Shown here: positions 1 to 24,000 of the stretch, piece by piece | How positions within the stretch are numbered: position 1 is the stretch's first letter | Layout of the letters: every line of letters starts with the position of its first letter | Source of the DNA: Changchengzhania lutea | GTDB taxonomy: Bacteria > Bacteroidota > Bacteroidia > Flavobacteriales > Flavobacteriaceae | Assembly (NCBI RefSeq): GCF_006974145.1 | Contig: NZ_CP039456.1 | Location: forward strand, 2,518,499-2,542,498 | DNA: 24,000 nt | Direction of reading: 5' to 3' | Notes under the pieces: model-generated | Told to the model about the DNA's origin: nothing | Database searches by the model: none | The model's input: the letters and a program-made list of their open reading frames with translations, nothing else | Translations under genes and position numbers: made by a program

Positions 1-8
1 GTCTAAAA

Positions 9-1307
9 ATGTTTAACAATTTAAAGACGACAACTATGCGTACAACAAACACATTCTCCATCCTTTTTTGGGTAGACCAAAAAAAGGCAATCTTTAACTA
101 TGCTCTAATCTATGTTAGAGTAACAGTAAATAGTAGACGAGTAAACATTAGCACAAAAAGAAAAGTGCCTCTCGAAATTTGGGATGCTAAAAAGAAAAAA
201 GCTATTGGTAATACCTTTGAAGCTAGACAAATCAATTTGTATTTAGACCAAGTTCACTCGCAAATTTTTCAATGCTATCAAGATTTAATATTTAAGAATA
301 AATTAGTAACCGCCAAGTTAATAAAGGCGAATTATGTTGGAGAGGGTGAAAATGTAAAGACCCTTCAAAATATTATAGATTACCATACCAAAAAAGCTGA
401 AAGTACTCTAGCATTAGGAACTATTAGAAACTTTTCCGTTACAGAAAAGTACATTAAAAGATTTCTAAATAAAATCATTAAAACTTCAGATATTTATCTT
501 AATCAATTGGACTACAGGTTTATTTGCGATTTTGAACACTTTTTGCACACTTATTGGCCAAAAGGACATCAAAATGCCATGAGCCATAATACGGTTATGA
601 AACATATTCAACGCTTCCGTAAAATGGTAACTCTGGCATTTCATTTGGAATGGATAGAAAAAGATCCTTTCATTCGTTGGAAACCAACTTTTGAAAAAAG
701 AGAAAGGGAGTTTCTTTCTGCTAATGAACTTTCAAATTTAGAAACGTATAAGTTTCCAATCGAACGATTAGAAAGAGTAAGAGATTTATTTGTGTTTAGT
801 TGTTATACGGGGATTAGTTATGCTGATATCATAGCTTTAACCGAATCTAATATTATGATTGGTATCGATGGGTTAAATTGGATCATGACTAAACGGCAAA
901 AAACCAATACGCCAGTAAAAGTGCCTATACTAGATGCCGCCCAAGAACTTATTAATAAATATAGTAATCACCCTATGACATGTATTTCAGAAACTTTGTT
1001 TCCAGTAATTTCAAATGCAAAATTGAATTTGTATTTAAAGGAAATTGCTGATGCTTGTGGCATAAAAAAGAACCTTACCTTCCATATGGCACGACATACA
1101 TTTGCGACAACGGTTACATTAACCAATGGTGTTCCTATTGAAACTGTATCAAAACTATTAGGGCACACCAGAATAGCAACTACACAAATATATGCCAAGG
1201 TCATAGAAAGAAAAGTAAGTGAGGATATGCAATTTCTTAAATCTAAGCTTATAGCCGATAAGAATAATTTAAAATCAAACAAGTTTTTTAATGAAAAGCA
1301 CTCTTAA
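9..1307 (+). CDS. Tyrosine site-specific integrase (Bacteroidota-type, long N-terminal arm/SAM-like region plus catalytic domain)
   Basis: 432-aa ORF. The C-terminal catalytic motifs are HMARHTFAT and LLGHTRIATTQIYAKV (H-x-x-R ... H ... Y nucleophile). The N-terminal TFSILFW-type motif is typical of Bacteroidota integrases. The true start may be the ATG at 36 (MRTTNTFSILFW). Confidence 0.9.
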   Translation: MFNNLKTTTMRTTNTFSILFWVDQKKAIFNYALIYVRVTVNSRRVNISTKRKVPLEIWDAKKKKAIGNTFEARQINLYLDQVHSQIFQCYQDLIFKNKLVTAKLIKANYVGEGENVKTLQNIIDYHTKKAESTLALGTIRNFSVTEKYIKRFLNKIIKTSDIYLNQLDYRFICDFEHFLHTYWPKGHQNAMSHNTVMKHIQRFRKMVTLAFHLEWIEKDPFIRWKPTFEKREREFLSANELSNLETYKFPIERLERVRDLFVFSCYTGISYADIIALTESNIMIGIDGLNWIMTKRQKTNTPVKVPILDAAQELINKYSNHPMTCISETLFPVISNAKLNLYLKEIADACGIKKNLTFHMARHTFATTVTLTNGVPIETVSKLLGHTRIATTQIYAKVIERKVSEDMQFLKSKLIADKNNLKSNKFFNEKHS

Positions 1308-1586
1308 AAGAAAAGTTCAAAATTGTAACCAAAAATTAATCCATATTATAAATAAAATAAACAGCCAAGTTGTTGGGGTTTAATATTTTGCTAAAAATAT
1401 TACTATTTCCCACAATAAGATTGTTAAATTTGATTCTTAACCATATAACGACAGATTCAAAATCCATCATTAGTAATTGGTTTCTATCGAAACCATTTAT
1501 AAAATCCATAAAAATAGATGTTGGTTATCAGTACTTTAAGATACGTATTATATAGGTTTTATTAGTATTTTTTATGAGGAAGTTTT

Positions 1587-1733
1587 TGCGCAGTCTGACG
1601 GTCTTGTATATGGAAAGTTGCGGGTTTGTGTGCGAGGATTTTCCGAAGGAAAATCAGACGTAGCAAACGTGCAACGACCTTTGATTTAGCACAACACCAG
1701 CAATTTTTTATAGGACACTGTGTTGTGGTGCGT
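1587..1733. repeat. Palindromic element PE1 (long imperfect inverted arms plus central hairpin)
   Basis: Arm 1601-1621 (GTCTTGTATATGGAAAGTTGC) pairs with arm 1700-1716 (GCAATTTTTTATAGGAC), with four G:T wobbles on the plus strand and a 4-nt bulge. The central hairpin GATTTTCC-GAA-GGAAAATC is at 1637-1655. The right terminus is TGTGTTGTGGTGCG. The element ends 8 nt before the stop of the antitoxin gene. Confidence 0.55.
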
Positions 1734-1740
1734 TATTTTT

Positions 1741-2025
1741 TCAAGCTGACATTGGATTCACTTGAATTTGTCCTCCGATTGCTTTTAATACTTTCATAAT
1801 TGTCGCAAATTGAGGTTTCGCTCCATCAGATAATGCTTTGTATAAACTCGGTCTGCTTAATCCGGTTTCCTCCGCAATTTTTGTCATTCCGATTGCTTTC
1901 GCAATATGTCCGATTGCATTAATTATATCCGCATTATTTCCCTCTTCCAAAACAGTATTGAGATATTCCGCAATCATTTCTTTGCTGTCTAAATAATCTG
2001 CTATTTCAAATCTTGAAGTTCCCAT
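1741..2025 (-). CDS. Type II antitoxin, HigA-like HTH addiction-module antidote protein
   Basis: 94 aa. It carries the HTH segment MTKIAEETGLSRPSLYKALS characteristic of the addiction-module antidote family that lies downstream of RelE-like killers. It starts 4 nt after the toxin gene. Confidence 0.85.
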   Translation of the reverse strand: MGTSRFEIADYLDSKEMIAEYLNTVLEEGNNADIINAIGHIAKAIGMTKIAEETGLSRPSLYKALSDGAKPQFATIMKVLKAIGGQIQVNPMSA

Positions 2026-2028
2026 TTT

Positions 2029-2328
2029 CTATTTATTTAATTTTTTCCAAATTTCTTTCGCTTTTGCAATGTCTTTTTGCTGAGTAGATTTATCTCCACC
2101 AATAAGCAATACAATTACTTTTCCGTCTTTTTCTTTAAAGTAAACTCTGTAGCCTTTCGCAAAATTTATTCGCATTTCCCGAATTCCGTCGCCAACTGTT
2201 TTACAATCGCCAAAATGTTCGTCAGTTTCTAATTTTTGAATTCTGAACAAAATTTTCGCCTTTGCTTTAAAGTCTTTTAGCTTTCTTAGCCATTTGTCAA
2301 ATTCATTTGTTTTCTCAATAAAGAACAT
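2029..2328 (-). CDS. Type II toxin, RelE/ParE-superfamily addiction-module killer protein
   Basis: 99 aa. The size and sequence pattern (FDKWLRKL ... GIREMRINFAKGYRVYF ... LLIGGDKSTQQKDI) match the killer partner of the HigA-like antidote family. Toxin-first gene order is as in higBA. Confidence 0.85.
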   Translation of the reverse strand: MFFIEKTNEFDKWLRKLKDFKAKAKILFRIQKLETDEHFGDCKTVGDGIREMRINFAKGYRVYFKEKDGKVIVLLIGGDKSTQQKDIAKAKEIWKKLNK

Positions 2329-2333
2329 AAATA

Positions 2334-2353
2334 TTGTATCTACTTGGATACAA
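2334..2353. promoter_or_regulatory. Candidate TA operator palindrome TTGTATC-N6-GATACAA
   Basis: A perfect 7-bp inverted repeat (2334-2340 and 2347-2353) lies immediately upstream of the toxin start codon at 2328. Type II TA operons are usually autoregulated at such palindromes. Confidence 0.4.
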
Positions 2354-2420
2354 AGTTAAGAAAAATATTTGAATAAATTCAGTTCAGATTGAGTTTTTAG
2401 CAGAGTGAGTTTTAAAATGG

Positions 2421-2558
2421 TTGGCAACGTGTCCGTGTATGGTTTGTTGCGTGGTTTGGTAACTAATTTAGTAAATAATTACCGACCAAGAAAATCCGCG
2501 AGGATTTTCGCAAGTAAGTAAAAAGCCAGCAATAAATTATACGGTGTTACCAAACGTT
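2421..2558. repeat. Palindromic element PE2
   Basis: The left terminus is TTGGCAACGTGTCCGTGTATGG and the right terminus is ATTATACGGTGTTACCAAACG. The arms pair imperfectly. The central hairpin GAAAATCC-GCG-AGGATTTTC is at 2490-2509, and an additional hairpin GGTAACTAATTTA/TAAATAATTACC is at 2457-2484. Confidence 0.6.
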
Positions 2559-2580
2559 TGTATAGTCATTATTCGATTTA

Positions 2581-3453
2581 CTATTTGAGCCTGAGTGCTT
2601 CAATAAACCCAGCATCTACCCACATTAGTTTCTTGCCATTGGCATGAAACCGTGTAAAGAAAAAGTATTTCCCATCTGATGTCACACTGCCATAACCATC
2701 TGGGAGTTCTGTATTTATCTTATTCCCTAAATTAATTGCAGCGCCCCATGAACCATCTTCATGACGAAAACTAATATACATATCATTATTACCATATCCG
2801 CCTTCTCCTTCTCGGGCATCCCAGATCAAATAGGATTCATCCGGAGCTACGAATGGGTGGAATTTCCTTGTTCCAATATCAATGTCAAATGTTCTCGGTT
2901 TTTCACGTATGCCGTCTATTAATCGTGAATAACGAATAGTTCCTACTGCAGATGACTTATCATAAAAGGGTGACGAATCAAAATAGTAAGTCCCTTTAAA
3001 TGAAGTCGTAAGGCGCATAATGGGAATAGAATCAAACGGTTCGCCAAGGCTTTTCACCTCTGACCAACCAGAACTGGTTCGCTCTCTATACTCGTTTCCT
3101 ATGTGCATAATCTTACCGTCAGGAGAAATCTCGTCTTTGGGTACCACAAAAGACTCGGTCCATAGATTATCTTTATATTGAAAGGCAATCAACGAATGAT
3201 TTTTTAATTCCTCATCAGATCTGCGGAAATAAATTTCTTCTATATCGGGTGAAAAAGGGGTGTCTAGTTCACTGTGCGCTGTCGAAATAATACGGGGATC
3301 AAAAATTTCAGGAATCGAGCCTGGTGATTTTTGTCCAAAATATGGGCTTACTATAGTTGGTAAATCACCAGCTGTTGTATTCTGTTTTTTTGTATTGCAG
3401 GCATTTAAAAATTGCATCAATGCAAGCATCAAAATAAAATATGCTTTTTTCAT
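2581..3453 (-). CDS. Lipoprotein with TolB/PD40-like beta-propeller repeats (function unknown)
   Basis: 290 aa. The signal peptide has a lipobox (MKKAYFILMLALMQFLNAC). Motifs of the type SPDGK / APDESYL / TSDGKYFFF recur. Confidence 0.6.
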   Translation of the reverse strand: MKKAYFILMLALMQFLNACNTKKQNTTAGDLPTIVSPYFGQKSPGSIPEIFDPRIISTAHSELDTPFSPDIEEIYFRRSDEELKNHSLIAFQYKDNLWTESFVVPKDEISPDGKIMHIGNEYRERTSSGWSEVKSLGEPFDSIPIMRLTTSFKGTYYFDSSPFYDKSSAVGTIRYSRLIDGIREKPRTFDIDIGTRKFHPFVAPDESYLIWDAREGEGGYGNNDMYISFRHEDGSWGAAINLGNKINTELPDGYGSVTSDGKYFFFTRFHANGKKLMWVDAGFIEALRLK

Positions 3454-3474
3454 TTGTTTAAATTTTCTTAAGTG

Positions 3475-3506
3475 TTGGCAACATTGAATTTAAAAATGTT
3501 TGATAA
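3475..3506. repeat. Minimal PE-like hairpin (PE3): TTGGCAACATT-loop-AATGTTTGATAA
   Basis: It carries the same TTGGCAAC terminus as the long PEs, but the arms fold directly on each other. It lies between the esterase stop and the lipoprotein gene start. Confidence 0.35.
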
Positions 3507-3551
3507 CATTCCTACTTCGTTGTATTTGCTAAAAATAAATAGCTTTCACCA

Positions 3552-4376
3552 TTACTCCCCTTCTTTAAGCAAGCTGGCTAACCAATACATACTCCGGATT
3601 GCAGTCATAGGCATTGCTGTTTGATGGTTACCTTCAACCACAATATTTTGTAAGGTTAAACTCTCATCGTTTATGCTTTTAAGCATGGTAATAAATTTTT
3701 CGAAATGAGGGATATCTTCCCCCTCCAATATGCCATATGAAATAAAAACATTTGCGTTCAGTTTTTTTCGCTCTTCAGCTGTAGTAGACTCAATTTCATA
3801 AATTTTCTGTATAACTTCATGATCAACTCCAAGAGCTGGACTACCAAGAATGAAATTTTTAAAGGTATTGGGGTGTTTGGTTAATATGTAAGCACCAACT
3901 AAAGCACCAGCGGAATATCCAAAATAGGTACGTCTGTTAGCATCAGCCCGGTAGTTGCTTTCTACCATCTTAAAGGCATCGTTACTAAGAAAGTTCACAT
4001 AACTGTCCAAATTCCCAAAGTTTATTCCTTTTGACCAGGTAAGCCCAACTATAATAACGTCTTCTATCAGAATTTCAGAGACTGCAGATAATATCTCGAT
4101 ATGTTCTTTCGGAAAAGTAAAATAGATTACAGGGTATTCTAAATCTGTGTTTTTTTCATATCCTTTCGGTAGTTTTATGTAAAGTGTATTTAGTGTATCT
4201 GTTTCAGAATTACTGACCTGGATGACCTGAGTTCTGGGCATTTCATATGCCTTTGCTGTATTATCATTTGCAATACTTTCTTGAGCATAGACTGTGTTAA
4301 GAGATAAAACACATATCAATATTAATAATTTCGTTGTTTTCATGTTTTCTGTTTTCGTTAATGCATTTAATTTCAC
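3552..4376 (-). CDS. Secreted alpha/beta-hydrolase, putative esterase family
   Basis: 274 aa. It has an N-terminal signal-like segment, a nucleophile elbow G-Y-S-A-G (FGYSAGALVG) and a downstream GSPALG plus a histidine near the C-terminus. Confidence 0.65.
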   Translation of the reverse strand: MKLNALTKTENMKTTKLLILICVLSLNTVYAQESIANDNTAKAYEMPRTQVIQVSNSETDTLNTLYIKLPKGYEKNTDLEYPVIYFTFPKEHIEILSAVSEILIEDVIIVGLTWSKGINFGNLDSYVNFLSNDAFKMVESNYRADANRRTYFGYSAGALVGAYILTKHPNTFKNFILGSPALGVDHEVIQKIYEIESTTAEERKKLNANVFISYGILEGEDIPHFEKFITMLKSINDESLTLQNIVVEGNHQTAMPMTAIRSMYWLASLLKEGE

Positions 4377-4450
4377 CTTATTCTGTTGTAGAACGATTTT
4401 ACTATCATTTTATATTTCAAAAATGAAACTATATGGGCAGTAACTAAATT

Positions 4451-4486
4451 TTAATCTATGAAAGTGTATTGTTAATCTATGAAAGT
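4451..4486. promoter_or_regulatory. Tandem direct repeats TTAATCTATGAAAGT x2 at 21-bp period; candidate LytTR-regulator binding site
   Basis: Identical 15-mers occur at 4451-4465 and 4472-4486, about 75 bp upstream of the esterase start (4376) and just downstream of the LytTR regulator stop. A related pair lies at 6266-6297. Confidence 0.45.
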
Positions 4487-4495
4487 AAAATTTAG

Positions 4496-5176
4496 TTATT
4501 CTTTTAAGGAATCTAGGACATATGCTTTGAGCGTTTTGCCAATAGGGATTTTTAATTCGTCACTTAAATAAATAAGATTGCCATATACTTTTTTGATCTT
4601 ATTTATATTGACAATGTATGATCTATGTGGTTGTAAAAAATTAAACCCTTTTAATTTCTCATTCCAGTTTCTTAATGAGTCCAAGATGAGATATTCTCTT
4701 TTATTTGTAGCAATATTAATATAATCGGCTTCGCCTTTTATGAACAATATATCTTCAATTTGAATATTAAAGAATGTTTTATCGGTGTAGACAAACACAT
4801 TCTTTTTTGATTCATTTCTTTCTAGGGCTGCTTGATTTCTGATTCTATCTACTGCTTTAAAGAAGCGTTCGTACGAAAAAGGTTTGACTAAATAGTCAGT
4901 AACAGCTTCTTCAAAGGCCTCTATTGCGTAATTAGGATATGCGGTGGTTATAATTACCTTGGGAGGGTTTTTAAGTGTTTTCAAAAATGCAAGTCCACTT
5001 AATTCTGGTAATTGAATGTCTAAGAATAATAAATCTGTATTTTGAAGTGATGACAATGGAATATGCAGCCCACTTTCATACACACCTTTAGATGAAAGAA
5101 ACGGTGTTTTTTCTATATATTTTTGCAAAACCCGCTGTGCCGGTTTCTCATCTTCTAAAACAATACATTTAATCAT
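4496..5176 (-). CDS. LytTR-family two-component response regulator
   Basis: 226 aa. The N-terminal receiver domain (MIKCIVLEDE ... LLFLDIQLP ... K) is followed by a C-terminal LytTR DNA-binding domain (ILFIKGEADYINI ... HRSYIVNINKI). It overlaps the kinase gene by 4 nt. Confidence 0.9.
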   Translation of the reverse strand: MIKCIVLEDEKPAQRVLQKYIEKTPFLSSKGVYESGLHIPLSSLQNTDLLFLDIQLPELSGLAFLKTLKNPPKVIITTAYPNYAIEAFEEAVTDYLVKPFSYERFFKAVDRIRNQAALERNESKKNVFVYTDKTFFNIQIEDILFIKGEADYINIATNKREYLILDSLRNWNEKLKGFNFLQPHRSYIVNINKIKKVYGNLIYLSDELKIPIGKTLKAYVLDSLKE

Positions 5177-6201
5177 AATTTAATATGTAAATCTATCTTA
5201 AATTTATTATTTGAATGATCAATTATTAATTGATGGCTTTTTGGAAATAGTAATTCCAACCGTTTTTTTGTATTCTTAATACCAATTCCGCTTTCTACCC
5301 AATCCGAATCTATTTCTTTATCAGTATTTTCTACATAAGGATTTTCACAATTAAATATAAAATCATTCTTTAAAAGCCTTATTTTTATATTTAAATTATG
5401 ATTTATCCCGGTCATCATGCTTGAATATTTGAAGGCATTCTCAACAAAAGAAATAAGTAAAAGAGGTGGTATTAATTGATCATAATTGTCTATACTTTCT
5501 TTCCAATTTACATTTACTTTATTAGACAATCGCTCTTGCTGAAGATTGATATAGTCTTTTAAATGACGTACTTCTTTTTCTAAAGGAACTTTATTTTTTT
5601 GTCCTTCGTTTAAAACATATCTAAAATTATCAGCTAGCTTTAAAATCAACTCAGGTGTTTTCTCTTCTTTATCTAAAGCACTAGCATAAATGGTATTTAA
5701 TGTATTAAATAAAAAGTGCGGATTAATTTGCCCTTTTAGCAATCTCAATTGAGCCTTTTGTTCCTTACCTGATATTTCGTTAATCTCTTGCTGTTTTTTA
5801 TACAACTGTTTTATAGAAAATAACGCAAAAAATACCAGTCCAAATACTCCATCACTAATAAATCGAGTTGCATTCTTAATGATAGTCCTTTTATCTAAGG
5901 AAAAACCATTTTCTGGATGAAAAAAGTTATCTATATACATGTAAAGAACTATATTGAATACCACCAATAAGGAAAGGAGAATAAAATGATACCATTTTTG
6001 TTTAATTTTAAAAAACCACAGATATAGTATATATGCTGGTATCATATTAAAAATAAGCTCAGCTATATCGTGCCAAATACTATCTTTATACTCAAATCCC
6101 ATTGTTAGGGATAGCATTCTAGGATATATAAGAATTATACTCCAGAAAAGGATGTGTATAAGGGGTTCATACCTTAAAACTTTTTGATAGGTTTTATTCA
6201 T
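5173..6201 (-). CDS. Membrane sensor histidine kinase, LytS/YehU-type (partner of the LytTR regulator)
   Basis: 342 aa. Several N-terminal hydrophobic segments precede the H-box motif NPHFLFNTLNTI and a C-terminal ATPase-like region. Confidence 0.85.
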   Translation of the reverse strand: MNKTYQKVLRYEPLIHILFWSIILIYPRMLSLTMGFEYKDSIWHDIAELIFNMIPAYILYLWFFKIKQKWYHFILLSLLVVFNIVLYMYIDNFFHPENGFSLDKRTIIKNATRFISDGVFGLVFFALFSIKQLYKKQQEINEISGKEQKAQLRLLKGQINPHFLFNTLNTIYASALDKEEKTPELILKLADNFRYVLNEGQKNKVPLEKEVRHLKDYINLQQERLSNKVNVNWKESIDNYDQLIPPLLLISFVENAFKYSSMMTGINHNLNIKIRLLKNDFIFNCENPYVENTDKEIDSDWVESGIGIKNTKKRLELLFPKSHQLIIDHSNNKFKIDLHIKL

Positions 6202-6265
6202 TTAACTTTATAAATGTAATTTACACAACAAATTTGATTAATTATTATTTGCTTATAAAAAAAAT

Positions 6266-6297
6266 TCTATGAAAGTATTTAAAAAATCTTTAAACGT
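6266..6297. promoter_or_regulatory. Second pair of LytTR-box-like direct repeats (TCTATGAAAGT / TCTTTAAACGT, 21-bp period)
   Basis: The core TCTATGAAAGT at 6266-6276 is identical to the core of the 4451 repeats. An 8/11 match sits exactly 21 bp away at 6287-6297. Both lie 65-95 bp upstream of the kinase start (6201). Confidence 0.4.
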
Positions 6298-6594
6298 GAT
6301 GTTGGCCTTGAGACTAAATCTTACTTTCAAATTGGTAGTAATTTACTATAAATGATTACAGATCATAGGATTTTCTAGCTATCAGTTACAGAAACAGGAA
6401 AGTGACACCATGAGAGCATCTTTTTATTGAATCAATTTGACCCCAAATAAAACTAAATAAAATGAAAACCCATCATTTAAGTTTTTATAATGTTTGGTAA
6501 CGTTTTTGTATAAGAATAGCCCTTATGTTTGTAGTAGTCAATACGAAGTTTAGTATTTATCTTTCTATTTTAAAGAACTAAAGATAGGACAATT

Positions 6595-7062
6595 ATGGAA
6601 AAGGCATTTACAAAGTTAGATTATAGCGGACAAAATATTTATATTGGATTGGATACGCATTTAAAGAATTGGAAAGCTACCATACGAGTAGGCGATACCT
6701 TTTATAAGTCTTTCTCACAGGACCCAGAAGCTGTTATTTTATCAAAATATTTACATAAACACTTTCCTGGGGGTAATTATTACTCGGCTTATGAGGCTAG
6801 TTTTAGTGGCTTTAAAGCGCATCGTGAATTAACCAAATTAGGTATTTACAATATTGTGGTCAACCCAGCAGACATACCAACGACAGATAAAGAGCGTAAA
6901 CAAAAGGAAGACGCAAGAGATAGTCGAAAAATAGCTGAGCAATTGGCGGCATCAAATTTAGTGGGGATACACATTCCGGATATTGAGATAGAGGGCGATC
7001 GTTCACTACTGAGGTTCCGTAAAACATTGACCAAAGAAATTGCCAGGAACAAAGTTGCGTGA
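6595..7062 (+). pseudogene. IS110-family transposase, N-terminal (DEDD/RuvC-like) fragment only
   Basis: The 155 aa (IYIGLDTHLKNW ... NPADIP ... KTD ..DA) align with the first ~150 aa of the intact 351-aa IS110-family protein at 17529-18584. The C-terminal Transposase_20 part is absent. Confidence 0.8.
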
Positions 7063-7132
7063 TTTAAGCACTAAAGTTAGTAAATAAATCACAGATAGAA
7101 AGTCCGTGAGGGCTTTCGTAAATAGGCGAGAA

Positions 7133-8576
7133 CCCAATGTCATTAAGTTAAGGTTTTTCAAATGCTATCTTTCTGATTTTTAGTTATTTTTGGTTTGGTT
7201 CTAGTTCTATATTTAGCCAAATCTCTTTTAAATGACCGATTAGGTCTTATAGGAACCATGTTTTCCATAAATAGCTGTTTGAGTTCATTCAGCGGTTCTT
7301 CTATTGAGCTTTCGGTAAAAAATAATTCTACAACTCTATTTTTTAAAAAACCATAGGAGAGGTTTTTGTTAATTTTGTAATCTAATCTTCTTTGTTTATT
7401 CTTTTCTGCTATTTCATCTTCTAACTCACTGACAATTAGTCTTTGTATGTTACTAATAAATAGAGCTGCGTAAAAATCTTGTAGAATACTTTGTTTAGAG
7501 TATCCAGAAAAATGTTCTACTTTCAGTTTGTTTTTTAACTCGTCATAAAATGTTTCTACATTCCATCGTTTGTAATAAAGTGATTTAAATATGCTGTTGG
7601 GATAACTTTTAATATCGTACAAAGAGGTCATTAATATTTCAACCTGCCCTTTTGGTAGTTCTACTCTGATAAGCCTTACTTTGATAGGTTTTGATTTATC
7701 TAAACCTTTATCTGATTGTTTTATGTATATACCAGGACTTATGGTTACTATTTGAGACTTTTTTTTGCTTTTTTCAAAATTGATAATAAGTTTGCTAAAG
7801 CCTATCTGCACACGTATTACATAATCCAAATTATTGGTAATGTGATATTTGATAAAATCATATGATGGATATCCTCTATCGTAGAGTATTAAATCACCTT
7901 GCTTACAATGGGTTAAATGTGAGAGTGCCATAGCGCGTTCGCCTTGACTTACTGGCGCTAGTTCACCATCTATAACATAATTGTTTTCCAGATCATATAA
8001 AACAGAACATCTTGCTTGTACGATACTCGTTGTGGTATGGTTTTTTGTTTCCCCAAAATATGACTTTAGTTCTTTTGTTAGTGGTAAAGTAACCCGAGAA
8101 CCATCTACTGCCAACAGTCTAAATCCTTTCCAAGTTTTAATAGCGCACTCATTATCTGTATAAAACTCTTCTATTAAAGTATGTGAAAGATGTTTAAATA
8201 CTATAGGGCTTATTTTCTTTCGCGCTTGTACAAAAGCACTTTTGGTAAACTTTTGGGTTGGACTTATTTTTAAAAAACTTAAAAAATTTTCTAATTCAAG
8301 GGATAAACTTTTACGTAGCATATTCAACATAAGTAGTAAGATAGTAGAAAATTCTTGTTTTCGTTTACGTGTAAAGTCCTTTTCTGAAATTCTAAATTCA
8401 GTTTTTAATGTGTCATTGAATAATTCTGCTTTTAATTTCTTAAAAATTAAAATAGTAGTTTTTTTTCATCTTTATAATTGGTTGATTACCAATTAAATAT
8501 ACGAATAAATTTACAAAAAAACAAATTTAAACTACTGTGAATCAACTAATTAACACCTTAACTTAATGACATTGGG
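7133..8576 (-). mobile_element. IS4-family insertion sequence with perfect 22-bp terminal inverted repeats
   Basis: CCCAATGTCATTAAGTTAAGGT at 7133-7154 has an exact reverse complement at 8555-8576. A single DDE transposase gene lies inside. I see no clean target-site duplication. Confidence 0.85.
7158..8330 (-). CDS. IS4-family DDE transposase
   Basis: 390 aa. It has LLAVDGS (first D), YDRGY (second D region) and the Y-x2-R-x3-E-x6-K signature in YYKRWNVETFYDELK. Confidence 0.9.
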   Translation of the reverse strand: MLNMLRKSLSLELENFLSFLKISPTQKFTKSAFVQARKKISPIVFKHLSHTLIEEFYTDNECAIKTWKGFRLLAVDGSRVTLPLTKELKSYFGETKNHTTTSIVQARCSVLYDLENNYVIDGELAPVSQGERAMALSHLTHCKQGDLILYDRGYPSYDFIKYHITNNLDYVIRVQIGFSKLIINFEKSKKKSQIVTISPGIYIKQSDKGLDKSKPIKVRLIRVELPKGQVEILMTSLYDIKSYPNSIFKSLYYKRWNVETFYDELKNKLKVEHFSGYSKQSILQDFYAALFISNIQRLIVSELEDEIAEKNKQRRLDYKINKNLSYGFLKNRVVELFFTESSIEEPLNELKQLFMENMVPIRPNRSFKRDLAKYRTRTKPKITKNQKDSI

Positions 8577-8793
8577 CTAGAACTAGCAATTAATTTTATA
8601 CGGTGTTGAACGAATCCTCCCTACCGGTCGGAAGCCCATCTCCGAGTCTTCGAAGGGGAGTTCTTTTGTAAATATAATAGATTTATTAATTTGTATCTAA
8701 ATTTTAAAATGAATATTATGTTTAAAAAAAAGTAAAACCATTGCTGAACGCGCTTTTGATGAAGTTGCAGGTTTCAGTACCCTTCAAGACAAG

Positions 8794-9609
8794 TTGGAGC
8801 AAAGTTTTTCCATTAATGGCAAAGCCAAAAGCACCTTAAACAATTACCTCAGGTGTTTGGCTCACCTTGCTTTGCATTATAAGCAGAGTCCCGAAACACT
8901 CTCTGTAGAAAGCATTGAATCTTACCTTTATTACTGCCAAAAACTTCACAAAACGCCTTCTGAAAGTTTCTTTAAACACACCATTTTCGGTCTTAGAGCC
9001 GCCTATAAGGTTATGGGTATGGCGGGTAAACGTGTGGCGTTACCTCAAATTAAACGCGACTTAAAACTGCCGATAGTTTTGAGCCAAGATGAAGTGAAAC
9101 GTCTTTTAAAAGCGCCCAAGCATCTAAAACACCGTTTAATTATTGGCATGCTTTACGGCTGCGGACTTCGTAGCTACGAGTTGTGTGACTTAAAACTGTC
9201 AGACATCGATTTTGATCGGAAAACCGTATTTATTCCCAAGAAAAAAGGGAAGATTGATCGTTATGTACCTTTAAGCAAGTTCTTAATCAGAGGGCTGAAT
9301 ACGTACATCAAAACTGAAAATCCTCAAATCTATCTTTTTAACAGTCAGGTCACCAAACAAGGAAAGCCTCAAGGGCTTACCACCAATGGCATCCGCTGGG
9401 TAATTAAAGAAAGCCGTAGTAAAATAGGCAGTTCCAAAAAGATAACCGCCCACACCTTTGCCACACATTTGTTGGAATACGGTGTAAACCTAGTGAGTTT
9501 AAAAGAACTTTTGGGACATGCGCATATTGAAATGACTTTAACCTATCTGCATGTGGCCAATCTACCCAGTGGTTCGAAATTTTCTCCACTGGACAAACTC
9601 TACGATTAA
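8794..9609 (+). CDS. Tyrosine recombinase/integrase accompanying the IS91-family transposase (5' end apparently frameshifted)
   Basis: The catalytic region has R (GCGLRSYE), H-x-x-A (AHTFATHLL) and LLGHAHIEMTLTYLHV (Y). The reading frame stays open upstream to 8713, but the only ATG (8718) is out of frame across an A8 run (see findings). Confidence 0.8.
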   Translation: MEQSFSINGKAKSTLNNYLRCLAHLALHYKQSPETLSVESIESYLYYCQKLHKTPSESFFKHTIFGLRAAYKVMGMAGKRVALPQIKRDLKLPIVLSQDEVKRLLKAPKHLKHRLIIGMLYGCGLRSYELCDLKLSDIDFDRKTVFIPKKKGKIDRYVPLSKFLIRGLNTYIKTENPQIYLFNSQVTKQGKPQGLTTNGIRWVIKESRSKIGSSKKITAHTFATHLLEYGVNLVSLKELLGHAHIEMTLTYLHVANLPSGSKFSPLDKLYD

Positions 9610-10748
9610 TGCGTTCCCGACATACGGTCGCTGACATTTTAGAGATGGAACAGCTACAGCTCAGCAACTTGAGCTTGACCTCTTGGCATTACCGAGCTTT
9701 GCAGGCCATCAGGAGGTGCCGCACCAAAGCGATGGGCGGTCATATTGATAAATGCGATTGTTGCCACGCATTGCACATCAGTTACAACAGTTGCAGGAAC
9801 AGACATTGCCCAACCTGCCAAGGACATAAACGTGAAGAGTGGATTCGGGCACGAGAAGGCGAACTTTTAAATGTTCCTTATTTTCATTTGGTGTTTACCA
9901 TTCCAAGTGAGTTTAACAGTTATGCTTTGAGCCACGGAAAAATAGTGTACGGTAGTTTGTTTAGGGCAGCATGGCAGACTTTACAGCAATTTGGCAACAA
10001 TCCCAAACACTTGGGTGGAAGCATGGGGATGATTGCAGTGCTGCATACTTGGGGTCAGAATATGAGTTTGCACCCGCACTTGCACTGCATTGTGCCAGGG
10101 GGTGGTTTGAGTCAATCTGGAAGATGGAAAAAGGCAAAGAACAATGGTAACTACTTGTTCAATGTAAAATCCATGAGCCAAGTGTTTCGAGCAAAATATA
10201 TAGCAGAACTCAGAAAGAATGACTTAAAAATTCCTCAGAAAACATACAATGATCTGTTCGGTAAAAAATGGGTGGTTTATGCCAAACAACCTTTTAGAAG
10301 TCCAAAATATGTGATAGAATACTTGGGTAGATATACCCACAAAATAGCGATTAGCAACCATCGGATTAGGGATGTGGATTGTAAAAATAAGAAGGTCACT
10401 TTTACTGCCAAGGATTACCGTCGTGCTGGTAAGAAAACCAATTTAACAGTATCAAGTGCGGAGTTTATTAGGCGCTTTGCCATGCATATTTTACCCAAAG
10501 GATTTACCCGCATACGGCATTATGGCATTTTAAGCAGCCCTTGGAAAAAGGAGAAACTACCAAAACTACAAGCTGAACTGGCTACAGTAAAAATAGAATG
10601 TATTAAAACAGACAACCCCGTTTTGCACCGCCAATGTCCTGTTTGTAAAAAGGGAAGACTACATACCATTTTATTGTTTAATGAACGTGGACCACCCGAA
10701 AATTGGCGCGTTTTACTAAAAGACAAAAAATTGAATATGAGTAACTAA
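9609..10748 (+). CDS. IS91-family HUH (Y2) rolling-circle transposase
   Basis: 379 aa. It has an N-terminal Cys-rich zinc-binding region (CDCCH ... CRNRHCPTCQ), an HUH motif in LHPHLHCIVPGGG and a Y2 region YLGRYTHKIAISN. Its start overlaps the recombinase stop. Confidence 0.9.
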   Translation: MRSRHTVADILEMEQLQLSNLSLTSWHYRALQAIRRCRTKAMGGHIDKCDCCHALHISYNSCRNRHCPTCQGHKREEWIRAREGELLNVPYFHLVFTIPSEFNSYALSHGKIVYGSLFRAAWQTLQQFGNNPKHLGGSMGMIAVLHTWGQNMSLHPHLHCIVPGGGLSQSGRWKKAKNNGNYLFNVKSMSQVFRAKYIAELRKNDLKIPQKTYNDLFGKKWVVYAKQPFRSPKYVIEYLGRYTHKIAISNHRIRDVDCKNKKVTFTAKDYRRAGKKTNLTVSSAEFIRRFAMHILPKGFTRIRHYGILSSPWKKEKLPKLQAELATVKIECIKTDNPVLHRQCPVCKKGRLHTILLFNERGPPENWRVLLKDKKLNMSN

Positions 10749-10974
10749 AAATCATTCTGCAAAAGCGGCCTGGCTTTGCTATGCCTTAACTTTAGAATGA
10801 ATTGATAAAAAACAGAAATTTTAAGTTAAAAACTACTAAAAACCCACCAAGAATGTAAAAAAAAGTGATCTCTATACGCTTTGATCGCATCAATCGCATC
10901 GCAATCTCCAATCAACCTTCTATAAACGCATCGTTTTACCCATAGCACGGCAAATCAACCGGATTCGTCAACAC

Positions 10975-11026
10975 AGAATTCAGCTCTGGCCTATCGGCGA
11001 GCCGAATTCTTAGTTATTGGCAACAG
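10975..11026. repeat. PE-like element (PE5): 12-bp-stem hairpin plus TTGGCAACAG terminus abutting a stop codon
   Basis: AGAATTCAGCTC (10975-10986) pairs with GAGCCGAATTCT (10999-11010) with one A:C mismatch. TTGGCAACAG at 11017-11026 lies directly next to the stop codon (11027-11029) of the 290-aa ORF. Confidence 0.4.
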
Positions 11027-11899
11027 TTATTTTTTTCGACTCCAATAGTTTGTTGAAACTGGCAAAACTTCATTGTTAGGCCCTTTCATAAACATAAATG
11101 GGATTTCGTTCTTTTTATTTTTCTCCATATATTCTTTCAATCCGAACTGAATGTCAATGATTGATTCTGTTGTTTTGTTTAAAAGCCAGAATAAAATAAA
11201 AGAGATTGATAAATCATTATCCTTTCCAAGTTCTCTTAATTCACTAAAATTTTTATTGAATGTCGAAGAAACTATAATTTTCGTTTCAACTTTTCCTTTC
11301 ATTAATTCTATTAAGAGTGATGATTTTCCGTTATCATTTCCGATGTGAATTAAATAAGACCTATGGTCATAAAGTCTTCCAATAAATGTTCTATCTAAAT
11401 TGTCAATTAGTTCACTAAAGTTAGTTTGAGATAATTCATTCTTTTGGTCTCGAACAGATTTAGCGAATTGAGTCCATTTAATTTTCTTCTGATTTTTAAT
11501 ACACAAGAAACCTACTAAATTACTTACGTAGTCAAATGCAGAAACAATATGAAATATTACACTATCAAATAAAGATGAAATATCCGATTTTCTATTCTCA
11601 AAATAGATTTGCATACTAATTTGCCCATTTTCTTTAGAATAAATATCGGTTAATTCTTGGTCGAGTGAATTTAGAAGGTTCACAAGAATATTTATATGCA
11701 GTCTGGTTGCTCTTAAACGATAAAGTATGTTATCTCTAAATTCATAGATTTTTTTGTCATTAAAACTAGAATCTAAATAATGCTTATAATCCATTCCAAT
11801 CGCAATCATATTGTTATCTATTGCTTGGAAATCTTTCAGAACGTTTTTCATTTCCAATTTTAAATCAACAATATTTTTATAAGGTCTATTTTCTCGCAA
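11027..11899 (-). CDS. Hypothetical protein, predicted largely helical; contains an R-x4-H (HEPN-like) motif
   Basis: This is a 290-aa ORF with no family I can name. The motif GRLYDHRSYLIHIG is encoded at about 11345-11380. Confidence 0.6.
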   Translation of the reverse strand: MRENRPYKNIVDLKLEMKNVLKDFQAIDNNMIAIGMDYKHYLDSSFNDKKIYEFRDNILYRLRATRLHINILVNLLNSLDQELTDIYSKENGQISMQIYFENRKSDISSLFDSVIFHIVSAFDYVSNLVGFLCIKNQKKIKWTQFAKSVRDQKNELSQTNFSELIDNLDRTFIGRLYDHRSYLIHIGNDNGKSSLLIELMKGKVETKIIVSSTFNKNFSELRELGKDNDLSISFILFWLLNKTTESIIDIQFGLKEYMEKNKKNEIPFMFMKGPNNEVLPVSTNYWSRKK

Positions 11900-11960
11900 T
11901 TATTCGGTTTTTTCTAATTCTGACTAACGTTCTTGTTTTTTTTCCTTGTTTTTTAGACTT

Positions 11961-12182
11961 CTAAAAAGTCAAAACATTCGTCCACTTTAAGAGAAAAAAT
12001 ATTAGAGTTGTAACTCCGATACTGACGAAAATTGCTCCTTGCCAATAAAATAATCTCGTTCCCCAATTTTTCCATGTCCCTTTGCTAAAAACTTCATTTT
12101 TGAAATAATTCTTAGAAATTCTCCAATAAAGAAATATGATTATTAAAAATAGTACTATTGCAATAATCCAAATATTTTCCAT
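11961..12182 (-). CDS. Small hydrophobic protein (two predicted TM helices)
   Basis: The 73 aa contain two hydrophobic stretches, IWIIAIVLFLIIIFLYW and GAIFVSIGVTTLIFFLL. Coding status is uncertain. Confidence 0.45.
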   Translation of the reverse strand: MENIWIIAIVLFLIIIFLYWRISKNYFKNEVFSKGTWKNWGTRLFYWQGAIFVSIGVTTLIFFLLKWTNVLTF

Positions 12183-12207
12183 TTTTTAGTTAAGATGTTT
12201 TTAATTG

Positions 12208-12279
12208 TTGCCAACGTTAGTATAACTAGTCATAGCACCCTACGGGATGCTACGATAGTTATACTAACGTTGTGGGCAA
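12208..12279. repeat. 72-bp attC-like hairpin (PE7): TTGCCAACGTTAGTATAACTA ... TAGTTATACTAACGTTGTGGGCAA
   Basis: A perfect 16-bp outer stem (12213-12228 with 12256-12271) encloses an inner stem carrying two single-nt bulges and one A:C mismatch, then the loop CCC-TAC-GGG. Both termini contain AACGTT. Confidence 0.7.
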
Positions 12280-12646
12280 GTTCTTTAAAGAGAAAACCCG
12301 GCTCGTTTTTAGCATTTTGGAATTCAATTTCCGCCAAGCCCGGGCGTAAAAACCCAATTTTTTTGGCGCACAAAAACGAAAATTCCAGCTAACGTTCCTG
12401 CCTGTTTGTTAATGTCGTTCCCTGGCGGATGAGCAAGGTTGCGGATATTTTTTTGGCCGTTTCCCTTTTTCGGGGTTCGGTAACTGAATTTCCGTTTTTT
12501 ACCAGTGGCCTTTTTCCATCTGCCAACTGCCGAAACTCCAATCTGGGCGCTTTATTTTTTTGGCCGTTGTTTATCTGCAATATAAAAAATCGGGTTTTTG
12601 GACAATGGCCACTGGTTTTTTGCCAACTATTTGCGTAATGGGTCAA
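12280..12646. other. ORF-free hub between oppositely oriented gene blocks; T-tract/GGC repeats and degenerate PE fragments
   Basis: There is no credible ORF. ATTTTTTTGGCCGTT occurs at about 12447 and 12554, and AATTTTTTTGGCGCAC at about 12356. A short inverted pair CCAGCTAACG/CGTTCCCTGG is present. The region is bounded by the inverted copies TGTGGGCAAGTT (12271-12282) and AACCTGCCCACA (12647-12658). Confidence 0.4.
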
Positions 12647-12658
12647 AACCTGCCCACA

Positions 12659-14525
12659 GTCGAGTAAGCCAGGGGATTTTCACCCCTAACTTCTCACAGA
12701 ACCGTACGTGAACCTCTCAATTCATACGGCTCTTATTATGTAGTCAATAGTTAGGTTAACTGATAACCCAACGCCCAATGATAAAACATATTTGGATAAT
12801 CTTTAGTAATACGTCTTAACCATTTTACGGCTAAAACCCGACTTCTTTTGAAGCGTTTATACTTGTTCAAAATCCATTTAATAATGCGATGATGGAGATA
12901 GTAAAAAACAGGTTTAAGAGCGTTACGCTTTATTTTCCCATAATAATTTATCCAACCCCTAATTTTAGGGTTTAGCATAAATGCTAGGTCTTGTAAATTA
13001 GATTGAGTTTTGTTATGAATGTTCAATTCCCTTAAATCTTTTAGAATTCGCTTCTTAGATTTTCGGCTCATCTTACAATCATATTGTAAAAAGAATCCTC
13101 CCTTTCTTAGTTTAATCATAATAGGACGGAAACTAAAACCTAGAAAATCAAACTGCACTGGTAATCCTTTTAGATTTCTTCCCTGTTTCTTGCAGTACAC
13201 TATTTTCGTCTTTTGCGGATGAACACGGAGCCCACATTGCTTAAAACGTTCGGTTACTTTATCAAGCAAATACTTTGCTTCCCGTTGTGTGCTGCAATGA
13301 ATAATCATATCATCAGCATAACGAACCATTTGTATTTCAGGAAAATGACTTGCAAGCCATTTATCTATACAATAATGTAAAAACAAATTGGATAGCAATG
13401 GACTAATTACTCCTCCCTGCGGAGTTCCTTTTCCTTTTGAGTGTATTAATGTACCATCTTCAAGTTGGATAGGTGCTTCTAACCATCTCTTAATATACAT
13501 TTGCACCCATGTTTCAGGAACATGAACTTGTAGCGCTTTAAAGAGTAATTCGTGGTTGACATTCTCAAAAAATTCTTGAATATCTAAATCTATTACCCAA
13601 CTGTATTTTCGTGCGTTTTTCTGCACTTCTTTTACAGCTTGGTGCGCACTCTTGTTTGGTCTATAACCATAAGAGTTGTCCATAAATTCAGCATCCAAGC
13701 GCGGTTCGATATACGTTTTGATAACCTGCTGTGCGATTCGGTCGCCAACCGTTGGGATTCCTAATGGACGTGTTTTACCGCCGTCTTTTGGAATATCTAC
13801 ACGTTTAACATTTGATGAAAAGTAACTCCCAGAAGATAACCGATTCCAGATTTTATACAATTCTTTAGAACGAACTTTTTCAAATTCCTCCAAGGTCCGT
13901 AAATCCACTCCAGCACTTCCTTTGTTCCTTTTTACCAGTTTATACGCATCCCATACCATCATCTTTGTAATGGGTACTGACTTTGTTTGTTCCTTAAAAA
14001 TCATCCTTACTTTTTAAGTTGTTTTTAATTCTAAACTACATAATTGAATCCCTTTGCTCCACTTCCATTACAGAGGCTTCAACACTAATACGGATTCATC
14101 CGCCACCTAAACAAATATTGGTAATCGCCTTACAGGTACTTCCTGCTTGGTTTTTCCCTTTCATACTTTGTTTAGGTTTCCTGTGTTCCAAAATAAAGCC
14201 TAAATAAAAGTCATGCCTCCTTTATGACGGTTGCCGTATAGCCAGTAATTAGGTTGCCGCTATACTTATCCCTAAAACCTCGATAGTCCTTAGGTTTTGA
14301 CAACAACTTGCCTTTTCGTCACTTCATCGGATGGTTCGCTTTCGCTCATCTCTCTTATTCACACCTGACTGTTTTAAACAGCCTTTTCTTCTATCGCTTC
14401 ATGCACCGTTGTTACCGCTGGCACATCATAAAAGTGGTTTGATTAGTGCTCCTAAAAGCCCTAATCGGAAGGTCTACTTCCATCTTAATTTTAGTTACGG
14501 TGTCAATAGACACCTCACAGCACAC
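12659..14525 (-). mobile_element. Group II intron I1 (distinct lineage from I2-I4)
   Basis: On the minus strand the 5' end reads GTGTGCTGTGAGG (14525 downward). Canonical domain V GAGCCGTATGAATTGAGAGGTTCACGTACGGTTC is at about 12697-12730. Domain VI has a bulged A 7 nt from the 3' end ...CTTACTCGAC (12659). The RT ORF lies in domain IV. Confidence 0.85.
12751..14004 (-). CDS. Group II intron reverse transcriptase/maturase (no endonuclease domain)
   Basis: 417 aa. The RT motifs are RPLGIPTVGDRIAQ, GTPQGGVISPLLSN and YADDMIIH, followed by a C-terminal maturase (X) region RGWINYY. Confidence 0.95.
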   Translation of the reverse strand: MIFKEQTKSVPITKMMVWDAYKLVKRNKGSAGVDLRTLEEFEKVRSKELYKIWNRLSSGSYFSSNVKRVDIPKDGGKTRPLGIPTVGDRIAQQVIKTYIEPRLDAEFMDNSYGYRPNKSAHQAVKEVQKNARKYSWVIDLDIQEFFENVNHELLFKALQVHVPETWVQMYIKRWLEAPIQLEDGTLIHSKGKGTPQGGVISPLLSNLFLHYCIDKWLASHFPEIQMVRYADDMIIHCSTQREAKYLLDKVTERFKQCGLRVHPQKTKIVYCKKQGRNLKGLPVQFDFLGFSFRPIMIKLRKGGFFLQYDCKMSRKSKKRILKDLRELNIHNKTQSNLQDLAFMLNPKIRGWINYYGKIKRNALKPVFYYLHHRIIKWILNKYKRFKRSRVLAVKWLRRITKDYPNMFYHWALGYQLT

Positions 14526-14530
14526 ATCGA

Positions 14531-16371
14531 GTAGACGGCTCTCCTGACTAAAGGAGAGTGCGCCTCTCACACCACCGTACGTACGGGTCTCGTATACGGC
14601 GGTTCGATAATGAAACTTATCGTTTGTAGTATTCAATTAAACTAACATAACCTTTCCTCTTTAAACGTTTTATGGTAATGGTAGTCCGTAGTATAGGACT
14701 TTGAGCGACTGCCCATCCTCCCATTCTTGTACGACTCCACGCATAGGCATGGTCTTGGTCAATTCCTAGACGAATCAGGTTTTTCCGTTTTCGTTCTGGT
14801 TTCTTCCAATGATGCCATATGCAATACCGTAATCGGTTTCTTAACCACTCTTCCAGCTTTTTAAGTTTCGCTTGAATGGATGCCGGTCTAAAGTAATTTA
14901 TCCAACCACGTATTAGCAGATTGATACGGTCGATACGTTCTTCAAAACTTGCGGGTATCGTCTTTTTGGTAAGGTATTTAAGCTTTGCTTTGAATTCCTT
15001 CCATTTGGACGGTTTTACCACCAGTTGATATTTACCTTTTTCTCCTTTCTTGTAGGTCGGTACAAAACCAAACCCTAATACTTGGAAACTTAAAGGCTTA
15101 CGTATACCACTTTTCTCCCTGTTTATTGGCAGTTGAAGTTTGTCTTTCAGGAACTTGTAGATACTGTTACCTACTCGTTTTGCAGACATTTTACTCTTAA
15201 CATAAATACTGAAGTCATCAGCGTATCTTACATAGCGATGTCCTCGTTGCTCTAATTCTTTATCCAACTCATTGAGCAGGATATTAGAGAGCAATGGACT
15301 TAAAGGCGAACCTTGTGGAACACCTTTTTTCCGTTTGTGTAATTTACCATTGATTAGTATCGGGGCTTTAAGAAAACAGCGCAGTAGCTTCATCGTCGGT
15401 TTACATTTTACCTTTTTGTAAATCAATTCTAAAAGAATATAGTGTTCTACTTCATCAAAGAAACTCTTTAAATCTATATCTACTATATCCTTAGAGCCTG
15501 AATTGATATTTTCTAGGCTCTGTGCAATTGCCTGATGGGCGTTGCGCTGTGGTCTGAATCCATAACTATGCTGTTGAAAGTCTGGCTCGAATATAGGTTG
15601 CAAAACTTGATGTAATGCTTGTTGAAACACCCTGTCAACAACCGTGGGAATACCGAGTAATCGTTTCTTCCCGTTGCTTTTTGGTATTTCAACGCCCAAT
15701 ATTGGAGACACCTGATACATCTCTCTTTCTATTTGCCAGATATATCGGTTACCTTGGGTTTGCAATATAGATTTGAGTTCAGTGATATGAACTCTGTCTA
15801 TGCCTGCTGAACCCTTGTTACGATATACCCGCTCATAGGCATAGTTTAGATTCTTTTTACTTGTTAATTGTTTAATCATTAATACTAAATTGATTTGCTG
15901 TCTCGCTTAATCAAAGGCTATTATTTTACTGGAAAGCTATCCGTAACGTAAAACAACTCCTGAGTTTATTAAAGACCATTATCGTTCTGTCCTTCACCAA
16001 CCTATCAGGCGGTCGGTTACTATGACTTCTGCTGACTTCTCTACTTTACCAACTCGTGGTTATAGAGACCTCCCCAGGTAATGGCATCTTCTTTCACTCA
16101 ATCGCTGCCGTATCTACATAAATACACTTTTGGTAATCTTTTGGGCGTTACAATGATGTGCTTGCTTACCCGTGCATAAATGCCTCGTATACGGTTTCTG
16201 TTCGTCAGTACCGAGCTTTGTAGTCCTGCTTCCTTTAGTCCTAGTTTCGCAACTAGCAACCTTGCAGCTTACTAATGGTTCAAGGCCGTACCCCTGCCCA
16301 TAAGGGACTTGCACCCTCTAGATTAATTATTTACCTTTCGGTAAATTTAAAGATGCCCATGCTGGGCACAC
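14531..16371 (-). mobile_element. Group II intron I2 (class C-like; related to I3/I4)
   Basis: The 5' end is GTGTGCCCAGCATGGGCATC (16371 downward). Domain V is CCGCCGTATACGAGACCCGTACGTACGGTGG. The terminal hairpin CTCTCC...GGAGAG covaries with that of I3/I4. The 3' end is ...CCGTCTAC (14531). Boundaries are +/-2 nt. Confidence 0.85.
14617..15879 (-). CDS. Group II intron reverse transcriptase/maturase (no endonuclease domain)
   Basis: 420 aa with the motifs RLLGIPTVVDRVFQ, GVPQGSPLSPLLSN, YADDFSIY and RGWINYF. Confidence 0.95.
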   Translation of the reverse strand: MIKQLTSKKNLNYAYERVYRNKGSAGIDRVHITELKSILQTQGNRYIWQIEREMYQVSPILGVEIPKSNGKKRLLGIPTVVDRVFQQALHQVLQPIFEPDFQQHSYGFRPQRNAHQAIAQSLENINSGSKDIVDIDLKSFFDEVEHYILLELIYKKVKCKPTMKLLRCFLKAPILINGKLHKRKKGVPQGSPLSPLLSNILLNELDKELEQRGHRYVRYADDFSIYVKSKMSAKRVGNSIYKFLKDKLQLPINREKSGIRKPLSFQVLGFGFVPTYKKGEKGKYQLVVKPSKWKEFKAKLKYLTKKTIPASFEERIDRINLLIRGWINYFRPASIQAKLKKLEEWLRNRLRYCIWHHWKKPERKRKNLIRLGIDQDHAYAWSRTRMGGWAVAQSPILRTTITIKRLKRKGYVSLIEYYKR

Positions 16372-16568
16372 ACAATGGCTATAGTTAATACGGGTTTTGG
16401 CGCTTAACCCAAAGTTTGGTGTATTTTTATAAAGTCCGCCAAATCTTTTGATTTGGCTTTAGAACAAAAAAGATAAAACAAAATAAAAAGTTTTGGCTAA
16501 TTGCTTAATCGGAAATTAATTACTTTTAATTCCCGTACTAACCATAGCCGAGACGTTGCCAGTAATGC
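16372..16568. repeat. Palindromic element PE8 (about 190-bp type)
   Basis: The 18-nt arms GGCTATAGTTAATACGGG (16377-16394) and CCCGTACTAACCATAGCC (16532-16549) give 16 Watson-Crick pairs plus 2 A:C. The central hairpin GCCAAATC-TTTT-GATTTGGC is at 16438-16457. The right terminus is ACGTTGCCAGTAATGC. Its left terminus is interrupted by introns I2 and I1. Confidence 0.7.
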
Positions 16569-16632
16569 AAAAAAACCGTTTTCAATCAAATAATTAAGTT
16601 AAAAATTGTATTTTTGATTAAATACTCGAATT

Positions 16633-16869
16633 ATGGATTTACAAACTAGAAAACTCAATTTAATAACCTATTTGGCTCAAATTAAGGACGAAATATTTTT
16701 TGATAAACTAGAAAATTATATCCTAAAGAAAGAAGTTGAACATAATCCAGGCTTAAAACCATTTACTGTTGAGGAGTTAATCAATAGAATTGAGAAGTCT
16801 GAATTGGATTTAAAAAACGGAAACTTTAAAAGTCAAGAAGATTTAGAGAAAATATCTGCAAATTGGTAG
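16633..16869 (+). CDS. Putative antitoxin partner of the ParE/RelE-family toxin
   Basis: This 78-aa acidic protein lies immediately upstream of the toxin gene, with its stop 2 nt before the toxin ATG. The assignment is by position; I cannot name the family. Confidence 0.6.
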   Translation: MDLQTRKLNLITYLAQIKDEIFFDKLENYILKKEVEHNPGLKPFTVEELINRIEKSELDLKNGNFKSQEDLEKISANW

Positions 16870-16871
16870 GA

Positions 16872-17189
16872 ATGAAAATAGTTTGGACTGATTTTGCTAT
16901 CAGAAATTTAAAGGACATTTTTGACTATTATTCTACTAAAGCTAATAAAAAGGTTGCTCATAAAATTAGAAGACAAATCCTTAAATCTTCAAAACAGCTT
17001 AAAAATAATCCGAATTCTGGCCCAATTGAATCAAGCCTCACAATACTTAAGAAAAATCATAGGTATTTAGTGAGCGGAAACTACAAATTGATTTACAGAC
17101 TAATAGATAATCAAGTAATAATAAATGATGTTTTTGACACAAGGCAAAATCCATCTAAAATGAATGATGAAAAGCGAAAAGCGGAATAA
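16872..17189 (+). CDS. Type II toxin, ParE/RelE family
   Basis: About 105 aa counted from the ATG at 16872 (MKIVWTDFAIRNLKDIFDYY ... YRLIYRL ... VFD.R). The pattern is typical of plasmid-stabilisation ParE-like toxins. The tracked ORF start at 16863 is a TTG that overlaps the antitoxin stop. Confidence 0.8.
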   Translation: MKIVWTDFAIRNLKDIFDYYSTKANKKVAHKIRRQILKSSKQLKNNPNSGPIESSLTILKKNHRYLVSGNYKLIYRLIDNQVIINDVFDTRQNPSKMNDEKRKAE

Positions 17190-17235
17190 AGCACTACTGG
17201 CAACACCGTGTCCTATGAAAAGCACTAGCCTAGTT

Positions 17236-18660
17236 CTTCAAAGTTAATATTTATTTTTTTAATTATCTCATAATGATGATTCTGTGGTGTTGGAATGTTG
17301 ATAATTCCGATAGGATTATCAATATTTCAATCGCCTTTAAATAACTTGCTCCGCATCCTATATGTGATCCATTGTAAAACTTGATGGTCACCAGCATCTG
17401 TATGATTATAAGTTATAATAAACCTGGCCACTTGCTATAAATGTGTGATACCTATTAATCTGGTTCACCTACGGTGTTCTGTGATACAGGTTTTGCTACT
17501 TCTTTGTGAGCTTGGTTATTGATTTATATTATTCTATAACACCTATGGTGTAGGGTGTTTCTGTTTTTATGACCGCTAAGGTTCTACTCAATAATTTACG
17601 TGCTATTTTCACTATGATGCTCTTTGCGTTCTTCCCTACGTGTTTTCTATAATAGGCTTGCATCACAGGATCTGTACGTATGGCTTGCCATGAGGCTTCT
17701 ATAAAATAACTCCGCATTAATCGGTGTGCTCGCATGGTAATGCCTGTGTGCCTTTGGTTGTCTCCACTTTGGTGAATTCCTGGTGCTAGACCTACATAGC
17801 CCGCCAAACGTTTTATGCTATTAAAGCGGCGCAAATCTCCCAACTCGCAGATGATACCACAAGCGACAATACCTCCTATTCCTGGAATACTGCGTAAAAG
17901 ATAATAGTCCTTTTTATAATGCTTGCGACAATAAGCCCGAAGTTTGGTAGACACATCGCGTAATTCCTTATCTATAAATCTGAAGTTTCGCATCCTGCTA
18001 TCCAAAGTCTCTCGAGCTGTGGGATGACTAAAAGTCAAGGCGTCTAGCCAATCTCTAAATTTATGACTCCAATGATCATTATCAAAGGCCTCTGGAATGC
18101 TTACGCCAAAATACAATAACTGCATTTTTATGTAACTCTTCACCCGTCTAAAATCCTTGACCAAGTCGTTGCGTCTTCTAAAAAGACTACGTAGTTGCTC
18201 ACGCTCTACTTCTGGAATAGTAATACTCTCCAATCTGCCATCCTTTAGTTCTCTGGCTATTAATTGGGCATCGATCTTATCGGTCTTGGTAAAGCGTTCT
18301 TTTCCCTTGCGATGGATATCTGCTGGATTTACAACCAGTGAGCGCCAGCCATATCCTTCAAAATTGCGATGGGCGTAATAACCACAGCAGCCTGCTTCGT
18401 AAGCTGTTGAAACTTCATGACCCTTAAAATGGGTAGTGACATACGTTTTTAATAACTCTGGCTTTGGTGGCATGGTAAAGGACTTTCCTGAAAATAAATC
18501 CGTAGCACAGTGAATTTTCCAACTACGTTTGTGAATGTCAATACCAATGTATAACTTTGGTTGGGCAGTAATTTGAGTGTTCATATCTTTTAAGTTTTTG
18601 TGAATTATAAAGATACTTGACTTACTGCTTTTTCATGGATGCTATAATTAATGGCTAGTT
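17236..18660 (-). mobile_element. IS110-family insertion sequence (IS1111-like layout: ~70-nt 5' and ~290-nt 3' non-coding ends)
   Basis: CTAGTT is present at both junctions (17230-17235 and 18655-18660). Removing 1425 bp restores a continuous PE arm. There are no terminal inverted repeats, as expected for this family. The boundary could equally be 17230-18654. Confidence 0.7.
17529..18584 (-). CDS. IS110-family DEDD transposase/recombinase
   Basis: 351 aa. The N-terminal RuvC-like DEDD domain (LYIGIDIHKRSW ... E ... NPADI ... KTDKIDA) is followed by a C-terminal Transposase_20 region (IPGIGGIVACGIICELGDLRRF ... GLAPGIHQSG). Confidence 0.95.
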   Translation of the reverse strand: MNTQITAQPKLYIGIDIHKRSWKIHCATDLFSGKSFTMPPKPELLKTYVTTHFKGHEVSTAYEAGCCGYYAHRNFEGYGWRSLVVNPADIHRKGKERFTKTDKIDAQLIARELKDGRLESITIPEVEREQLRSLFRRRNDLVKDFRRVKSYIKMQLLYFGVSIPEAFDNDHWSHKFRDWLDALTFSHPTARETLDSRMRNFRFIDKELRDVSTKLRAYCRKHYKKDYYLLRSIPGIGGIVACGIICELGDLRRFNSIKRLAGYVGLAPGIHQSGDNQRHTGITMRAHRLMRSYFIEASWQAIRTDPVMQAYYRKHVGKNAKSIIVKIARKLLSRTLAVIKTETPYTIGVIE

Positions 18661-18770
18661 TTAGGTTAATTAAGAAAATCCTCTCGGATTTTCTATCTGG
18701 TGTTTATTTGCTAAATTAGGTACTTAAACACGCCACTAATCATATACATAAACGTTAGCTTTAATTTAAA

Positions 18771-19133
18771 ATGCACCACGTTAAAGAATTTATAATAGAT
18801 AATAAAGACAAAATATTTGACTCAATTTCGGCTATTGGACTGATTCTTGACATGATAGGTGTTTATTTATTATTTAAGTTAAAAGATAAATATTTCGACA
18901 GACTAAAAATCGCATTTAAAATAGAACGTAAAATTCCATTTGCAGGAGATTCTAAACCTGTTAATTTAGTTAACTCATCTATAAGGATTTTAAAAAATGA
19001 ATTTAATGACATGATTAATGAATTAACTTTAAAAAACCAAGAAACGAGTAAAAAAGCCAACAAAGCAATGGTATTAATAATATTGGGTTTTGGATTACAG
19101 TTTTTAGTATATGCAATAAAGATATTTCACTAA
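18771..19133 (+). CDS. Hypothetical small membrane protein
   Basis: The 120 aa have hydrophobic segments near both ends (ISAIGLILDMIGVYLLF and MVLIILGFGLQFLVYAI). I recognise no family. Confidence 0.5.
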   Translation: MHHVKEFIIDNKDKIFDSISAIGLILDMIGVYLLFKLKDKYFDRLKIAFKIERKIPFAGDSKPVNLVNSSIRILKNEFNDMINELTLKNQETSKKANKAMVLIILGFGLQFLVYAIKIFH

Positions 19134-19270
19134 CTGAATAGTGTTTTGTAAAAAAAATATAAAAAGATATTGCGGTACCCATCAAAAAAATATGGAATAA
19201 AAGAAACATATAATCTGACTTTAAACCAAAAAAATAGATTATGATTAGAGCAAAAACTAAAGCTAATTGA

Positions 19271-21120
19271 GTAGACGGGTGACGACTTAAAAGTCGTCAC
19301 TGCGCCTCTCACACCACCGTACGTACGGGTCTCGTATACGGCGGTTCACCAAATTGAAGTTTGCGTATTATTAATGTAATCTAACAAAGGTTTATACCCT
19401 TTTCGTTTAAGTCTAGAGACTGTAATAGTAGTCTTTAGAATAGGACTTTGAGCAACTGCCCAGCCTCCCATTCTTGTTCTACTCCAAGCATAGGCTTGTC
19501 CGATTTCTATACCTAATTGAATTAGGTTTTTACGTTTCCGTTCTAGTTTCTTCCAATCGTGCCAAATACAATAGCGCAACCGATTTCTTAGCCACTCATC
19601 TAGCTTTTTACTTTTTGCATAGATGTTGGTTAAGCGGTAATTGTTCATCCAGCCTCGGCAGACTTGATTAAGTCGTTCGAGTCGTTCTAACAACGACATG
19701 GGTTTGGTTTTCTTGGTTATACTTTTTAGGTTACGTTTAAACTTTGCCCAACTTTTATTGGCTACCACTAGTACATATTGTCCTTTTACACCCTTTTTAT
19801 AGATGGGTACAAAACCATGCCCGAGTAACTCAAAGTTTACAGGTCTGCGGATGCCACTTTTGGCTTTGTTTATAGGTAATTTAAGTTTATCTTTTAAGAA
19901 GACAAACAGTCTATTTCCTATTTGTTTAGCCTCGCTTTTGCTTTTGGCGTAAACGCTAAAATCATCAGCGTAGCGAACATAACGCAAGCCCATGCTTTTC
20001 ATTTCTTTGTCCAAAACATCTAACATAATATTAGATAATAAGGGACTAATTGGACTGCCTTGCGGGATGCCTTTTCTGCGCTTTTGGAGTTTTCCATCTA
20101 TTAATATGGGAACTCTAAGCCATTTTCGGATTAATCGCAAAGTGGTCGGACATTTTACCTTGTGGTAAATAAGTTGCAGTAAGATACAGTGGTCTACTTG
20201 GTCAAAGAATCCTTCTAAATCAATATCTACAATATCTTGATAACCAGAATTGATATACGTTTGAGCTTGTAATACTGCTTTTTGGATGTTCTTTTGTGGA
20301 CGGAAACCGTAACTAACGGGTTCAAAATCATATTCAAAATGAACCATTAATTGTTGACTTACCGCTTTTTGAAGCCACCTATCGACTACAGTTGGTATTC
20401 CTAATAGTCGGGTTTTACCCTGTCCTTTTGGAATGGTTACTCCTAATATTGAATTTGGATTATAGCTGTTTGTGCGAATAGTCGATAGTATAGTCGAACG
20501 GTTTTCTAATATATAAGCGGAAAGCTCCGTTGTTTTCATACCATCTACACCGCTCGCGCCTTTATTGCGCTCCACTTGTCGTGTTGCTTTAAAAAGGTTT
20601 GTTGCTGATAATACGTTTTCAATCATAGGTTTAATAATTCGTGTACTCCTGTTGGTTTAAAACTAGGCTAGCTAGGCATCCTAATCGAATTCCAACGTAA
20701 TTTAATGTTCTGTCCTTCCCTACTTGTGAGACCATCTGAGGTATTGCCTCAACTCGTTTCCCGTAGGTACTATGACCTCTGCTGACTTCTCCAAATAACC
20801 AACTCGTAGTTTTGGAGACCTCCCCAGGTAATGACATCTTCTTTCTCTCAATCACTGCCGTATCTACATATTTACCCTTTTGGTGTTCGTTGGGCGTTAC
20901 AATGATGTGCTTGCTTACCCAAGTAAATATGCCTCTGTATACGATTTCTGTTCGTCAGTACCGAGTTTTGTAGTTCCGCTTCCTTCAGATAGAACCTCAC
21001 GGTTTTCACCCTTGCGACTTACTAATGCTTCAAGACGTTACTCCTGTACATAAGGGACTTGCACCCTCTAGATTAATTATTTACCTTTCCGTAAATAAAA
21101 GATGCCCATGCTGGGCACAC
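19271..21120 (-). mobile_element. Group II intron I3 (class C-like), identical copy of I4
   Basis: 1850 bp. The 5' end is GTGTGCCCAGCATGGGCATC (21120 downward). Domain V is CCGCCGTATACGAGACCCGTACGTACGGTGG. The terminal hairpin is GTGACGAC-TTTTAA-GTCGTCAC, and the 3' end is ...CCGTCTAC (19271). Confidence 0.85.
19346..20626 (-). CDS. Group II intron reverse transcriptase/maturase (no endonuclease domain)
   Basis: 426 aa with the motifs RLLGIPTVVDRWLQ, GIPQGSPISPLLSN, YADDFSVY and RGWMNNY. Confidence 0.95.
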   Translation of the reverse strand: MIENVLSATNLFKATRQVERNKGASGVDGMKTTELSAYILENRSTILSTIRTNSYNPNSILGVTIPKGQGKTRLLGIPTVVDRWLQKAVSQQLMVHFEYDFEPVSYGFRPQKNIQKAVLQAQTYINSGYQDIVDIDLEGFFDQVDHCILLQLIYHKVKCPTTLRLIRKWLRVPILIDGKLQKRRKGIPQGSPISPLLSNIMLDVLDKEMKSMGLRYVRYADDFSVYAKSKSEAKQIGNRLFVFLKDKLKLPINKAKSGIRRPVNFELLGHGFVPIYKKGVKGQYVLVVANKSWAKFKRNLKSITKKTKPMSLLERLERLNQVCRGWMNNYRLTNIYAKSKKLDEWLRNRLRYCIWHDWKKLERKRKNLIQLGIEIGQAYAWSRTRMGGWAVAQSPILKTTITVSRLKRKGYKPLLDYINNTQTSIW

Positions 21121-21256
21121 ACAACGTATAACAGCAAATAGCGGGTATTGTACTGAAAATTGTCATTTCAGAGATCAAGTAACAAACCACAAAACCGACA
21201 AGAACGTGTCCTTACTCCACGCCACTTGCGTTATACAAGACCGTTGCCATTAATAC
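21121..21256. repeat. Palindromic element PE11 (about 135 bp)
   Basis: Arm GTATAACAGCAAATAGCGGG (21126-21145) pairs with arm CCACGCCACTTGCGTTATAC (21217-21236), with 2 A:C mismatches and 2 single-nt bulges. The central hairpin CTGAAA-N7-TTTCAG is at 21153-21171. The right terminus is CCGTTGCCATTAATAC. The left terminus GCTAATTGA (19262-19270) is separated from it by intron I3. Confidence 0.6.
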
Positions 21257-21289
21257 CAGAAAAACTTTGCGGATTGAAAAAAATGTACT

Positions 21290-21314
21290 AACTTTGTAAT
21301 TACAAAACAAAGTT
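21290..21314. promoter_or_regulatory. Candidate mazEF operator: nested palindromes AACTTTGT-N9-ACAAAGTT and TTGTAATTACAA
   Basis: These perfect inverted repeats end at the nucleotide before the antitoxin ATG (21315). Confidence 0.4.
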
Positions 21315-21560
21315 ATGGAAACAGCAATTATAAAAATTGGAAATTCAAAAGGTCTGCGTTTAAGCAAGACTATTTTGGAAAAATACAACATAAAAGACAA
21401 AGTCGAAATGATTTTAGAAAAAGGACAAATAATCCTAAAGCCAATTGATAGCCCAAGAAAAAATTGGGGAAAAGCGTTTGAAGAGATGCGTGAAAATAAT
21501 GATGACCGATTATTATTCAATGATGTCTTTGAGGACGAAAATTTTGAGGAATGGAATTAG
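21315..21560 (+). CDS. mazE: AbrB/MazE/SpoVT-family antitoxin
   Basis: 81 aa. The N-terminal swapped-hairpin motif (IIKIGNSKGLRLSKTILEKYNI) is followed by an acidic C-terminus. It overlaps the toxin gene by 10 nt. Confidence 0.8.
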   Translation: METAIIKIGNSKGLRLSKTILEKYNIKDKVEMILEKGQIILKPIDSPRKNWGKAFEEMRENNDDRLLFNDVFEDENFEEWN

Positions 21561-21874
21561 AACAGTATTCAATCGTACTCGTAAATCTTGACCCAACAAT
21601 AGGTAGCGAAATTAAAAAAACAAGACCTTGTGTAATTGTTTCGCCAAACGAAATTAATAAGTTTTTAAGAACAATCGTAGTTGCACCAATGACAACGAAC
21701 TTGAAAAATTATCCAACCAGAATTAAAGTAAAGCATAACGGAAAAAAAGGAATGATTGCAATCGACCAAATTCGGACAATTGACAAATCTCGAATAATAA
21801 AAAAGTTTGACCAATTATCGAAATCTGAAATACAGAAATGCAAAGATATTATCAGAGAAACTTTTGTGGATTAA
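21551..21874 (+). CDS. mazF: MazF/PemK-family endoribonuclease toxin
   Basis: 107 aa. VLVNLDPTIGSEIKKTRPCVIVSP ... VVAPMTT ... IDQIRTIDKSR is the typical PemK/MazF pattern. Confidence 0.9.
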   Translation: MELEQYSIVLVNLDPTIGSEIKKTRPCVIVSPNEINKFLRTIVVAPMTTNLKNYPTRIKVKHNGKKGMIAIDQIRTIDKSRIIKKFDQLSKSEIQKCKDIIRETFVD

Positions 21875-21919
21875 AACTGACTTTTGAACAAAAAAACGAA
21901 AAGTACTAATGCCAATTGA

Positions 21920-23769
21920 GTAGACGGGTGACGACTTAAAAGTCGTCACTGCGCCTCTCACACCACCGTACGTACGGGTCTCGTATACGGCGGTTCACCA
22001 AATTGAAGTTTGCGTATTATTAATGTAATCTAACAAAGGTTTATACCCTTTTCGTTTAAGTCTAGAGACTGTAATAGTAGTCTTTAGAATAGGACTTTGA
22101 GCAACTGCCCAGCCTCCCATTCTTGTTCTACTCCAAGCATAGGCTTGTCCGATTTCTATACCTAATTGAATTAGGTTTTTACGTTTCCGTTCTAGTTTCT
22201 TCCAATCGTGCCAAATACAATAGCGCAACCGATTTCTTAGCCACTCATCTAGCTTTTTACTTTTTGCATAGATGTTGGTTAAGCGGTAATTGTTCATCCA
22301 GCCTCGGCAGACTTGATTAAGTCGTTCGAGTCGTTCTAACAACGACATGGGTTTGGTTTTCTTGGTTATACTTTTTAGGTTACGTTTAAACTTTGCCCAA
22401 CTTTTATTGGCTACCACTAGTACATATTGTCCTTTTACACCCTTTTTATAGATGGGTACAAAACCATGCCCGAGTAACTCAAAGTTTACAGGTCTGCGGA
22501 TGCCACTTTTGGCTTTGTTTATAGGTAATTTAAGTTTATCTTTTAAGAAGACAAACAGTCTATTTCCTATTTGTTTAGCCTCGCTTTTGCTTTTGGCGTA
22601 AACGCTAAAATCATCAGCGTAGCGAACATAACGCAAGCCCATGCTTTTCATTTCTTTGTCCAAAACATCTAACATAATATTAGATAATAAGGGACTAATT
22701 GGACTGCCTTGCGGGATGCCTTTTCTGCGCTTTTGGAGTTTTCCATCTATTAATATGGGAACTCTAAGCCATTTTCGGATTAATCGCAAAGTGGTCGGAC
22801 ATTTTACCTTGTGGTAAATAAGTTGCAGTAAGATACAGTGGTCTACTTGGTCAAAGAATCCTTCTAAATCAATATCTACAATATCTTGATAACCAGAATT
22901 GATATACGTTTGAGCTTGTAATACTGCTTTTTGGATGTTCTTTTGTGGACGGAAACCGTAACTAACGGGTTCAAAATCATATTCAAAATGAACCATTAAT
23001 TGTTGACTTACCGCTTTTTGAAGCCACCTATCGACTACAGTTGGTATTCCTAATAGTCGGGTTTTACCCTGTCCTTTTGGAATGGTTACTCCTAATATTG
23101 AATTTGGATTATAGCTGTTTGTGCGAATAGTCGATAGTATAGTCGAACGGTTTTCTAATATATAAGCGGAAAGCTCCGTTGTTTTCATACCATCTACACC
23201 GCTCGCGCCTTTATTGCGCTCCACTTGTCGTGTTGCTTTAAAAAGGTTTGTTGCTGATAATACGTTTTCAATCATAGGTTTAATAATTCGTGTACTCCTG
23301 TTGGTTTAAAACTAGGCTAGCTAGGCATCCTAATCGAATTCCAACGTAATTTAATGTTCTGTCCTTCCCTACTTGTGAGACCATCTGAGGTATTGCCTCA
23401 ACTCGTTTCCCGTAGGTACTATGACCTCTGCTGACTTCTCCAAATAACCAACTCGTAGTTTTGGAGACCTCCCCAGGTAATGACATCTTCTTTCTCTCAA
23501 TCACTGCCGTATCTACATATTTACCCTTTTGGTGTTCGTTGGGCGTTACAATGATGTGCTTGCTTACCCAAGTAAATATGCCTCTGTATACGATTTCTGT
23601 TCGTCAGTACCGAGTTTTGTAGTTCCGCTTCCTTCAGATAGAACCTCACGGTTTTCACCCTTGCGACTTACTAATGCTTCAAGACGTTACTCCTGTACAT
23701 AAGGGACTTGCACCCTCTAGATTAATTATTTACCTTTCCGTAAATAAAAGATGCCCATGCTGGGCACAC
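21920..23769 (-). mobile_element. Group II intron I4, identical copy of I3
   Basis: It has the same 1850-bp sequence as 19271-21120 at a constant offset of 2649 bp, with identical encoded protein. The flanks differ, so these are two separate insertions. Confidence 0.85.
21995..23275 (-). CDS. Group II intron reverse transcriptase/maturase (no endonuclease domain)
   Basis: The 426 aa are identical to the product of 19346-20626. Confidence 0.95.
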   Translation of the reverse strand: MIENVLSATNLFKATRQVERNKGASGVDGMKTTELSAYILENRSTILSTIRTNSYNPNSILGVTIPKGQGKTRLLGIPTVVDRWLQKAVSQQLMVHFEYDFEPVSYGFRPQKNIQKAVLQAQTYINSGYQDIVDIDLEGFFDQVDHCILLQLIYHKVKCPTTLRLIRKWLRVPILIDGKLQKRRKGIPQGSPISPLLSNIMLDVLDKEMKSMGLRYVRYADDFSVYAKSKSEAKQIGNRLFVFLKDKLKLPINKAKSGIRRPVNFELLGHGFVPIYKKGVKGQYVLVVANKSWAKFKRNLKSITKKTKPMSLLERLERLNQVCRGWMNNYRLTNIYAKSKKLDEWLRNRLRYCIWHDWKKLERKRKNLIQLGIEIGQAYAWSRTRMGGWAVAQSPILKTTITVSRLKRKGYKPLLDYINNTQTSIW

Positions 23770-23960
23770 ACACTGTATATAGCAAATAGGGCATTCGGTG
23801 GTTTGTGAAACTTTGGTAGTTATTTGAAACACCGCCAAATCGTTGATTTGGCTTTTAAGAATGAGTAATTTAAAAACAAAATAAACGATTTGGCTCAGTG
23901 CAAACTTGAAAGTTTATCGCTTTCTACTGCCCTACTTGCCATATACTAACAGTTAGCCAC
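23770..23960. repeat. Palindromic element PE12 (about 190-bp type, homologous to PE8)
   Basis: The arms TATATAGCAAATAGGGCA (23776-23793) and TGCCCTACTTGCCATATA (23928-23945) give 16 Watson-Crick pairs plus 2 A:C, at the same relative positions as in PE8. The central hairpin GCCAAATC-GTT-GATTTGGC is at 23834-23852. The right terminus is CTAACAGTTAGCCAC. The left terminus GCCAATTGA (21911-21919) is separated from it by intron I4. Confidence 0.7.
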
Positions 23961-24000
23961 AAGCTGATGAAACTAAAATTACAAATTGAATTTAGATAAC

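Follow-up and report, generated by a model that had tools for sequence, protein, structure and literature searches.

A 24,000-nt stretch of the Changchengzhania lutea genome (the window) is, read comparatively, part of a sedentary integron-like cassette array with a probability of roughly 0.8. Its hairpin sites would be partnered by an Xer/IntI-like tyrosine recombinase that lacks the IntI additional domain, and the array is probably an undescribed integron variant. IntegronFinder surveys find essentially no integrons in Bacteroidetes except Salinibacter, and Bacteroidota are treated as an integron-free clade. Integron-like arrays with such a recombinase would be present in the Flavobacteriaceae, where integrons are reported to be essentially absent. 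Sequence comparison identifies the palindromic elements of the window as recombination sites of the attC kind, tied to cassettes, and not as REP/MITE repeats.

The structured palindromic elements of the preliminary description are real and lie at, or a few nucleotides from, where it placed them. The gene content is also as claimed: three toxin-antitoxin (TA) pairs, orphan ORFs, IS110-family elements, and group II introns, of which there are four (Table 1). The two hairpin flavours exist as well. However, at least ten elements had been counted and we find eight sites: PE1, PE2, PE4, PE7, PE8, PE10, PE11, and PE12. PE4, described at 6494, 7098, and 8612, is a real site, but a single one with three nested insertions. 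PE5 (10975-11026) is not an element of its own but the PE4 R'' box (11017-11028) beside the end of the IS91-like element. PE3 (~3470-3530) is doubtful and probably not a site. It has no convincing stem and lies inside the 2559-6498 module, and the flank rule (see below) skips it because PE4 R' matches PE2 R'', the two boxes that flank this module, at 9/10 positions. Sites lie after co-oriented ORFs and form tandem arrays, with minus-strand (left) and plus-strand (right) arrays diverging from PE7. PE1 has GTC instead of GTT at 1599-1597 and a damaged L'' when compared with its homologues, of which L021 and L072 are intact. Uninterrupted homologues exist for PE8 (L052:1474-1665 and L151:7492-7672) and for PE12 (L056:3814-4001). 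The commonest site type occurs at >120 genome loci, almost all of them in marine Flavobacteriaceae.

Table 1. Sites, cassettes, and inserted elements of the window.
Feature	Position	Strand	Description	Source
PE1	1597-1734	-	Decayed terminal site of left array; AAC 1724-1722	
TA cassette	1741-2328	-	HI1420-type antitoxin 1741-2025; Gp49/HigB-like toxin 2029-2328	Pfam
PE2	2416-2558	-	Complete site, commonest type; AAC 2548-2546, GTT 2428-2426	nhmmer score 94.8
Four-gene module, 3.9 kb	2559-6498	-	PD40 lipoprotein, esterase, LytTR response regulator, histidine kinase	
PE4	6499-11028	-	Single site carrying three nested insertions	
PE4 part	6499-6519		R' and L'	
PE4 part	6520-7053		IS110 fragment	
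PE4 part	7054-7132		Site body	
PE4 part	7133-8576		IS4 (inverted repeats)	
PE4 part	8577-8607		Site body	
PE4 part	8608-11016		IS91-like element (Tyr recombinase and Y2 transposase)	
PE4 part	11017-11028		R''	
First cassette, left array	11027-12212	-	ORFs 11961-12182 (73 aa, membrane) and 11027-11899 (290 aa, no family)	
PE7	12213-12271	.	Near-perfect palindrome; two inverted attI-like halves (..TTATACTAAC|GTT per strand)	
First cassette, right array	12272-12658	+	Small ORF 12429-12638 (69 aa); end is PE8 R'' (12648-12658)	
Group II intron A	12659-14525	-	Abuts intron B; at TTGT|T of PE8 R''	Rfam
Group II intron B	14526-16371	-	Abuts intron A; at TTGT|T of PE8 R''	Rfam
PE8 remainder	16372-16568	+	AC, AAT spacer, stem ... 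GAGAC GTT at 16555-16557	
TA cassette	16633-17189	+	78-aa antitoxin candidate; ParE-family toxin	
PE10	17192-18767	+	R'' and start of L'' 17192-17210; rest 18643-18756, GTT at 18754	
IS110-family element in PE10	17211-18642	-	Within L'' (GTG^TAT)	
Cassette ORF	18771-19133	+	120 aa, membrane, no family	
PE11	19255-21256	+	R'' 19255-19265; rest 21121-21245, GTT at 21243	
Group II intron C	19266-21120	-	At TTGT|T of PE11 R''	Rfam
TA cassette MazE/PemK	21315-21874	+	Present in other contexts too	
PE12	21904-23964	+	R'' 21904-21914; rest 23770-23954, GTT at 23952	
Group II intron D	21915-23769	-	At GTGT|T of PE12 R''	Rfam

Read on the ORF strand, a site consists of AAC (R''), a 3-nt spacer, a long imperfect stem, a 6-nt spacer, and GTT (R'). 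In the stem, ~16 bp of imperfect L''/L' pairing surround a variable terminal part with small hairpins. This 3/6 spacer geometry recurs among sites. AAC is preceded by 6-9 cassette-specific nt and GTT is followed by 6-9 nt of the next cassette, and only YAAC and GTTR are conserved at the termini. Shared termini had been claimed in the form TGGCAAC...GTTGCCA, which is no family motif. RYYYAAC and GTTRRRY boxes, said to be lacking, match 20/289 and 22/289 sites, which is the chance frequency. In 221/289 sites the stop of a co-oriented ORF is ≤60 nt upstream (median gap 12 nt), and an opposite-strand ORF end lies ≤60 nt from the R' end in just 60/289.

The evidence for structure in these sites is comparative and does not come from folding energy, which on its own gives the long sites modest scores (z of -1.5 to -3.6). 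The only strong values among the window sites belong to the DNA fold of PE7 (z of -8.5 and -9.0). Across 60 homologous site copies, 95.9% of cells were paired. Double changes occurred in 87 cells versus 32.9 ± 6.1 after shuffling (0/500), and in at most 6 once the 3' partner was slid. Pairing is thus kept while the arm sequence changes, as had been proposed, and the covariation of the arms is significant. Compensatory pairs in the stem include GC30:AU27, UA42:AU13, UA43:GC14, and AU42:GC15. There are also invariant A·C positions, seen in 58/60 and 60/60 copies. Of the two strands, the bottom one forms the better hairpin because these conserved top-strand mismatches become G·T pairs; it has the greater stability in 55/60 copies (mean difference 2.5 kcal/mol). 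Folding of PE2 produced the long stem from the bottom strand (+) and not from the top strand.

The variable ends of the sites obey what we call the flank rule. The 7 nt past a GTT are complementary to the 7 nt that precede the next AAC at ≥6 of 7 positions in 83% of 203 junctions, with a mean of 6.0/7 between the distal part of R' and the R'' of the next site. The corresponding frequencies were 2.4% with a site's own R'' (n=289), 4.3% with the previous site, and 3.2% with random sites. Because it is a variable cassette start that pairs with R'' so often, this suggests selection for pairing and not for a sequence read by a protein. In the window, 6/7 junctions follow the rule with scores of 8-9/10, including those on both sides of PE7 (9/10 each). 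For example, the first cassette of the left array starts with GTTGGCAACA, which is 9/10 complementary to its own R'', AACTGTTGCCAA. The rule is broken at the PE2-to-PE1 junction in the window and also by the TA cassette as it stands in L004.

Whole modules recur elsewhere, as the preliminary description had anticipated for recombination sites. The PemK/MazE cassette (21241-21915) occurs again, among different neighbours, on four metagenome contigs (L001-L004), and contigs that differ in their neighbours encode an identical PemK protein. Homology of those contigs to the window is confined to 21241-21915, a segment delimited by the PE11 GTT and the PE12 AAC. The upstream breakpoint is ..ACG|TTGCCATTA in 4/4 contigs. 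The downstream breakpoint is ..TAATGGCAA|C in L001-L003, and in L004 homology ends ~6 nt earlier. The HI1420/HigB-like TA cassette (1741-2328) is also found at L002:3047-3737 with 84-86% identity, and its breakpoints are the site ends. These alignments indicate that cassettes are mobile between contexts, with breakpoints at site ends (GTT upstream and AAC downstream).

IS110-family elements and class C introns are known to insert into palindromic intergenic repeats. The palindromic elements of the window might then be REP/BIME- or MITE-like repeats, or terminators, that draw such insertions and have no role in moving genes, and the modest z-scores of the long sites would suit this. However, it is highly improbable and already contradicted. 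Particular genes are found again in other contexts, with the breakpoints falling at the repeat cores, and the elements have a fixed polarity relative to ORFs. They form tandem arrays that start at a recombinase gene and are not scattered evenly among core genes. Furthermore, the flank rule cannot arise from repeat spread, and the own, previous, and random controls argue against an alignment artefact.

As insertion hot spots, the sites have attracted group IIC-attC-type introns together with two IS110-family elements, one IS4 element, and one IS91-like element. Positions 16372, 21121, and 23770, previously given as element boundaries, are exact intron-site junctions. The 5' exons of introns B, C, and D end in TTGT, TTGT, and GTGT, respectively, and the |T of R'' comes next, all on the strand opposite to the ORFs (the bottom strand). 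TTGT/T at R'' is the published target of group IIC-attC introns (PMC7923331; PMC3001079), and all three match it. Like S.ma.I2 and other introns of that group, B, C, and D have no endonuclease domain (the RT/maturase of intron A also lacks one), run opposite to cassette transcription, and lie after the hairpin. The likeness rests on target and domain makeup, whereas the host sites are of a Flavobacteriaceae type and not canonical attC, and intron A abuts intron B in tandem. L006 carries an IS110 at the same site position as PE10. These two resemble the IS1111-attC subgroup of IS110 in their fixed position and orientation inside the site and in the long noncoding end downstream of the transposase, but their target is in L'' of another site family.

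As the preliminary description stated, there is no IntI gene in the window, and no array integrase was found there; of its two tyrosine recombinases (9-1307 and 8794-9609), neither is an IntI. In related loci, arrays start 50-430 nt from the gene of a ~277-aa Xer/IntI-like tyrosine recombinase, so the recombinase association that it proposed to look for does exist. The first cassette boundary was at this distance in 8/11 loci examined for it, and four site-centred loci had the recombinase at the array start. A recombinase-centred search found rule-obeying site pairs in 10/80 metagenome loci and in none of the shuffled controls. The strict array detector found no array in the other 70, many of them short (only 32 of the 80 are ≥7 kb). 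The protein family has >7320 members and surely includes enzymes with other roles. A Gelatiniphilus marinus locus (L205) has the integrase, attI, and at least 10 consecutive rule-obeying junctions, counted by eye. Four loci share a conserved attI motif ~100 nt upstream of the recombinase gene, and the PE7 motif is common to the attI region of the integrase-adjacent arrays L205, L206, L207, and L067.

This recombinase lacks the IntI additional (I2) domain, with 25 residues where VchIntIA has 68, and its catalytic set is intact: 20 homologues keep R, HxxR, H, and Y with little or no variation. It shares with VchIntIA (PDB 2a3v) a two-domain tyrosine-recombinase fold (TM 0.70-0.72; identity 28-29%), the catalytic residues, and a C-terminal ..SPLD tail. 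However, ~43 residues spanning the I2/additional domain are missing, and the TIGR02249 (IntI) model scores ~200 bits in two stretches, below the NCBIfam cut-off of 265. It is as close to archaeal XerA (5hxy) as to IntI, and its AlphaFold model (pLDDT 85.5) matches XerA without large gaps but IntI with ~42 gap columns. Integron integrases are considered to require the I2 helix for hairpin recombination (PMC7790495, abstract). A recombinase without this helix may work differently.

The same cassettes could be moved by double-strand Xer-type recombination at a dif-like 3'-terminal core of the site (L' arm, 6-bp spacer, GTT arm), with the long palindrome only accessory. The R' end does have an arm-6-arm layout, the attI-like site is a plain duplex motif, and the recombinase is Xer-like, without the helix that IntI acquired for single-strand substrates (PMC7790495, abstract). 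Nevertheless, we regard this as distinctly unlikely given the variable complementarity between R'' and cassette start (up to 9-10 bp), kept in 83% of junctions, and the compensatory changes in stems. The invariant A·C versus G·T strand asymmetry also opposes it and matters only if single strands fold. The pdif modules moved by XerC/XerD on Acinetobacter plasmids are similarly bounded by Xer-type sites and have an Xer-like recombinase without the IntI domain. However, pdif sites are 28-bp duplexes in alternating orientation. They lack both the long hairpin and the cassette-specific R pairing, and no array starts beside a dedicated recombinase.

We also considered that the window might belong to an integron array of the ordinary kind, either a CALIN or a piece of a sedentary chromosomal integron, with divergent attC sites, a canonical IntI elsewhere, and Xer-like neighbours as bystanders. 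Its cassette logic is entirely that of integrons, and introns of the IIC-attC type target its sites exactly as they do attC. Chromosomal integrons (superintegrons, VCRs) and CALINs likewise have tandem ORF-plus-hairpin cassettes, some encoding TA pairs, with conserved AAC...GTT triplets, and the distal part of R' is already part of the next cassette, with whose R'' it pairs. They also share the unpaired spacer between R and L boxes, the variable terminal structure, the favoured bottom strand, the attI-like junction adjoining a recombinase gene, and, as VCRs show, a site sequence that is homogeneous within a lineage. CALINs are common (PMC9024848), the window has no integrase, and the sites may already stand as CALINs in some data set. 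Even so, this is unlikely. No recombinase reached the IntI threshold in ~200 array-bearing or related loci, and arrays begin beside the recombinase without the additional domain at a conserved junction motif, in a group that surveys report as lacking integrons. The R boxes match the canonical consensus only at chance level. Compared with chromosomal integrons, the sites have spacers of 3 and 6 nt where 5 and 6 are usual, a long L stem, R-box pairing that reaches 9-12 bp, and a strand asymmetry that comes from A·C versus G·T and not from the classical extrahelical G and T. The integron-like reading with a variant attC or a different recombinase partner, raised in the preliminary description, is supported, each of its proposed tests that was run having given a favourable result, and the associated recombinase is not a canonical IntI.

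In the integron-variant model, each PE would be the recombination site that a cassette carries at its 3' end. The cassette would be excised as a circle by crossover at the AAC/GTT core or next to it, the presumed place of cleavage, and in this circle the cassette start would pair with its own R''. Because of that pairing, the nucleotides after each GTT would be complementary to the R'' of the next site in the linear array. The folded bottom strand would be the substrate, as in integrons, and the reaction would probably be catalysed by the ~277-aa recombinase at the array origin, beside an attI-like site (..TATACTAAC|GTT). The integrase is either co-oriented with and upstream of the array, a frequent arrangement that differs from integrons, or divergent from it, and a single simple platform model does not predict these two architectures.

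The palindromic elements lie where the preliminary description had placed them, and comparison with homologues resolves them into eight sites (PE1, PE2, PE4, PE7, PE8, PE10, PE11, and PE12) instead of at least ten. PE2 is an intact site. PE10 is interrupted by an IS110 element; PE8, PE11, and PE12 are each interrupted by group II introns; and PE4 is a single site with three nested insertions. The positions that had been taken as the left ends of PE8, PE11, and PE12 are exact intron-site junctions. Reconstruction of the PE8-type site matched the uninterrupted homologues L052:1474-1665 and L151:7492-7672 base for base, and that of the PE12-type site did so with L056:3814-4001 (loci fetched from other genomes or metagenomes, as are all L-numbered loci here). 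By comparison with L021 and L072, PE1 is a decayed terminal copy with GTC for GTT and a damaged stem. Two proposed elements were discarded. PE3 has no convincing stem and is passed over by the flank rule described below, and PE5 is only the R'' box of PE4 beside an IS91-like end.

The window has a G+C content of 35%, and its best long matches among the fetched loci are 81 to 95% identical. Besides the modules listed in the table, Pfam and NCBIfam searches left several small or family-less ORFs. Rfam at gathering thresholds returned only group II intron domains, belonging to four introns, and no family for the sites. The insertion sequences include one complete and one truncated IS110 family copy, an IS4 element with 25-bp inverted repeats, and an IS91-family element that also encodes a 271-amino-acid tyrosine recombinase.

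Coordinates of features in the window
Feature	Position	Strand	Remarks
432-aa CTnDOT-type tyrosine recombinase	9-1307		Arm-DNA-bind_5, SAM_5, and catalytic domains; convergent with the left array, at its decayed distal end
TA cassette shared with L002	1723-2412
TA pair	1741-2328	minus	Pfam and NCBIfam
PE2	2416-2558
PD40 protein, esterase, LytTR regulator, and histidine kinase (four-gene block)	2581-6201	minus	Pfam and NCBIfam
IS91-family element	8608-11016
271-aa tyrosine recombinase	8794-9609		within the IS91-family element
Two-ORF cassette	12212-11027	minus	left array
PE7	12213-12271
Group II intron A	12659-14525	minus	Rfam
Group II intron B	14526-16371	minus	Rfam
Intron-PE8 junction	16372
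TA pair	16633-17189	plus	Pfam and NCBIfam
IS110 element in PE10	17211-18642
IS110 non-coding end	17211-17528		318 nt
8-mer in IS110 non-coding end	17471-17478
Intron-PE11 junction	21121
PemK cassette homology	21241-21915
TA pair	21315-21874	plus	Pfam and NCBIfam
Intron-PE12 junction	23770

When one genome per species was scanned for the central motif of PE2, more than 120 loci were found, nearly all in marine Flavobacteriaceae (Polaribacter, Winogradskyella, Tenacibaculum, Aquimarina, Maribacter, Lacinutrix, and others). Flavobacteriaceae genomes with these sites include Maribacter halichondriae CP107030, Pontimicrobium sp. CP178208, Formosa sp. CP195158, and Gelatiniphilus marinus JBHUDT010000004. 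Sixty site copies were aligned over their full length. On the ORF strand, a site begins with an A-rich stretch, 6 to 9 variable nucleotides, the AAC that ends R'', and a 3-nt spacer. A stem of about 16 bp (L''...L') then encloses a conserved center with the GAAARTCC/GGAYTTTC hairpin, and the site closes with a 6-nt spacer, the GTT that starts R', and 6 to 9 variable nucleotides. Measured from AAC to GTT, the sites have a median length of 124 nt. Inspection by eye of the conserved center revealed no match to the Bacteroidetes promoter (TTG / TAnnTTTG). AAC and GTT are invariant, and conservation of the R boxes stops at YAAC and GTTR. The preliminary description had found clean RYYYAAC/GTTRRRY boxes wanting, and the full consensus sequences occur in only 20 and 22 of 289 sites, respectively, which is the chance level. 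In 221 of the 289, a co-oriented ORF stops within 60 nt upstream of the site. Across these 289 sites (L001-L124 and the window), the stop codon lies a median of 12 nt before AAC (interquartile range, 11 to 15), inside the conserved A-rich ATAAAAAAC-like stretch.

In the 60-copy alignment, 95.9% of the cells were paired in a structure that we specified. Compensatory changes in the stem included GC30:AU27, UA42:AU13, UA43:GC14, and AU42:GC15. Double-change cells numbered 87, compared with 32.9 ± 6.1 after shuffling (0/500), and there were 6 or fewer when the 3' partner was slid. The top strand has invariant A·C oppositions at two positions of the stem (58/60 and 60/60), which become G·T pairs on the bottom strand. 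The bottom-strand hairpin was the more stable one in 55 of the 60 copies, by a mean of 2.5 kcal/mol, and the long stem of PE2 forms on the bottom strand only. The unpaired features are the 3- and 6-nt spacers and the variable terminal part; there is no conserved bulged G or T, and some copies have an optional extra base. A further conserved C on the R'' side (83%) lies opposite an A on the R' side (97%) in the set of 289 sites, so that the A·C / G·T strand asymmetry reaches the R box.

Integron crossover takes place within the R' core, so that whatever follows GTT is part of the next cassette and pairs with the R'' of that cassette. We mapped 360 site copies with an HMM and matched the heptamer following each GTT to the heptamer preceding AAC in four sets of sites. 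The match to the next site had a mean of 6.0/7, with 83% of junctions at 6/7 or better (n = 203). Matches were far lower to the site itself (mean, 2.6/7; 2.4% at 6/7 or better; n = 289), to the previous site (2.3/7; 4.3%; n = 186), and to random sites of other loci (2.5/7; 3.2%; n = 19,739). Of the seven junctions in the window, six scored 8 or 9 out of 10, the exception being PE2 to PE1. Repeat spread, terminators, or motifs read by proteins cannot give this pattern because the paired sequences vary among cassettes. Therefore, the flank rule points to units that circularize and to selection for R''/R' pairing.

The layout and the turnover of the modules were also those of cassettes. Tandem units in one orientation, each with one or a few ORFs and a hairpin site, occur in the window and in L013, L031, and L205. 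Four metagenome contigs with differing neighbors encode exactly the PemK protein of the window, and homology to the window is limited to its cassette. All four contigs share the upstream breakpoint ..ACG/TTGCCATTA (slashes mark junctions), and L001-L003 share the downstream breakpoint ..TAATGGCAA/C. The 10-nt cassette ends are complementary to each other in L001-L003, with one mismatch in the window copy. In L004, homology ends about 6 nt earlier and is followed by a different R'' and site (L004:1010-1060), which makes this copy an exception to the flank rule. A TA cassette is common to the window and L002 in the same manner. The window copy of this cassette starts with GTTGCCAACC, which does not pair with its own R'' (AACGCACCAC; window 2412-2428 and 1722-1734); the L002 copy pairs. 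We also considered dispersed repeats of the REP/MITE type, scattered between core genes, and rejected them because of the tandem arrays, the flank rule, and the cassette turnover.

Mobile elements have inserted into defined parts of the sites. Introns B, C, and D are oriented opposite to the cassette ORFs, and each encodes an RT-maturase with RVT_1 and GIIM domains only and no endonuclease domain. The 5' exon of each ends with the site hairpin plus TTGT, TTGT, and GTGT, respectively, giving the junctions TTGT/T, TTGT/T, and GTGT/T, and the 3' exon opens with the T of the bottom-strand GTT of R''. The published target of group IIC-attC introns is TTGT/T of R'' (PMC7923331). From class C membership, the missing endonuclease domain, the orientation against the cassettes, and the bottom-strand R'' target, these introns are predicted to be of the group IIC-attC type. 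Intron A has a different Rfam D1-D4 type from introns B, C, and D. It adjoins the 3' end of intron B without an exon base between them, and both are in a single TTGT/T target of PE8. Ends of IS91-like elements abut the R'' core as ..NNAA/ in four of four copies and as /AACACC in two of two (the window copy, L002:2630 and 3738, and L039). The window IS110 element is inserted at GTG^TAT of L'', and L006 has an IS110-type end directly at this L'' position. The window element has a long non-coding end downstream of its transposase gene, in which an 8-mer (reverse complement, AACACCGT) is identical to the left flank of the target in the site. The 8-mer may be part of a guide RNA or may be due to chance (roughly 1%).

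The preliminary description had reported no IntI gene in the window, and this was borne out, since neither of its two tyrosine recombinases reaches the integron-integrase threshold. The 432-amino-acid protein was rejected as the array integrase because it is of the CTnDOT type with an arm-binding domain, is convergent with the array at its decayed distal end, and has no homologue at array origins. An exact look-up of its sequence gave no record. The array may abut or sit inside an integrative element. The 271-amino-acid protein is also unlikely to have this role; its gene is in the IS91-like element, and an alignment of the window copy shows that the HxLR catalytic motif is missing. This Xer/IntI-like gene lies upstream of the Y2 transposase.

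A different tyrosine recombinase, represented by a 277-amino-acid protein, is encoded at the array start in four site-centered loci (L031, L010, L060, and L067). These four proteins scored 196 to 206 bits on TIGR02249, with its cutoff of 265, and matched it in two stretches; they were above or near the cutoff of the XerA/"integron integrase" model. The recombinase has more than 7320 relatives, and its catalytic residues show no or almost no variation among 20 homologues. Databases name it XerD or "tyrosine-type recombinase," never integron integrase. The L067 protein has the C-terminal SPLD tail of IntI and aligns without gaps to archaeal XerA, and it has 25 residues where VchIntIA (2a3v) has 68. 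An AlphaFold model (pLDDT, 85.5) best matched XerA and IntI, but its alignment to IntI (2a3v) had about 42 gap columns, and the model has no I2-like helix. Thus, the IntI-specific additional domain (the I2 helix near patch III), a criterion for an integron integrase, is missing from both the sequence and the predicted structure.

We next consider the link between this recombinase and the arrays. Eighty metagenome loci were fetched by the recombinase alone and screened for hairpin sites that form pairs consistent with the flank rule. Such pairs were found in 10 of the 80, compared with none after shuffling, and only 32 of the loci are at least 7 kb long. A detector using exact GTT+7 ... rc7+AAC links alone gave 8.0 links per 10 kb, versus 2.0 in shuffled sequence. 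This AT-rich background was too high, so the detector was replaced by the hairpin scan combined with the flank rule, which gave 0 false loci in shuffles. The PE2-type HMM matched only 3 of the 80 loci, because the site sequences of other lineages differ. Metagenome arrays in L140, L186, and L193 have GC-rich sites with the same geometry, and the system is therefore not restricted to AT-rich Flavobacteriaceae. In these three loci and L144, the GC-rich sites are about 120 nt long, keep the AAC-spacer-stem-spacer-GTT order and the flank rule, and adjoin recombinases that are 42 to 47% identical to the 277-amino-acid query and have no inserted segment relative to it.

The left boundary of a first cassette should be GTT plus the reverse complement of the first R'', and we looked for it in 11 integrase-adjacent loci. 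In five co-oriented loci it followed the gene by 50 to 216 nt, in three divergent loci it preceded the gene by 174 to 427 nt, and in the other three none was found near the recombinase gene. An attI-like boundary 50 to 430 nt from the gene was therefore present in 8 of 11 loci, all of them related loci and not the window. L205, L206, L207, and L067 share a conserved motif, AGTTTGnnTATACTAAC/GTT, that lies about 100 nt upstream of the recombinase gene. L205, from the isolate genome of Gelatiniphilus marinus, carries the recombinase, the junction ..TATACTAAC/GTT, and, as read by eye from the intergenic sequences, at least 10 consecutive rule-obeying junctions among unrelated genes, including GmrSD- and NucS-like ones. 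The platforms have two architectures, with the recombinase either co-oriented upstream of the array and the attI-like boundary 50 to 216 nt past its stop codon (L010:6742-7869 and L060:5715-6896) or divergent (L067 and L031). The co-oriented L010 and L060 proteins have an N-terminal extension of about 100 amino acids. In L163, L173, and L174, the recombinase gene runs at its 3' end into a hairpin site.

The only counterpart of the attI-like motif in the window is the PE7 palindrome. PE7 is nearly perfect (fold z of about -9) and contains the motif twice in inverted orientation, so that both strands read ..TTATACTAAC/GTT; both of its junctions satisfy the flank rule at 9/10. The left array runs from PE7 on the minus strand through the two-ORF cassette, PE4, a 3.9-kb module, PE2, and a TA cassette to the decayed PE1. 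On the plus strand, the right array runs through a small cassette, PE8, a TA cassette, PE10, an ORF cassette, PE11, another TA cassette, and PE12, and it continues past the end of the window. Thus, two arrays diverge from a double attI-like site that stands without an integrase gene in the window.

How might cassettes move? Because of the strand asymmetry and the conserved but sequence-variable pairing, we infer that the folded bottom strand is the recombination substrate. Cleavage would occur at or beside AA/C and G/TT, and the 277-amino-acid recombinase would carry out the reaction. The chief alternative mechanism would be classical duplex recombination at an arm-6-arm core in the 3' end of each site, in the style of Xer/pdif modules. 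This would suit an enzyme without I2, but it leaves the conserved pairing and the strand asymmetry unexplained, and we consider it improbable.

Integrons are the textbook system of gene capture and shuffling, defined by an IntI with the additional domain and by canonical attC sites. The arrays fall short of the usual definition in two ways: the recombinase lacks the additional domain of IntI, and the R boxes are not canonical. They agree with it in their tandem, one-way cassettes of ORF plus hairpin, in the pairing of R' with the next R'', and, in related loci, in an attI-like site beside the recombinase gene. On this evidence, the arrays are predicted to be functionally an integron. They represent integron cassette logic in abundant marine bacteria, with another site geometry and a recombinase minus the defining domain. 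IntegronFinder surveys recovered no more than a single complete integron from Bacteroidetes (PMC9024848), and a 2024 study counted Bacteroidota among the clades without integrons. The I2 helix has been credited as the innovation behind single-strand recombination (PMC7790495). Our literature search, whose coverage was partial, found no description of integrons or attC sites in Flavobacteriaceae or Bacteroidota or of integrases without the additional domain. We assign a probability of about 0.5 to the reading that marine Flavobacteriaceae, and apparently Bacteroidota-like lineages with GC-richer sites, have a widespread, unannotated class of integron in which a plain Xer-like integrase lacking the I2/additional domain captures and shuffles cassettes via folded attC-like hairpins.

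If this is true, cassette recombination at hairpin sites is possible without the domain held to define integron integrases, the arrays are a sister lineage or a pre-I2 stage in integron evolution, and the integron-free look of the phylum in current surveys is explained. Confirmation would broaden the definition and known host range of integrons and provide a natural test of whether single-strand hairpin recombination needs the I2 helix. The GTT-X ... rc(X)-AAC rule would then be a simple, sequence-independent detector, and a large pool of unannotated mobile cassettes with TA, Abi-type, and other defense-type genes would be revealed. PADLOC analysis of the orphan cassette proteins returned nothing convincing. 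L205 contains two copies (L205:9713-10000 and L205:641-1021) of a GC-rich mini-cassette that has no ORF and is about 190 nt long (GTTCGGCGGC...GCCGCCGAAC plus a GC-rich hairpin), with one copy in the first position beside attI.

Follow-up and report, generated by a model that had tools for sequence, protein, structure and literature searches.

Why mismatched positions in a set of palindromic elements (PEs) should become G:T wobbles on one strand and A:C mismatches on the other is the question raised by a stretch of 24,000 nucleotides, hereafter the window, from a Flavobacteriaceae-like (Bacteroidota) genome. The original prediction held that this strand flips with gene orientation, as in integron attC sites. 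The explanation preferred here, with a probability of roughly 0.85, is that the PEs serve an integron-like cassette array as attC-type recombination sites, with the bottom-strand hairpin as the working form, and that the one-sided G:T wobbles mark the strand folding into it. The assignment is based on AAC/GTT boxes, a covarying stem, G|TT cassette boundaries, and the presence of the same cassettes in other arrays. The family, its covariation, polarity and energy bias, and the mobility of cassettes with G|TT boundaries are read directly from the sequences.

Architecture and Membership of the Site Family

PE1, PE2, PE8, PE10, PE11, and PE12 constitute one family of imperfect palindromes of ~130-195 nt, composed, in order, of R'' (nnnnAAC), a 3-nt spacer, L'' (16 nt), a variable region (~60-125 nt), L' (16 nt), a 5-6-nt spacer, and R' (GTTnnnn). 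Each site goes with the cassette 5' of it and shares the polarity of that cassette. Sites in the window were located by a covariance model (CM) derived from 8 complete sites and by half-site HMMs (nhmmer); the CM seeds all carried A:C positions, and with scores of 25-135 bits, sites without such positions are estimated to be unlikely to have been missed. The CM matches are strongly strand-specific, and the two models together place members on the minus strand at 1594-1728, 2422-2552, 6496-6519, 7054-7138, and 8579-8608, and on the plus strand at 16374-16561, 17198-17223, 18641-18760, 21123-21249, and 23772-23958. Among related sites, pairing reaches 80.8% of cells, versus 63% for shuffles; covariation scores 0.399 versus 0.109, and double changes occur at 15 of 16 L-stem pairs. 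No extrahelical bases were found in the L stem of family sites. PE8 and PE12 also contain inner palindromes (e.g., 23834-23894), which are part of the variable region. A terminator-like hairpin, GAAAATCCnnnnGGATTTTC, is present in many variable regions. PE3 (~3476-3525) and PE4 (4439-4500), predicted to follow the same wobble trend, are unrelated short hairpins outside the family with a single G:T each.

Two Blocks of Opposite Polarity

In the left block, the HigBA cassette carries PE1 on the minus strand (1594-1728; CM 39.6 bits), with R'' at 1722-1728, L'' at 1700-1718, L' at 1606-1621, and R' at 1594-1600, the last reading GTC instead of GTT. PE2, also on the minus strand (2422-2552; R'' 2546-2552, L'' 2529-2542, L' 2435-2450, R' 2422-2428), scores 104.8 bits on the minus strand versus 15.7 on the plus strand. 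An isolated minus-strand L'-R' half-site at 6495-6521, GCTATTCTTATAC-AAAAAC-GTTACCA (nhmmer right-half, E = 0.002), marks the start of the next minus-strand cassette. A further minus-strand attC is split: its variable-region part (7054-7132; CM 34.6 bits), with L' truncated by an IS110 fragment, is separated from its own R''-L'' half, GTTCAAC-ACC-GTATAAAATTAATTGC (8577-8611; nhmmer left-half, E = 9e-7), by a minus-strand IS element in the variable region (7133-8576; DDE_Tnp_1 transposase 7158-8330, Pfam), the 25-bp terminal inverted repeats of which (8552-8576 vs 7157-7133) are 96% identical. Beyond it lies a plus-strand IS91-family element (8612-11017, approximate; Y2 transposase 9609-10748, Pfam), which also carries a 271-aa tyrosine recombinase (8794-9609) and adjoins the R'' (..TGTTGCCA) of the cassette ending near 11018-11030; the same element end is found at the same R'' position in the related loci L002 (twice) and L004.

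In the right block, PE8 (plus strand, 16374-16561; nhmmer halves; L'' 16377-16394, L' 16532-16549, R' 16555-16561) retains the remainder of its R'' at 12650-12658, to the left of two directly abutting minus-strand group II introns that both occupy this R''. These are intron 1 (12659-14525; IEP 12751-14004; Rfam RF00029 and RF01999; TIGR04416, 415 bits) and intron 2 (14526-16373; IEP 14617-15879; Rfam RF02001 and RF01998; Pfam RVT_1 and GIIM), the 5' end of the latter lying immediately 3' of the PE8 bottom-strand hairpin. The plus-strand R''-L'' half of the ParE-cassette attC, TGGCAAC-ACC-GTGTCCTATGAAAAGC (17198-17223), is followed by a minus-strand IS110-family element (17237-18640, approximate; transposase 17529-18584, Pfam; NCBIfam NF033542, 218 bits) sitting between two attC halves, and by PE10 (18641-18760; CM 79.4 bits plus vs 14.1 minus; L'' 18643-18655, L' 18732-18747, R' 18754-18760), which has lost its R''. 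PE11 (plus strand, 21123-21249; CM 25.8 bits plus; L'' 21126-21143, L' 21220-21236, R' 21243-21249) precedes the MazEF cassette, which starts at 21245 and carries PE12 (plus strand, 23772-23958; nhmmer halves; L'' 23775-23792, L' 23929-23946, R' 23952-23958), whose large variable region contains the palindrome at 23834-23894. The R'' of PE11 holds intron 3 (19266-21122; IEP 19346-20626; Rfam; TIGR04416, 349.7 bits), and that of PE12 holds intron 4 (21915-23771; IEP 21995-23275; Rfam), both on the minus strand and 99.7% identical.

Sites are thus minus-oriented up to 12.2 kb and plus-oriented beyond it, and the two opposed blocks, expected to meet at 12.2-12.7 kb, diverge from 12212-12272. Independent polarity markers are provided by elements inserted in sites, namely the group II introns (four), one IS110, and one IS91-like element. 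The junction site itself (12205-12279) has no strand, with CM scores of 14.9 and 14.4 bits on the two strands; its arms form a perfect 17-bp palindrome (12212-12228 / 12256-12272), each reading outward as L'-spacer-R' (GTT|GGCAACA minus, GTT|GTGGGCA plus), its spacers are equal at 4 nt, it contains no A:C positions, and every asymmetry feature is absent. On direct reading, the cassette starts flanking the junction complement their own distal R'' (11018-11030 and 12649-12658). That the junction site is usable on either strand, seeding cassettes both ways, is plausible but unproven.

One-Sided Wobble Positions

In the 16-bp L stems of the six foldable window sites, the transition mismatches comprise 13 A:C positions and no G:T on the cassette-sense (top) strand, so that the G:T wobbles lie on the other strand (binomial p = 2.4e-4, for homologous and hence non-independent sites). 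PE8, PE10, and PE12 carry exactly two A:C positions apiece, separated by 5 nt and homologous in placement, which confirms the prediction for PE8 and PE12 and extends it to PE10. The expectation that all mismatches of PE8, PE11, and PE12 are A:C on the plus strand is correct for the transition mismatches of the L stems and fails for the inner palindromes of PE8 and PE12, whose G:A mismatches are wobbles on neither strand. PE1 and PE2 each have three A:C on the top strand, equivalent to G:T on the plus strand; for PE1 the predicted direction stands, with three wobbles (G12/G13/G17) in place of four, together with a 3-nt bulge and one other mismatch, and PE2, previously regarded as mixed, is so only through one T:G in the R box.

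Across 146 homologous Bacteroidota sites, which are related by descent and therefore do not represent independent events, A:C on the top strand is found in 124/146 and 143/146 at two positions separated by 5 nt, and in 47/146 at a third L-stem position. All 23 modelled R- and L-box pairs give 425 A:C versus 68 G:T on the top strand (158 versus 68 once the two fixed positions are removed); after the same removal, the L stem alone gives 71 versus 14. The site spacers are A/C-rich on the top strand and G/T-rich on the bottom strand.

A mutational footprint, in which C-to-T deamination on the more often single-stranded strand turns G:C into G:T, would produce the observed direction, placing G in the 5' arm of the bottom strand and T in its 3' arm, as well as the 71 versus 14 bias away from the fixed positions. 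It is nevertheless an improbable source of the pattern as a whole: 85% and 98% of the 146 diverged sites, from several Bacteroidota families, share the two fixed positions, whose neighbours covary freely; random decay would scatter; and repair to Watson-Crick pairs, computed to stabilise both strands by 6-7.5 kcal/mol, is absent. Deamination may contribute to the scattered extra wobbles.

Folding Energetics

With DNA parameters, the strand complementary to the cassette is favoured in 5/6 window sites, the exception being PE10 by +0.6 kcal/mol. The minimum free energies (MFE) of the top and bottom strands are -19.2 and -23.0 kcal/mol for PE1, -15.4 and -18.2 for PE2, in which the long stem forms on the bottom strand only, -25.9 and -31.0 for PE8, and -35.1 and -38.2 for PE12. 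Of the 146 homologous sites, 135 have the more stable fold on the bottom strand (mean -2.77 kcal/mol, p = 8e-23); shuffled sites retain a bias of only -0.87 kcal/mol, so that base composition accounts for about a third of the energy bias. An independently chosen set agrees (28/31 sites, -2.69 kcal/mol), and the L stem pairs with a median probability of 0.82 on the bottom strand versus 0.35 on the top. The full hairpin folds far more readily on the bottom strand because both the A:C/G:T positions and the spacer composition are one-sided. Comparison of the two strands supports the parallel with the attC bottom strand, and the better strand tracks cassette polarity.

RNA parameters favour the bottom strand in 6/6 window sites, by 2-13 kcal/mol, a larger bias that would suit an asymmetry selected in RNA, either through an antisense transcript with G:U hairpins or, more plausibly, through a sense mRNA avoiding a stable attC hairpin that could terminate transcription or block ribosomes. 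The location of the sites in the sense read-through of cassettes and the terminator-like hairpin of many variable regions also fit such selection, for which recombination polarity would be a side issue and which can coexist with the attC-type explanation. As the origin of the asymmetry it is considered unlikely, though less so than deamination, since G|TT junctions indicate DNA recombination at the sites, DNA-targeting introns use the bottom-strand hairpin, the fixed place of the two A:C positions suits protein recognition better than general hairpin weakening, and no antisense promoter signal stands out, promoter-like matches falling below shuffle expectation.

Cassettes, Introns, and the Recombinase

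Copies of the MazEF cassette lie next to differing neighbours in 6 metagenome contigs, the common block beginning after GTT and ending in attC; the block common to the window, L001, and L002 starts at 21241/21242 and ends exactly at 21915. Over 10 nt, the start of a cassette is complementary to that cassette's own R'' (e.g., GTTGGGTGCA / TGCACCCAAC). HigBA and MazEF are co-oriented in L002 and opposed in the window. In L082, three minus-strand genes lie between plus-oriented sites, which indicates that site polarity follows the cassette and array rather than each gene; the predicted link with gene orientation is thus one with the polarity of the cassette.

In 80 related loci, the best CM matches lie opposite the intron strand in 140/140 cases, and a group II intron immediately 3' of the bottom-strand hairpin is found in the window and in 22/43 related loci. 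This placement shows the bottom-strand hairpin to be a real DNA target in vivo, and, because these introns target DNA hairpins, favours single-stranded DNA (ssDNA) over antisense RNA, the two functions of defined polarity originally put forward.

In related genomes, a tyrosine recombinase occupies a fixed chromosomal place after rpsO-pnp; within ~70 nt of it comes a conserved junction that terminates in GTT, and the co-oriented cassettes beyond this junction number up to 15 or more. CM matches: 35/35 in recombinase-anchored arrays are co-oriented with the array, and 0 are located upstream of the recombinase. This enzyme, itself co-oriented with the cassettes, has an extra N-terminal region of ~95 aa and is missing ~43 aa from the IntI-specific additional domain; its alignment with archaeal XerA is contiguous, and its score lies under the TIGR02249 cut-off (207 vs 265 bits). 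Domain searches of the window detected no array-associated recombinase, the sole candidates being the IS91-borne recombinase and a Bacteroidetes-type integrase.

These arrays also bear on whether the PEs could instead be intergenic repeats of an ordinary kind (REP/BIME- or MITE-like) or bidirectional terminators, oriented with genes for transcription. The PEs are intergenic, palindromic, and repeated, and some inner hairpins are terminator-like; such an origin is nonetheless highly improbable given one cassette with different neighbours, exact GTT boundaries, R'' complementing the cassette start, and site arrays directly downstream of a tyrosine recombinase, while an Rfam search of the PE sites matched no family and no target-site duplications or MITE-like ends were seen.

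For attC-type sites, the folded bottom strand would, by analogy with integrons, be the ssDNA substrate of a tyrosine recombinase cutting at the R' GTT. The asymmetry would hold cassette insertion to one orientation, and purifying selection on the bottom-strand hairpin, permitting G:T and not A:C, would generate the one-sided pattern. We infer this mechanism by transfer from integrons, since the IntI additional domain is missing from the recombinase and extrahelical bases from the sites.

Comparison with Known Systems

As in integron attC sites (59-base elements), which IntI recombines in the form of folded bottom strands, the sites described here have R''/R' boxes with conserved AAC/GTT, an imperfectly palindromic form, a covarying L stem, an unpaired central spacer, a variable terminal structure, a G|TT cassette boundary, and cassettes mobile between arrays. 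In 263 canonical sites from mobile integrons, the bottom strand is 2.12 kcal/mol more stable and has 1.24 versus 0.39 G:T (PMC5027507); the corresponding values here are 2.8 kcal/mol and 3.3 versus 1.0. Unlike integron attC sites, they have two position-invariant A:C/G:T pairs 5 nt apart instead of extrahelical bases, and their sequence conservation is far higher and extends to part of the variable region.

The recombinase, GTT-ending junction, and co-oriented cassettes of related genomes resemble a sedentary chromosomal integron platform, from which they differ in the co-orientation of the recombinase with its cassettes, its extra N-terminus, and its lack of ~43 aa of the additional domain; the window itself has no such recombinase gene, and its array is bipolar. 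IntegronFinder 2.0 listed nothing for Bacteroidetes beyond In0 elements and a single Salinibacter integron (PMC9024848), so the present arrays appear to escape the standard model.

Group IIC-attC introns are described as abutting the bottom-strand attC hairpin (PMC3001079), and the introns here are likened to them by position and by IEPs with RT and maturase domains only, whereas their hosts are Bacteroidota, their target is a variant attC, and one site (12659-16373) holds a tandem pair of introns from different lineages. The IS110-family element and the fragment of another inside attC sites recall the IS1111-attC subgroup of IS110; their insertions lie within or next to the L stem, with attC parts lost.

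The principle of G:T and ΔG asymmetry is not new, having been published for canonical attC sites (Nivina 2016, PMC5027507). The arrangement described here is an unusual, apparently undescribed attC variant, in which the lack of extrahelical bases, the recombinase at the head of such arrays in related genomes, without the integron-integrase additional domain, and the opposed blocks meeting at a perfectly symmetric site look new.

Identification of the attC-Type Sites

PE1, PE2, PE8, PE10, PE11, and PE12, six imperfect palindromes of the window with the layout R''(..AAC)-L''-variable-L'-R'(GTT..), are attC-type sites, and their strand asymmetry is a known property of attC. The window has a G+C content of about 33% and is packed with mobile elements. 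A Bacteroidetes-type tyrosine integrase gene with an Arm-DNA-bind_5 domain (9-1307) converges on PE1, a HigB/HigA-like pair (1741-2328) and further genes occupy the minus strand up to about 12.2 kb, and the plus strand carries ParE and MazEF modules. Further elements of the window are an IS of the DDE type, an IS91-family element that encodes a tyrosine recombinase, an IS110-family element, and four group II introns (12659-14525, 14526-16373, 19266-21122, and 21915-23771, all minus).

Plain inverted-repeat scans of the window recovered inner palindromes only (23834-23894, 12212-12272, and 4441-4498) and missed the PEs, whose arms are too far apart (75-125 nt). In a self-comparison, 18643-18771 matched 2411-2541 (72.5% over 131 nt) and also 7053-7133 in reverse complement, which indicates one oriented element family, flipped between the window halves. 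A covariance model (CM) trained on eight complete sites and covering 16 L-box and 7 R-box pairs gave strongly strand-specific matches in the window: 2422-2552 (minus, 104.8 bits), 1594-1728 (minus, 39.6 bits), and 7054-7138 (minus, 34.6 bits) on one side, and 18643-18744 (plus, 79.4 bits) and 21112-21249 (plus, 25.8 bits) on the other. After sites interrupted by introns or IS elements had been added by half-site HMMs, site polarity in the window was minus left of 12.2 kb and plus right of it.

Several candidates were discarded. The palindrome at 23834-23894, taken for PE12, has arms with G:A mismatches rather than wobbles and was dropped when the long-range arms were found. PE3 (3476-3525) and PE4 (4439-4500), both included in the trend by the original prediction, have no significant CM or HMM match on the expected strand and were not counted; PE3 is a short AT hairpin beside a GTTGCCAAC cassette start, and PE4 consists of a perfect 13-bp repeat that spans the stop codon of the response regulator. 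REP/BIME elements and intrinsic terminators, considered as another identity for the sites, are short GC-rich hairpins (with a T tract in terminators) that are scattered between genes and lack mobile-cassette boundaries, whereas the sites are 130-195 nt long, AT-rich, arrayed, and associated with cassette junctions; terminator-like matches were not enriched in 1-12.5 kb (9 vs 6.9 expected).

In place of a survey of the source genome, 85 related loci were used. Those retrieved with the intron protein came from Formosa, Polaribacter, Gelidibacter, Aequorivita, Saprospiraceae, and other Bacteroidota and contained 185 CM matches; the 140 best matches in them all lie on the strand opposite the intron. 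Asymmetry and stem statistics were taken over 146 distinct aligned sites. The A-A-C of R'' occurs in 121-142 and the G-T-T of R' in 131-141 of these 146 sites; the window sites carry the same AAC/GTT cores, except for the R' of PE1. Paired cells amount to 80.8%, compared with 63% in shuffles, compensatory changes on both sides affect 15 of 16 L-stem pairs, and covariation reaches 0.399, whereas shuffles give 0.109 and sliding the partner by 1-3 columns gives no more than 0.086. This combination of pairing and compensatory change demonstrates that the stem is real. An Rfam search gave no match to the sites at either gathering or E-value thresholds. The spacers between the R and L boxes are unpaired, measure 3 nt on the R''-L'' side vs 5-6 nt on the L'-R' side, and consist mostly of A/C on the top (cassette-sense) strand. 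Extrahelical bases were not found in the L stem of the 146 sites: L'' and L' both measure 16 nt, and insert columns are occupied in one site (three columns) and ten sites (one column).

Within the "variable" region, a hairpin GAAAATCCnnnnGGATTTTC and a motif (T)TTRCTAAATTAG (2488-2509, 7096-7117, 18672-18693, and many sites in A1/A2) are conserved between cassettes and between genera. To our knowledge, canonical attC variable regions are not conserved in such a way, and a host-factor or terminator role is therefore possible for this hairpin and motif.

Strand Asymmetry and Folding Energetics

The asymmetry is concentrated at two L-stem positions 5 nt apart, where A in L'' faces C in L' in 124 and 143 of the 146 sites; a third L-stem position is A:C in 47. 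Over all 23 R- and L-box pairs, the top strand has 425 A:C against 68 G:T positions, and leaving out the two fixed positions reduces the counts to 158 A:C and 68 G:T for all pairs, and to 71 and 14 for the L stem. The one-sided wobbles first noticed in the PEs hold in the window, where the L stems of the six foldable sites have 13 A:C and no G:T on the top strand.

A:C on the top strand is G:T on the bottom strand, and the latter has 3.31 G:T pairs vs 1.03 on the top. Folding of both strands, which had been suggested as a check, found the bottom strand more stable in 135 of 146 sites, by a mean of -2.77 kcal/mol (DNA parameters). Dinucleotide shuffles of these sites give -0.87 kcal/mol, so about a third of the bias is compositional. 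The median probability of Watson-Crick L-stem pairs is 0.82 on the bottom and 0.35 on the top strand, and repair of the hot A:C positions to G:C in silico leaves a bias of -1.31. In a second, independent set of 31 sites, from arrays located through the recombinase rather than the intron, the bottom strand folds better in 28 (-2.69 kcal/mol). Within the window, it is favored in five of six sites with DNA parameters and in all six with RNA parameters, and for PE1, PE2, and PE10 the long stem appears in the minimum free energy structure of the bottom strand but not of the top strand.

The original prediction tied the better-folding strand to gene orientation, and this link stands with a qualification: site polarity does flip within the window, but it follows the cassettes and array rather than each gene, as the related locus L082 illustrates. 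There, 15876-17764 is one cassette with three minus-strand genes and plus-oriented attC sites on both sides, which shows that gene orientation and site polarity are separable.

Cassettes and Their Boundaries

The exact MazF protein of the window is encoded on six metagenome contigs with differing neighbors. DNA common to the window and the MazEF contigs begins right after ..ACGTT| (21241/21242) and stops within the downstream palindrome at 21915, the exact start of intron 4; the MazEF cassette is shared by the window and L001-L006. Downstream of each small gene on the contigs lies a palindrome with the layout nnnnAAC-ACC-GTGTATAATTAATGGC ... GCCACTAATCATACAC-AAAAC-GTTnnnn. The first bases after GTT are the reverse complement of R'' of the next downstream palindrome and not of the preceding one, as in L001 (GTTGGGTGCA/TGCACCCAAC and GTTACCACAC/GTGTGGTAAC) and in both window cassettes flanking the center of the array. 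Complementarity between a cassette start and its own R'' is characteristic of integron cassettes that are cut at G|TT. With the cores, the stem, the G|TT boundaries, and the bottom-strand bias all found, the attC-like defined polarity originally proposed is supported.

The MazEF cassette (21315-21874) is 93-95% identical to its counterparts in L001-L006, yet the attC bodies are quite different: the L stem and variable region differ, and R'' and the first bases of L'' are common. This pattern in the aligned sequences hints at exchange within attC sites, besides that at G|TT.

At 1594-1600, the R' of PE1, the last site of the left block, reads GTC rather than GTT, and beyond it follow about 290 nt of non-coding DNA and the converging integrase gene (9-1307); the array, or a larger integrative element, may end in this region. 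Additionally, the roughly 4 kb between two family sites at 2581-6201 contain no family attC and four genes, all minus, for a PD40-repeat protein, an esterase, a LytTR response regulator, and its histidine kinase. This may be one very large cassette, or internal sites may have decayed, with PE3 as a remnant.

The Polarity Switch

The two blocks of opposite polarity anticipated in the original prediction meet at 12212-12272, a perfect 17-bp palindrome whose arms both run L'-spacer-R' outward. HigBA and MazEF, which are co-oriented cassettes in L002, are opposed in the window, so one block is inverted relative to the other. On each side of the center, the first ten bases of the cassette complement its own distal R''. 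The central site has no A:C positions, has equal 4-nt spacers, and scores equally with the CM on the two strands (14.9 and 14.4 bits). No other bipolar array occurs among the 185 CM matches, and according to Nivina et al. (PMC5027507), neither mobile nor sedentary integrons have ever shown cassettes in the wrong orientation.

Homologous recombination between inverted copies of an IS or intron, as a cause of the inversion, would require long inverted repeats, none of which flank the switch point, and for intron copies it is also contradicted by the single orientation of all four introns. A fold-back assembly artefact would place mirror images around the center, where the flanks are in fact different cassettes. 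Site-specific inversion between two attC sites should, on paper, leave two normal sites and not a symmetric one, and was therefore set aside as a source of the center. We infer, with modest confidence, that the symmetric site is usable on either strand and has seeded cassettes both ways: having lost all asymmetry, it would permit use of either strand, and cassettes would then be added in both directions.

Introns and Insertion Sequences in the Sites

[quoted passage not shown] The intron-encoded proteins (IEPs) have only RVT_1 and GIIM domains in Pfam, with no endonuclease domain. Group IIC-attC introns insert into the attC bottom strand, antisense to cassettes (PMC3001079), and the window introns resemble them in bottom-strand attC insertion 3' of the stem-loop and in IEP domains. 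Introns abutting attC provide independent evidence of a bottom-strand DNA hairpin in vivo.

Two of the introns (12659-16373) are directly adjacent, head to tail and without an intervening base. They differ in lineage (Rfam D1D4-2 and D1D4-3; IEPs of 417 and 420 aa) and occupy a single attC R'' box, so this target was hit twice. The IS91-family element at 8612-11017 has a G+C content of 39-43%, compared with about 30% around it, encodes a XerA/IntI-like tyrosine recombinase of 271 aa, in which the additional domain is likewise missing, and abuts the R'' (..CAA|) of an attC. The same element end occupies the same R'' position in L002 (about 2620-2950 and 3730-3987) and L004 (about 1030-1100), a recurrence that points to an IS91 relative with attC as its target. 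Between two non-matching attC halves, 17237-18640 is occupied by a complete IS110-family element ("RNA-guided transposase" in NCBIfam), and a 155-aa N-terminal fragment of another is found at 6520-7053, where the L' arm of a third attC is truncated; both insertions go with loss of attC parts.

Array Recombinase and Candidate attI

The window has neither an IntI-type recombinase with the additional domain next to the array nor the attI-like junction described below. In related genomes, arrays begin about 70 nt past the stop codon of a 388-aa tyrosine recombinase (10001-11170 of L082, from Polaribacter haliotis, is one example) located downstream of rpsO-pnp and co-oriented with the cassettes, and the attC matches all lie downstream of it, none upstream. 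Its catalytic residues are present, and residues 104-274 and 299-369 align with 10-180 and 248-318 of the integron integrase VchIntIA (2a3v); the two blocks skip about 43 residues of the integron-specific additional domain, which is therefore missing. The protein has an N-terminal region of about 95 aa, aligns contiguously with archaeal XerA and scores 207 against the integron integrase model TIGR02249, below the cut-off of 265. Judged from synteny, it would act on attC-type sites.

After the recombinase stop codon, six genomes share a conserved junction, ..TAATAAAnGTnAnTATATAACnnGTT|, laid out as an inverted repeat ATATCC..GGGATAT, then TAATAAAnGTnAnTATATAACnnGTT|, then the first cassette (about 11150-11235 in L081, L082, L084, and L085; 4405-4480, minus, in L016; 14215-14290, minus, in L039). 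From its sequence and position, this junction is a putative attI. The center of the window array is only moderately similar to two such junctions back to back, a level at which attI-like and L'-R'-like sequences are not separated.

Comparison with Canonical attC Sites and Integrons

Integron recombination is the standard example of a recombinase reading a folded single DNA strand, and canonical strand choice is explained chiefly by an integrase-specific domain that grips extrahelical bases. Folded bottom strands of canonical attC are recombined about 10^3-fold better than top strands, and three features are taken to set this choice: extrahelical bases, an unpaired central spacer, and a variable terminal structure (PMC8946536). 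Among 263 mobile-integron attC sites, Nivina et al. found the bottom strand to be 2.12 kcal/mol more stable and to contain 1.24 G:T pairs vs 0.39 on the top (PMC5027507). The principle noticed in the window is accordingly not new to biology; it was found again, from raw sequence, in a lineage that had not been annotated. For Bacteroidetes, IntegronFinder 2.0 reported In0 elements and one Salinibacter integron only (PMC9024848), and no description of this flavobacterial system was found among the papers searched, which is not proof of absence.

The widest reading, to which we assign a probability of roughly 0.45, is a widespread, unrecognized integron lineage in Flavobacteriia and other Bacteroidota, with a recombinase without the additional domain, no extrahelical bases, and strand choice coded by wobbles, a code lost in the symmetric site of the window. 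The recombinase of such a lineage would never have acquired, or would have lost, the IntI additional domain, and strand choice would be encoded by two invariant bottom-strand G:T wobbles 5 nt apart together with G/T-only spacers. The wobble thymines, on the arm of the canonical extrahelical bases, may act as latent flipped-out bases, and the symmetric site, with cassettes running both ways from it, would be a natural example of code loss.

If the cassette system seen here, with neither extrahelical bases nor the integrase-specific domain, is confirmed, it would reveal a second, simpler means by which a DNA hairpin encodes strand polarity, a possible link from Xer-type recombinases to integron integrases, and large marine Bacteroidota cassette reservoirs, apparently unreported by standard integron finders, judging from the published IntegronFinder 2.0 results. 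It also offers simple design rules for strand-selectivity tests by swap or repair of two base pairs, with the bipolar array as a ready-made natural test case.

The present sites share with canonical attC the AAC/GTT cores, a covarying imperfect palindrome, the G|TT boundary, mobile cassettes, an unpaired spacer, and a bottom strand that is more stable and richer in G:T. Where canonical sites have extrahelical L-stem bases, the present ones have two fixed A:C/G:T pairs on the same arm, and the G:T/A:C asymmetry, secondary in classical sites, is here sharper and fixed in position. The integron platform includes an IntI with the additional domain, which the array recombinase of the related genomes lacks. 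The present cassette system follows the same overall logic without extrahelical bases or the integrase-specific domain. Given its fixed wobbles, its recombinase, and its bipolar array, the lineage resembles a novel version of the integron.

Follow-up and report, generated by a model that had tools for sequence, protein, structure and literature searches.

The locus raises the question of why three group II introns should lie at the same point of the hairpin elements (denoted PE) that separate the small genes of an array, each antisense to those genes. The original prediction, that three class C introns occupy a common position at the PE foot, antisense to the cargo, and mirror the IIC-attC introns of integrons, is borne out by PDB, Pfam and Rfam matches and by the junctions in the window, i.e., the whole stretch of 24,000 nucleotides of DNA of the marine flavobacterium Changchengzhania lutea that was analysed.

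Class and boundaries of the introns

The minus strand of the window carries three group II introns of the self-splicing, mobile type, antisense to the cassettes; their splicing, boundaries and mobility are read from the sequence. A motif search of the window finds GTGTGCCC on this strand at 16371, 21120 and 23769, and CCGTCTAC at 14538-14531, 19278-19271 and 21927-21920, with about 0.2 matches expected by chance for either motif. The 5' junctions had been quoted correctly: ...CCATTGT| for I2, ...ACGTTGT| for I3 and ...ACAGTGT| for I4, each followed by GTGTGCCC. I2 (14526..16371, 1846 nt; delimited by Rfam and the 5' junction) encodes a reverse transcriptase/maturase of 420 aa (14617..15879) that is 60% identical to the I3 protein. 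I3 (19266..21120, 1855 nt; RF02001, 127 bits, RF01998, 43.5 bits, and RF00029 to 19266, with the branch A in CUAC) encodes a 426 aa protein (19346..20626). I4 (21915..23769, 1855 nt, from GTGTGCCC... to ...CCGTCTACTCAAT, the 3' end being placed by RF00029 at 21915 and by analogy with I3) encodes the same 426 aa sequence (21995..23275). All three reading frames are intact and, like the introns, on the minus strand. Over 1850 nt, I3 and I4 show 100% identity, from which recent mobility can be read, and I2 is 68% identical to I3; homologs of the I3 intron-encoded protein (IEP) with 74-93% identity are present in marine Flavobacteriaceae. The cassettes opposite to the introns, on the plus strand, encode a ParE toxin-antitoxin pair (16633-17189), an ORF (18771-19133) and MazEF (21315-21874).

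Protein and RNA comparisons alike assign I2, I3 and I4 to class C. The best PDB matches of the IEP are the GsI-IIC reverse transcriptase (6.5e-92, for I3) and the E. rectale IIC maturase (2.5e-90), compared with 1.8e-32 for LtrA (IIA) and 9.8e-30 for a IIB protein. A Pfam search identifies only the RVT_1 and GIIM domains in these proteins of 420-426 aa; the endonuclease domain (D/En) is absent, as is typical of class C. In an Rfam search, RF02001 matches three times over the full D1-D4 ribozyme (123-127 bits), accompanied by matches to DV-DVI, and the same three families, RF02001, RF01998 and RF00029, match five known IIC or IIC-attC introns. The termini, 5' GUGUG and 3' CUACUC(G/A)AU with a bulged A, conform to class C. 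In a neighbour-joining (NJ) tree rooted on I1, an intron of another lineage, the IEPs group with IIC references, in line with the class originally proposed, as are the D1-D4 and DV-DVI matches.

The junction was predicted as (T/G)TGT|TC, and its 5' part and shared position stand, but the 3' boundary was 5 nt short: by alignment, the introns end at ...CCGTCTACTC(G/A)AT|T, and TC(G/A)AT is the terminal part of the intron rather than of the target, so that the site reads NTGT|T(A/G). The RF00029 alignment reaches 19266 and 21915, takes in TCAAT and places the bulged branch A of CUAC 7 nt from the end. The termini of known IIC and IIC-attC introns read CUAC(C/U)CGAU, followed by known attC sequence, and bona fide IIC-attC introns of class 1 integrons end in ...GGCUACCCGAU|TAGAC. 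Among relatives, TCGAT is present at the 3' end in 44 of 46, and the sequence beyond it is variable. The terminal AY rule is satisfied by CUAC too and TCRAT is found at all three sites, as expected had the splice site preceded a TCRAT conserved in the target; nevertheless, uninvaded sites read ...TGT|T[AG].. in 124 cases against a single TGT+TCRAT, the R''/R' complementarity described below holds solely under the revised boundary, and another intron lineage (see I1 below) takes CUCGAU as its paired 5' exon. The earlier placement thus has virtually no probability left, being refuted computationally by the Rfam alignment, the known intron ends and the uninvaded PEs. With the revised junctions, I2, I3 and I4 continue to share one position, NTGT|intron|T(A/G)(G/T)... 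The empty PE termini that had been anticipated in the form CGTTGTTCAAT are absent as such; TGTTCRAT occurs in the window only as chance-level matches, away from PEs.

The 3' end of I2 (...GCCGTCTACTCGAT) runs directly into GTGTGCTGTG, the start of a fourth intron, I1 (12659..14525, minus strand; RF01999 for D1-D4, RF00029 for DV-DVI), which had been left out of the original prediction. I1 is a group II intron of another lineage, with an IEP (12751-14004, minus strand) 33% identical to those of I2 and I3, and its first base abuts the last base of I2, so that the insertion lies exactly at the I2 3' terminus. In all 40 distinct copies examined, the I1 lineage immediately follows the 3' terminus of a second group II intron, nearly always of class C type, and is preceded by ...CUAC(U/A)CGA(U/C). 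The I1 loop AUCGAG complements the terminal CUCGAU of I2 (EBS1:IBS1), with a compensatory pair AUCGUG/CACGAU at two related loci (L115 and L116), and another loop, UAGAC, complements GUCUA. Thus, the 5' exon of I1 is another intron with EBS/IBS complementarity, and I1 would have homed later onto the I2 terminus through EBS2/EBS1 pairing with GUCUA-CUCGAU.

The invaded hairpins and the insertion point

The site invaded by I4 (23770..23960, minus strand; covariance model (CM) match 23778-23943) begins with R' GTGGCTAAC, continues as a long imperfect stem and ends in ...TATACAGTGT|; its R'' resumes at 21914-21905 (TGGCATTAGT), and the reconstituted site folds with -35.8 kcal/mol. The site of I3 (21121..21254, minus strand; CM 39.8 bits, E 3e-06) extends from R' ATGGCAAC to ...TTATACGTTGT|, with R'' resuming at 19265-19256 (TAGCTTTAGT). 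The site that accommodates I2 and I1 (16372..16566, minus strand; supported by CM, junctions and folding) extends from R' CTGGCAAC to ...TATAGCCATTGT|; R'' resumes beyond I1, at 12658-12649 (TGTGGGCAGG), and this R'', GTTGTGGGCAGG, finds its complement in R' CTTGCCCACAAC of the following PE, at 12285. That PE (12204..12285, minus strand; CM 27.4 bits) is uninvaded and short, about 80 nt, and ends in ...TAACGT|TGGCAAC, without the TGT motif. In a further site (17191..18767, minus strand; CM 76.2 bits, E 2.7e-13; TGT|T at 17203/17202), the 3' arm is split by an IS110-family element (about 17215-18638, transposase 17529-18584). Two uninvaded PEs belong to an oppositely oriented array in which the bottom strand is the plus strand: 1588..1733, with the end ...CACTGTGT|TGTGGTGCG (CM 82.6 bits, E 1.5e-14), and 2417..2557, with the end ...TATACGGTGT|TACCAAACG (CM 105.3 bits, E 5.9e-19).

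Structure and cassette signature suggest that the PE is more than a hairpin and behaves as an attC-type cassette recombination site. The AAC and GTT boxes are invariant, and the PEs fit the plan of an attC palindrome, for which paired R''/R' boxes (RYYYAAC / GTTRRRY) and L''/L' boxes, a spacer and a loop are characteristic. The consensus structure of 69 uninvaded PEs comprises 20 pairs, 12 of them with compensatory changes; a 5-bp R stem is followed by an internal loop of 5 x 2-3 nt, an L stem of 16 bp or more, which holds 12 covarying pairs, and a variable centre. G-U pairs are conserved, and in 62 of the 69 the bottom strand exceeds the top in stability (p = 5e-11). The R'' of each site is complementary to the R' at the other end of the same cassette, which is the cassette structure of attC arrays and the signature of cassette circles: R'' matches the R' of the next site at a mean of 6.06 of 9 positions, whereas its own R' gives 2.96 and a random R' 2.86; 7/9 or better is reached by 55 of 89 pairs. 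This signature recurs in five recombinase-anchored loci, with scores of 8/9 in two chains (L088 and L091), and within the window the complementarity runs over 10-11 nt. The original prediction took the introns as support for PEs folding as single-stranded hairpins in vivo; the covarying hairpin is confirmed, and the conserved G-T wobbles and the more stable bottom strand lend single-strand folding independent support, which makes folding in vivo a reasonable inference.

Invasion takes place at the 3' foot of the long hairpin, after ...(T/G)TGT. Across 74 related loci in Bacteroidota, TGT ends 71 of 73 5' junctions, and a T follows TCGAT in 46 3' ends, except where a second intron follows in tandem. 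With the bottom strand as target, NTGT|T of the R'' GTT as insertion point and an antisense orientation relative to the cassettes, the insertion has the geometry of the attC introns at aadA2, aadA22 and blaIMP-4; the bottom strand of attC is the target of IIC-attC introns, which enter R'' at TTGT/T and run opposite to the cassettes, also in arrays that lack an integrase (PMC7923331, PMC3001079). A candidate EBS1 loop, GCACAUCA, corresponds in position to GCACAAGA (ACAA) of the class 1 integron introns, which have TTGT as IBS1. The complement had been expected to be ACAA; the ACA:UGU pairing is indeed invariant, whereas the fourth base in I2, I3 and I4 is U (ACAU) and position -4 of IBS1 is usually T, leaving 3 constant bp. 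TGT itself does not vary and hence yields no covariation signal for EBS1. The sequence upstream of TGT is variable, consistent with a lack of IBS2, and the stem-loop followed by TGT|T is the constant feature; the hairpin forms in 67% of the intron 5' exons compared with 12% of random positions, the long stem being recovered by MFE folding in only two thirds of cases.

Lineage of the introns and alternative readings

Very probably, I2, I3 and I4 belong to a Bacteroidota-specific lineage of mobile class C introns, which retrohome into the bottom-strand hairpin of attC-like sites separating the cassettes of an integron-like array. The foundations of this reading, namely class, boundaries, common site, hairpin, PE cassette signature and recent mobility, are established by sequence comparison. 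Under this scheme, the intron RNP would recognize the folded single-stranded bottom strand, and the long stem would stand in for EBS2/IBS2. At the stem's 3' foot, a 3-4 nt EBS1, ACA(U), would pair with (N)TGT, and a putative EBS3 with the next T. Reverse splicing between GT and T of the conserved R'' GTT would leave the intron antisense to the cassettes, in the position and orientation of the classical IIC-attC introns; given that the IEP has no endonuclease domain, priming presumably occurs from a replication-fork strand.

In the related genomes, arrays begin beside a tyrosine recombinase in 8 of the 8 cases examined. This array-head recombinase (L011, L025, L034 and L088-L092) is Xer-like, is co-oriented with the cassettes and lacks the insertion of integron integrases, with 23 residues where VchIntIA has 66; it matches TIGR02249 in two stretches with 180-207 bits, under the cutoff of 265. 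No IntI is found in the window, and no canonical integron integrase near any array.

It is unlikely that the introns belong to the classical IIC-attC lineage (S.ma.I2, Kl.pn.I3 and relatives) residing in an ordinary chromosomal integron or CALIN, with only the host being new. Both insert at GT|T of R'', on the same strand and in the same orientation (PMC7923331), their 5' ends hardly differ (G-U-(G/A)-(U/C)-GCCCAGCAUGGGCAU), and the array carries typical cassette cargo (the ParE and MazEF toxin-antitoxin pairs). However, in the NJ tree, which includes few references, three of them IIC-attC (class 1 integron introns), the Bacteroidota clade and the reference IIC-attC clade each receive 100 of 100 bootstraps and a joint clade 0; the IIC-attC references group instead with further IIC IEPs from Proteobacteria and Firmicutes (98%), and the IEPs of I2, I3 and I4 fall outside the monophyletic IIC-attC clade. 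Their identity to IIC-attC references, 35-36%, is not above the 37-41% to non-attC IIC introns. The array-head recombinase without the IntI insertion argues in the same direction, as do the IntegronFinder 2.0 census, which lists just one complete integron for Bacteroidetes, that of Salinibacter, and the published IIC-attC tree, where Bacteroides and Microscilla introns serve as non-attC class C sequences. Even less probable, indeed hardly tenable, is that the hairpins are Rho-independent terminators or REP-like palindromes invaded by ordinary terminator-targeting IIC introns, the attC resemblance being coincidental. Most IIC introns do insert after terminator stem-loops (PMC4424553), and the PEs lie directly downstream of ORFs; yet these are imperfect palindromes of 80-190 nt with an internal loop, invariant AAC...GTT boxes and no T-run, the introns lie in antisense orientation to the genes upstream, terminators would not show R'' complementary to R' across the cassette rather than to their own R', and the tyrosine recombinase flanks each array start examined. 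The introns thus display IIC-attC behaviour, from a separate Bacteroidota lineage and in an integron-like array.

Comparison with known systems

Terminator-targeting class C introns (B.h.I1, GsI-IIC, O.i.I1) share the ribozyme type, the IEP type, the 3' end CUACNCGAU and the use of a DNA stem-loop together with a 3-4 nt IBS1 as target; they differ in that the target here is a conserved recombination hairpin and the orientation is opposite to the neighbouring genes. The PEs resemble integron attC sites, including those of sedentary chromosomal integrons and CALINs, in an imperfectly palindromic layout with R and L boxes, AAC/GTT triplets, a central spacer left unpaired and a terminal loop that varies, in the bottom-strand folding bias, and in the R'' that matches the R' half at the start of the same cassette. 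The large arrays of small, mostly promoterless genes with toxin-antitoxin pairs are likewise shared. The differences are the recombinase, which has no IntI-specific domain and is co-oriented with the cassettes, the R''/R' complementarity, which extends to 10-12 nt, and the published integron censuses compared, which report none in Flavobacteriaceae. The I1 lineage, like the nested introns of Methanosarcina and twintrons, homes to another intron via EBS1/EBS2, but its location at the exact 3' boundary produces a tandem rather than a nested arrangement, and the host intron is of another class.

With the group IIC-attC introns (S.ma.I2, Kl.pn.I3, N.e.I1, G.s.I1; Quiroga, Centron, Leon and Roy), the introns described here share the class C ribozyme, the endonuclease-less IEP and the place of insertion, between GT and T of the R'' GTT on the bottom strand of a site for cassette recombination. 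Both run antisense to the cassettes and occur, too, in arrays that have no integrase nearby, and a tandem arrangement has likewise been recorded for that family, in Shewanella putrefaciens. Unlike that family, the present introns encode IEPs of a separate, Bacteroidota-only clade, have EBS1 ACAU (ACAA there) with an IBS1 consensus NTGT, start with the canonical GUGUG (GUACG there), and target longer sites, about 120 or about 185 nt, in arrays that have at their head a Xer-like recombinase lacking the IntI insertion. An insertion habit known from integron-targeting introns is thus borne here by a separate Bacteroidota lineage.

Class, boundaries and target site of the introns

The minus strand of the window contains four group II introns, each with an intact RT/maturase ORF. 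The original prediction counted three class C-like introns, all of which are present (I2, 14526-16371; I3, 19266-21120; I4, 21915-23769, revised boundaries), and the fourth, I1 (12659-14525), has to be added to them. The 5' motif GTGTGCCC is found at 16371, 21120 and 23769, and CCGTCTAC at 14531-14538, 19271-19278 and 21920-21927, each with a chance expectation of about 0.2. Rfam identifies three complete class-specific D1-D4 matches to RF02001 (123-127 bits) along with DV-DVI matches to RF00029, and places the fourth intron, at 12659-14481, in a different D1-D4 family, RF01999. The predicted assignment of I2-I4 to class C holds for both protein and RNA because the intron-encoded proteins (IEPs) contain the RVT_1 and GIIM domains only and align over their full length with two solved class C RTs (1e-90 to 1e-92, vs 1e-30 to 1e-32 for IIA/IIB proteins), and the ribozymes match RF02001, RF01998 and RF00029, the same three families that match five known IIC or IIC-attC introns. 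The end-to-end identity of I3 and I4 indicates a very recent copy event; I2 shows 68% DNA identity and 60% protein identity to them. The genes between the introns (a ParE toxin pair, an unknown ORF and a MazEF pair) all lie on the plus strand, so that the introns are antisense to them, as anticipated.

The 5' junctions originally assigned to I2, I3 and I4 are correct, but five agreeing lines of evidence place the true 3' end 5 nt further on. The RF00029 alignment extends I3 to 19266 and I4 to 21915 and assigns the unpaired branch A to CUAC, after which come four paired bases and the terminal AU. Reference introns in the aadA2, aadA22 and blaIMP-4 attC sites of class 1 integrons end in ...GGCUACCCGAU and are followed by known attC sequence, TAGAC or TAGAA, and non-attC class C introns end in ...CUACUCGAU or ...CUACCCGAU. 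Among the relatives, TCGAT is present at 44 of 46 3' ends although the bases beyond it differ. Uninvaded same-strand sites read ...TAYAY-N(1-3)-TGT/T[AG].. in 124 cases (a slash in a target site marks the insertion point), and TCRAT follows TGT in only 1. Finally, the GTT box that pairs with the AAC box is completed by the 3' exon only under the revised boundary. The three junctions still coincide after this correction, but the shared site is NTGT/T rather than TTGT/TC, and the proposed empty-site motif CGTTGTTCAAT does not exist as such: a search for TGTTCRAT returned chance-level matches only, away from the attC-like hairpins between cassettes (PEs), because TCRAT is intronic. The class 1 integron introns start with GTACG, outside the GTGYG pattern. 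Annotation of the Bacteroidota cassette arrays needs the correct boundaries (TGT/T).

A scan for relatives, restricted to one genome per species, yielded 74 loci from Flavobacteriaceae, Cyclobacteriaceae, Saprospiraceae, Chitinophagales and other Bacteroidota. The 5' junctions end in TGT in 71 of 73 cases (one exception is a tandem junction), with a conserved arm, ...AGCAAT..TTATAYAC.., upstream. Many loci carry several same-orientation intron copies within 20 kb, all antisense to the neighboring genes. Intron copies away from PE hairpins, the observation expected to speak against the prediction, are absent from this sample of 74 loci. Several copies of ORF-less mini-introns of about 600 nt are present in the related loci L064, L065, L067, L069, L074 (Saprospiraceae MAG); they come from the class C and I1 families alike and often form tandem pairs, end joined to start.

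Hairpin structure and a possible mode of insertion

Across 69 aligned uninvaded PEs, AAC close to the 5' end and TGTT close to the 3' end never vary. The consensus structure combines a 5-bp R stem (xAACG/TGTTx) with an internal loop of 5 x 2-3 nt and a stem of 16 bp or more, and 12 of the 20 consensus pairs show compensatory changes. Conserved G-U pairs of the bottom strand (68/69, 69/69 and 56/69) would turn into C-A mismatches if the top strand folded, and in keeping with this the bottom strand has the greater stability in 62 of the 69 PEs (mean -19.1 vs -16.0 kcal/mol, p = 5e-11). The G-T wobble columns of the PE alignment A1 (13/141, 25/131, 26/130 and 31/126; up to 69/69) look like a built-in way for only one strand to fold. 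Because MFE folding recovers the AT-rich long stem at only 67% of junctions, vs nearly all by motif, covariation was relied on instead. Reading intron occupancy as support for single-strand folding of the PEs, as originally proposed, appears fair, and the strand-asymmetric wobble pairs provide independent support for such folding.

The introns split the R box at the foot of the stem: the T before the intron pairs with the second A of AAC, and the T after it with the first A. The terminal loop of a D1 subdomain is GCACAUCA in I2-I4 and GCACAAGA in the class 1 integron introns, the IBS1 of which is TTGT; these homologous loops suggest that EBS1 of I2-I4 is ACA(U), pairing with (N)UGU. The complement expected originally, ACAA, is thus borne out for the ACA that pairs with UGU but not for the fourth base, which is U, leaving three constant pairs only; at position -4, all four bases occur in the sample. 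An 11-nt loop, GACGAACAGAAA, was also considered as EBS1 and rejected in favor of GCACAUCA given the structural position in RF02001 and the ACAA loop of IIC-attC introns; the EBS1 loop of the O. iheyensis intron presumably agrees with this choice. EBS3 would pair with the T at +1, and the endonuclease-less IEP would prime from the nascent strand at the replication fork, the mode described for En-minus group II introns (PMC4424553). In IIC-attC introns, the bottom-strand attC hairpin stands in for IBS2 (PMC7923331).

A second intron lineage on class C termini

I1 starts at the base after the last base of I2. Its IEP shares only 33% identity with the I2 and I3 IEPs, and the D1-D4 family differs as well. 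In the loci found first, 8 of 8 I1-like 5' ends directly follow the 3' end of another intron. An independent metagenome scan with the I1 IEP brings the total to 40 distinct copies (window 12659-14525, minus strand; fetched loci L093-L165, L033, L064, L069 and L074), all of which adjoin the 3' end of another group II intron, with ...GUCUACUCGAU immediately followed by GUGUGCUGUG. For all I1 relatives with more than about 59% identity, the preceding sequence is ...CUAC(U/A)CGA(U/C), and the upstream intron is nearly always of the class C type, with varied DVI; in L069 and L110, the 3' end immediately upstream is instead that of another I1-like intron. In relatives at a greater distance, with about 54% identity, the 5' exons are unrelated.

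The I1 loop AUCGAG (EBS1) is complementary to CUCGAU, and a hairpin loop, UAGAC, to GUCUA; in this lineage, EBS2 (UAGAC/UAGGU) complements the upstream intron terminus. In two metagenomic loci, L115 and L116, a 5' exon CACGAU is matched by the loop AUCGUG, a compensatory change. Because the I1 loops complement the I2 terminus and this pairing shows compensation, I2 most likely invaded the PE first, with I1 subsequently homing onto the I2 terminus. The alternative order, in which I2 inserted upstream of a resident I1 at TGT/G, has a precedent in that insertion upstream of a resident intron was demonstrated experimentally for another intron (PMC12584367), but it leaves unexplained the absence of I1-lineage copies that lack an upstream intron. 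The I1 lineage looks like a parasite of class C introns. Homing of group II introns into other introns is known in Methanosarcina (PMC4424553), and the literature, to which access was limited, yielded no described lineage specialized on the 3' terminus of class C introns.

Cassette array, recombinase and relation to known systems

The first 9 bases beyond the GTT of a PE agree with the complement of R', the AAC box, of the next PE along the bottom strand, which is the R' at the opposite end of the same cassette. This R''/R' match averages 6.06/9, compared with 2.96 for the R' of the same PE and 2.86 for random R', and reaches at least 7/9 in 55 of 89 pairs; the leftover mismatch is a systematic G-T wobble. 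In the window, the chain runs over 10-11 nt from the I4 site to the I3 site, the IS110-bearing site and the I2 site, and continues, again over 10-11 nt, from the I2/I1 site to a short PE at 12204-12285. Such a chain is expected if cassette circles are inserted by crossover inside the GTT/AAC triplet, and this signature in the R boxes is a hallmark of integron cassettes. In the right-hand array of the window, about one PE in two holds an intron or an IS.

Two uninvaded PEs on the plus strand (1588-1733 and 2417-2557), both strong matches to a covariance model built from the PEs, flank minus-strand cassettes; the window therefore holds two oppositely oriented array segments, these two PEs on the plus strand and 12204-23960 on the minus strand. 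IS4, IS91 plus a recombinase, and IS110 remnants lie between the segments, the opposed orientation of which suggests that one array was inverted or underwent an IS-mediated rearrangement. The R' of the leftmost PE is GCGCAGTCTGAC, with GAC instead of AAC; the same sequence recurs at PEs in three related loci (L001, L013 and L039) and may mark array ends.

Several other features of these arrays deserve mention. IS110-family elements lie inside PEs, antisense to the cassettes, as one complete copy (17215-18638, within the PE 17191-18767) and one deleted copy (6531-7055, within the PE remnant 6490-7144) in the window, and as further copies in Zobellia and Algibacter arrays (L089 and L092). This arrangement is reminiscent of the IS1111-attC group, which targets integron attC sites. 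The IS91-family element (8794-10748; G+C 39-43% vs about 32% around it) encodes a Y2 transposase and its own tyrosine recombinase, and the same type of element occurs twice in a Zobellia array (L090, 14500-16400 and 17840-19845). The 373-bp cassette at 12286-12658, bounded by the I2/I1 PE and the short PE, contains no convincing ORF and is more G+C-rich than its surroundings; motifs resembling GGCCAAAAAAAT recur within it, and an inverted repeat of 18 nt is present (12501-12518 / 12599-12616). Related arrays (L001, 12412-14262; L091, 11704-15158; L090, 11328-14219) include defense-type cassettes, among them a Lamassu LmuB-like gene, a DNA methylase with an ATPase, and SMEK/CTD10, echoing reports of anti-phage systems stored in chromosomal integrons.

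The window lacks the Xer-like recombinase that heads such arrays elsewhere. Its two tyrosine recombinases were considered as the array integrase and rejected, the one at 9-1307 as CTnDOT-like and the one at 8794-9609 as the partner of the IS91 transposase. In three intron-centered loci, the array end adjoins a tyrosine recombinase of 378-388 aa that borders core genes (pnp, polA). Five further loci fetched with the recombinase protein all have PE arrays immediately downstream, co-oriented, and none upstream (5/5), and show the same R''/R' chain. The array-head recombinases (L034, 14378-15514; L011, 4463-5629; L025, 13045-14181; L088-L092, 10001-11140) are Xer-like proteins of 370-388 aa with an N-terminal extension of about 100 aa, co-oriented with the cassettes in 8 of 8 loci. 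Homologs are widespread in Flavobacteriaceae, and one source labels the Zobellia homolog "Integron-related Integrase". The alignment with integron integrases breaks into two pieces, with 23 residues where VchIntIA has 66, so that the IntI-specific insertion is missing; with XerA and XerC-like proteins, the alignment is unbroken. Synteny suggests that this recombinase moves the cassettes. The IntI insertion is considered essential for attC recognition; the Bacteroidota system opens to direct testing the long-standing question of how hairpin recombination sites are recognized without it. The IntegronFinder 2.0 paper reports a single complete integron in Bacteroidetes, in Salinibacter, and a literature search on Flavobacteriaceae integrons and tandem class C introns found nothing relevant.

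By the published definition, IIC-attC introns are a monophyletic class C subset from Proteobacteria and a few other groups, and the published comparison treated the Bacteroides and Microscilla introns as ordinary class C. A neighbor-joining IEP tree (411 columns, 100 bootstraps, three IIC-attC references) was rooted on I1 only, given that the S. meliloti sequence L087, tried as a class D outgroup, grouped inside IIC and was rejected. In this tree, the Bacteroidota IEPs, I2 and I3 included, group together with 100% support, and the three class 1 integron introns form a separate clade (100%) that joins other proteobacterial and Firmicute class C introns at 98%; a joint clade of Bacteroidota and attC introns was never recovered in the 100 bootstraps. 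At 35-36%, identity to the IIC-attC references does not exceed that to other class C IEPs (37-41%). The observation itself is real, and the original interpretation, that these introns mirror IIC-attC behavior, is essentially right, although the lineage is different: I2-I4 are best described as a Bacteroidota class C lineage that acts like IIC-attC introns on the attC-like sites of an integron-like array. If a class C lineage outside IIC-attC uses the same phosphodiester of a folded recombination hairpin, the preference for this target either is ancestral within class C or arose by convergence. In both cases, cassette sites would offer, in their folded bottom strand, an ssDNA structure that can be exploited in vivo quite generally, beyond proteobacterial integrons. 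The introns act as natural probes of which strand folds, and where, in the Bacteroidota cassette system.

A plausible but still tentative overall reading is that marine Bacteroidota possess an integron-like platform unreported by standard censuses, with a Xer-like integrase devoid of the IntI domain and long attC-like hairpins, that is subject to two-tier intron parasitism: a class C lineage that arrived at or retained the IIC-attC GT/T bottom-strand target, and I1, a hyperparasite homing exclusively onto the 3' termini of these class C introns (GUCUA-CUCGAU). The greater novelty may reside in this surrounding system, that is, the non-IntI recombinase and the intron-on-intron lineage. Compared with IIC-attC introns, I2-I4 share every behavioral trait and differ in phylogenetic position in the neighbor-joining tree with three references; compared with integrons, the arrays differ in the integrase among the loci examined, with a canonical IntI possible elsewhere in these genomes, and are alike in both sites and cassettes.
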